From assembly GCA_037142615.1 (NCBI GenBank), contig JBAXAI010000037.1, positions 1 to 37,211 on the forward strand: a stretch of DNA of 37,211 nucleotides, written 5' to 3'. The stretch's first letter is position 1. The number at the start of each line of letters is the position of its first letter. Shown piece by piece: positions 1-37,211 of this stretch. Below the pieces are notes generated by a model. It did no database searches and had not been told where the DNA came from. It saw only the letters and a list, made by a program, of their open reading frames with translations. The stretch comes from Spirochaetales bacterium (lineage in GTDB: Bacteria; Spirochaetota; Spirochaetia; JABEVK01). A program made the position numbers and the translations under genes.

Positions 1-350
1 ACTGCCACCATCACCAAGAACGGCGGCACCCCGGTGACCAACACCTTTACGGTAATTGTCGAGCCGGTGCCTGCCGACGCCAGCGAGGCCATCACCGAAG
101 ACCAGGCAGCCGTGGTCGACTCCCTGATCCGGGGAACCAACGCCAACCTCGCCACGGTTACCGCCAGTCTGAGCCTGCCGACCACAGGCCCCAGCGGCAC
201 TTCCATCGTCTGGGCCAGCGACAACGCAGCTATCGGCGCCGACGGAACCGTGACGCGGCCGGCCGTCGGTTCTCCGGCCATCACGGTCACCCTGACTGCC
301 ACCATCACCAAGAACGGCGGCACCCCGGTGACCAACACCTTTACGGTAAT
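1..350 (+). repeat. Intragenic direct repeat, Ig-domain period 294 bp (98 aa)
   Basis: Bases 1-56 are identical to 295-350. Confidence 0.9.
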
Positions 351-1584
351 CGTCCAGCCGCAGTCTGTGTCCCCCGCCGTCTTGGGTTCCACCAAGGCCA
401 TCACGGGCTTCAGCTTCACCAGCCCAGCGGCGACCGGAACTGTCACGGACGCGACGCACACGATCGCGATAACCGTTCCCACGGGAACCAACGTCACTGG
501 ACTTGCGCCCGGGATCGTCCATACCGGTGCCAGCGTGAGCCCGGACTCGGGCGTGGCCAAGGACTTCACCAGCCCGGTGATCTACACGGTCACTGCAGCG
601 GACGGCTCGACCCAAGCCTACACGGTGACGGTGACCATCCAGGCTGGTGCTTGGACCAACTACACCACGACCAACGGCTTGGGAGACAACATAGTCCGTG
701 GTGTCTATGTGTCGGGCTCGAACATCTACGCCGCTACCGATAACGGGTTGTCTGTTTCAACCAACGCGGGCGTGAGTTGGACCAACTACACCAAGGTGCC
801 CAATGGCTTGGGAGCCAACAATGTCTACGGGGTCTACGTCTACGTATTGGGCTCGGGCTCGACCATCTACGCCGCGACCAGCGCAGGTTTGTCGGTTTCG
901 ACAACCGGGGGAGCCACCTGGATCACCAAGACCACGACGGACGGGCTAGGAAACAATGGTGTCCGGGGGGTCTTCATTTCAAACTTCAATTCGAATGGGA
1001 GGATCTTTGCCGCGACCAACGGTGGTTTGACTATTTCGAACAACAGAGGAGCTAGCTTTTACAACTACACAACGACCAATGGCTTGGGAAACAACACGGT
1101 CCAGAACGTCTACCTGACGGAATCGGGCTCGGCTTCTACCATCTACGCCGCTACTACCTCTGGTTTGTCTATTTCGACCGACGGAGGACTCCACTTTACC
1201 AACACCGCCCCCGATGGCTTCGCCTCCGGCACCACGCCAAACGCTGTCAATTGTGTCTACGTCTCAGGCTCGACCATCTACGCAGGCAGCGCCGGTGGCT
1301 TGTCGGTTTCGACCGACGCGGGTGTGAACTGGACCAGATACACGACTGCTAATGGCCTGGGAGACAACTATGTGACTGCTGTCTACGTTTCGGTCTCGGG
1401 CTCGGGCTCGACCATCTACGCAGCGACCATGGGGGGGGGCGTGTCGGTCTCGACCGACGGGGGTACCACCTGGACAAACTCCACCACGGCCAATGGCTTG
1501 GCAAGTAATACCGTCTTGGGTCTGACTGTCGTTGGCACGACCATCTACGCCGCCACGGCCGGTGGTTTGTCGGTGAGCAAATGA
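1..1584 (+). CDS. Surface/secreted protein, 5'-truncated by the window: tandem bacterial Ig-like repeats, a DUF5018-like Ig domain and a C-terminal 7-bladed Asp-box/BNR-like beta-propeller
   Basis: Frame is open from base 1 (TATITKNGGTPVTNTFTVIV). Contains an LSLPTTGPSGTSIVWAS..GTVTRP Ig repeat, a KAITGFSF..DFTSPVIYTVTAADGST domain, and seven ~45-aa repeats (YTTxNGLGxNxVxxVYVSGSTIYAATxxGLSVSTDGGxxW). Confidence 0.8.
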   Translation, partial: TATITKNGGTPVTNTFTVIVEPVPADASEAITEDQAAVVDSLIRGTNANLATVTASLSLPTTGPSGTSIVWASDNAAIGADGTVTRPAVGSPAITVTLTATITKNGGTPVTNTFTVIVQPQSVSPAVLGSTKAITGFSFTSPAATGTVTDATHTIAITVPTGTNVTGLAPGIVHTGASVSPDSGVAKDFTSPVIYTVTAADGSTQAYTVTVTIQAGAWTNYTTTNGLGDNIVRGVYVSGSNIYAATDNGLSVSTNAGVSWTNYTKVPNGLGANNVYGVYVYVLGSGSTIYAATSAGLSVSTTGGATWITKTTTDGLGNNGVRGVFISNFNSNGRIFAATNGGLTISNNRGASFYNYTTTNGLGNNTVQNVYLTESGSASTIYAATTSGLSISTDGGLHFTNTAPDGFASGTTPNAVNCVYVSGSTIYAGSAGGLSVSTDAGVNWTRYTTANGLGDNYVTAVYVSVSGSGSTIYAATMGGGVSVSTDGGTTWTNSTTANGLASNTVLGLTVVGTTIYAATAGGLSVSK

Positions 1585-1600
1585 CCGGGGGCCCAACGGA

Positions 1601-2206
1601 CTAGTCCACTGCGATCACCCCTGCTCGGATTCCCCATTTGAGGAGTTCGGCAAGGGTGGTCACGTGGAGTTTCTCCATCAGGTTGAGCCTGTATTTTTCG
1701 ACGCTTCGGGGAGAAAGTCCCAGGTCAAAGGCGATTTCTTTGCTGGTCTTGCCGTGGCCAATCAGGCGGACGAGGGTGTACTCTTGGGGGGTCAGGGAAT
1801 CGGGCGTGTCACCCACCTGTGCGACTTGGGGGCTAATGTAGGTGCGGCCCTTGAACACGTTTTCCAGGGCCAGCCGGACTTCGTCGGCGCGGGCTGTCTT
1901 GAGCAAGTACGCGTTGGCCCCGGCAGCCAGGAAAGCTTGGACCGAGGCTTGGTCTCGGCGGAACGAGAAGCCGATGATCAGGACTTGGGAAAACCGGTTC
2001 TTCACGCGGGCAGCCAGTTCGATGCCGTCGTTGGGCCCCAGACTCAAGTCGAGGAACACAACATCCGGGTGGCGGCATTCGATGTCGAACTCAAGGTTCT
2101 CGCCGGTGACGTTGGTTCCGACAACGGTCAGTCCCAAGCGGGTGAGCATGAGTTCGAGGCCCTCGAGAGTCGCTTCATGATCGTCGACGAGAAGTGCACG
2201 GATCAT
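1601..2206 (-). CDS. NarL/LuxR-family response regulator
   Basis: REC domain (LLVDDH, FLDLSL, YLLK) plus LuxR HTH (LTPQE..GKTSKEIAFDLGLSPRSVEKYRLNLMEKL). Start placed at ATG 2206, 7 nt after TATAAT (2219-2214); the ORF track starts at 2215. Confidence 0.92.
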   Translation of the reverse strand: MIRALLVDDHEATLEGLELMLTRLGLTVVGTNVTGENLEFDIECRHPDVVFLDLSLGPNDGIELAARVKNRFSQVLIIGFSFRRDQASVQAFLAAGANAYLLKTARADEVRLALENVFKGRTYISPQVAQVGDTPDSLTPQEYTLVRLIGHGKTSKEIAFDLGLSPRSVEKYRLNLMEKLHVTTLAELLKWGIRAGVIAVD

Positions 2207-2241
2207 ATTGGACATTATAGAGATAAATCAGGAGGAATGCT

Positions 2242-4041
2242 ATGGTAGTTTCGGGCGGTAGAACCCGGCGAAGTTTCCTCCTTGCCCTCTGTTGGCTCGG
2301 CCTTGCCATGCCGCTTTCCGGCCAGGAAAGGACCCTCGGCATAGGACTCTCGGTGCTGAGTGCCGCCGAACTGGCAGCCGTCGACGGCCCGACGCTCGTG
2401 TTCCAGCCTTTGGAAGCGCCGATGACGGTGACGGTCAACGGCGCGGTGGCAAAACGGACCGGCCATCAGGCTAGTCCGTATTCCAGCCGTCTGCACTGGG
2501 CCATTTTCGTGTCGTTGGAGCCCTTCGTCGTCCCGTCGCAGGACCTGAAGGTCGAGATCACACTGACGCCGGACCTCGGCGAGAGAGCCGTTCTGGGCCC
2601 GGTAAGGTTGGTCTCCCGGGACGTCGCTTCCGACCTGGTCTTCTGGCGCAACTTCTGGGGCCCTCAGGGCCTCACGGCGCTCGCCTGGGCCTCGATGGTC
2701 GTGGGTTTCTTCTCTCTGCTGGTGTACCACCTGGGTAGGGGGCTTCCTGAAAGGGAACGGAATCGGTACCTGGTGTATTTCTTCCTCACGCTGGCCTTCG
2801 CTCTTTCTTACGTCAACAATGTCCTCTCCTGGGATCTGGCTCCGACGCTGCTGCTGGAGAAGGTGTCCAGAGTCTCGATGTACTGTTGGTTCTTTTGCGC
2901 CCTTGTCGCCAACGTCGTATTCCTTCGGCCTGGCTCCGGCCCCGACCGGCGCTGGATCGCTGCTGCTGCGGCTTTTCTGGTCCCGACGGTTCTGGTGGTC
3001 TTGAGTCCGACTCTGGGGGAGGCGAACTCCTGGCACCATTTGATCGGACTGCCTCTCATGGGTCTTGCCCTCGCCCTGGTCCTTGGTCGCTCGCTGTATT
3101 GGGCCTTCAGGGCGGGTGACTGGCAGGCCTGGGTTCTCGCCGCCTTTTACCTGGCGGCTGCCGGGGCCTCTGCGGTCGATGACTGGCCGATCTACGCGCT
3201 GAGGTACAAACCTGGGGTCCTGCTGGCACCCTACGTCAATTTCTTTTCAGACTTGGCGTTCCTATGGCTGCTGGCCCACGACTTCAACGCCCGGTCCGAA
3301 ATGGCCCGCCGTCGGACCCTCGAGCTACAGACTCTGACCTCCACCTTGGAGGACCAAGTGAACGTCCGGACTTCGGAGTTGACTGAAGCCCATCACAACC
3401 TGCAATTCTTCGTTTCGGTGCTGGCCCACGACCTTCGCAATCAGGTCCACGGGTTGTCTCTTCTCGGGACTGAGACCGCCGAGGTGGTCAGGGCCACCAA
3501 CGCCGAGCCCAAAGTGGTCCGGCTGATCGACCTGATTCGGGAGTCCTCTTTGGCCACCGGTCAACAGCTCGAGAGCCTCTTGCTCTGGTCCCAGGTCAGG
3601 CTGGGACTGGTCAAGCCGGTAACAGGCCCCGAGGCGGCCGCTGACCTGCTCGGGGCCGTGGCCGCCGAGTTCCGGCCCCAGGCCCTCGCCCGGACTCTGA
3701 ACCTCACGGTCGATTCGGACGCCGAACTGGTGGTGCGGTGCGACCGCGAAATGGTCACGACCATCCTGCGGAACCTCGTGGCCAATTCGATCCGCATGAC
3801 CCCCCTCGGTGGCACCGTTTCCCTCCGGGCGGAATGGAGCGCCACAGAGATCCTCCTCTCAGTGATCGACACCGGACCGGGCTGGACGACCTCTCACGGC
3901 CCCAATTCAGGGTTCGGTCTCCAGATTGTCCGGGCCTTGGCCGAAGCCCAGGGGTTTTCCGTCGAGACGACTTCGCACCCAGGAAAGGGGACGCGCGTGG
4001 ACCTCAAGGTACCGAGGTCGAAGCCGCGCCTCGACCCCTGA
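2242..4041 (+). CDS. Membrane sensor histidine kinase (extracellular domain, ~7 TM, HisKA, HATPase)
   Basis: AGGAGG RBS at 2230-2235, signal-like N-terminus, multiple hydrophobic segments, H-box LAHDLRN, N-box ILRNLVANS, G1 DTGPG, G2 GFGL. Divergent from the response regulator. Confidence 0.88.
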   Translation: MVVSGGRTRRSFLLALCWLGLAMPLSGQERTLGIGLSVLSAAELAAVDGPTLVFQPLEAPMTVTVNGAVAKRTGHQASPYSSRLHWAIFVSLEPFVVPSQDLKVEITLTPDLGERAVLGPVRLVSRDVASDLVFWRNFWGPQGLTALAWASMVVGFFSLLVYHLGRGLPERERNRYLVYFFLTLAFALSYVNNVLSWDLAPTLLLEKVSRVSMYCWFFCALVANVVFLRPGSGPDRRWIAAAAAFLVPTVLVVLSPTLGEANSWHHLIGLPLMGLALALVLGRSLYWAFRAGDWQAWVLAAFYLAAAGASAVDDWPIYALRYKPGVLLAPYVNFFSDLAFLWLLAHDFNARSEMARRRTLELQTLTSTLEDQVNVRTSELTEAHHNLQFFVSVLAHDLRNQVHGLSLLGTETAEVVRATNAEPKVVRLIDLIRESSLATGQQLESLLLWSQVRLGLVKPVTGPEAAADLLGAVAAEFRPQALARTLNLTVDSDAELVVRCDREMVTTILRNLVANSIRMTPLGGTVSLRAEWSATEILLSVIDTGPGWTTSHGPNSGFGLQIVRALAEAQGFSVETTSHPGKGTRVDLKVPRSKPRLDP

Positions 4042-4342
4042 GGTTTCGGCAATCTCGGCGGCAGGTACGCCTCTGTCCTTCAGTCTCTGGGCGACATTGT
4101 GCAGCTGTCTGAGGCCGCCGGTCACTTCGCCTCGGGCCTCGCCAATAGCCTCACCTTCCCGCAGGGCCTCGGCTCTGACGCTTACGTAATCGTGGTGCTC
4201 CATAGATTGTCGGATCTCGTTGTAAACTTCAGGGGTAAGCTGCATATAGGCCTCCATCCGCTTCTTGGCAGAATCAAGCATCGCGATCAGTTCGGCCGAG
4301 CCGCTGGAAGCTCTGGTATCGGGTTTCTCTAAGAATCTGCCC

Positions 4343-4396
4343 GGCGACGGCCCGCTGGGCCTTACGCCCTCAGTTTCCGGACAGGCCCGAAAACTG
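4343..4396 (+). repeat. Double-hairpin REP-like element (copy inside Rpn pseudogene)
   Basis: GGCGACG-gccc gct gggc-CTTACGCC, then CAGTTTCCGGACAGGCCCGAAAACTG. Confidence 0.85.
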
Positions 4397-4582
4397 CAAA
4401 TGGTGCAACCTTGGGACCAAGTAGATTCTGCCCCGGATCGGGTAGGCGCGGCAAGCCAGTATGAGGAAGGCGAAAGTGATGCAACCACGGACCTTTCTTG
4501 GTGATCTCGTACTCAAGAAAATTGAGCGAAATGACCGGTTTCAGCGTACTGTAGTTTTCGCCTACGGGGAGCTGACGGGCGT

Positions 4583-4637
4583 GGCGACGCCGCTTCGCGT
4601 CTTACGCCCGCAGTTTTCGGACAGGTCCGAAAACTGC
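4583..4637 (+). repeat. Double-hairpin REP-like element (copy inside Rpn pseudogene)
   Basis: GGCGACG-ccgcttcgcgt-CTTACGCC, then a perfect 12-bp stem GCAGTTTTCGGA-cagg-TCCGAAAACTGC. Confidence 0.85.
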
Positions 4638-4811
4638 AACGAGTTGAGTTGCGGGTGGTTTGAACCTCGACGGTGACGATGCGACCGGTTTCATCTTCCG
4701 CCAGAATATCGACAAGGGCAATCTTTTCGCCGTCGTGGTCTGGTGCGAGTTCGCGGGGCTGGAGCTGCAACTTGTGGACCAGCGGAAGGCCGACGGCCTC
4801 GAAATGGGCAT

Positions 4812-4866
4812 GGCCACGGCGCGCTGCGCCTTAGGCCCACAGTTTCCGGGCAAGCCCGAAAACTGT
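4812..4866 (+). repeat. Double-hairpin REP-like element (copy inside Rpn pseudogene)
   Basis: GGCCACG-gcgc gct gcgc-CTTAGGCC, then ACAGTTTCCGGGCAAGCCCGAAAACTGT. Confidence 0.85.
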
Positions 4867-5064
4867 CCTTCTGTGCGTTCTAGCCCCTTGCGGCGAGTAC
4901 TGTCCTTGGTCAGTACGGCACAGTGGTACCTCGAGGTACCAGAAAGGGGAAGGGCGCGTTTTGCTTGCGGTTTGGGCGAGAAAACTTGCGGATTCTGTCG
5001 GAAGGGGCGCCTGCCCCTCACTCCAGCCTCGTCGAATCGGCAATACACAAATGGGGCAATGCGT

Positions 5065-5117
5065 GGAGTTTTCGCCTCGCGAAAACTCCGGGCGTAAGGT
5101 GCGCCAGCACCGTCGCC
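5065..5117 (-). repeat. Double-hairpin REP-like element, reverse orientation, just downstream of the intact Rpn stop
   Basis: GGAGTTTTCGC ctc GCGAAAACTCC, then GGCGTAAG-gtgc gcca gcac-CGTCGCC. Confidence 0.85.
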
Positions 5118-5128
5118 GGGGTCTTCCG

Positions 5129-5347
5129 CTACCCCCTCTTGTGGGTTGCCCTTTGGTCGTTGAGCTTCGTCACCTCAGCCAGGGGAAGCCCAGTCAATTC
5201 GGCGACTTCGGCCACGCTCATGCCACGAGCCAGGAGCGCGGTCGCGACTTCGGCCTTGGCCTCGCGGTAGCCCTCGCCTCTGACGCTGACATAATCATGG
5301 TGCTCCATGGACTCGTGGATCTCTCTGTAGACTTCAGGTTCCAGCAT
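5129..5347 (-). CDS. Predicted internally initiated small C-terminal Rpn protein (RpnS-like), 72 aa
   Basis: In-frame ATG preceded by GGAGG (GGAGG-cgtacctg-ATG). The paralogue also has GGAGG-cctat-ATG at 4245. Confidence 0.55.
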   Translation of the reverse strand: MLEPEVYREIHESMEHHDYVSVRGEGYREAKAEVATALLARGMSVAEVAELTGLPLAEVTKLNDQRATHKRG

Positions 5348-5953
5348 CAGGTACGCCTCCATCCGTTGCTTTGCGGCGCCGAGCAGAGCAACCAAATCGG
5401 CAGGGCCGTTGGCTGGGCTCGTCTCGGGCTTCTCTAGGAATCTGCCCCAAATTGCCGCCTTTTTCAACAGAGCACGACTGCCCGGCGAACGCAGGAGTTT
5501 AGGAAGTTCTACGAAGATGAACCCCAGATGAGCTGTTTGCGGCAGCCGAAAGTGATGCAGCCACGGCCCTTTCCTCGAGATTTCATACTCGAGAAAGTTG
5601 AGCGAAATAACCGGCTTCAGGGTCGTATAGTCCTCGCCTTTTGGGAGCTGGCGCGCAAACAACCTGGCCCAGTAGAACAAGGCTCTTTCGAAATACGCAG
5701 GCTTGCGTGTCGTTTGCACCTCGACGTTCACGGTCCGTCCCGTCTCGTCTTGGGCAAGAATATCAAGGATGGCGAGTTTTTCGCCGTCGTGGGTCGGTGG
5801 CAAATCGCGGGGCTGGAGCTGCAGCTTGTGGACGAGCGGAAGGCCAACGGCCTCGAAATGGGCGTTGACCAGGCTTTCCAGCAAGGGTATTCCTTCGGGT
5901 TCGCCGAAGACGTGCAGGAAGACGGAATCGTGGGTAAGCGGGGAGTAGGGCAT
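5129..5953 (-). CDS. Rpn family recombination-promoting nuclease/putative transposase (PD-(D/E)XK), 274 aa
   Basis: MPYSPLTHDSVFLHVFG N-terminus, LDILAQDETGRTVNVEVQ catalytic motif, ERALFYWARL, KPVISLNFL, FIFVELPK, and a C-terminal ALLARGMSVAEVAELTGL helix. The longer ORF-track start at 6178 runs through a terminator. Confidence 0.92.
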   Translation of the reverse strand: MPYSPLTHDSVFLHVFGEPEGIPLLESLVNAHFEAVGLPLVHKLQLQPRDLPPTHDGEKLAILDILAQDETGRTVNVEVQTTRKPAYFERALFYWARLFARQLPKGEDYTTLKPVISLNFLEYEISRKGPWLHHFRLPQTAHLGFIFVELPKLLRSPGSRALLKKAAIWGRFLEKPETSPANGPADLVALLGAAKQRMEAYLMLEPEVYREIHESMEHHDYVSVRGEGYREAKAEVATALLARGMSVAEVAELTGLPLAEVTKLNDQRATHKRG

Positions 5954-6056
5954 TTGGTACCTCTGAGGTACAAGACGGGGGAATTGGGCGGTTTGCTTGC
6001 GGCTGGGGCAAGAAATCGTGCGGATTCTGTCAGACGGGGCGCCTGCCCCTCGTTCC

Positions 6057-6097
6057 ATAACAAAAAGCCGACCCTTGGCGGGCCGGCCTTTTGTTAT
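6057..6097. terminator. Probable bidirectional intrinsic terminator
   Basis: ATAACAAAAAGCCGACCC-ttggc-GGGCCGGCCTTTTGTTAT: GC stem with A/T tracts on both sides. Confidence 0.8.
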
Positions 6098-6160
6098 TGC
6101 ACTACCCCCTCTGGGTGGTTTTCCTCTGGCTTTGGAGTTTCTCCACTTCGGGTAATCTAC

Positions 6161-6325
6161 TTCCATTGTTGGATACACGAGTCTAGCAGCGGCTTCCCGA
6201 AACCCAAGTGGATCGTTCCATTGGTGGCAATTCGGAAGGCTGTCGGTTCACTGAGCGAACTCGACAAAGCGGTGATCGACCCACTCCACGGTGATTATAG
6301 CATCCTGATGGGCAAGGACAACGAC
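6161..6325. repeat. Direct repeat copy 1 (3' end and downstream region of the DUF4258-like gene)
   Basis: Aligns with 7943-8108; 6210-6271 is identical to 7993-8054. The minus strand encodes VVVVLAHQDAIITVEWVDHRFVEFAQ*. Confidence 0.9.
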
Positions 6326-6600
6326 TACGCACGGACGCTGTTCGCTTGGCCCGGGTTTGCCCCGTCGCACCGGCAAACCACGCGGGGGGAAGTTCTCGCG
6401 GTTGGCGAACTGGGCTTTGCCGACGGCGCCAACTTGGCGCAGCTGTGGCAGCGGGTGCGCGAGCTCGGCCTGCACCTGGGCCCGGCCTGGCGGCTGGTGT
6501 ACCTCGACCAGTCCGAAGAGGTGGAGATCGAGCGCCATAAGGCACCCCGGGGTTCGATCACCGTGCTTTCACCGCGACCTTCCGACGCGGTGGTAGCGGC
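6320..6600 (+). pseudogene. Internal fragment of a conserved hypothetical protein
   Basis: NDYARTLFAWPGF..LAVGELGFADGANLAQLWQRVRELGLHL..RLVYLDQ..HKAPRGSITVLS has coding-like codon usage but no proper start; it is fused to the repeat copy. Confidence 0.45.
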
Positions 6601-6602
6601 GC

Positions 6603-7004
6603 TTACTTCGCCCTGATGCGGTTGTTCTTGGCGTTGTGCTCCAGTTCGCACAGCCCGAGCGCTTCCATCAACGGAGGCACGTAAACTCCGAATCGTCCCC
6701 GCAGTCCCTTCTTGAGGCCATACCATCCCCCCACGGGATTCGACGGATCACGACCCCACGCTTCCACCGTGCCGTCTTTGACTGGCTTCTGTTCATCGGC
6801 GCCGCCGAGGTCGACCCAGTCGCCTTTGGCCTTCAACATGGCCAGAAGGTCATCGATGCATCGGGCGTCATACGAAAGGACGGTGGTTCCCACCGTACAG
6901 ACCAGGATCTTCTTCGCGTCCTTTTCTTCGACGTGCATGGTGTAGTCCGAGGTCCCCGGAGGCGTCTTCAACTTCCAGGGGTCTGCCTTGGTTCGGTCCA
7001 GCAT
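6603..7004 (-). CDS. DUF6855-like conserved hypothetical protein
   Basis: AAAGGAG RBS. DPWKLKTPPGTSDYTM..LGGADEQKP..GTVEAWGRDPSNPVGGWYGLKKGLRGRFGVYVPPLMEALGL. Family name from recall. Confidence 0.75.
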   Translation of the reverse strand: MLDRTKADPWKLKTPPGTSDYTMHVEEKDAKKILVCTVGTTVLSYDARCIDDLLAMLKAKGDWVDLGGADEQKPVKDGTVEAWGRDPSNPVGGWYGLKKGLRGRFGVYVPPLMEALGLCELEHNAKNNRIRAK

Positions 7005-7070
7005 GGTAGCGCTCCTTTGTGGTTCTTGCGGATGAGGCTCTGAACAAGGTCCTAAGGGACAAAACGGTTG

Positions 7071-7235
7071 TCAAGCAAAGCTCTGGCCGAGACTCCTCAG
7101 GTAGTTCACGACCAGCCAGCGGGCATCCATCCGGCTCTGCTGGTAGCGCGCCCCTGGCGACGAAAGGTCTCCCACGACCTCGCCACCGAGGGTCGACAGC
7201 TGGCAAAAGCCCTCGCGCAGAAAGCGGTCACGGGT
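7071..7235 (-). pseudogene. Probable 3' remnant of an unidentified gene, cut off at a hairpin element
   Basis: Startless open frame DRFLREGFCQLSTLGGEVVGDLSSPGARYQQSRMDARWLVVNYLRSLGQSFA* whose 5' side abuts the element at 7240. Confidence 0.35.
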
Positions 7236-7239
7236 TCGT

Positions 7240-7292
7240 GGAGTTGTGGACGAAGTCTACAACTCCAGGCCTAAGGTGCTTGCGCCGTGGCC
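7240..7292 (-). repeat. Double-hairpin REP-like element
   Basis: GGAGTTGTGGAC gaa GTCTACAACTCC, then GGCCTAAG-gtgcttgcgc-CGTGGCC. Confidence 0.85.
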
Positions 7293-7329
7293 GAGCCAAA
7301 CTCGCGAGGGGAGATCGGCTGCGAAGAGC

Positions 7330-7480
7330 GGAACAATGCGGCGGCGTGATGATCAGCGTTCAACACTTCGAGGCCTCCAGCAAGATCCAAGGACAAAAGA
7401 CGGTGTCTGACTGGTTAACGGACCTACGGACTTTGGCGGCCGACGAGGGTGACCCAGAACTGCCTCGCCGCTCCGCGTGA
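7330..7480 (+). pseudogene. Remnant of a Phd/YefM-like antitoxin
   Basis: GVMISVQHFEA..TVSDWLTDLRTLAADEGDPELPRRS directly upstream of a PIN toxin fragment; the N-terminus is missing. Confidence 0.4.
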
Positions 7481-7767
7481 TAAGTCTGGAAGAACTGGTG
7501 TTTGGCTTGCGTCGGAGGGCGCTGCTCAAGAAAGAGGCGTGGCTGCGCCAAATGCTGGCCGACAAAGGAGACATCCTGCCCGTAACAGATTCCAGCGCCC
7601 ACTGGAGCGGCGAACGGCGCGCCCAACTGGAGGCCCAAGGCCGAACGGTGCACCAAGCCGATGCCCTGATCGCCGCCTGCGCGTGGGAACACGGTCTGGT
7701 TCTCGCGACCCGCAACACCATCGACTTTGAGGCCTTCGGCATCGCGCTCATCAATCCGTTTGTCTAG
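7477..7767 (+). pseudogene. vapC: VapC/PIN-domain toxin lacking its N-terminal DTN motif
   Basis: ISLEELVFG..ADALIAACAWEHGLVLATRNTIDFEAFGIALINPF is a typical PIN C-terminal two-thirds; no LDTN motif in frame upstream. Confidence 0.8.
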
Positions 7768-7942
7768 CCACGGTCGCCCTACGCCTGCAGGATCTTGGCG
7801 ACGCGCCCCCGATGGCTGTTATGCCTGCAACATTGGGGCGGCGGGTCAAATGGAGCCGCTCAAGCCTAGCCCATGGACGCGGTAAGGCTGAATACCACTA
7901 TACCTTCACGCCTAGGCTAGCCATACTGGTGGGCCTGTCTTC

Positions 7943-8108
7943 TTCCATTCTTGGCTACATGAGACTAGCTGTGGCTTCCCGAAACCTATATGGGATCGTT
8001 CCATTGGTGGCAATTCGGAAGGCTGTCGGTTCACTGAGCGAACTCGACAAAGCGATGATCGACCCACTCCACCGTGATGATGGCATCCTGAAGCCCCAGG
8101 ACAACGAC
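7943..8108. repeat. Direct repeat copy 2
   Basis: Homologous to 6161-6325. Confidence 0.9.
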
Positions 8109-8315
8109 GACATCCTCCAGAGCCTTCAGTTCAGGGCGGAACGCAGCAACAAACGGATTGGGAGGAATGCGGCAACGCTGTCGTCCTCCGAACGAGGGGC
8201 TACGGTGGCCAAACTCCAGTACCTTGCGTATGTCGGACTGGCTGATGCCCCGCTGCAGGCCCCGGTCAATCGCATGGCTGGACGAAGGAATGTCGACGAA
8301 CCGCTGGGATTTCAT
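8031..8315 (-). CDS. DUF4258-like small protein (possible RelE/BrnT-like toxin fold)
   Basis: AGGAGG RBS. SSHAIDRGLQRGISQSDIRKVLEFG..VVVVL..AIITV matches the HA..R..ERGI / IITV pattern. Confidence 0.65.
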   Translation of the reverse strand: MKSQRFVDIPSSSHAIDRGLQRGISQSDIRKVLEFGHRSPSFGGRQRCRIPPNPFVAAFRPELKALEDVVVVLGLQDAIITVEWVDHRFVEFAQ

Positions 8316-8687
8316 CTGCCCCTCCTTTCCTGGACAGAGAGTCGCAAGAATCTGGTCGATTTCTCTGGCGTTACCGGCCCGATTCTTGATGTCGGAAAAC
8401 TTGGCACAACAACTGCGACAGAAATTGCCCCCATTCTATAGCCTCCCATTGCCCCAAATCCTACCATAAGTTCCGAGTCAGAAATTGTTCGAATAACCTA
8501 ATTAATTACATTCTATGTAACTATTTATATCACACCCAATACGAAACGTCAAGAAGCGGAAATCTTCGGTCACCAAGGCCTTCCAGCTTTGAGAATAACA
8601 CCGGCTAATGCATCAATGGTGCAAACAAACGGAGAGCCGACTTGACTTCGTTCTGGAAGGCCAGGAAAGAGGGCGGCCGATGGGCCT

Positions 8688-8838
8688 GGCGACGCGCCCG
8701 TTGGGCGTAAGGAGCTTTGCGACGTCGCCGGGCGCTTACGCCTACAGGACTCGGGCTTCGCCCGAATCCTGTCGCGACGATCCAAGCCCCCGCGAGAGGC
8801 ATACGTAGGGCCGGCGTAAGGAGCAACGCGACGTCGCC
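8688..8838. repeat. Cluster of REP-like modules including a nested pair
   Basis: Outer GGCGACG(8688)..CTTACGCC(8742) plus hairpin 8744-8772. An inverted module GGCGTAAG..CGTCGCC (8704-8729) lies inside its loop, and another module is at 8813-8838. Confidence 0.8.
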
Positions 8839-8921
8839 GGGACCCCGCAGGCGCACCGCGCCGAGGAGGCCGGAGCGAAGCGTAGCCCGAAGTACGCCGA
8901 CGTCACTTCGCCCCTTGCCGC

Positions 8922-9074
8922 CGTCAAGAAGGATGGCTGAGTTAGCCCGGGGGTGGCGTGACGACGCACCTTCGGTGCTTACGTCTTGGAGAATCGCTCC
9001 GCGATTCTCCGGGCCTAAGGAGCGGAGCGACGTGGCCAGGACCCCGATTCGGAGCCCGGCCATCCTTCTTGACG
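8922..9074. mobile_element. MITE/REPIN-like composite: head-to-head module doublet inside 16-bp perfect inverted repeats
   Basis: CGTCAAGAAGGATGGC (8922-8937) and GCCATCCTTCTTGACG (9059-9074). The inner 8949-9052 segment recurs at 15206-15308. Confidence 0.6.
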
Positions 9075-9085
9075 AGTCGAACTAC

Positions 9086-9114
9086 TTGTGGCGGCTCGCC
9101 CCCTCGGGTATAAC
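9086..9114 (+). promoter_or_regulatory. Sigma70-like promoter for leaderless purF
   Basis: TTGTGG-17 nt-TATAAC, 6 nt before GTG 9121. Confidence 0.55.
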
Positions 9115-9120
9115 CATTGC

Positions 9121-10593
9121 GTGGAACCCACGGACAAACCCGAGCACCACTGCGGTGTCGCGGGCATCATCACGAAGGATCTGGCCAACCTTCCCGAGAA
9201 GTTGTTCTATCCGCTGTACGCGTTGCAGCACCGGGGTCAGGAATCGGCGGGCATCACCTACCGCAAGGACGGCGACCCGCAGACGGGTCCGCGCTTGGTC
9301 ACTTACAAAGACCTGGGCCTGGTAAGCCAAGTGCTCGGCCGCTACCTGAAAGAGGACCACCCGGGGCGCGTCGGTATCGGGCATGTGCGCTATTCCACCC
9401 ACGGCGGCAACCTCATCGAGAACGTGCAGCCGTTCCACATCGTGAGCAACAAGGGCGAAATGAGCCTGGCCCACAACGGCAACATCAGCAACCTGGAGCA
9501 ATTGCGGGCACGGCTCACGGCCGTGGGGGCCATCTTCCAGAGTTCGAGCGACACCGAAATCGTGCTCCACCTGATCAGCCGCAGCCGCAAAAGCACCTTC
9601 CGCGAAGCGCTACAGGACGCCCTGGTGCAGCTCGAAGGAGCCTTCAGCATGGTGATGCTGCGCGGTGACGAGCTCATCGCCTGGCGCGACCGAAAAGGGT
9701 TCCGGCCGCTGTACGTCGGCTGGAACGACGAGCTGACCACGGTGGTGAGCGAAACCTGCGCCCTCGACATCATGGGCATCACGCAATACCGCGAGGTGGA
9801 GCCCGGCGAGATCCTGTTCATTCCGCGCGGCGGCGACCCGGGGGCCTTTGAGAGCCTTCCCATCGGAGTGCCTGCGCCCCATAAAGCCCATTGTGTGTTC
9901 GAGTTCCTCTACTTCGCGCGTCCCGACAGCGAGATTTTCGGCCGCTCGGTGTACGCCATGCGCCAACGCGTGGGAGCCAAGCTCGCCGCCACTGACCCGG
10001 TGCAGGCCGACCTGGTGATGGCGGTGCCTGACAGCGGCACGACGGCCGCGCTCGGCTACGCCAAGGCCAAGGGACTGCCCTTCGAAATGGGCATGACGCG
10101 CAACCACTTCGCCGGCCGCAGTTTCACGTTGCCCAGCCAGGCCCAACGCGAGTTCGCCGTCAAGATGAAGCTCAACCCGATTGGCGAAGTCGTTAAGGGC
10201 AAACGAATTGTCCTTGTGGACGACAGCTTGGTGCGCGGCACCACGAGCAAGCACATCGTCAAGCTGCTGCGCGACGCCGGGGCCAAAGAGATTCACTTGA
10301 GGCTTTCGGCCCCCGAGATCAAGTTCCCGTGCTTTTATGGCATCGACGTGCCCACACGCGGCGAGCTGATCAGCAACACGCACGACCCGGTGTCGCTGGC
10401 CGCTTGGCTAGGCGCCGACACGGTGCGCTTTTTGCCGGTGGACCAACTGCGCGAATGCAGCGAAAAACCTGACGATTATTGCTACGCGTGCTTCAACGGC
10501 ACCTACCCGGAACCGCTCGATGCCGGGCAGAAGAGGCAAACTCAGCTCCTTCCGACGAGCACCGAGTTGGTGGCGCCGGGGCAAAAAGGTTGA
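9121..10593 (+). CDS. purF: Amidophosphoribosyltransferase
   Basis: Propeptide then CG, LQHRGQESAGI, GHVRYST, AHNGN, CVFEFLYFARPDS, VDDSLVRGTT, PCFYGID, CYACF. Confidence 0.97.
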   Translation: MEPTDKPEHHCGVAGIITKDLANLPEKLFYPLYALQHRGQESAGITYRKDGDPQTGPRLVTYKDLGLVSQVLGRYLKEDHPGRVGIGHVRYSTHGGNLIENVQPFHIVSNKGEMSLAHNGNISNLEQLRARLTAVGAIFQSSSDTEIVLHLISRSRKSTFREALQDALVQLEGAFSMVMLRGDELIAWRDRKGFRPLYVGWNDELTTVVSETCALDIMGITQYREVEPGEILFIPRGGDPGAFESLPIGVPAPHKAHCVFEFLYFARPDSEIFGRSVYAMRQRVGAKLAATDPVQADLVMAVPDSGTTAALGYAKAKGLPFEMGMTRNHFAGRSFTLPSQAQREFAVKMKLNPIGEVVKGKRIVLVDDSLVRGTTSKHIVKLLRDAGAKEIHLRLSAPEIKFPCFYGIDVPTRGELISNTHDPVSLAAWLGADTVRFLPVDQLRECSEKPDDYCYACFNGTYPEPLDAGQKRQTQLLPTSTELVAPGQKG

Positions 10594-11375
10594 AGACGCT
10601 CGCCGAGCTTCGCCGGGAGCAGGCCGCGTATTGCGTAGGTTTGACCGAGGCGGCGTCGGCGTTTGCCCGTGACCTGGCGGCGCTTCCCGAGGTGGAAGCG
10701 GTGTTGCTCACCGGTTCGGTGGCACGGGGCGACGCCCGACAGGCACCGTTGGGGTTGCTGGTCGACGTGCTGGTGTTGTCCGCTTCGGGAGCCGTTCCGC
10801 TGGAGCCGATGTTTGGTGCGAACACCGAGCCCGAGCTTCCGTTTTACTGCCCCGCGGTGCGCGGAACCGGCTTTGCCGTTGCCCAAGAATCCTTGGAGCG
10901 TTTCGCCGGCCCAAAGTCGGAGTCAGAGTCGTTCGCGCTGGCCGAGGCCAAGGTGCTGTTCGACCGCAGCGACAAGGTGGGCATCCGACTCGGGGCGGAC
11001 TTCCCCGCGCGCCAGGCGCCCCGGCAGAAAGTGGCGATGGAGCACTACGGGCTCTACCAGTACTTGGGTGGCCCCTACCGCTGGGAAAAGTGGGACTACC
11101 GCGAGGCCTGGACTCAGTTGGCCCAAAACGCGCACGAGGCCTTTGAGAGTTTCTGCGCCTTCGCGTACGCCCGCAACGGCAGTTTTGTGCCGCGCAAAGA
11201 TTGGCTGGTGTACCTGCTGACCGAGCAACCGAACGTCCCCGCCGACTTGGCGTCGCTGGTCGACTGCGCGCTGAGGGTCACCCCCGACCAGGCCGGCCAC
11301 GCTGCCTGGCAAACCGTCTACCTCGAACTCGACACCTGGATGAAACACGAAGCCGCCGCGCTGGGCTGGCTGTAA
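10590..11375 (+). CDS. Pol-beta-type nucleotidyltransferase-domain protein with helical C-terminal domain
   Basis: TTG start overlaps the purF stop. Contains EVEAVLLTGSVARGDA..VDVLV, AKVLFDR and a C-terminal FVPRKDW. Confidence 0.65.
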   Translation: MKTLAELRREQAAYCVGLTEAASAFARDLAALPEVEAVLLTGSVARGDARQAPLGLLVDVLVLSASGAVPLEPMFGANTEPELPFYCPAVRGTGFAVAQESLERFAGPKSESESFALAEAKVLFDRSDKVGIRLGADFPARQAPRQKVAMEHYGLYQYLGGPYRWEKWDYREAWTQLAQNAHEAFESFCAFAYARNGSFVPRKDWLVYLLTEQPNVPADLASLVDCALRVTPDQAGHAAWQTVYLELDTWMKHEAAALGWL

Positions 11376-11390
11376 CCCAAGGAGATTCTC

Positions 11391-12386
11391 ATGGCCGCAA
11401 AACAGACCTACGCCGGTGCCGGCGTCGACATCGAAAAGGGAGACCGGTTCGCCGAATTCATCGGCAAAATCCCGTCCAAAGCGATCGGCAGAGCCCAGAA
11501 TGGGGTCGGGATCGGCGGGTTCGCCGGTGGGCTCGAGCTCGACTGGAAGGCCTTCACGCGGCCGGTGTTGCTCAGCTGCACCGACGGTGTGGGCACCAAG
11601 TTGTTGGTCGCCCAGAAGTTCCAGAGGTTTGACACCATCGGCATCGACCTGGTGGCCATGAACGTGAACGACCTGGCGGTGTGCGGCTGCATGCCCAGCG
11701 TCTTCCTCGACTACATTGCCACGGGGTACATCAACGAGGCCCGACTTCAGGCCATCATCAAGGGCATCGTGAACGGTTGCGAGCAGGCCGACTGCCTGCT
11801 GGCCGGCGGCGAGACGGCAGAAATGCCCGACCTGTACCACGGCGAGGACTTCGACCTGGCGGGCTTCACCGTCGGGCTGGTCGAAAAAGACAAAATGCTC
11901 CCCCGCCCCGATCTGATGCACGTCGGCGACGTGGTGTTCGGCGTGGCCAGCAGCGGCGTGCATTCCAACGGCTACAGCCTGGCCCGCAAGGCCGTGCGCG
12001 CCGACGATGCCCAAGCGTGGGACGACCTGCTGGTGCCCACCAAAATCTACGTGCGCGACATGAAGGCCCTGCTCCCCCTTCCCGGCCTGGTCGGTGCGGC
12101 GCACATCACCGGCGGAGGCCTGTTCGGCAACATCGAACGCGTGCTGCCGCCCCAGCTACAGCTCAAACTGGACTGGAACTGGGACATTCCCCGCATCTTC
12201 GGCAAAATCGAAACCGACGGCAATGTCGACCGCGACGAGATGATCCGCGTGTTCAACATGGGCATCGGGCTTGCGCTTGTGGTGAGCAAGGCGAACGCCG
12301 CCGCGTTCGAGGCGGGAGCCAAGAAAGCCGGCGTCGCGGTGTTCCGCGCGGGGTCGCTGGAATCTGGGACCAAACGCCTTGGCTAG
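11391..12386 (+). CDS. purM: Phosphoribosylformylglycinamidine cyclo-ligase (AIR synthetase)
   Basis: YAGAGVDI, TDGVGTK, GIDLVAMNVND, GGETAEMP, SSGVHSNGYSL, AHITGGG, FNMGIG. Confidence 0.97.
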   Translation: MAAKQTYAGAGVDIEKGDRFAEFIGKIPSKAIGRAQNGVGIGGFAGGLELDWKAFTRPVLLSCTDGVGTKLLVAQKFQRFDTIGIDLVAMNVNDLAVCGCMPSVFLDYIATGYINEARLQAIIKGIVNGCEQADCLLAGGETAEMPDLYHGEDFDLAGFTVGLVEKDKMLPRPDLMHVGDVVFGVASSGVHSNGYSLARKAVRADDAQAWDDLLVPTKIYVRDMKALLPLPGLVGAAHITGGGLFGNIERVLPPQLQLKLDWNWDIPRIFGKIETDGNVDRDEMIRVFNMGIGLALVVSKANAAAFEAGAKKAGVAVFRAGSLESGTKRLG

Positions 12387-12957
12387 AGTCGGCATCCTCG
12401 CTTCGGGCGGGGGTTCGAACTTCCAGGCCATCGCCGAGCACCTGGCCTCGCACCCCGGCCCTGGCGGTGTGCACGAAGTCGCCGTCCTGCTGTGCGACAA
12501 GCCCGGTGCCTACTGCCTCGACCGGGCGGCGAAGCTGGGAGTCCCGGCGCACACCGTTGCGTACACCAAGGGCGAGCGCGAGGCGGCCGAGCGGCAGCTG
12601 ACGGCGCACCTCGAAGCGGCGGGGACAGACCTCGTCGTGCTGGCCGGTTTTATGCGCATTTTGACACCGCTGTTCGTGCGCCGCTGGCAGGGCAAACTCA
12701 TCAACATCCACCCTGCGCTGCTCCCCAGACACCCGGGCGCCCACGGCCTCGAAGACAGCTACGACTCGGGCGACCCGGAGCTGGGCATCACCGTGCACTA
12801 CGTGGACGAAGGCGTCGACACGGGGCCCGTCATCGAACAACGATCGTTTCCGCGTCACGCCAAAATGAGCTTGGAAGAGGCCGAGTTTCGCATCCACGAG
12901 CTCGAACACGAACTGTACCCGGTGGTGGTGCGCCGTCTGCTCGACTCGCTTGCCTGA
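12379..12957 (+). CDS. purN: Phosphoribosylglycinamide formyltransferase
   Basis: ASGGGSNFQAI, LAGFMRIL, INIHPALLP, GITVHYVDEGVDTGPVI. Confidence 0.96.
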   Translation: MARVGILASGGGSNFQAIAEHLASHPGPGGVHEVAVLLCDKPGAYCLDRAAKLGVPAHTVAYTKGEREAAERQLTAHLEAAGTDLVVLAGFMRILTPLFVRRWQGKLINIHPALLPRHPGAHGLEDSYDSGDPELGITVHYVDEGVDTGPVIEQRSFPRHAKMSLEEAEFRIHELEHELYPVVVRRLLDSLA

Positions 12958-13008
12958 AAGTTAGTCACCGTTGACCCTCAGGCCCCAGAAAGCTATTCTG
13001 CTGACATA

Positions 13009-14256
13009 ATGAAAGTGCTGATTTTGGGCAATGGCGCCCGCGAACACGCCCTGGCGTGGAAACTGTCGAAGAGCCGCTGCCTGAGCGGCCTTTTTGTCGC
13101 TCCGGGAAACGCCGGTACCTCTACCCACGGAACCAACCTTCCATCGGTCGATCCCCTCAACGGGCCCTCGGTGGAACAGGCCTGCCGTGACCACGGCATC
13201 AGCGTCGTTTTTGTCGGTCCCGAGGGTCCTCTCGAAGCCGGCATCGTCGATCACCTGCAGGCCGCCGGGATCTCGGTGATCGGCCCCGACAAGCGCCGTG
13301 CCCAACTCGAAAGCAGCAAAGTGTTCAGCAAAGCCTTTCTGGTGCGCCATCACCTCCCCACGGCCAAAGCCCGCGAGTTCCGCGACGCCAAAACGTACCA
13401 AACCTTTGTCGGGTCGATGACCGGCCCCGTGGTCGTCAAAAAGAGCGGCCTGGCCGCCGGAAAAGGCGTGCTCGAGACCAGCGACCGGGCCGAAGCCCTC
13501 GCTTTTGGCCTCGAAATCCTCAAAACCGACAAACTGCTCGTCGAAGACTTTCTGACCGGCTGGGAGATTTCGGTGTTCGTCCTGTCTGACGGCAAGGACT
13601 ACGTGGTGTTGCCCCCCACGGCGGACTTCAAAAAAGCCCACGAGGGCGACCAGGGGCCCAACACCGGTGGCATGGGCGCCATCTGCCCTGTGCCGACTGT
13701 CGACGCCGCGCTGTGGAAGCGCGTGTTGGCCGAAACCGTCGATCCGACCATGGCCGCGCTGAACAAAGACGGCCTCAACTACAAAGGCGTCATTTTCCTG
13801 GGCCTGATGATCACCGCCGACGGACCGCAGATCCTCGAGTACAACACCCGCTTCGGCGACCCCGAGACGCAGGTGCTGCTGCCCCTCATCGACAGCGACT
13901 TCGGCGACCTGGTGCGGGCCATGGCCGATGGAACCTTGGCCGACTATCAACTGGTGGTGAGCCAAAAAGTGGCACTGGGCGTGGTGGTCGCCGCCCCGGG
14001 TTACCCCGGCGAGTACCCGACCAACCTGGCCGTGACCGCGCTGCCCGAAGCCTCGGCCGGCGAGTTCCGCGCCTACCACGCGTCCACGGCCATCAAGGAC
14101 GGAACGGTGGTGACCGGCGGTGGGCGCTGCTTCACGGCGGTGGCCTTGGGTGAGTCGTTCTCGGACGCGCGTCGCCGGGCCTACCAGGGCGCCGCCGAAA
14201 TCCAGTTCGACGGAGCCTGGTACCGCAAAGACATCGGCGAGAAGTTCCTTCGTTAG
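13009..14256 (+). CDS. purD: Phosphoribosylamine-glycine ligase
   Basis: GNGAREHAL, APGNAG, GPEGPL, LESSK, GLAAGKGV, GPNTGGMG, EYNTRFGDPE. Upstream TTGACC-17-TATTCT at 12971-12999. Confidence 0.97.
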   Translation: MKVLILGNGAREHALAWKLSKSRCLSGLFVAPGNAGTSTHGTNLPSVDPLNGPSVEQACRDHGISVVFVGPEGPLEAGIVDHLQAAGISVIGPDKRRAQLESSKVFSKAFLVRHHLPTAKAREFRDAKTYQTFVGSMTGPVVVKKSGLAAGKGVLETSDRAEALAFGLEILKTDKLLVEDFLTGWEISVFVLSDGKDYVVLPPTADFKKAHEGDQGPNTGGMGAICPVPTVDAALWKRVLAETVDPTMAALNKDGLNYKGVIFLGLMITADGPQILEYNTRFGDPETQVLLPLIDSDFGDLVRAMADGTLADYQLVVSQKVALGVVVAAPGYPGEYPTNLAVTALPEASAGEFRAYHASTAIKDGTVVTGGGRCFTAVALGESFSDARRRAYQGAAEIQFDGAWYRKDIGEKFLR

Positions 14257-14261
14257 GACGT

Positions 14262-14316
14262 GACGACGCCACTGCGTGGCTTACGTCTTGGACTTTCGAA
14301 CGGGGTTCGAAACTCC
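14262..14316 (+). repeat. Double-hairpin REP-like element after the purD stop
   Basis: GACGACG-ccac tgc gtgg-CTTACGTC, then GGACTTTCGAAC ggg GTTCGAAACTCC. Confidence 0.85.
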
Positions 14317-14321
14317 GTCGG

Positions 14322-14358
14322 TGGTCACCTCTGCCCTTCCCTACGTGAACGACATCCC
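14322..14358 (+). repeat. Duplicated 5' segment of metG (att-like)
   Basis: 35/37 identical to 15397-15433 (VTSALPYVNNIP codons). Confidence 0.9.
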
Positions 14359-14505
14359 TGACGCCAAGCGCCTTGGTGTACCACAACTCCCTTGAGGTTG
14401 GCCTCGATGGTCGGGGGAGCAGGAAACACCATGCGAGAAGTGTAGCACGCAGGCAACTCCAGGAACGTGTTGCCAAAGGCATACTTTTGGTGCATCTTTG
14501 TATGT

Positions 14506-14724
14506 ATGAGAACAACACTGGAACTGTCGGACAGCGTCGTCGCTCAGGCCCGCGCCCTTTCGGGAATTGTCCGCATCAGCGATCTTGTCCGGGAGGGCCT
14601 TCAGGCGCTGATTGCCCGCGAAGCCCGAAAAAGGCTGGTTTCTTTTGGTGGAAGCGATCCTGACGCCCGTGTGGCGGACCGTCGCGGCACGGACCTGGTG
14701 GCCGAGAATCCGCTACCTCGTTGA
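14506..14724 (+). CDS. vapB: VapB-family (RHH) antitoxin
   Basis: MRTTLELSDSVVAQARALSGI..DLVREGLQALIAREARKRL..GGSDP. Upstream TTGCCA-17-CATCTT overlaps a CATAC-N15-GTATG inverted repeat (14480-14504). Confidence 0.88.
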   Translation: MRTTLELSDSVVAQARALSGIVRISDLVREGLQALIAREARKRLVSFGGSDPDARVADRRGTDLVAENPLPR

Positions 14725-15073
14725 CACTTCGGTCTGGGTAAATCACCTGAGATCGGCAGACTCGTTGCTTTCGTCGCGCCTGGACCGTGACGAAGTCCTG
14801 GGCCATGCGTGGGTGACCGGCGAGCTGGCCTTGGGCTCGCTGAAAGACAGGCAGGGGTTTCTGACCTTGCTCGCCCAATTGCCGCAGGTTGCCGAGGTGC
14901 CTTCCTCACGGGTTCACGAACTCACCGAGGAGCACCACTGGTTTTCGCGGGGCATCGGCTGGGTCGATGCGCAGTTGTTGGCGGCCTGCCTCTCGTGGCC
15001 CTGCCGGCTGTGGACCCACGACAAGAAGCTGGCCGAGCTGGCAAGCGAGCTTGGGGTGGGAGCGGGGGCCTAG
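14708..15073 (+). CDS. vapC: VapC PIN-domain toxin (start uncertain)
   Basis: YLVDTSVWVNHLR..HAWVTGELALGSL..GIGWVDAQLLAA..LWTHDKKL. ATC occupies the expected ATG position; the nearest GTG is at 14669. Confidence 0.88.
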   Translation: MRYLVDTSVWVNHLRSADSLLSSRLDRDEVLGHAWVTGELALGSLKDRQGFLTLLAQLPQVAEVPSSRVHELTEEHHWFSRGIGWVDAQLLAACLSWPCRLWTHDKKLAELASELGVGAGA

Positions 15074-15104
15074 CGGGTTCTGCGTAAACAGCGAAGCGGA
15101 GTCC

Positions 15105-15179
15105 GGCGACGCGACCTTCGGCCGCTTACGCCCGCAGTTCTGGGGCACAGCCCCAAAACTGCCACCTGTGCCCTCCACG
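15105..15179 (+). repeat. REP-like element matching the terminal-array unit in reverse orientation
   Basis: GGCGACG..CTTACGCC, GCAGTTCTGGGGC aca GCCCCAAAACTGC, and tail CACCTGTGCCCTCCACG, close to the reverse complement of the array linker CGTGGAGGGCCTAGGTG. Confidence 0.85.
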
Positions 15180-15205
15180 CCGCGTGGTCGGTCACTCGGA
15201 GGACG

Positions 15206-15308
15206 GGGGGTGGCGCGACGACGCACCTTCGGTGCTTACGTCGGGCGAACCGCCCTGCGGTTCGCCAGGGCCTAAGGCGCGCGCGCCGTGGCCAGGACCC
15301 CGATTCGG
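15206..15308. repeat. Head-to-head module doublet, second copy of 8949-9052
   Basis: GGGGGTGGCG.GACGACGCACCTTCGGTGCTTACGTC..GGCCTAAGG..CGTGGCCAGGACCCCGATTCGG is shared; the central hairpin has a different sequence. Confidence 0.85.
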
Positions 15309-15380
15309 TTCCGACATTCCGTTCAGCTGCGTCGAGCCCACTGTGTGGACACGCCCGTCCTAATTCCGTAAAATCCCCGC

Positions 15381-17612
15381 ATGCAGAAACGCCGTTTGGT
15401 CACCTCCGCCCTTCCCTACGTGAACAACATCCCGCACCTGGGTAATCTGATCCAAGTGCTTTCGGCGGATGTATTTAGCCGCTATAGCCGACAGGCTGGC
15501 TTCGAGACGCTTTACATCTGCGGCACCGACGAATACGGCACGGCCACCGAGACAAAGGCCCTCGAAGAAGGCGTTTCACCCAAGGAACTTTGCGACCGTT
15601 TCCACATCATCCACCGCGATATTTACCAGTGGTTTGGCATCGCCTTTGACAAGTTCGGACGCACCAGCGACCGCGAGCAGACCGAGATCACCCAGCAGAT
15701 GTTCCTCGACCTCGACGCCCACGGCTTCATCCTCGAGCAGACCATCGAACAAATGTACTTGCCCAGCAAGAGCATGTTCCTGGCTGACCGCTACGTGCGC
15801 GGAGTATGCCCGTCGTGCGGCTACAAAGAGGCCCGCGGCGACCAGTGCGAACACTGCGGCAAGCTGCTCGACCCCACCGAACTCCTCGAGCCCTGGACTC
15901 CCCTCGCCCCGGGAGAAAAACTGGTGCTTAGGCCCACCAAGCACTTGTACATCGACCTGCCGAAGCTCAAGGACAAGCTGGAGGCGTGGATTGCCGAGGC
16001 GAGCGAGCGCGGCAGTTGGGCCCGCAACGCCGTCAAAATGACCGAGGCCTGGATCCGCGACGGGCTCAAACCGCGCGCCATCACCCGCGACCTCAAGTGG
16101 GGCATCCCCGTGCCCAAGCCCGGCTGGGAGAACAAGGTGTTCTACGTGTGGTTCGACGCGCCCATCGGCTACATCAGCATGACGGCGTCGCTGCGTCCGG
16201 GCGACTGGAAAACCTGGTGGCAGAATCCACAAAACGTTGAGCTGTATCAGTTTATCGGCAAGGACAACATCCCGTTCCACACGGTGGTGTTCCCCAGTAG
16301 CCTGCTGGGCTCGGGCCGCGACTGGACGATGCTGCACACCATGAGCTCCAGCGAATACCTCAACTACGAGTCGGGCAAGTTCAGCAAGAGCGCCGGCACC
16401 GGCGTGTTTGGCAACGACGTGCAGACCACGGGCATCGCGGCCGACATCTGGCGCTTCTACCTGTGTTACAACCGCCCCGAGAAGAACGACACCTTGTTCG
16501 CGTGGAAAGAGTTCCAGGAGCGCGTCAACAGCGACCTCATCGGCAACCTGGCCAACCTGGTGAACCGCACGCTGACCTTCTACACCAAGAACTTTGGCGC
16601 CGAGGTGCCTGCGCCGACCGAGCACGCGGAGCTTTGGAAAGCCGTCCGCGAGGGCGAAGCCCGCATCCGGGCCCATTTCGAGAAAGCCGAACTGCGCGAC
16701 GCCCTCAAAGAGACCCTCGATCTGGCTGACCTGGGCAATAAGCTGTTCCAGGACAGCGAGCCTTGGAAGCTGGTCAAGACCGATCCCGCCGCCGCCAAGA
16801 CTCTGCTGGGCAACCTGGTGCACCTGGTGCGCGACCTGGGCCTGCTCATTGAGCCCTACCTGCCGGCCACGGGTGCCAAAGTCCGGAAGTTCCTCGGCAT
16901 GGCCAGCGACAGTTGGACCCAACTGGGCCAGCTCGCGGGCGGCCTGAACGTGGGTCCCACCGAGATCCTGTTCAAGAAACTCGAGGACGACGAGATCGCG
17001 AAGTGGCAGGCGCAGTTTGCCGGCTCGCAAAAAGAGAGAAGAGACGCCATGGAAAACAAGCCCACTACGGAGAAGGCCCCCGTCCCCGCCCCGCCAGTGC
17101 CGCCGGAAGTGTCATTTCGCGAAAAGCTCGACCTCCGCGTGGCCAAAATCCTCGAGGTGAAGCAGCACCCGGGGGCAGACAAGCTCTACATCGAGGTGCT
17201 CGAGACCGCGCCCGGCGTCACCACGCAGATTGTCAGCGGCCTGGCGCCCTACTACAAGCCCGAAGAACTGGCCGGTCGGCACATCTTGCTGGCGGCCAAC
17301 CTCAAGCCCGCCAAACTGCGCGGCGAGATGAGCAACGGAATGCTCCTGGCCGCGAGCAAGCCGATCGAGGACGGCAAGGAGATCGTCGAAGTGATTTTCG
17401 CAGACCACGTTGCCGTCGGTACACCGCTGGACCTCGAAGGCGACGCACCCCGCGCGATCGGCGCCGAGCTCAAGCCGCAGATCACCATCGACACTTTCTT
17501 TGCCACACCGCTTCGCGTGGAAGACGGAATTTTGGTGACGGGTGCCACGGCCATCAAGGCCGGCGGCGCGCTGCTTGAAACGCTCAAAGTGCTCAACGGA
17601 GAAGTCGGCTGA
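15381..17612 (+). CDS. metG: Methionine--tRNA ligase with C-terminal tRNA-binding domain
   Basis: TSALPYVN, HLGN (HIGH), CPSC/CEHC zinc knuckle, YVWFDAPIGY, KFSKS (KMSKS), and a Trbp111-like DLRVAKI..ADKL..NLKPAKLRGEMSNGMLLAA domain. Confidence 0.97.
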   Translation: MQKRRLVTSALPYVNNIPHLGNLIQVLSADVFSRYSRQAGFETLYICGTDEYGTATETKALEEGVSPKELCDRFHIIHRDIYQWFGIAFDKFGRTSDREQTEITQQMFLDLDAHGFILEQTIEQMYLPSKSMFLADRYVRGVCPSCGYKEARGDQCEHCGKLLDPTELLEPWTPLAPGEKLVLRPTKHLYIDLPKLKDKLEAWIAEASERGSWARNAVKMTEAWIRDGLKPRAITRDLKWGIPVPKPGWENKVFYVWFDAPIGYISMTASLRPGDWKTWWQNPQNVELYQFIGKDNIPFHTVVFPSSLLGSGRDWTMLHTMSSSEYLNYESGKFSKSAGTGVFGNDVQTTGIAADIWRFYLCYNRPEKNDTLFAWKEFQERVNSDLIGNLANLVNRTLTFYTKNFGAEVPAPTEHAELWKAVREGEARIRAHFEKAELRDALKETLDLADLGNKLFQDSEPWKLVKTDPAAAKTLLGNLVHLVRDLGLLIEPYLPATGAKVRKFLGMASDSWTQLGQLAGGLNVGPTEILFKKLEDDEIAKWQAQFAGSQKERRDAMENKPTTEKAPVPAPPVPPEVSFREKLDLRVAKILEVKQHPGADKLYIEVLETAPGVTTQIVSGLAPYYKPEELAGRHILLAANLKPAKLRGEMSNGMLLAASKPIEDGKEIVEVIFADHVAVGTPLDLEGDAPRAIGAELKPQITIDTFFATPLRVEDGILVTGATAIKAGGALLETLKVLNGEVG

Positions 17613-17724
17613 AAAGTACTCCCAGACCTACTGCGGGGCCCCTCGGCTTCGCGGACGCCTCCCTCAAGTCCTCACCTACCATCGTACGCTCCGGTCTGGT
17701 AGCACTTTTGAGCAGGTTGTCCCG

Positions 17725-18723
17725 TTGAGGTCGCTCGAAGTCGAACCCTGTGAACCGGCCACGCTCGACACGGCCGCGAGCTTTTTGCAGACCTCGTGGT
17801 GGGCGGCCTTCAAGGGCCAACACGGCTGGAAGAGCCTGGCCTTTCGGGTGCAGCTGGTAGACGGAGGTTTGACGCGCGAGTTTCCACTTTCGGTCCTGCT
17901 CCGGAGGCTGCCGCTGGGGCTGACCCTGGCGTACGCACCCCATGCCGCCGTGACGGCCCCCGAGGCGGTGGCCCTGGGCTCGGCTCTCAAGCGCCACCTT
18001 CCCCGCTCCACGCTCTGCGTCAGGTGGGACCTTCTGGGCGAGGTTGCCACCGAAGGGGCACCGACCAACCTGAAAGGCCTGCAGAAGCCGCCGGCTGACG
18101 TGCAGCCGCCCGACACCGTGATCGTGCCCCTGCTTCCCGACGACGCCCTGCTGGCCGGCATGCACAAGAAGACCCGCTACAACATCGGTTTGGCCGAAAA
18201 GAAGGGCGTGACCGTCGAGAAGGCCGGAGTCGAGGGCCTTGCCGACTGGTACGCGCTCTACCGCGAGACAGCCGAACGCGACCGCATCAGCATCCACACC
18301 GAGGCCTACTATCGCGACCTGTTTTCGCAGGCTCCCGACCTCGCCCTTTGGTTGGCCCGCTTCGAGGGCAAGCTTCTGGCGGGAAACATTGTTCTGGTCC
18401 ACGGGTTCACCGCAACTTACCTGTACGGGGCCAGCAGCAACGAGCACCGCAACCTGATGGCCCCCTACGCCCTGCAGGCCGCAGCCATGCGCGATGCCCG
18501 GGAACGCGGGGCCACGGAGTACGACCTGTTTGGCATTCCCCCTACCGATGACGAAAACCACCCCATGCACGGACTCTACCGCTTCAAGACCGGGTTTGGG
18601 GGTCGGGTGGTCCATCGACTCGGAGCGTGGGACTCGGTGCACAGGCCCCTGGAATGGCTCCTGTGGACCCGGGCCGACGCCGCGCGGGTTTGGTACCACA
18701 AGGTGTGGCGCAAACGGGTTTGA
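17725..18723 (+). CDS. FemAB/FemX-family peptidoglycan bridge aminoacyltransferase (start uncertain)
   Basis: SFLQTSWWAAFK..GW, VQPPDTVI, KKTRYNIGLAEKKGV, YLYGASSNEHRNLMAPY, YDLFGI, GLYRFKTGFGG. Confidence 0.9.
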   Translation: MRSLEVEPCEPATLDTAASFLQTSWWAAFKGQHGWKSLAFRVQLVDGGLTREFPLSVLLRRLPLGLTLAYAPHAAVTAPEAVALGSALKRHLPRSTLCVRWDLLGEVATEGAPTNLKGLQKPPADVQPPDTVIVPLLPDDALLAGMHKKTRYNIGLAEKKGVTVEKAGVEGLADWYALYRETAERDRISIHTEAYYRDLFSQAPDLALWLARFEGKLLAGNIVLVHGFTATYLYGASSNEHRNLMAPYALQAAAMRDARERGATEYDLFGIPPTDDENHPMHGLYRFKTGFGGRVVHRLGAWDSVHRPLEWLLWTRADAARVWYHKVWRKRV

Positions 18724-18765
18724 CATTCCTGATTATTGGAGTCAGGATACTAGGAAGGAGTTCTC

Positions 18766-19191
18766 ATGTTGCACTTTGAAGTTTCGCTTGGACCGCTGTT
18801 TGTTGTCGCTGTGGCCAACTTTATCCTGAGTTGGCTGTATTACTCGCCGGTTGCTCCGTGGTTCGCCACCTGGCAGAAGGCTGTGGGCGTGGATCCCGCC
18901 AAGAAAGAAATGACCGCAGAAGAGAAGGCCATGATGCCTTTCCAGTTCGGCGGGGCGTTCGTGGCCACGTTCGTGCTGGCCTACGGGCTCCAGGTCGTCG
19001 TTCATTCCATGGGTGTAGCCGACGCTCTGGGTGGCGCCTTGGTTGGCTTGGTCGTCTGGTGCACTTTTGCGCTGACGCACAGCCTGAACACGCTGTTTGA
19101 GGGCCGCAAACCCGTCGTGCTCGTGATCAACAACGGGCTGTACCTGGTCACCTACGTCGGTTTTGGCATCCTCGTGGCCCTCTGGAAGTAA
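18766..19191 (+). CDS. DUF1761-like four-TM membrane protein
   Basis: AAGGAG RBS. VAVANFILSWLYYSP..FATWQKAVG..LFEGRK..INNG. Confidence 0.8.
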   Translation: MLHFEVSLGPLFVVAVANFILSWLYYSPVAPWFATWQKAVGVDPAKKEMTAEEKAMMPFQFGGAFVATFVLAYGLQVVVHSMGVADALGGALVGLVVWCTFALTHSLNTLFEGRKPVVLVINNGLYLVTYVGFGILVALWK

Positions 19192-19199
19192 ACCCGCCG

Positions 19200-20222
19200 T
19201 CAGTTGCTGTCGATGCTGTCTTTGATTTGGAGAACCTCGCTCTTGATCCCGCTGAACGAGGTGACGAGCTGGGGGTCGAACCAACTGCCGCTCATGTCGA
19301 GAACCTGCGTCCAGGCCTCGTCGAAGGGCAGAGCTTCCTTGTAACTGCGGCGGCTTGAGAGCGCGTCAAAGACATCAGTCAGGGCGACGATACGGGCCTC
19401 AAGGGGAATCGCCTCACCTTGCACGCCCATGAGGTAGCCTTTCGAATCCCACCGCTCATGGTGGTAAAGCGCGATGTTCGAGGCCATTTCGTCGATGCCC
19501 TCGGTGCTGAGAATCTGAAAGCCGTAACGCACGTGCTGCTTTTGAATCTCACGCTCGGCGTCGGTGAACTTATCGGGGCTGTGCAGTAACTGACAGGCCA
19601 CGCCGACCTTGCCGATGTCATGCAGACCGGAATACAAGCGGATTCGCTCCACCCAGATGGAATCCTTTCCCAAACTCTCGGCGAGGGCTGCGCTGTAGGC
19701 GCTCACCCGTTCAATATGGCTCATCGTGTCTTCGTCGGAGTTCTGGTTAGCCGTTTCGAGGGCGAAGATCATGCTCTTGGTGAGGCGCGCGATCCGCCCT
19801 TTCTGCTCGCGGATGGTCTGGCCCTGACGTCGGTTCCGATAAGCCTGCCGAATAGTAAACACCAGCTCGTCGATCTTCCAAGGCTTGTTCATGTAGCGGT
19901 ACAGTCCCGCCACGTTGACGGCCTTCTGAACGGCCTCAAGGTCGGAATAGCCGGTGAGTAAAACCAGATGCGTTTCCGGACTGAGTTCACGCACGGCCGT
20001 CAGGAGCTCATGACCCTTCATGCCGGGCATGTTTTCGTCCGAGATGATCATCACGAGATCGCTGCCTTCGAGCACCAAAGTGCGGACCACTTCGAGGGCT
20101 TCGTCTCCGCTCGAGGCGGTTTCTATCTGGAACTCACCGCCGACTTCGCGCCTGAGTTCGACCCTCAGACTCTCGAGCAAGATGCGTTCGTCGTCGACGC
20201 ACAGCAAAAACGGTTTTGACAT
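19200..20222 (-). CDS. Response regulator with HD-GYP phosphodiesterase domain
   Basis: REC (LCVDDE, ISDENMPGMKG, LLTGY, MNKPW) plus HIERV, LHDIGK, HHERWDSKGYL, IPLEARIVALTDVFDAL..RSYK, FDP. Confidence 0.93.
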   Translation of the reverse strand: MSKPFLLCVDDERILLESLRVELRREVGGEFQIETASSGDEALEVVRTLVLEGSDLVMIISDENMPGMKGHELLTAVRELSPETHLVLLTGYSDLEAVQKAVNVAGLYRYMNKPWKIDELVFTIRQAYRNRRQGQTIREQKGRIARLTKSMIFALETANQNSDEDTMSHIERVSAYSAALAESLGKDSIWVERIRLYSGLHDIGKVGVACQLLHSPDKFTDAEREIQKQHVRYGFQILSTEGIDEMASNIALYHHERWDSKGYLMGVQGEAIPLEARIVALTDVFDALSSRRSYKEALPFDEAWTQVLDMSGSWFDPQLVTSFSGIKSEVLQIKDSIDSN

Positions 20223-20232
20223 TAGGTTTAGT

Positions 20233-21042
20233 TTACGCGGGAGAAGCCGGAGTTTCAAGGAAGCCGCCGGTAATCCTTTGGGTATTTTTCCACAACTGGA
20301 GGGAGGCTTCTTCGGGACCGCACCCCCACAACCGGGCGACCACGTTCAGAACGTGCAACAAGTGCGCACTTTCATTGGCACGGTCGGGATTCTCACGCCA
20401 AAGGGCCTCGGGCAACAGGTCGGGCGAATCGGTTTCGAGCAGCACGCGGTCACGGGGCAGCGCTGCAAAAACCTGGGGCAGTCGCTGGTTGCGGGTACGG
20501 GTCAGCGCTCCGGAAAACGAAAACCATGCGCCCAGCTCGAGCAGTTGCTGGGCCACGGGCCAACTGGCCGAAAACGAGTGCATCACCACGGGCACCTCCG
20601 GATGCGAACGGCGGGCGAGGTACCAGTTGAGGCGGTCCCAGGTGCGACGGCAGTGTACGGTGGCCACCCGGCCCAGCTTTCCAGCCAGGGCCAATTGCGG
20701 GGCAAAAGCCGCCTCCTGGAGCTCCAACGGAGGGCCAGCGCTCCGGTCCAGGCCGATCTCGCCCACCCAGGCGTGCGGCCACGCCAGCAACCTGGCTTCC
20801 AAGGGTGCCAGCCAGTCCGAAGTGGTCTGTCCCTCGGGCAGGTACCAAGGATGCACCCCGAAAGCAGGAATCACCCCGGCTTCGGTCCGTGCGAGGGCCT
20901 CGACGTCGTCCCAGTCGCCGGGTTCGGTGGCGCAGACCACAAAGCCCTCGACGCCGGCGGCCCGTGCCCGCGCGAAAACCGCCTCGCGGTCGCTTTCAAA
21001 CACCGAGGCCTGAAGGTGGCAGTGCGCGTCGAACAACCTCAT
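20233..21042 (-). CDS. tatD: TatD-family hydrolase
   Basis: FDAHCHL, FGVHPW, VGEIGLD, VHCR, MHSFS, LLETDSPD. Confidence 0.92.
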   Translation of the reverse strand: MRLFDAHCHLQASVFESDREAVFARARAAGVEGFVVCATEPGDWDDVEALARTEAGVIPAFGVHPWYLPEGQTTSDWLAPLEARLLAWPHAWVGEIGLDRSAGPPLELQEAAFAPQLALAGKLGRVATVHCRRTWDRLNWYLARRSHPEVPVVMHSFSASWPVAQQLLELGAWFSFSGALTRTRNQRLPQVFAALPRDRVLLETDSPDLLPEALWRENPDRANESAHLLHVLNVVARLWGCGPEEASLQLWKNTQRITGGFLETPASPA

Positions 21043-21064
21043 GCGGCCATGATAGACTAACCTC
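21043..21064. promoter_or_regulatory. Bidirectional overlapping -10 elements between two putative leaderless genes
   Basis: TAGACT (+, 21053-21058) is 6 nt before ATG 21065; TATCAT (-, 21054-21049) is 6 nt before ATG 21042. Confidence 0.6.
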
Positions 21065-21952
21065 ATGACTCCCGAAACCCCTTTGGCCCCCGGGCTTTAC
21101 CGCATGACTTCGAATCTGGAAGACGACCACTACGAGGGGCTTTGGCCGATTCCCCACGGGCTGGCGTTGCACTGCTACTTGGTTCGTGGGCCCAAAACGG
21201 TGGTGATCGACCCCTATCACGAGGGCGACTACGGAGCCGACGAGGTGGCAGAAGACCTCGAGGTTCTCGCTCTGGGCTGGAAGGACATCGACGCGGTGGC
21301 GTTCACGGGGGCCGACCCGGGGCTGAAGTGGCCTGTGCCGGTGGCCGACGACGCTTTCTTGGCCGCAGCCGGACTCAACCGCCTGCCCGGCATGCTGCTG
21401 CACATCCCCACCCAGACGCTGTTTTCGGGCAAGCACTGGGCCGGTTTCGGAGAGGTCGAGGCCACCGTCTTGTCGACCGAAGCGACGGGCCCGGAAGCGC
21501 GGTTCTTCGAGGACGAGGCCTTGCGCTGGTGGATCACCCACCCCCACGAGGCCGTGGCTCCGGTCGGCGTGCGGCTGATTGCGCCCGCTCACGGACTGCT
21601 GTGGCCGAATCCCGCCGCCGTGCTCGAACGCGCCGAAGCGTGGCAACGCTGGAGCGGGCCGGCCGAGGACGAACTGGTGGTGGTCTGGAACGAGGCTCCC
21701 GCCCAAGACTCTTTGGTGTTCGATCTCGTGGCGCTGTTGCAAAGGCCGTCGGTAGATCTGAGCATCTTCCGCGTGCCTGGTGACCACGAGTCATTTGTGC
21801 GGACCGCCCTGCGCCGGGCTTCGGGCGTGGTTCTCGGTCCCGGCGTCGACCGGGGTCTGCTCGCGGGCCTTTCCAAGCACGTGTGGCTCGCCGCCGAAGG
21901 CGAACCGCTGGAGCCCGGCGCTTCGCGCCTGCTGGCGAGCCTGGGCGCATGA
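21065..21952 (+). CDS. Degenerate flavodiiron (FprA-like) metallo-beta-lactamase-fold protein
   Basis: YEGLWPIPHG..YLVRGPKTVVID, TLFSG, LIAPAHGLLW resemble FprA; there is no H-x-E-x-D-H motif. Confidence 0.6.
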   Translation: MTPETPLAPGLYRMTSNLEDDHYEGLWPIPHGLALHCYLVRGPKTVVIDPYHEGDYGADEVAEDLEVLALGWKDIDAVAFTGADPGLKWPVPVADDAFLAAAGLNRLPGMLLHIPTQTLFSGKHWAGFGEVEATVLSTEATGPEARFFEDEALRWWITHPHEAVAPVGVRLIAPAHGLLWPNPAAVLERAEAWQRWSGPAEDELVVVWNEAPAQDSLVFDLVALLQRPSVDLSIFRVPGDHESFVRTALRRASGVVLGPGVDRGLLAGLSKHVWLAAEGEPLEPGASRLLASLGA

Positions 21953-22935
21953 CCGACCTGCTACTTCTGTTTGTGCTGGTGCTGCTCACGGCGGTTCTGG
22001 CGGCCTGCGCATTTGTCCTTTACCGGCTGGGCCTGCTCGACAGCACGATGCGGGCCGACCTCGAAACGATGCGGCGAACCGTCGATGAGCGCCTGCAAAA
22101 GTCGCTGGAAGCTCGGCTGGGCGAAAGCTTCAGTCAGGTGGCAAGGCAACTGGAACAGGTGCAACTGGGGCTGGGCGAAATGCGCAGCCTGGCGGTCGGG
22201 GTTGGTGACCTCAAAAAGGTGCTCGCCAACGTCAAGACCCGTGGCATCCTGGGCGAAGTTCAGCTGCGGGCGCTCCTGGAGGACCTGATGACACCGGGCC
22301 AGTACGCTGCCAATGTCATGTTGCGCCCGGGGAGCCGCGACGTGGTGGAGTTCGCCGTGCGGCTTCCGGGGCTCGACGAAACGGCCATGTGGCTGCCCAT
22401 CGACGCCAAGTTTCCCCGTGAGGACTACGAGCGACTCCAAGCGGCCGCTGAGGCTGGGGATCCTGTGGCTGCCGCCGAGGCCCGAAAAGCGCTCGAGAAC
22501 CGACTCAGGGCCTTTGCCAAAGATATCAGCGAAAAGTACCTCGAGCCCCCCTTCACCACCGACTTCGCCATTCTGTTCCTGCCCTTCGAGGGCCTGTTTG
22601 CCGAAGTGCTGCGCATTCCCGGGCTGTTTGAACGGCTGCAGCGCGAGTACCGTGTCACCCTCACCGGCCCCACCACGCTGTCGGCCTTTTTGTCGAGCTT
22701 GCAGCTGGGCTTTCGTACTTTGGGCATCCAGAAGCGCTCGGGTGAAGTGTGGAACCTGCTGGCCAGCGTCAAACACGACTTCGGTCAGTTTGGCGAACTG
22801 CTCGACAAAACCCGCAAAAAGCTGCAGGAAGCGACCAGCAGCCTCGACGATGCCGGCACCCGCAGCCGGAAAATCGAGCGTTCCCTCAAAAAGGTGGAGG
22901 AAAATTCCCCAGAATTGAGTACATTGGAGCCATGA
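21949..22935 (+). CDS. rmuC: DNA recombination protein RmuC
   Basis: N-terminal TM, LKKVLANVKTRGILGEVQL, VEFAVRLPG, WLPIDAKFPREDY, TTDFAILFLPFEGLFAE, GPTTL. Confidence 0.95.
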   Translation: MTDLLLLFVLVLLTAVLAACAFVLYRLGLLDSTMRADLETMRRTVDERLQKSLEARLGESFSQVARQLEQVQLGLGEMRSLAVGVGDLKKVLANVKTRGILGEVQLRALLEDLMTPGQYAANVMLRPGSRDVVEFAVRLPGLDETAMWLPIDAKFPREDYERLQAAAEAGDPVAAAEARKALENRLRAFAKDISEKYLEPPFTTDFAILFLPFEGLFAEVLRIPGLFERLQREYRVTLTGPTTLSAFLSSLQLGFRTLGIQKRSGEVWNLLASVKHDFGQFGELLDKTRKKLQEATSSLDDAGTRSRKIERSLKKVEENSPELSTLEP

Positions 22936-23600
22936 AGAAGTTCACTGTGTTTCTGGTGATGCTCCTCGCCTTGGGAGCCGCCGATCTTTCTGCCAAGGGG
23001 TTCTCCAGCGGCCGTTCGTTCGGCTCGTCGAGTTTCAAGAGCATTCAGTCGCTCAAGACCACACCCTCCACCTCGGGTTCGACCAGCCTGAGCACCACCC
23101 GTTCGACCACGGCCTTGGTGCCCTCGTACTCGCCGCCGATGTTCTTCTTTTTTCCGATGGGAGGCTTTGGCTCGGGTGCGGCCATTGGGAGCGGCGGCTG
23201 GCTGCTCGTTCTCATCGTGGGCGGGGTCATTTTGTTCTTTCTGTTCCGGCCACGCCGCACGGTCATGGCTGAGGGCCGCGACGATGACGAAGAGCTCGAG
23301 CTGTTCTACCAGCGCTGCGAAAAGAACCTGAACCATCTGACCAACGTGTACGTCGACGCCCAAGGCTGGCTGGAACGGCTGGATGGCAAGATCCCCCATG
23401 CCCAGTTCAAGGACTGGAACGACCGCTACACCCGCATCAGCATCGAGGACTTCACCAAGCAGTTGGCCGAGATCCGGACCCACCTGGACAAGGGCGAACA
23501 CGTCACGGCCCGTGCCATGCTGTTTTCGTTCGACGAAGACGCTGTCGAGGTGTTCAACTTCCTCCAGGAAGTCGAGAACGCGGTCGAGGATATCGCCTAG
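22932..23600 (+). CDS. Hypothetical membrane protein (signal peptide, Ser/Gly-rich region, TM, acidic helical C-terminus)
   Basis: MKKFTVFLVMLLALGAADLSA signal, SSGRSFGSSS, GWLLVLIVGGVILFFLF TM. ATG overlaps the rmuC stop. Confidence 0.75.
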   Translation: MKKFTVFLVMLLALGAADLSAKGFSSGRSFGSSSFKSIQSLKTTPSTSGSTSLSTTRSTTALVPSYSPPMFFFFPMGGFGSGAAIGSGGWLLVLIVGGVILFFLFRPRRTVMAEGRDDDEELELFYQRCEKNLNHLTNVYVDAQGWLERLDGKIPHAQFKDWNDRYTRISIEDFTKQLAEIRTHLDKGEHVTARAMLFSFDEDAVEVFNFLQEVENAVEDIA

Positions 23601-25170
23601 CCAGAAGCTCCTCGAGCTTCGCCAACCCCTGCTCAAGCCTGGCACTGGGATGCTGTGCCAGGTGTTCTCTGAGCGAAGCCAGACTTCGGTGCATTTCTGG
23701 CTCGTACTTGGCGAACGCCGTTTTGCGAAGAACGAGCAGGAGCCGGTGCTCGAGACCGGTGCGGTCGGCGCTCGACAATTCTTTGGACAACAGGACATAC
23801 AGGGTATCGGCCTCTTCGGCCGGACTGATGAACTGAGCTGCGGCCAAGGCCTGGGTACCCTGCGCCAGTTCGCCGGCGGAGAGTCCGGTGGTGTCGACCG
23901 CACCGATCTGGTACAGCCACCGGGTTTCCAAACTCTGGGCGCCCCAGGTCAAGGTTGTCCCCGTTCCTCCAAAGCCCTGACGAAGCCGCCCCGGGTGAAA
24001 GCGCCCCTTGAGCAGCGTTCCCAAGCGCCGCTCGGCCAAAAAGCGGTCGACGCGGGCCCTGTCGCCGGAAACCGGACTGGTGGCCGTGTCGACAACCAGC
24101 ACGAACTCCAGATTGTTGTTTTGGCGCTTCGGGCTCTGCCGCCCGCCCCGGTAGGTCACGTAGTCGTGTACCCGGATGGTCACACGGCCCCGGCTTTCGA
24201 GCAACTGGTGCAACACCTCGAAAGGAATGACGCCCTCGGTGTTGTAGCTGACCACCAGGGTGCGGGCGTCGATGGCGTCGAGCAGGGCCTCGAGTGCGCC
24301 GGGAGCCGTGGCCTTGGAGCAGAAAAGGCTTCGGGTGGCGAGCCAGTCCGCGCGGATGCCCGACTTTCTGGTGGCCTCGGGGCGGTCACCGCGCACCACC
24401 GTATTCAGCAGGTGGTAGTTGGACCCGTACTGGTGCTGGTTGTACGGCGGGTCCAGGTAGCACACCTCAGCGCTCCGACCCCGGACGAACTCCAGCGCAT
24501 CGATGCAGCCCACCTCGGCGTGCTCAGGACTATCCCAAAGCGCGGGGTACTCTAGTTCCATGGGGGCGAGGATGCGGCCGAGCGCGTCGCCGCTATGACC
24601 TCCAAACCCTTTGTGAAAGGCCTTGAACACGCCGCTGGTGTTCGAGTGGACCGAAGCCTCGTAGGCCAGCAGGGCCAGCAGCAGGATCTTGGCCTGACTC
24701 CCCTCGGGCCACCGGTCTTCGATGGCCTCGCGGACCGCGTCGAGGAACAGCGCGTTCTCGCGGGTGTAGAACAGGCGCTCGCGTGCAAGGTCGGGCCTCC
24801 GGGTGTCGCGGGGGGCGTAGTGGCGGGCGATGAACTCCTCGCGGGGCACCTTGAGGGAATTGAGCTCGGCAAGAACGGCGGCAAGCCCCCCGTCGCGGAC
24901 GAACAGGGCCTCGGCGCCAGCGGGAGTCAGGGAGAGGTAGGCCCGGTTGGCCACCCAGGCGTAGGTTTCCCAATCGTTGGCATGAACTTCGTAGCCCAGG
25001 CTTCGGGCCAGGCGAGCCACCGAACCGCTGCCGGCAAACGGGTCCAAAAAGACCGGAGCCCGAGCGCCGTTGCGGACCGCGATCGGCCCGAGCAGCTCGC
25101 TCAGAAAAGGCAGGAGGGCCCGTTTATTCCCCAAGTAGGCAATGAGCTGGCGTTTGAGGTACTCGGGCAT
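23554..25170 (-). CDS. N6-adenine DNA methyltransferase (D12 class), apparently orphan
   Basis: IAYLGNKRALL, motif I FLDPFAGSGSV, motif IV YLDPPYNQHQYGSNYH, VSYN. Confidence 0.9.
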   Translation of the reverse strand: MPEYLKRQLIAYLGNKRALLPFLSELLGPIAVRNGARAPVFLDPFAGSGSVARLARSLGYEVHANDWETYAWVANRAYLSLTPAGAEALFVRDGGLAAVLAELNSLKVPREEFIARHYAPRDTRRPDLARERLFYTRENALFLDAVREAIEDRWPEGSQAKILLLALLAYEASVHSNTSGVFKAFHKGFGGHSGDALGRILAPMELEYPALWDSPEHAEVGCIDALEFVRGRSAEVCYLDPPYNQHQYGSNYHLLNTVVRGDRPEATRKSGIRADWLATRSLFCSKATAPGALEALLDAIDARTLVVSYNTEGVIPFEVLHQLLESRGRVTIRVHDYVTYRGGRQSPKRQNNNLEFVLVVDTATSPVSGDRARVDRFLAERRLGTLLKGRFHPGRLRQGFGGTGTTLTWGAQSLETRWLYQIGAVDTTGLSAGELAQGTQALAAAQFISPAEEADTLYVLLSKELSSADRTGLEHRLLLVLRKTAFAKYEPEMHRSLASLREHLAQHPSARLEQGLAKLEELLARRYPRPRSRLPGGS

Positions 25171-25236
25171 GGCGCTCCAGTGTAGTCGCAGACCGACCTC
25201 CTTGTCCAAGCAACCAGCGATGGCTAGAATCTTGCC

Positions 25237-26790
25237 ATGACCCTCGCCGCTTTGCTCGCCCGTGTTCCTGCTGTTGACGTTTATGCTACGGGCGAGTCCT
25301 GGAAGGCCCTCGAGATCGACAAATTGGTGTACGACAGCCGCGAAGCTGGGCCTTCAACGCTGTTTTTCGCCCTTTCGGGAACGCACACCGACGGCCATCG
25401 CTACCTGGCCGAAGTCGCGGCCTGCGGTTGCCGGGCTTTTGTGGTCAGCCAACCGCCCGACACCCTTCCGGCCGCATGCCGCGAGCCCGGATCCGTGTTG
25501 CTCAGGGTCGAAAGTGCCCGGCTGGCGCTCAGCCCTTTCGCGGCCGCTTTTTACGGTCAGCCTTCGCACGAGATTCCTGTGATCGGCGTCACCGGCACCG
25601 ACGGCAAGAGCACCACCGTGAGCTTCATCCACCAGTTGCTCGAACTGGCCGGCCATCCGTCGGGTTTCTTTTCGACCGTGGAATGGAAGACGGGAGCCCA
25701 CATCGAGGCCAACAAGTTCCGCCAGTCGACACCCGAAGCCCCGCTCATCCACGAAAGCCTTCGGCGCATGGTCGACAACGGTCTGCACTACGCGGTGCTC
25801 GAGAGCACATCGCACGGGCTGTCGCCGCTCACCAACCGGCTCGGAGACGTGCGCTACGCCGCCGCCGTGTTCACCAACGTCACGCTCGAGCACCTCGAGT
25901 TCCACGGCACGGTGGAGCAGTACCGGCGCGACAAGGCCCGCTTGTTCGCGGCACTCGCGGCTGGGCCCAAAAAAGCCTTCGGCGTGATCAACGGCGATGA
26001 CCCGCACGCCGGCCTGTTCGCCGAGGCCGCCGGAGACCGCGCCGTGTTCCGCTATTCCATCAGCGACCCCAAGGCGCACCTTTTTGCCCGCAGCCTGCAC
26101 GAAACCGCCGAGGCCCTGGACCTCGAACTGGTCTGGAAGGGCGAGGCCGCAACCTGCCACCTGGGAATCCCCGGTCGGGTGAACGCGGAAAACCTCATGG
26201 CGGCCCTGCTGACCGTTGCGGGTCTGCTTTCGCTGCGGGGTCCGCGAGAAAACCCGCTGGTCACTCCGCTCGATCTTTTGCCGTTGGTGCCCAGCCTCCG
26301 CCCGCTCAAGGGGCGCATGACGCCGGTGCGCGCCGGCCAGAGCTTTTCGGTGGTGGTTGACTACGCGCACACCCCCGGAGCCTTCGAAAAACTGCTGCCC
26401 GCGGTGAAGGCCGTGACGCCGGGGCGCCTGATCGTGGTGTTCGGTTCCGGCGGAGAGCGTGACCGCGAAAAGCGGCCGTTGCAGGGGGCCCTCGCCGACC
26501 GCTGGGCTGATCTGATCGTGCTCACCGACGAGGACCCGCGGCTGGAAGATCCGCAAGCGATCCTCAGTGACCTCGAGGCAGGGATCACGGGCAAAACTCT
26601 GGGTGCCAGCTATTGGAAGATCATCCCACGACGTGAGGCCCTGCGCCACGCGTTTTCGTTGGCAGTGGCAGGCGACACGGTGCTGCTGCTGGGCAAGGGC
26701 CACGAACAGTCGCTGGTCACGGCCACCGGCAGTCATCCGTGGGACGAAGAGTCGGTGGCCCGCGAGCTGTTGACCGGGGACTCGCGGTGA
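25237..26790 (+). CDS. murE: UDP-MurNAc-tripeptide synthetase
   Basis: DSR, DGHRY, GVTGTDGKST, STPE, ESTSHGL, FTNVTLEHLEFHG, VDYAHTP, FGSGGERD, TDEDPR, GKGHE. Promoter TTGTCC-17-TAGAAT at 25202-25230. Confidence 0.95.
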   Translation: MTLAALLARVPAVDVYATGESWKALEIDKLVYDSREAGPSTLFFALSGTHTDGHRYLAEVAACGCRAFVVSQPPDTLPAACREPGSVLLRVESARLALSPFAAAFYGQPSHEIPVIGVTGTDGKSTTVSFIHQLLELAGHPSGFFSTVEWKTGAHIEANKFRQSTPEAPLIHESLRRMVDNGLHYAVLESTSHGLSPLTNRLGDVRYAAAVFTNVTLEHLEFHGTVEQYRRDKARLFAALAAGPKKAFGVINGDDPHAGLFAEAAGDRAVFRYSISDPKAHLFARSLHETAEALDLELVWKGEAATCHLGIPGRVNAENLMAALLTVAGLLSLRGPRENPLVTPLDLLPLVPSLRPLKGRMTPVRAGQSFSVVVDYAHTPGAFEKLLPAVKAVTPGRLIVVFGSGGERDREKRPLQGALADRWADLIVLTDEDPRLEDPQAILSDLEAGITGKTLGASYWKIIPRREALRHAFSLAVAGDTVLLLGKGHEQSLVTATGSHPWDEESVARELLTGDSR

Positions 26791-28219
26791 GGTGGGCTGG
26801 GCTGCTCGCCGCGCTCGTGCTGTCGGTGACCGCTGGTGCGCAGGAGACCCTGTTGCCGGGCTTTCCGGGGGTTGCCCCGCAACGAGAGCGGGTTTTCAAC
26901 CTGGACGAACACGCCCTGTGGACGCTCAAGAAAGGCGACCAGGCGGCGGTACTGACCGTGGTACCCACCGAAGACCGCATCGCTGTCGGCCTGAGCGGCG
27001 GGTGGTTGCTGCTCGGTCCCGACCTGGAATACCAACCGTCGAGCTTTGACCTGCTGGCGGCCCCCAATCTTCCCGGAAGTCCCTGGGCGCAGGCCGTGGG
27101 CTCCAAACTCGTGTTTGTCAGCGGCAGCCCCGGCGACCTCGTGGTGGTGTATCCCGACACGGCCGTGGTGTTCCGGCAACCCTTGGACCTCGCCAACCTC
27201 AGCCAGCTGGTGGTCACCGACAAAGGCCTGATGTTCGCGCAGGGGCGCCGGGTTTCGGGCAAGGGGAACTGGAACAAGGCCCTGCGCGAAGAGCAGCCGC
27301 TGCCCTTTTTTCCGGCCGACCTGACCGCCGGCGCCGATGGAACCCCTTGGGCCGCCGACAGCCTGCAGGCCCGCCCCTGGCACATGGAAGAAGGCTACTG
27401 GCGACCGCTGGAGGTTCCCGATACCGGTGGCACGGTGGCCTCGGGACGCCTCGCCAGCCTGACACCCTTCGCCGACTCCACCGGCTACGTGGCTGCTGGC
27501 TCGGGGTGGGCCGGGGCTTTTCGCAACGACGGTTCGATGCTCTGGCTGCGCGACAGGGACTTTTCGGGTCGTCCCCTGCCCCGCGACCTGCGGGTGCGCG
27601 GTGGCAATGGCAAGATCCTTCTTTGGTCGGCGCTGGAGCGAAGAATCTGGCTGTGGAGCTGGAAGGTCGGAGGCGTCTCCGGAAAGGTGTTGCCACCGCA
27701 AACCGACAAACTCGCCAGCGATGTGACGGCCGAAATGAACCGGCTCGAAGCCCTCGGCAGTCTGCCCGAAGCGCTCAGTGTCGCGCAGTACGGCCTCGAT
27801 CTGGCGGCCAGCCAGCTTAAGCTCACACCGTTTTCGGAAGTGTGGAAACAAGCGAGGGAGGAGTTTGGCCAGCGCCGCCAAACGCTCAAGGAACAACTGG
27901 TGGGCGCCGGGGTCTTCACCTTGACCTGGGAGTCGCCCTTCGGCAAGCCGCTGGCAACGTGGAGTTGGGATCCCGATGCGGCATGGCTCGACGTCAAGGC
28001 GTGGCGCGCCGAGGTAATTCCGTACCGCGAAGGCCGAGCCTGGGATACCGAAGACTTCAAGATCGCGGTGACGGCCTCTCGAACCCCGTTTCCGGGGGCT
28101 TTTTCGTGGAGCGGCAGCGCCTTGCAGTGGCCCTCCTGGCTCAGCGTCAAGCTACGCCCCGACGCAACCACCGACGCCGTGCATTGGCTGCGGCTGCCCT
28201 ACCCCGAGCCGCCGCCGCG

Positions 28220-28241
<22 letters not shown>
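26787..28241 (+). CDS. Hypothetical secreted protein, beta-rich (possibly propeller-like)
   Basis: GTG overlaps the murE stop; signal peptide MRWAGLLAALVLSVTAGA-Q; coding-like codon usage. Confidence 0.7.
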
Positions 28242-30609
<2,368 letters not shown>

Positions 30610-30613
<4 letters not shown>

Positions 30614-33024
30614 GGAACTCCGAGCTCCCCGGCCCACACCAGCGGCGCGGGCACGCCCGAGGTGAGGCCCAAGGCCGTCCAGCGGGCTAGTCGATCGAGC
30701 ACCGGGCCGGCAACCGCCTTCAGTTGCTTTGCGGCGCCAAACGTCGGGAGAATCTGGTCGAGCCCCGAGGTAGAGTCGGTCTGCCCCGGCAACAGGGTTT
30801 CGTAGTTGACCCGCCCACCCAACTGGGCCTCGAGCCAAGCCTTGGCTTCTTCCAGCCCTCCGAGCTCATCAACCAAACCCTTGCCCAGCGCTTCGCGGCC
30901 CGTCCAGACCTGCCCTTCGCCCACGAGCTTCACCTGCTCGGGGGTCAGCTTTCGGCCCTTGGCCACCACGTTCACAAACCGGTCGTAGATCGACGCGATT
31001 TCGTCGTTGAGGGCCTTCAGGTCGGCGGCGCGCAGTTCGCGGTAGGGGTCAGCGAAACCAGCGCTGGGCGACAGGGCCGCCGAATCGGGGTGCACACCCA
31101 ACTTGTCGAGGGCCCCGGCCACCGAAGGAATCACCGCCGTGACGCCGATGGAACCGGTGAGGGTGCCGGGCCGGGCCACGATGCGCGAGGCAAAGGCCGA
31201 CACGTAGTAGCCCCCGCTCGCGCCATAATTGCCCATCACGGCGACGACAGGCTTGCCCGCAGCCACCGTCAGGCGCACTTCTTCGGCGATCACGTCGCTG
31301 GTAATGACCACGCCACCGGGCGAATCGACCTTGAGCAAAACGGCGGCGACCCGCGAGTCGTCGCGCAAACGGGCCAGCACCTCGGCGGTGTCGGTACCGA
31401 TGCTCGAGCCGCTGACCCCGGCGCCGAGAACGATGTCACCTTGCAGGGTCACAACGGCCACGGTCTTTTCCAGGGGCGACGGTCCCCACGGCAGTTCGGC
31501 GCCCCACGGAAGGTCGTCGACGAGCACCGAGCCCGGGTGGTCTTTCTTGACCGCGACTTCAAAGGACGCGCGGTAGTCCAGAGCATCGACCAGCCCTGCG
31601 GCCAGCGCCTGGGCGGGTATCAGGTACGGGCCGGCATTGACCAGCTCGACCGCGCTGCCCTGGAGCTTGGCCCCCCGGGCGGCGGTCAGCGCCAGCGAGA
31701 ACTGGTCCTGCAATTCGCCCAACATGCGCAGGTTCATCGCGCGTTCGCCCGGCGGCATCGAGGCGAAGCTCAGGTCGTTGCTGTAGCTCTTGGTGTCCCA
31801 CGGAGCCAGGTTGTAAAAGCGGATGCCAAGCTTGTCGAACAGGTCCTTGTAGTACAGGCGTTCGGTTTCGAGCGGGCGGATGGCCACGCCGCCGTTGGGG
31901 TTGAGCACGAGTTTGTCGGCCTGCGACCAGAGCGCCTGGTAGGCCCCGTTGGCCGTCAGGGCATCGGCGTACACGTAGAGTTTCTTCCCGGCCCTGTGGA
32001 GAGCGTCGAGGGCCTTGGTCACTTCCTGGTAATCGGCCAGCCCGCCGAGCGTAGGAGGATTCTCAAACGCGACGGCCACGTAGCCCGGGTCCTTCACAAC
32101 ACGGTCGAGCACTTCGAGCAGGTCGCCCACGGTGGGACTACCGCCCACGCCGAGCAGCGAAGCCCACAACCCCGGTTGTACCGCCGCGCCGGCCAGCGCC
32201 GGCACATCGCGCAGGCGAAGGATCTTGGGCGTCCAGGGAGACTGCACCGTGGCTGCTGAGTTTCCCCAGGTGGTCAGGGCTGTCCCGGCGCGGAAGTCCA
32301 GCGGTTGCAACACGTTAGGCGAAGCCAGCCGGGTTTGGGTCGGACCCAGGTCGAGCGACAGTTCGGCCCCGAAGCGCTGGGTCGGAGCCTCGTACCAGCC
32401 TCGCAGCCCCACGCCGCCGGGGAGTTCGGCGCGAAGGCCGCTGCTCTCCCAGGTCAGGTTTCCGGCCAGGTCAAGGTGCGCGTCGGCAGTCAGCGTGACC
32501 AGCGAGCCAAACCCGTCGAAGGGCGCTTTCACCGGCCAAAGCGCCAGGGGCCGCAAGGCGACTCCCAGCCCCAGCACCGGCGTCACGCCCAAGGCATTCT
32601 CGGCGGTGGCGCCCAGCGACAGCACGTCCCACGGCCGCCACAGCGCGCCGAAGTCGGTTTGCGAAGTAGCCTCGGTCGCGGTGCTGAGCTGACGGCTCAG
32701 GTACCCCAGGCTGAAGGCCGAGCCCACGTTGAGGCTGGTGCCCACCTCGACCCGGGTTTGATCCAGATGTTTGGCCAGCCGGAAACTCGCCAGCGGGCTG
32801 AAGAGCACGATATCGGTGTTGCCCTGCGGGTCGAGCGCCTCCGGCGACCAGGAGACGCCGACGGCCATGCCGCCCAGAGCACCCCACAACGCCGGGTTGT
32901 CGCCCAGGTGCCACAGGTTGCCGTCGTCGGCCCGGAAGCGCACATCGCCAGCCGTGTCCGAGGCCTGCAGAGCCGGGGCAAACGCAGCCAGCGCCACCAG
33001 GGCCCACAGCGCCCGACGGTTCAA
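30610..33024 (-). CDS. sppA: Signal peptide peptidase SppA (S49) with long N-terminal beta-rich extension
   Basis: Signal peptide and two S49 halves; KVDSPGG, GASGGYYV, TGSIGV, GQVWTGREA..GLVDELGG. Confidence 0.88.
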
Positions 33025-34070
33025 GGAGCGCCTTCCAGCGCCTGTTCGATGAGGTTGTCGAGCAGGGCCGGGTAGGTAATTCCGGCCGAAAGCACCATGC
33101 GGGGGAACATCGAGATGGTGGTGAAGCCCGGCAAGGTGTTGATTTCATTGAGGGCCACCTCGCCGGTTTCGCGGTCGACAAAAAAGTCCACCCGCGCAAA
33201 ACCACGGCAATCGAGTACTTGGTAGGCCGCCTGCGCGAGGTCGAGTATGCGGGCCGCGACGGCTGGATCGAGCTGCGCAGGAATCTCAAGGCCGGCCCCG
33301 TCAGGGTCGAGGTATTTGGCGTCGTAGTCGTAAAACTCATGGTGAGGCACCACCTCGCCGGGGCCGAATGCCCGCGTGGAGCCACTCCCGAGCACGGCCA
33401 CCTCGATCTCGCGGCCGTTGACGGCCTTTTCGACCAAAACCTTGGCATCGACCGCAAAAGCCGCCTGCAACGCGGGTAAGAACCCTTCGGCCGAGATGAC
33501 CTTGGTCACTCCCACCGACGAGCCGGAATTGGAGGGCTTGATGAACAAAGGCAGCCCCAGCGTAGCGACGGCTTCGGTGCACAGCGCGGCAGCCTGCGTG
33601 GGGGTAGAGTGCAAACTCTGGTGCGCGCTCAGCCACGCAACCACAGGCAGGCTATGGTGTTGCCACACTTGCTTGGCAAAGGCCTTGTCCATGCCCAGCG
33701 CGCTGCCGACGACGCCCGAACCGGTGTAGCGAACACCAGCACAGTCGAGTAGGCCCTGGATGCGACCGTCCTCGCCCTGAACTCCGTGCGTGATCAAAAA
33801 AACCACGTCGGCCGAAAGCGGCCTGCCCATCACGAACAACCCGACACCGGGCACCACGCTCACCTGCTCGGCCTTGTCCTCGGTCACCCGGGGCAGCGGG
33901 AGAAGCACCCCGGTTTGGCGGTACCAACCTCCGTTGCGGGCCACCCCGACCGGGATCACCTCGTAACGCTGCGGATCGAGATTCTTCAGGATCGAGGCTG
34001 CCGACAGGCACGAAACCTCGTGTTCGGCAGAAATGCCGCCGAAGAGCAACACGACACGAACTTTCTTCAT
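33021..34070 (-). CDS. ddl: D-alanine--D-alanine ligase
   Basis: FGGISAEHEVS, HGVQGEDG, MDK, FIKPSNSGSSVGV, FYDYDAKY, ARVDFF, NEINTLPGFT..SMFP. Confidence 0.96.
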   Translation of the reverse strand: MKKVRVVLLFGGISAEHEVSCLSAASILKNLDPQRYEVIPVGVARNGGWYRQTGVLLPLPRVTEDKAEQVSVVPGVGLFVMGRPLSADVVFLITHGVQGEDGRIQGLLDCAGVRYTGSGVVGSALGMDKAFAKQVWQHHSLPVVAWLSAHQSLHSTPTQAAALCTEAVATLGLPLFIKPSNSGSSVGVTKVISAEGFLPALQAAFAVDAKVLVEKAVNGREIEVAVLGSGSTRAFGPGEVVPHHEFYDYDAKYLDPDGAGLEIPAQLDPAVAARILDLAQAAYQVLDCRGFARVDFFVDRETGEVALNEINTLPGFTTISMFPRMVLSAGITYPALLDNLIEQALEGAP

Positions 34071-34142
34071 GGTTTTTTGTATCCCGGGCGGGCCTCGAGT
34101 GGCAAGCTTGCCGTAGTCGGCCCGTGCGCCTAAGATACAGCC

Positions 34143-35702
34143 ATGGCTGGTTTCTTCGACGCAATCTCTGACTTCTTTCTCGGCTTGATTTCGGGTGACC
34201 CCGAAACCGTCCGGCTCCGCAAGCAACTCAAGGGTCTGCTCCAGGCGGTTGCCGAATACAAACCGGCGGTGTACAGCAAGGCTACCGAAACCCTCCTTCC
34301 TGGTTTTGCCCAGAGCTGGCTGACGCTTTACCAACTGATGGCACCGCTGTCGGATCTGTTTTCCAAAACCATCGGCAACCCCGACCGTGTGGCCGCCGAG
34401 GCCGCGCGCCACTGGTTGCTCGAAGCCGCCCTCGAGGGCAATCTTCCCGACCGGCGCGTCGATCTCGGCTACGCGGCGCTCACGGCCCGCTTTGCCTCGG
34501 CCAGCAACGTCGACCAGGAGGCCATCGCCGTGGGTCAGGAGTTCAGCGCGCTGGTCAGCGACGTCCGCAGGCAAGATAACTCCAAGTGGCAGCAGGATTT
34601 CTCGTCGCTGTACCGCCTTCGACACCTCGCCGGCAATTCTTGGGCGGGGTTTTTTGAGCACTTTGGCTACGACCTTGCCACCCTGGGGCTCAAGTCGCCC
34701 TCGTTTCGGCCGGCGGCGGCCGACGAAGCTTTACCCGAGCTGATTGACCTGTATTATGTGGTCGGCCAGCTTGAACTCGGTGCCGGGGTCGAGGTCCTCA
34801 CAGGGTTGCTGCTCGAAAAAGCCAGCCCGAGCAAGGCCGCCGAAAACCGCCAAAAGGTCGGCAAAATCCTTGTCAGGCTGCGCGACCTGCTGCAGGGGCC
34901 CTGCTCGTCGGGTCTGTTGTTGCACCTGATCCAGCTCATCAAGAAGGATCCCGACTTTGTGCCCGACGTGTTGCCGATCAAGGAGCACTTCGTCGAAGAC
35001 TACGCCACTTCGCTGACCGAACGCTTCTCGAGTGACCGTGAAAGGGCCCTGCGCGAACGCAACGAATCGAGCCTCGAAAAGGACATCCTGGCGGTGTTTG
35101 GCGGTAGCAAGCTGCTTGAGCTCACCTATTACAGCGCCGCCACCAACGAAAAACTCAGCGCCGTCGGCTTGCCTTCGCTCACTTGGGTGAAGCCGCTCGA
35201 TACCCTTCGCAGCTTTGCGTATGCCGTCCTCAAGACCGCGTATCTGGCCTCGGTCAAAAAGGTCGTCTTGAACGGAATCTTCAGCTCCAAGGACTGGCAG
35301 GAGAAGCTGGGCAACGCCATGTACGGGTCCGAAAAAATCGCCGAGACCCTCGAGACCTTCGACACCGGGCTGAAGGAAGAAGGAAAGTCCACCCTGACCG
35401 CGCTCGAAAAGTACTTGTCCGGCCAAGTGCCGCCTTCGCCCCTGGCGCGGCAACTCGTCGAAAGAATCAACCACGAGGCCTCGGGGGTACTGGAGTCGCA
35501 GGTGCGCATCCTGAACTCGCTCTGCAAACGGGTGTCCGAGATTCTGTCGGACTACAAGTCACCCCAGCCCGAACACGTCACCAACATCAAAGGGCTCGGC
35601 GGCAAAGACCAGCGCGAGCTCATCGAAGCGCTGATCGTCGGCTACAACAAGAGCGCGCAGGTGCTCAAGGTCCTGTCGCACTTCGTGGTGCTCAAGACGT
35701 AG
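34143..35702 (+). CDS. Conserved helical protein, DUF5312-like (spirochaete type)
   Basis: MAGFFDAISDFF..DPE..KQLK N-terminus, long helical ORF, promoter TTGCCG-17-TAAGAT at 34108-34136. Family name from recall. Confidence 0.65.
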   Translation: MAGFFDAISDFFLGLISGDPETVRLRKQLKGLLQAVAEYKPAVYSKATETLLPGFAQSWLTLYQLMAPLSDLFSKTIGNPDRVAAEAARHWLLEAALEGNLPDRRVDLGYAALTARFASASNVDQEAIAVGQEFSALVSDVRRQDNSKWQQDFSSLYRLRHLAGNSWAGFFEHFGYDLATLGLKSPSFRPAAADEALPELIDLYYVVGQLELGAGVEVLTGLLLEKASPSKAAENRQKVGKILVRLRDLLQGPCSSGLLLHLIQLIKKDPDFVPDVLPIKEHFVEDYATSLTERFSSDRERALRERNESSLEKDILAVFGGSKLLELTYYSAATNEKLSAVGLPSLTWVKPLDTLRSFAYAVLKTAYLASVKKVVLNGIFSSKDWQEKLGNAMYGSEKIAETLETFDTGLKEEGKSTLTALEKYLSGQVPPSPLARQLVERINHEASGVLESQVRILNSLCKRVSEILSDYKSPQPEHVTNIKGLGGKDQRELIEALIVGYNKSAQVLKVLSHFVVLKT

Positions 35703-35712
35703 CCGCCACCGG

Positions 35713-36378
35713 CTAGAACGGCTGGTAGTTTGCGGGCACGGACCCTTCGGCCTTCCATTGTTCCAGGGGCAGGTCGAGCTCCTTGATGAGCCCGGAACGG
35801 ATGTCGAGCACCCAACCGTGCAGGCGCGGGTAGTAACTGTTGGGTTCCCGGCCCGCCGCCTGGATGAGGCGCTCGATGCCGCTGATCTTGAACAGGTTCT
35901 GCACCTGGGCCAGCACGTTGAGTTCGGTCAGCCGGTCGAGGCGGTCGCTTTCGTTGGGAATCGCGTCGAGTTCGGCGCGGTGCTCGCGCACAATGTCCTT
36001 GATGCCGCTGGTCCAGTTTTCCTTGAGCCCCACCAGGTCGTCGCGGTAGGCGCCTGTCACCCCGCCGCACTCGTAGTGGCCGCACACCACGATGTGGCGC
36101 ACCTGCAGCGTCTCGATGGCGAACTCCACCGCCGAAAGCAGGTTCATGTCGGTGCGGATCACCTGGTTGGCAATGTTACGGTGAATGAACAGCTCGCCGG
36201 GTTCCGTCTGCGTCAGCGTGTCGATGGGCACCCGGCTGTCGCTGCAGCCAATGTACAAGAACGGCGGCTTCTGGTACTCGGCCAGCGTCTCGAAGTAGCG
36301 CGTGTCGCGGCGCAGCATGTCGAGGGCCCACCGGGTATTGTTGCGGATCAGTTCGTCGTAGGTGTGGTAGTGCCGCAT
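35713..36378 (-). CDS. can: Beta-class carbonic anhydrase
   Basis: IGCSDSRVP, GELFIHRNIAN, VCGHYECGGV, ELNV, LHGWV. Confidence 0.95.
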   Translation of the reverse strand: MRHYHTYDELIRNNTRWALDMLRRDTRYFETLAEYQKPPFLYIGCSDSRVPIDTLTQTEPGELFIHRNIANQVIRTDMNLLSAVEFAIETLQVRHIVVCGHYECGGVTGAYRDDLVGLKENWTSGIKDIVREHRAELDAIPNESDRLDRLTELNVLAQVQNLFKISGIERLIQAAGREPNSYYPRLHGWVLDIRSGLIKELDLPLEQWKAEGSVPANYQPF

Positions 36379-36423
36379 GGGGCTAAGGTAAACCAGAATC
36401 CCCGGGTTGAAAAGGCGTGTCCC

Positions 36424-36605
36424 GGCCACGCCGCACTGCGGCTTAGGCCCGGAGTTTCGAACTCCGTTCGAAACTCCACCGAAGTACCCATTCCATTACG
36501 GTTCTTGGCGTGGCCACGTTCAGCTGGTGTCGCAAGGGTTCACCCGCGGACAGTTTTCGGGCACAGCCCGGAAACTGTGGGGCTAAGGAACGAAGTGACG
36601 TGCCC
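36424..36605. repeat. Two REP-like elements in opposite orientation
   Basis: 36424-36477: GGCCACG..CTTAGGCC plus hairpin. 36550-36605: hairpin plus GGGCTAAG..CGTGCCC. Confidence 0.85.
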
Positions 36606-36616
36606 GGTCTCCTACG

Positions 36617-37211
36617 GGGTTCCGCTTTCCCGCCGCACGAAGTGAGGCGGGAAGAGCCCGCTTCGCGGCCCTCCGTCCACCTCACGCAACATCGTGGAAG
36701 GCCTAGGTGGCGGGTCGCGGGCTCAGCCCGGGACCTGCAGGCGTAAGGAGGCCAACGGCCGACGTCGCCAAGCTCCTTTCGCAACTCCGGTGTGGCCCAG
36801 GTGGCAGTTTTCGGCGGTAGCCGGAAACTGCAGGCGTAAGCCAGCCGTAGGCTGGCGTCGCCAAGCTCCTCACGCAACATCGTGGAGGGCCTAGGTGGCA
36901 GGTCGCGGGCGCAGCCCGGGACCTGCAGGCGTAAGCCAGCCTTAGGCTGGCGTCGCCGGGTTCCGCTTTCCCGCCGCACGAAGTGAGGCGGGAAGAGCCC
37001 GCTTCGCGGCCCTCCGTCCACCTCACGCAACATCGTGGAAGGCCTAGGTGGCGGGTCGCGGGCTCAGCCCGGGACCTGCAGGCGTAAGGAGGCCAACGGC
37101 CGACGTCGCCAAGCTCCTTTCGCAACTCCGGTGTGGCCCAGGTGGCAGTTTTCGGCGGTAGCCGGAAACTGCAGGCGTAAGCCAGCCGTAGGCTGGCGTC
37201 GCCAAGCTCCT
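36617..37211. repeat. Higher-order tandem array (341-bp period) of ~90-bp REP-like units, running off the window end
   Basis: 36617-36870 is identical to 36958-37211. Subunits at 36681, 36776, 36869, 37022 and 37117 each end in GGCGTAAG..CGTCGCC. Confidence 0.92.

Follow-up and report, generated by a model that had tools for sequence, protein, structure and literature searches.

Results

The locus and its Rpn-family genes

The window, that is, the whole stretch of 37,211 nucleotides analysed here, carries an intact Rpn-family gene of 274 amino acids (5129..5953) and, beside it on the same reverse strand, a broken Rpn-family (TIGR01784/PF12784) paralogue (4042..4811) recognised by blastn, tblastn and paralogue alignment. 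The intact gene, which served as the empty-site reference, scores 90.6 bits against TIGR01784 (cut-off 52.1) over model positions 1-272 and 106.7 bits against PF12784, in agreement with an earlier note on this DNA that took the broken host gene for an Rpn paralogue; a Pfam search gave the intact neighbour no match to PF04754, the E. coli Rpn family, at E ≤ 0.001. The pseudogene matches its intact neighbour at 41% over residues 30-256 (tblastn), is frameshifted at three places, and is abutted at its truncated 3′ end by a histidine-kinase gene. Its kept coding blocks (4167-4342, 4459-4574 and 4649-4809) are stop-free, with dN/dS values of 0.155, 0.063 and 0.119 against the intact neighbour, so that inactivation is recent relative to paralogue divergence, and purifying selection acted on the gene until recently. 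About 20 Rpn-family paralogues are encoded in the genome, and one of them (contig C3) carries KAEG three times in the region matching the E. coli repeat region, where paralogue lengths vary. Excerpts of the published account describe E. coli Rpn as a toxic endonuclease whose gene encodes a C-terminal antitoxin internally and carries variable repeats of four residues (PMC10400941).

Comparison of positions 4000-5130 with 5100-6100 by blastn gave four homology blocks: 4167-4342 with 5272-5447 (74.6%), 4459-4574 with 5535-5650 (79.3%), 4649-4809 with 5703-5863 (81.5%), and 4924-5019 with 5955-6051 (84.8%). The last of these (4924..5019, reverse strand) is a conserved 5′ leader and promoter region of Rpn paralogues, with a GGTACCTCGAGGTACC palindrome beside the start, and is common to the loci on contigs C55, C36 and C59. 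Homology had been described as stopping at inserted elements, and blastn places the breaks at 4343, 4575-4583 and 4810-4812; each of the three gaps holds one 54-nt element on the forward strand, made up of two adjacent hairpins. Folded as single-stranded DNA, elements E1, E2 and E3 gave energies of -11.8, -17.1 and -16.3 kcal/mol and z-scores of -1.6, -4.4 and -3.6, respectively (the E1 fold used 4343-4395, one base short). Three copies in 520 bp is far above the genome density of about 65 full-length copies in 4.27 Mb.

Elements and their junctions

E1 (4343..4396, forward strand, antisense to the gene; 71.3 bits with the R1 covariance model) lies inside the Trp codon of AIW|GRF. The eight paralogues that cover this site (nine aligned) read ctgccc|caaat(g/t)g or a close variant, and the pseudogene reads ctgccc, the 54 nucleotides, then caaatgg. 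E1 is therefore an exact insertion in which no target base is duplicated and whose borders have no room to shift, as had been claimed from the sequence. Read in the direction of the gene, E1 keeps the frame and has no stop codon; the approximately 55 nt that come next are poorly alignable and fall 25 nt short of their length in the paralogues.

At E2 (4583..4636, forward strand, antisense to the gene; 74.1 bits), a 74-nt stretch (4575-4648) stands in place of 52 nt of the intact gene (5651-5702), which belong to the 18 codons that separate VEVQTTR from QLP (the KPAYFERALFYWARLFAR stretch). E2 with 2 and 12 unmatched flanking nucleotides thus replaces approximately 52 nt encoding the helix after VEVQTTR, a net gain of 22 nt and a frameshift. 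For each of E1 and E2, the 8-9 aligned paralogues covering the site lack the element. Hairpin 1 of E2 equals L033:1504-1529 of another species in the genus at 26 of 26 nt by eye, while the search reported 95% over 38 nt.

E3 (4812..4865, forward strand) scores 76.2 bits, the same as a copy at C69:2374-2427 to which it is identical and which stands immediately upstream of the ATG in an intact paralogue, with the conserved leader on its other side. The identical stretch extends to 71 nt (C69:2368-2438), and the flanks are 75-82% identical. A 57-nt tail 3′ of E3 (4866..4922, forward strand), with a GTACTG/CAGTAC stem, is common only to the C69 locus; its first 11 nt are identical and the remainder approximately 75%. 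At C69 the insertion in the leader measures 112 nt. In the pseudogene, E3 adjoins a loss of approximately 88 nt (codons 2-31), a deletion between two GGGC(A/G)T repeats. Judged from these matching junctions, E3 is not an independent insertion into coding DNA. Deletions of coding sequence had been proposed beside both E2 and E3, and both losses are there, but E3 was not inserted at its own; the three copies show 76-85% pairwise identity, and the identity of E3 with the C69 copy speaks against counting E3 among three independent events, as had been proposed.

A fourth element, E4 (5064..5117, reverse strand), belongs to a different subfamily with a GGAGTTTTCGC stem and, in sense orientation, follows the intact gene's TAG stop by 11 nt. 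Homologues with conserved flanks follow the stops of paralogues on contigs C44 and C5, and in another genome of the genus (G001:C163) an Rpn gene is followed, at a distance of 68 nt, by a sense-oriented copy.

The genome is a 76-contig metagenome-assembled genome with 2.24% estimated contamination, and misassembly was a concern. Logan contigs of four runs from four studies cover the junctions with 0 differences: 3700-4612 and 4587-4975 (run X1), 4459-4771, bridging E2 (X4), 4187-4403, bridging E1, and 4596-4854 (X5), and 4001-4612 (X8). No element-skipping joint occurs among the Logan contigs of these runs, which hold the filled form only and, since Logan contigs drop rare variants, could miss empty alleles; the elements had been called actively mobile, a claim to which this result lends nothing. 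Logan contigs break inside E2 and E3. Between species, relatives are too distant for an orthologous empty site to be compared at the junctions: the best, G001, is approximately 75% identical in the kinase gene, and the G001 DNA compared has no Rpn gene after the kinase.

Further filled and empty sites

A survey of other pseudogenes for the same insertions had been suggested in the earlier note, and two further clean pairs of filled and empty sites were found. In a second Rpn pseudogene, C5:80535-80588 is an exact insertion relative to gagc|ggcaccc of the paralogues, without a target-site duplication (TSD) and with a 3-nt GGC ambiguity at its borders. A decayed duplicate of the ftsK 3′ end on contig C72, 91% identical to its intact twin, holds four element copies, of which C72:336-393 is a 58-nt insertion without a TSD relative to agct|ggaac on contig C74. 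The copy at C72:546-605, as at E2, replaces host sequence and is not a clean insertion. A paralogue-based search for empty sites, run over all 65 copies, turned up nothing beyond the Rpn loci, C72/C74 and duplicated arrays. What inserts is a discrete unit that begins and ends with the outer bases of the two hairpins, without target duplication and without a visible shared target motif: the five defined left flanks (TGCCC, TGAGC, GTTCC, GGCAT and TGCTG) have no tetranucleotide in common.

A genus-specific family of two-hairpin repeats

The elements form a REP/BIME-like family of 53-58 nt with two adjacent hairpins, specific to one genus. The R1 covariance model was built on 27 aligned copies; hairpin 1 has the consensus GGCSAC-[variable stem-loop]-CTTASGCC and hairpin 2 CAGTTTYCGG-loop-CCGRAAACTG. 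Paired cells make up 89.5% in the alignment vs. 74.8% in shuffles, 12 of 19 pairs are changed on both sides with covariation in both hairpins, and the covariation score is 0.337 vs. 0.095 (0 of 500 shuffles as high, slid registers all ≤0.06). DNA-fold z-scores range from -1.6 to -5.3 across the folded copies. The model gave 94 matches at E ≤ 1 in the source genome (G000), where counting full-length copies as matches of at least 26 bits gives about 65 in 36 clusters. At E ≤ 1e-5 there are 58 matches in G000 and 9, 2, 7 and 32 in G001, G002, G003 and G004, so that the element is present in 5/5 genomes of this genus of freshwater spirochaetes and in 0/26 outside it. A 20-nt core pattern gave six scattered single matches in 185,579 species genomes, in unrelated members and within chance. 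Rfam gave no match at E ≤ 10 in 3500-6500, and none at gathering score in the window plus four loci. Hairpin 1 is kept to the base between species whose MetG proteins are only 72-87% identical.

The best matches of E1 and E2 in the assembly are 82-85% identical, and a near-identical source copy was not found there. E1 and E2 are mutual nearest relatives, only 82% alike and with compensated differences in their stems, on which grounds simple local copying within the pseudogene was rejected as their origin. With dN/dS of approximately 0.1 in the host gene, decay in place cannot account for the gap between them.

A Pfam survey of cluster-flanking frames (224 of 253 fragments sent) placed 27 of the 36 clusters between genes and four beside Rpn genes outside the coding sequence; for three of these 31 non-coding clusters, 5′ UTR and N-terminal coding sequence are indistinguishable. 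Three clusters fall within broken genes, two are without an annotated neighbour, and intact domains contain none. Apart from such broken copies the family keeps outside genes, and it accumulates in DNA that lost function, much as the proposal of a pile-up in dispensable genes had it. The strand bias proposed with it is not seen at the level of the contig: the 37-kb window contig carries 7 forward and 12 reverse copies, and GC skew (<0.03 absolute) gives too little signal for replichores to be assigned. Of 29 pairs of adjacent copies, 22 have the same orientation, a number that tandem duplications on C30, C21 and C37:36706-37204 inflate, and there are six convergent doublets. Among the 19 Rpn loci checked for nearby elements, five have one within 150 nt and none has elements on both sides; copies before the gene (C69, C43) have antisense and those after it sense orientation, so that hairpin 1 faces the gene at both ends.

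A RAYT-like HUH candidate

The sole HUH candidate in the genome is a RAYT-like Y1 transposase with a single intact copy (C3:49512-50027); PF01797 is found at only two loci, one of them decayed. The intact gene scores 77.9 bits against NF047646 (REP-associated tyrosine transposase; cut-off 80), approximately 2 bits short, and only 21.1 bits against the IS200 model NF033573. Its translation shows the HUH (HFH) and Tyr motifs, and a PDB sequence search with the protein gave no relevant match. We searched the flanks of intact RAYT-like genes (six loci in five genomes) with the covariance model with filters off, inverted-repeat scans and a degenerate motif scan, and found no significant R1 element (best 10 bits); 3′ of the G000 gene there are only two degenerate GGCGAC...TT(A/G)CGC motifs.

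RAYT-like relatives occur in 5/5 genus genomes, and no single RAYT lineage is common to all element-bearing genomes. Those of G003 and G004 are only 45-48% identical, though MetG is 83% identical in G003. G004, whose RAYT relative is only distant, nevertheless contains 32 matches and a copy with exactly the hairpin 1 of E2, and G002 has an 82% orthologue but only two elements. RAYT relatives are also found in 8 of 26 element-free genomes outside the genus.

Discussion

The locus is a useful natural record of insertions of a known repeat type. We think it likely that insertions of the genus-specific, REP/BIME-like two-hairpin repeat, together with deletions, broke the gene, and that the repeat would have moved by HUH catalysis. 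Breakage would have comprised a clean insertion (E1), an insertion plus a loss of approximately 50 nt (E2), and an 88-nt deletion between the GGGC(A/G)T repeats that fused codon 31 to a pre-existing E3, which would already have separated the ribosome-binding site from the ATG, the arrangement that C69 still shows. A tyrosine HUH enzyme may move the pieces in single-stranded form, new copies may land preferentially near existing ones, and the hairpins may promote adjacent deletions by replication slippage. Several points weigh against parts of this account: the left flanks without a common tetranucleotide stand apart from IS200/IS605 targets, the lack of a near-identical source copy for E1 and E2 speaks against local spread, and the unflanked RAYT-like gene, its score below the cut-off and a distribution of RAYT relatives that does not follow that of the elements speak against its link to the repeat.

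A recently inactivated gene and a recent partial duplicate that each carry three to four copies suggest that insertion is concentrated in local hot spots and is not uniform. They also lend support, through the dN/dS of approximately 0.1 in the Rpn pseudogene with its three copies and the 91% identity of the ftsK duplicate with its four, to a bolder reading that we advance only tentatively, since we think it may well be wrong: that the repeat seeds beside its own copies, keeps their orientation and shreds freshly dispensable genes fast, with hairpin-adjacent deletions finishing the destruction.

Several other accounts were weighed against the likely course of insertions and deletions. Spread without a dedicated HUH transposase, by hairpin template switching, break repair or another enzyme acting in trans, would explain why insertions at E2 and C72:546-605 are accompanied by loss of host sequence, and it fits the missing target motif, the missing REPtron arrangement, the co-orientation of adjacent copies (inflated as that count is by tandem duplications) and the CGTC-class REPs that, in excerpts of their description, flank no tyrosine transposase gene, though such genes are present (PMC3733652). 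Three base-exact insertions with ends at the hairpin feet fit enzymatic cut-and-join better than repair, and the conservation of hairpin 1 across species suggests a protein recognition site; we regard this account as unlikely. It is less likely still that the hairpins are native parts of the Rpn unit (leader, trailer or mobile-unit ends) spread by gene duplication and conversion. The shared position and 71-nt identity of E3 with the C69 locus, the E4-type copies after the stops of the C37, C44 and C5:77440 paralogues and of the G001 Rpn gene, the facing of hairpin 1 towards the gene from upstream and downstream, and the five of 19 Rpn loci with a nearby element all speak for such an origin. 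E1 and E2 are nevertheless missing from the aligned paralogues, no Rpn gene is bracketed, at least 27 clusters lack a nearby Rpn gene, and the same elements riddle the ftsK duplicate. G003 and G004 (the latter only 80% complete) carry 7 and 32 matches without a TIGR01784 match, and excerpts of the E. coli report describe rpn genes as without inverted repeats and TSDs (PMC10400941). Finally, chimeric joins at repeats during assembly or binning would be conceivable from the contig number, the estimated contamination and the Logan contigs that end inside E2 and E3, but four runs bridge each junction without a difference or an element-skipping joint, and we give this account hardly any credence.

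Among known systems, the closest are the REP/BIME/REPIN repeats and RAYT genes of Enterobacteria and Pseudomonas, compared here with excerpts of their descriptions (PMC3116915, PMC3337134, PMC3479197). Shared features are a short imperfect hairpin, rich in G+C and asymmetric in its internal loop, a copy number in the tens, with copies mostly extragenic, often just past stop codons and clustered, some convergent doublets, a single-copy RAYT-like Y1 gene, and a vertical, lineage-restricted distribution. In contrast, the spirochaete unit consists of two different hairpins and not of one palindrome or inverted pair, its consensus (27 copies) is without an unpaired GTAG tag, the RAYT-like gene is unbracketed, and clusters are mostly direct, not alternating. 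CGTC-tagged REPs are reported in Spirochaetes among five phyla (Di Nocera et al. 2013, PMC3733652); in excerpts of that report they have an 8-9 bp stem starting with A-T pairs, a 4-5 nt loop, a CCA tail and an unpaired CGTC. Here, comparing by description, CGTC (the reverse complement within GGCGACG, 14 of 27 copies) instead lies inside hairpin 1. The same excerpts report REPs inside ORFs in some species, sometimes two in one ORF (PMC3733652), and the description of our locus as a rare view of the mechanism was accordingly overstated.

A CRISPR array was considered and rejected, as the stretches between elements are collinear pieces of one gene and not unrelated spacers. The recombination boxes of an integron attC site run in the order AAC...GTT; hairpin 2 has GTT on its 5′ side and AAC on its 3′ side, the reverse order, and that reading was also rejected. 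Terminator and intron readings were rejected on anatomy.

Palindromic elements of Rickettsia (RPEs) are tolerated in frame in expressed proteins, and the target of IS608 is TTAC. Excerpts on RPEs (PMC3733652) describe palindromic repeats in protein-coding genes, which the in-frame, stop-free 54 nt of E1 resemble, whereas three frameshifts break this host gene, and none of the genome's intact genes contains a copy. With miniature derivatives of the IS200/IS605 family (IS608, ISDra2), as described in excerpts of PMC6006769, our elements share the missing TSD, hairpins at both ends and a Y1 HUH candidate. They differ in end hairpins that are mutually dissimilar and flush with the termini, not subterminal, in having no conserved 4-5-nt target 5′ of the insertions (n=5) and no orientation bias along the contig, and in a genome in which no IS200-type TnpA is present.

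The insertion mode of REP-type repeats is still more inferred than observed, and this genome provides three base-exact comparisons of filled and empty sites, which identify a pair of hairpins, its ends flush with the stems, as the mobile unit. There is hardly any description of such families from the Spirochaetota, the phylum of this one, in which the repeats do not flank the RAYT-like gene. For annotation, it explains many contig breaks and intergenic repeats in the genus. If the repeat does seed beside its own copies, the genome would hold a rare natural series of base-exact sites that could settle how REPs insert. It would also suggest a gain for the host from silencing nuclease paralogues that, by analogy with E. 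coli, may be toxic; at the intact C69 paralogue one copy separates the ribosome-binding site from the ATG.

Three hairpin elements in a decayed Rpn gene

The genome to which the window belongs comprises 76 contigs (4.27 Mb, 61% G+C), and the public runs containing this stretch are labelled as freshwater and lake metagenomes. An intact Rpn-family gene of 274 aa (5129-5953, minus strand) matches TIGR01784, titled 'Rpn family recombination-promoting nuclease/putative transposase' (90.6 bits, cut-off 52.1), and Pfam PDDEXK_2 (106.7 bits). Directly downstream on the same strand lies a broken paralogue (4042-4811), in which blastn recovers three coding blocks (4167-4342, 4459-4574 and 4649-4809, aligned to 5272-5447, 5535-5650 and 5703-5863 of the intact gene) and a leader block (4924-5019 versus 5955-6051). 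As proposed in an earlier note, the homology gaps each contain one 54-nt element on the plus strand: E1 (4343-4396), E2 (4583-4636) and E3 (4812-4865). The structure is not an assembly artefact, since independently built contigs from four runs of four studies bridge every junction with 0 differences and none skips any element.

The intact gene is itself followed, 11 nt past its stop, by a fourth element, E4 (5064-5117, minus strand). Contigs in all four runs also join 5034 to 5116-5119 (window 5034-5119) via a different 26-28-nt hairpin, GC(A/G)GGCGA...TCGCC(T/A)GCC, which replaces the 81-84 nt that contain E4. They probably represent other copies of the paralogue, in which case E4 itself would be an insertion or replacement relative to them. 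A third Rpn paralogue survives as its last ~25 codons only (6096-6178, minus strand; region 6055-6095), followed by a terminator-like hairpin, aaaaagccgacccttggcgggccggcctttt, directly upstream of the intact gene's leader. The locus is thus a tandem array in decay, comparable to the three copies on contig C55.

In the pseudogene, the antitoxin-like C-terminal part remains a single open frame of 193 codons (3907-4488, minus strand), which reads through E1, has lost its native stop, enters the end of a histidine-kinase gene in antisense and may still give rise to a stand-alone antitoxin-like product. This region of the Rpn paralogues (alignment columns ~100-250) varies in length and carries four-residue repeats, such as KAEG three times in the paralogue on contig C3 (L001:85-900), which match the hypervariable repeat of the Rpn antitoxin domain described for E. 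coli and Leptospira in the sections of PMC10400941 used here.

Insertion junctions and history

The retained coding blocks contain no stops and show dN/dS of 0.155, 0.063 and 0.119 against the intact neighbour, at dS of 0.8-1.4, so purifying selection acted for nearly all of the divergence and the death of the gene was recent. At the E1 site, the sequence in the eight aligned paralogues that cover it is ...ctgccc|caaat(g/t)g or a near variant; in the pseudogene exactly 54 nt separate the two halves, beginning with the first G of hairpin 1 and ending with the last G of hairpin 2. The paralogue alignment shows no duplicated base and borders that cannot be shifted, which bears out the proposed insertion without target-site duplication (TSD). 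E1 splits a Trp codon in frame and without a stop; the frame is lost anyway, as the ~55 nt that follow are poorly aligned and 25 nt short. Elsewhere in the genome, a copy at C5:80535-80588 sits between gagc and ggcaccc of its paralogues with a 3-nt GGC border ambiguity, and at C72:336-393, 58 nt have been inserted where the C74 sequence joins agct to ggaac, with borders one base beyond the hairpins on each side. E2 is not clean: 74 nt replace 52 nt of the intact gene (5651-5702, part of the 18 codons that separate VEVQTTR from QLP), with two unmatched bases on one side, 12 on the other, and a shifted frame. No target motif is common to the five defined insertion sites.

Mutual identity among E1, E2 and E3 is 76-85% and their differences are compensated stem changes, so they already differed in sequence on arrival. 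This speaks for E1 and E2 having inserted in separate events, and the assembly holds no near-identical source copy of either. The independence proposed for all three does not extend to E3, whose identical counterpart lies in an intact paralogue on contig C69, within a 71-nt patch that is identical between the two loci and has flanks of 75-82% identity. In C69, the patch and a 57-nt tail stand exactly between the ATG and the conserved leader, where no other paralogue in the alignment has an insert. The pseudogene has E3, tail and leader as in C69, but lacks ~88 nt between GGGC(A/G)T (codon 31) and the start-codon GGGCAT. On the simplest account of its history, E3 would already have been in the leader when a deletion occurred between these two short repeats. 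The perfect patch suggests that the loci have recently exchanged sequence or that the element is strongly constrained. The C69 insert separates a GAGG-type ribosome-binding site from the ATG and may thereby silence the full-length protein.

A mosaic element family confined to one genus

All four elements share a plan in which hairpin 1 (GGCSAC, a variable inner stem-loop, CTTASGCC) is followed by one or two bases and then hairpin 2 (CAGTTTYCGG, loop, CCGRAAACTG). In an alignment of 27 of the ~30 genome copies found by nhmmer, 89.5% of paired cells were complementary versus 74.8% after shuffling, both sides had changed in 12 of 19 pairs, and the covariation score was 0.337 versus 0.095 in shuffles, a value reached by 0 of 500; slid registers scored at most 0.06 each. 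A covariance model of this alignment gave 94 genome matches at E≤1, of which 65 of at least 26 bits were retained as full-length after removal of opposite-strand half-matches to the palindromic hairpin 2. These copies fall into 36 clusters. The earlier note's reading of a mobile hairpin repeat is right in its core. Its present activity, also claimed in the earlier note, is unproven: contigs of the four runs never skip an element.

The family's range is this genus alone: all four other genomes of the genus contain it (9, 2, 7 and 32 matches at E≤1e-5), none of 26 genomes from other genera of the class does, and a core-pattern scan of 185,579 species genomes returned 6 stray matches only. No Rfam family matches the element. 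Arrays mix the two-hairpin unit with other short conserved modules and, in another species of the genus, different hairpins flank hairpin 2; the family is therefore mosaic, like BIMEs. Tandem arrays with periods of ~140 and 341 nt lie at contig ends (window 36423-37204; C21:1-400; C30:43200-43646), where the unit is combined with modules such as CCGCGGGTTxACCGxTxCGACACCAGCTGAACGTGGCC, and probably cause many of the assembly's breaks.

Genomic distribution and orientation

We translated the stop-to-stop frames touching each cluster and scanned 224 of 253 fragments against Pfam; the other 29 comprised pseudogene fragments already analysed and alternative frames on C72, C74 and C69, together with two bad references and four fragments, of which three were at 15 kb and one was at 13.6 kb. 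Most clusters (27 of 36) are intergenic, commonly 5-30 nt from a stop codon and frequently next to genes of toxin-antitoxin systems or Uma2; in three of the 27 the copy falls in an N-terminal stretch of a frame that has no domain, where 5′ UTR and coding sequence are indistinguishable. Four clusters adjoin Rpn genes outside the coding sequence, two have no annotated neighbour and three lie inside broken genes, while no copy was found in an intact domain among the fragments scanned, in agreement with the suggested accumulation in dispensable DNA. Besides the window pseudogene, the broken genes are a second Rpn pseudogene on C5 (one copy) and, on C72, a partial duplicate of the 3′ end of ftsK that has decayed; four copies lie within this duplicate or at its edge, and another follows its stop. 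The intact ftsK twin on C74 (86-95% identity in shared blocks) lacks the C72 copies. Three copies and three deletions within ~800 bp of Rpn pseudogene sequence that has only lately become neutral, and four copies in the ftsK duplicate, far exceed the prediction from 65 copies per 4.27 Mb, which argues for local hot spots over uniform insertion.

Exact 55-nt overlaps (C72:1-55 with C74:3151-3205; C72:147-201 with C74:1-55) suggest that C72 and C74 are neighbours in the assembly graph, in which case C72 would be a diverged segmental duplicate of C74 carrying the ftsK 3′ end and toxin-antitoxin genes. A 5′-truncated IS110-family transposase frame with the Transposase_20 domain only (L053:2389-2835, C14) adjoins one element copy, and an incomplete Uma2 frame (profile positions 94-139 of 172; L054:865-1006, C20) lies ~40 nt from another; both may be additional examples of genes broken at element sites.

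Without exception, the eight copies that lie within broken genes or at their edges run antisense to the host gene, but this carries little weight because they represent three loci and clusters are orientation-coherent anyway. Adjacent pairs share orientation in 22 of 29 cases, a count inflated by tandem duplications on C30, C21 and C37:36706-37204, and six of the seven opposite pairs are convergent. The window contig (C37) carries 7 plus-strand and 12 minus-strand copies, a tally of copies downstream of genes shows no clear preference for sense or antisense, and GC skew is too weak to place the replichores; the HUH-type strand bias previously proposed is therefore unsupported.

Candidate mover and relation to known repeats

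Exact insertion without TSD fits the chemistry of IS200/IS605 and RAYT enzymes. Y1 (HUH) transposase genes number two in the genome: an intact one (C3:49512-50027) and a decayed copy on C5. Against the NCBIfam model for REP-associated tyrosine transposases (cut-off 80) the intact gene scores 77.9 bits, and against IS200 it scores 21 bits. All five genomes of the genus contain relatives of it; the C3 gene is the only evident candidate mover. Several observations count against it: no elements flank the RAYT-like gene at the six loci examined; the relatives in G003 and G004 are only 45-48% identical, with MetG 83% identical in G003, yet G004 has many copies and a hairpin 1 that matches E2's exactly; G002, with an 82% RAYT, has two copies, so that copy number does not track a close orthologue; and the insertion sites share no motif. 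Rpn genes, for their part, are not required by the elements, given that G003 and G004 contain elements without any TIGR01784 match and that no Rpn gene is bracketed by elements on both sides.

At both of its loci (C3, L001/L038, 48-51.5 kb; C5, L002, 80-82 kb), the RAYT-like gene immediately precedes an Rpn paralogue. On C3 it neighbours a BrnT-like toxin gene and a reverse-transcriptase fragment with a YVDD motif, and on C5 the decayed RAYT frame is fused to BrnT-like toxin-type sequence.

The family works like REP/BIME repeats but lacks the REPtron arrangement and GTAG tag of the classical REP system. The portions of Di Nocera et al. (PMC3733652) consulted describe REPs within ORFs, including two in one ORF, and a CGTC class that occurs in Spirochaetes and lacks flanking transposase genes; our comparison is with these text descriptions, and the present family may or may not be among those listed there. 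In E. coli, according to the portions of Zhong et al. (PMC10400941) consulted, Rpn proteins act as toxic endonucleases and have an intragenic antitoxin, and rpn genes lack inverted repeats and TSDs; by analogy with this toxicity, 'dispensable or toxic target' would be a fair reading of the host gene. The family has value as a natural series of insertions.

Follow-up and report, generated by a model that had tools for sequence, protein, structure and literature searches.

We found that a 37,211-nucleotide stretch of spirochaete DNA contains about 20 copies of a genuine, genus-specific family of small, intergenic DNA repeats, each built of two hairpins. This stretch (the window) is positions 1-37,211 of contig JBAXAI010000037.1, here C37, in the 4.27-Mb, 76-contig assembly GCA_037142615.1 of Spirochaetales bacterium, and the host genus is an uncultured freshwater spirochaete. 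The family resembles the REP repeats of E. coli but is separate from them and apparently undescribed. We consider it probable that these copies form a REP-like, non-coding, dispersed DNA repeat family that is handled as single-stranded DNA; a preliminary description had proposed a dispersed REP-like hairpin family without a GTAG foot, and our results support this.

A full unit measures ~55-60 nt and is ordered 5'-H2-(0-2 nt)-H1-3' on the strand that folds better. The H1 hairpin (25-30 nt) consists of a 4-bp outer stem (G-N-N-N / N-N-N-C), an asymmetric and almost invariant internal loop of TAA opposite GT that is closed by a fixed G-C pair, and a variable inner stem of 4-7 bp, usually tipped by a GNA triloop. 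In the complementary notation, AC...TTA, the TTA is changed to TTT in just two recognisable copies. H2 has a nearly perfect stem and a loop of 3-4 nt; the second hairpin had been noticed before with a length of 11-13 bp, which we measured as 9-14 bp. It lies within 0-2 nt of H1 in 44 of 63 unique copies (two of the 44 are doubtful), and 38 of the 386 genome hairpins with a stem of at least 10 bp adjoin a copy. In 32 gapless copies, 94.4% of cells pair compared to 71.0% in shuffles, the covariation score of 0.514 (0.131 in shuffles) was matched by none of 500 shuffles, and six of nine pairs vary on both sides. For the outer stem, we collected 73 loci with ACG-[paired hairpin]-CTTA, leaving the outer four bases free. 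All four bases paired in 52 of these loci and in none when the partner was shifted by 4 nt, so the search procedure does not account for the outer stem. Every outer stem type of the preliminary description was found (GGCG/CGCC, GGCC/GGCC, GACG/CGTC and GGGC/GCCC), together with GGGG/CCCC, GGAC/GTCC and GGAG/CTCC. The proposed recognition by shape rather than sequence agrees with the variable stems, but not with the internal loop and closing pairs, which are nearly invariant in sequence.

The pattern GGCSACGN{8,22}CTTASGCC matched 51 times genome-wide, compared to two matches for the same pattern reversed, and the AC/TTA descriptor gave 74 genome matches versus 3-22 for 11 alternative combinations of loop letters. 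A covariance model, R1, found 59 matches in the window's genome and 2-5 in each congener, so that the family is present in four of four genomes of the genus; none of 36 genomes outside the genus carries it. The family is therefore genus-restricted and strongly expanded in the window's genome, where 57 distinct H1 sequences occur at unrelated loci. No Rfam family matches the repeat. The descriptor, its controls and the covariation tests confirm a family with a covarying stem and an AC/TTA loop, and none of the outcomes named beforehand as speaking against it appeared: covariation was found, copies are not confined to gene 3' ends and no match to a described REP family was found.

Twenty of the 21 starts listed in the preliminary description fit the strict descriptor, [4 nt]-AC-G-[paired hairpin]-C-TTA-[reverse complement of 4 nt], which has no further match in the whole window. 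The start at 8688 does not fit, yet it is a genuine outer copy (8688-8772, minus strand) whose H1 (8688-8742) holds an inverted H1 in its loop and is followed by its own H2 (8744-8772); R1 detects it at C37:8686-8744 with an E value of 0.005. The nested H1 (8704-8729, plus strand) has a tandem G.A and no H2 of its own, and a solitary H1 of the tandem G.A type, also without H2, lies at 8813-8838 (plus strand). Minus-strand modules of H1 and adjoining H2 occupy 4343-4398 (H1 4343-4368), 4583-4638 (H1 4583-4608) and 4812-4866 (H1 4812-4837), all in a decayed Rpn-like gene copy; 14262-14316 (H1 14262-14287), starting 6 nt past the stop of a phosphoribosylglycinamide synthetase gene; 15105-15162 (H1 15105-15132, with a longer inner stem); and 36424-36478 (H1 36424-36449), at the start of a carbonic anhydrase ORF. 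The plus strand carries modules at 5064-5117 (H2 5064-5090, H1 5091-5117), where it folds better, at 7239-7292 (H2 7239-7267, H1 7268-7292) and at 36550-36605 (H2, then H1 36580-36605 with tandem G.A and a GAA loop). Two triples, assigned to neither strand, share one H2 between inverted H1 hairpins. The first (8960-9037) comprises H1 8960-8985, folding on the minus strand, H2 8988-9010 and H1 9012-9037, folding on the plus strand, 51 nt upstream of an ORF with amidophosphoribosyltransferase-type domains. The second (15217-15293) comprises H1 15217-15242, H2 15244-15266 and H1 15269-15293, 88 nt upstream of a methionyl-tRNA synthetase gene. Finally, a plus-strand array of five modules in the same orientation (36710-37203), with H1 at 36740, 36833, 36928, 37081 and 37174 and an H2 before each, extends to the contig end, and its H1 sequences also open contig C21. 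Positions 36617-36870 are repeated exactly at 36958-37211 (family D1), and the modules at 37081 and 37174 are exact duplicates of those at 36740 and 36833.

Folding of the repeat is strand-specific, a property newly found here: one particular strand, which reads GGCSTAAG...CGTSGCC, folds best. Under DNA parameters it is the more stable strand in 52 of 62 copies, under RNA parameters in 55 of 62, and it carries GNA triloops in 29 of 44 cases and TNC in none. Each of the 39 non-standard cells in inner stems is a pyrimidine-pyrimidine or C.A combination when read on the AC...TTA strand, and so G.A, G.T or G.G opposite, and the 19 distinct imperfect stems that contain them all have the same polarity; like the other counts of strand asymmetry, these rest on related copies, and independent events are fewer than the numbers suggest because the tandem G.A pair is the hallmark of a few subfamilies. 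The cGNAg triloops and tandem G.A mismatches reported earlier do exist, all on the strand complementary to that of the AC...TTA notation, and the strand-specific G.A and G.T pairs and GNA triloops lend support to the earlier single-strand idea. Near gene 3' ends, the mRNA corresponds to the worse-folding strand in 18 cases and to the better-folding strand in 12, and polarity against GC skew is split 25 to 31 in this 76-contig assembly with its weak skew. Since polarity tracks neither transcription nor GC skew, it is a property of the element and not of host mRNAs.

Copies have entered pre-existing sequence, in some cases a duplicated gene fragment and in others another copy's loop. Modules 4343, 4583 and 4812 split a decayed paralogue of an Rpn-like nuclease gene (4100-5048, minus strand) where five paralogues run continuous; the intact Rpn-family PD-(D/E)XK nuclease / putative transposase gene at 5132-6178 (minus strand; PF12784 105.7 bits, TIGR01784 89.2 bits) served as module-free comparison. 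At C69:2374, a near-identical copy of the 4812 module with the same further flank separates the start codon of another Rpn-like gene from that gene's upstream palindrome. On C72, three modules interrupt an ftsK 3' fragment whose remaining sequence shares ~90-100% identity with the intact copy on C74. Besides the H1 within an H1 at 8688-8742, an H1 on C34 is lodged in an H2 loop that is vacant in the sister copy. Insertions often replace 24-65 nt of host sequence, which is not as simple cut-and-paste or HUH insertion predicts, and we found no target-site duplication or conserved target sequence, including a target tetranucleotide, beside the copies. The unit probably is, or recently was, copied via single-stranded DNA of one particular strand, with a protein that would read the TAA/GT loop sequence and the helical geometry. 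The H1 hairpin alone may be an inserted unit, and hairpin loops or hairpin feet would be favoured landing sites.

Alternatively, the copies could be immobile: relics, or sites in the host chromosome where a nucleoid, topoisomerase or recombination protein binds duplex or cruciform DNA. They would then date back to the ancestor of the genus and have multiplied only by local duplication. We regard this as unlikely. It is consistent with the recurrence of subfamilies in congeneric species (G001, for example, shares the inner hairpin with a GAA loop and tandem G.A), with the tandem duplications that make up part of the genome's excess (D1 and the arrays at contig ends) and with the lack of polymorphism between samples: no current mobility was seen for the modules at 8688-9037 and 15105-15293, which are unchanged in contigs from other studies' runs. 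However, local duplication alone cannot yield 57 distinct H1 sequences at unrelated loci, copies break otherwise conserved coding fragments and occupy the loops of other copies, and the excess of matches over the congeners is large. In addition, a duplex-binding site offers no reason for the strand-specific polarity of mismatches.

The copies are extragenic, non-coding and orientation-neutral towards neighbouring genes. Only 10 of 71 lie within a plausible ORF, compared to 78% of 5000 random positions, and the two orientations are equally frequent (35 against 35), which bears out the earlier claim of both orientations. Many copies lie 6-50 nt past stop codons; others lie upstream of genes, within pseudogene fragments or nested in one another, so they are not restricted to gene 3' ends. 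The position after stop codons would also suit RNA hairpins selected by the host, such as 3'-UTR stabilisers, factor-dependent termination or processing sites, or small RNAs, with stems kept by transcript selection. G.U and tandem G.A pair well in RNA too and are typical features of it, so that an RNA form is conceivable, and the better-folding strand is also the stabler one with RNA parameters. Nevertheless, we judge this reading slightly less likely still than immobile sites: mRNAs near gene 3' ends more often bear the worse-folding strand, copies also lie away from 3' ends, and Rfam holds no match. Nor are the modules terminator-like, as no T-run follows them and none of 15 terminator-like sites in 4000-16000 coincides with one. 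GNRA or UUCG tetraloops are the usual RNA loops, whereas the loops here are chiefly GNA triloops.

It is very improbable that the modules are the target-recognition hairpins that a diversity-generating retroelement requires downstream of its variable repeat. Genes for a reverse transcriptase, a bAvd and a caspase-lectin-type target do adjoin a RAYT-like gene on contig C3, and on C2 a protein ending in an FGE-sulfatase domain is bracketed by modules, 93 nt upstream and 56 nt downstream; however, ~65 copies adjoin housekeeping genes without a variable repeat, and the 3' end of the gene neighbouring the reverse transcriptase is module-free. Integron attC sites between small cassettes, some of which have GAA-looped tips, likewise conserve structure over sequence and fold as single strands with strand-specific non-canonical features, and some same-orientation arrays here separate small toxin-antitoxin genes (C14; G001:C29), but this identity is hardly credible and is contradicted by the mixed orientations, by spacings that are often 90-250 nt and ORF-free, by the presence of two separate hairpins where attC has a single long imperfect one with closing RYYYAAC/GTTRRRY boxes, and by the lack of any integron integrase (IntI) above the cut-off (best 78.2 bits versus 265).

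We compared the family with known hairpin elements. REP/BIME elements and REPIN doublets of proteobacteria are mobilised by RAYT (TnpA_REP) Y1 transposases. Like them, the spirochaete repeats are short GC-rich hairpins outside genes; they number in the tens, stand alone or in clusters, take both orientations, often follow directly on stop codons and sometimes form inverted pairs. They are lineage-specific with copy numbers that differ between relatives, and the genome has a RAYT-like gene. Unlike REPs, they lack a GTAG head, combine two dissimilar hairpins, have an invariant 3 x 2 internal loop between the two stems of H1, and covary widely in their stems with no near-identical sequence population. 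The subterminal hairpins of IS200/IS605 elements and of PATEs, their gene-less derivatives, are imperfect and read as one-strand ssDNA by a Y1 HUH enzyme, with no terminal inverted repeats and no target duplication. The spirochaete family resembles these in its imperfect hairpins, its probable single-strand reading and the absence of terminal inverted repeats and target duplication, and differs in having no conserved target tetranucleotide beside the copies and in a genome with no TnpB match (PF07282) and no IS200-type TnpA besides the RAYT-like gene. For the CGTC-tagged REP superfamily, Di Nocera, De Gregorio and Rocco (2013, PMC3733652) report palindromic repeats from five phyla, Spirochaetes among them, and found no dedicated transposase that the repeats flank. 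They describe an unpaired terminal CGTC, a CCA tail, loops of 4-5 nt and stems of 8-9 bp in which the first two pairs are A-T. GGCG-type copies of our family have the letters CGTC at the 3' side of H1. By that description, however, our repeats differ: the inner stem is GC-rich and has 5-7 bp, most loops have 3 nt, the GT belongs to an internal loop that an extra 4-bp stem closes, and 16 of 57 distinct H1 sequences, the GGCC type (about a third), read CGTG. The family thus fits neither GTAG REPs nor, as far as this description goes, CGTC REPs, and neither attC nor Rfam.

One may speculate that the family is served by the one intact RAYT-like Y1 (HUH) transposase that the genome encodes, although we consider this doubtful. 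Its gene lies outside the window (G000:C3:49512-50027), scores 46.1 bits for Y1_Tnp, above the Pfam cut-off, and reaches 77.9 bits against NF047646 'REP-associated tyrosine transposase' (cut-off 80). The preliminary description had suggested looking for an HUH/RAYT/Y1 gene flanked by modules, and none was found: with filters off, R1 detected no copy in the 1.5 kb on either side of the intact gene, in contrast to REP systems, and none in 11 RAYT-homologue loci of nine other genomes. RAYT homologues were also found in 10 other genera, none of whose searched genomes has the family, and in G003 and G004, of the same genus, RAYTs are just 45-48% identical and modules are nonetheless present. Downstream of the intact gene, at 285 and 307 nt, are two H1-like mini-hairpins of 20 nt. 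A decayed second RAYT copy on C5 has a full module 396 nt downstream on the gene's strand, the only significant R1 match around a RAYT locus.

The modules form a real family that occurs far above chance level. Each combines a hairpin H1, which has an outer stem, an internal loop and a variable inner hairpin, with a second hairpin, H2. When all 21 module starts of the preliminary description were read, 20 matched a strict descriptor (four nucleotides, AC, G, a paired hairpin, C, TTA and the reverse complement of the four nucleotides), and a scan of the window with this descriptor gave no copies beyond these 20. The strict form with its G...C closing pair occurs 76 times in the genome, 20 of these on contig C37. 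A looser motif, GGCSACGN{8,22}CTTASGCC, in which the two S letters need not match, gave 51 genome matches (24 + 27), compared to 0 + 2 for the reversed control. The AC/TTA descriptor had 74 matches in the genome, compared to 3-22 for eleven other loop letter combinations. TTA is nearly invariant, since only 2 of the 22 AC/TTT matches are recognizable family members. Several module arrays end contigs (the end of C37, the start of C21, the end of C30, the start of C20, and C72), and the true copy number is therefore higher than counted. C37 itself is one of 76 contigs of a 4.27 Mb assembly with 61% G+C and carries housekeeping genes for purine synthesis, methionyl-tRNA synthetase, a Mur ligase and D-Ala-D-Ala ligase, among others; DNA of the organism has been found in freshwater and lake metagenomes. 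On another contig of this genome (C35, 37927-38000), three H1-like units stand head-to-tail with a period of ~25 nt, the second and third without the first two outer-stem bases.

A gapless alignment of 32 H1 copies showed that G, TAAG, C-G-T and the final C are invariant while the stems vary. Standard pairs fill 94.4% of the cells; shuffles reach 71.0 ± 1.9% and slid partners 31-54%. The covariation score of 0.514 (0.131 in shuffles) was equalled by none of 500 shuffles. Both sides change in six of the nine H1 pairs; column pair 13/19, for example, is GC in 14 copies, CG in 10, AU in 8 and unpaired in none. Because these copies had first been chosen for a paired outer stem, we repeated the outer-stem test without demanding pairing. 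With the outer bases unconstrained, all four outer positions are paired in 52 of 73 loci of the form ACG-paired hairpin-CTTA, compared to 0 of 73 in a shifted control with the partner moved by four bases, so that the paired, covarying outer stem proposed at first reading stands. H1 comprises 57 distinct sequences with nine outer-stem combinations; the inner stems are GC-rich and 5-7 bp long, and 44 of the 57 have 3-nt loops. The adjacent second hairpin was also borne out: H2 lies 0-2 nt from H1 in 44 of the 63 unique copies (two of these assignments are doubtful), but its stems span 9-14 bp rather than the 11-13 bp first described. H2 stems are diverse in sequence, with a loose shared start such as CAG or GAG in the copies listed, and of the 386 hairpins in the genome with a stem of at least 10 bp, 38 adjoin an H1.

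What we chiefly add to the preliminary description is a strand preference in folding. Read on the AC...TTA strand, the 39 inner-stem cells that are not standard pairs are without exception T.C, C.T, C.A, A.C or C.C; read on its complement, they become G.A, A.G, G.T, T.G or G.G. This polarity is the same in all 19 distinct imperfect stems, six of which have tandem G.A/A.G. Triloops of the GNA type on the better strand, the one that reads TAA/GT in the loop, are present in 29 of 44 cases, and TNC in none. The cGNAg triloops and tandem G.A mismatches noted earlier are thus present, all on the strand complementary to the AC...TTA notation. C-GNA-G DNA triloops and sheared tandem G.A pairs are exceptionally stable. 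At one fixed position of the better strand, H2 often has a T.G, equivalent to C.A on the opposite strand. DNA parameters predict the better strand to be the more stable in 52 of 62 copies, RNA parameters in 55 of 62. That strand reads 5'-H2-(0-2 nt)-G-N-N-N-TAA-G-(stem, GNA loop)-C-GT-N-N-N-C-3'. Related copies share strand features, so the independent events are fewer than the counts; still, a single polarity over 19 distinct stems is hard to get by chance. Together these data are good evidence that one strand is the relevant form.

The copies are mostly intergenic in placement: 10 of 71 curated copies lie within an ORF with coding-type codon-position G+C, compared to 78% of 5000 random positions, by an ORF filter that is rough and misses some genes. 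As described before, they occur in both orientations, 35 on the plus and 35 on the minus strand, and are not confined to one strand at gene 3' ends. In copies near gene 3' ends, the worse-folding strand would be the one present in the mRNA in 18 cases and the better one in 12; the corresponding counts at 5' ends are 5 and 8, and relative to the local GC skew, which is weak, the split is 25 to 31. Since orientation is independent of genes, the polarity of the imperfections is a property of the element and does not stem from host transcripts. In our view, nothing else argues as strongly for a step in which one strand is copied or recognized. Integron attC sites are likewise folded by one strand, but an attC is a single imperfect hairpin with R''/R' boxes, set in uniformly oriented arrays and served by IntI. 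The modules have two separate hairpins and an even strand split, and the best genome match to the integron integrase model TIGR02249 reaches 78.2 bits against a cut-off of 265, which makes attC very unlikely. Intrinsic (Rho-independent) terminators, GC-rich hairpins with a T-run behind them, would be oriented with the gene upstream. The modules do not fit this pattern: their orientation near gene 3' ends is 18 to 12, and of 15 terminator-like sites counted in 4000-16000, where shuffles predict 11.6, not one is on a module.

Insertion of copies is well supported. A decayed paralogue (4100-5130) of the adjacent, intact Rpn-family nuclease gene (5132-6178) alone carries modules at the three places concerned when aligned with five paralogues. 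On contig C69, a near-identical version of the module at 4812, with ~55 nt of its flank, lies between a start codon and a conserved upstream palindrome, which abut in the other Rpn-like paralogues. Contig C72 holds a partial second ftsK 3' end, ~90-100% identical to the intact end on C74 apart from its modules; three modules interrupt this fragment, disrupting the frame and adding stop codons, and a further module lies at its 5' border. Copies also lie within one another. The start at 8688 proved to be a genuine outer copy (8688-8742) with an inverted copy (8704-8729) nested in its loop, and it is recovered by R1, our covariance model of H1. On contig C34, an H1 lies inside an H2 loop, and a sister H2 200 nt away has a plain loop. 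Modules that interrupt gene copies and the loops of other copies must have entered pre-existing sequence, and the nested H1 copies indicate that H1 alone can be the inserted unit.

Comparison of filled and empty sites showed no consistent target duplication, only short imperfect direct repeats. One insertion is clean, with a ~58 nt module and two extra bases five nt downstream (60 nt in total); several others are replacements of 24-65 nt of host sequence with untidy junctions. Contigs of four DNA sequencing runs showed no presence/absence polymorphism at modules. At ~5034-5117 (H2 + H1), contigs from runs X2, X3, X6 and X9 of other studies have different GC-rich hairpins of 26-28 nt instead; the joints have short sides of 23-24 nt, and the source is probably paralogous Rpn-like upstream regions, not alleles. 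Within ~260 nt of the methionyl-tRNA synthetase gene (15644-15905), X2 and X3 contigs have at least 26 substitutions, and the intergenic modules next to it have none; this looks like a recombined patch between strains. In the ftsK region (C74:1-489 and C72:98-790), the end of C74 and the start of C72 are identical over 55 nt, and the genome thus appears to have the intact ftsK 3' end followed, ~3 kb on, by the module-riddled partial copy. Identity of the two drops from 100% to ~90% along the fragment, and toxin-antitoxin-type genes (DUF5615/PIN, nucleotidyltransferase, DUF433) surround them.

The family is restricted to the genus. The proposed covariance-model scan, run with R1 on H1 only at E ≤ 0.01, gave 59 matches in this genome and 5, 2, 5 and 3 in its four congeners, and the 36 genomes from 32 other genera of the class had no match, in agreement with a pattern search; the order holds no genomes beyond the family, and an order-level search adds none. 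The contrast of 59 to 2-5 is partly technical because metagenome-assembled genomes lose repeats, yet one congener that is 99% complete in 20 contigs still has two or three copies. Congener copies keep the H2 + H1 layout, and one has an identical tandem-G.A inner hairpin, at a housekeeping DNA identity of only 72-82%. The genes flanking 14262-15293 are not adjacent in other genomes of the genus. Among viral contigs, 80 loci listed from at least 119 stretches included one paired inner stem and no H2, which is chance level.

With regard to a mobilizing enzyme, it had been suggested to look for an HUH/RAYT gene flanked by modules (RAYT, REP-associated Y1 transposase). A Y1 gene does exist outside the window, but the intact gene is not flanked. 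This one intact Y1_Tnp gene (contig C3, 49512-50027) matches PF01797 at 46.1 bits, above the cut-off, the REP-associated tyrosine transposase model NF047646 at 77.9 bits (cut-off 80) and the IS200 model at 21 bits. Its product has H-x-H and Y-x-x-N-P-V stretches that we take to be its motifs, and no sequence match in the PDB. With filters off, R1 found one significant match across 13 RAYT loci (49,731 bases from 10 genomes including this one), ~400 nt downstream of a decayed second RAYT copy on C5. Downstream of the intact gene, at 285 and 307 nt, a relaxed motif scan found two 20-nt H1-like mini-hairpins that share H1's outer stem and have TAA or CAA facing GT in the loop; upstream it found none. 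RAYT homologues in nine other genomes have no flanking copies by relaxed motif scan, R1 or a listing of the hairpins at nine RAYT loci. Modules and RAYT homologues are both present in all four genomes of the genus, with the RAYTs of two congeners only 45-48% identical, and 15 of the 41 genomes examined have homologues, among them genomes of 10 genera in which the search for modules was negative. The RAYT-like gene is thus a candidate only. No TnpB and no IS110 DEDD domain was found in the genome.

Near the intact gene, C3:49000-55300 (locus L069) holds a diversity-generating retroelement, consisting of a reverse transcriptase gene, a bAvd gene and the gene of an 838-aa caspase-PEGA-Lcl_C protein. 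A BrnT/BrnA toxin-antitoxin pair comes next, and after it the RAYT-like gene. The decayed C5 RAYT begins 16 nt past the stop of a 385-aa ORF whose C-terminus resembles an FGE-sulfatase (CLec-type) domain by eye; a caspase protein on C2 has a Pfam-confirmed C-terminal FGE-sulfatase domain.

The Rpn-like genes were considered as partners and rejected, as a strict module lies within 500 nt at only 3 of 26 loci. Random 1-kb intervals contain one in 1.5% of cases, and the enrichment is mild; a few duplicated gene copies account for it. These 26 loci encode Rpn-family PD-(D/E)XK nucleases or putative transposases, and in several of them an 18-nt palindrome of the TGGTACCTCGAGGTACCA type, perfect or almost so, directly precedes the start codon (4923-4945 and 5965-5985 in the window; also on C3, C55, C69 and C73), which is possibly an operator.

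It is well supported that the modules are a new, genus-restricted, two-hairpin, REP-like repeat family of a familiar kind and not a new type of system. Like REP and REPIN-RAYT systems, they are short extragenic palindromic repeats in many copies per genome, and the genome has a RAYT (Y1 HUH) gene in one intact copy. Unlike in those systems, the intact RAYT gene has no module copies at its sides, and the GTAG 5' foot is absent: the flanks of all copies show no conserved GTAG beside H1 or H2, as had been noted, and the invariant letters are instead those of the internal TAA/GT loop. The inverted H1 pairs with a common H2 (8960-9037 and 15217-15293) also differ from REPINs, since each H1 is self-folded in the predicted minimum-energy structures and no arm-to-arm hairpin is evident on reading the sequence. 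CGTC-tagged REPs are a second superfamily, present in Spirochaetes among other phyla, that flank no transposase gene; they are described as having an unpaired terminal CGTC, an 8-9 bp stem opening with two A-T pairs, a 4-5 nt loop and a CCA tail (Di Nocera et al. 2013, PMC3733652). By these stated features, the modules differ in their 5-7 bp GC-rich inner stems, mainly 3-nt loops and lack of a CCA tail, and their GGCC type reads CGTG. RepRanger 2025 lists palindromes of three cultured spirochaetes and says nothing specific (PMC12306157). A MITE would have target-site duplications and share its terminal inverted repeats with an IS; the search gave no IS whose ends match the modules. The window has no Rfam match at gathering score among 4227 families. 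A full-text literature search found no description of the family in the collection searched; papers beyond it may differ.

It is possible, though on balance unlikely, that H1 is a self-contained, 25-30 nt single-stranded-DNA hairpin transposon, a third REP-type class beside GTAG and CGTC. Such an element would be recognized via its invariant TAA/GT internal loop instead of a foot motif, and one specific strand would be copied. It would land preferentially in or beside hairpins (H1 and H2 loops, the 3' foot of H2), building two- and three-hairpin composites and arrays. The enzyme might be the RAYT-like Y1 protein or something so far unrecognized, and its gene need not be flanked by copies. If the RAYT-like enzyme acts on the modules, the rule of REP copies at the sides of their RAYT gene would have to be relaxed; if it is inactive on them, another mobilizing activity remains to be found.

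To our knowledge, REP-type repeats are common, and their recognition and copying are understood for only a few proteobacterial families. The modules offer an unusually clean natural experiment, with dozens of copies that differ in their stems but keep the internal loop, the lengths of the helices and the non-Watson-Crick pairs of one strand. This pattern indicates the strand that is read and points to loop sequence and shape as the features recognized. The family extends REP-type elements to free-living freshwater spirochaetes.

The modules also mark assembly breaks, pseudogene fragments and toxin-antitoxin islands. At C14:85858-87637 (locus L067), CopG-type antitoxin and ParE toxin genes lie between modules, with three same-orientation copies and an IS110-family Transposase_20 fragment 36 nt past the last of them. 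In a congener (G001, contig C29; locus L007, 1500-2700), two inverted modules bracket two small ORFs that resemble a ParE/RelE-type toxin and an antitoxin by the look of their sequence. Elsewhere in the window, a 5'-open ORF (1-1584) encodes a surface-type protein with aBig_2 and DUF5018 matches; it contains 5-6 internal repeats of ~138 nt (61-85% identity) and a 73-nt stretch repeated at 93% identity. Finally, a 175-nt repeat with 82-92% identity occurs at 6156-6328 and 7938-8111, ~1.78 kb apart.
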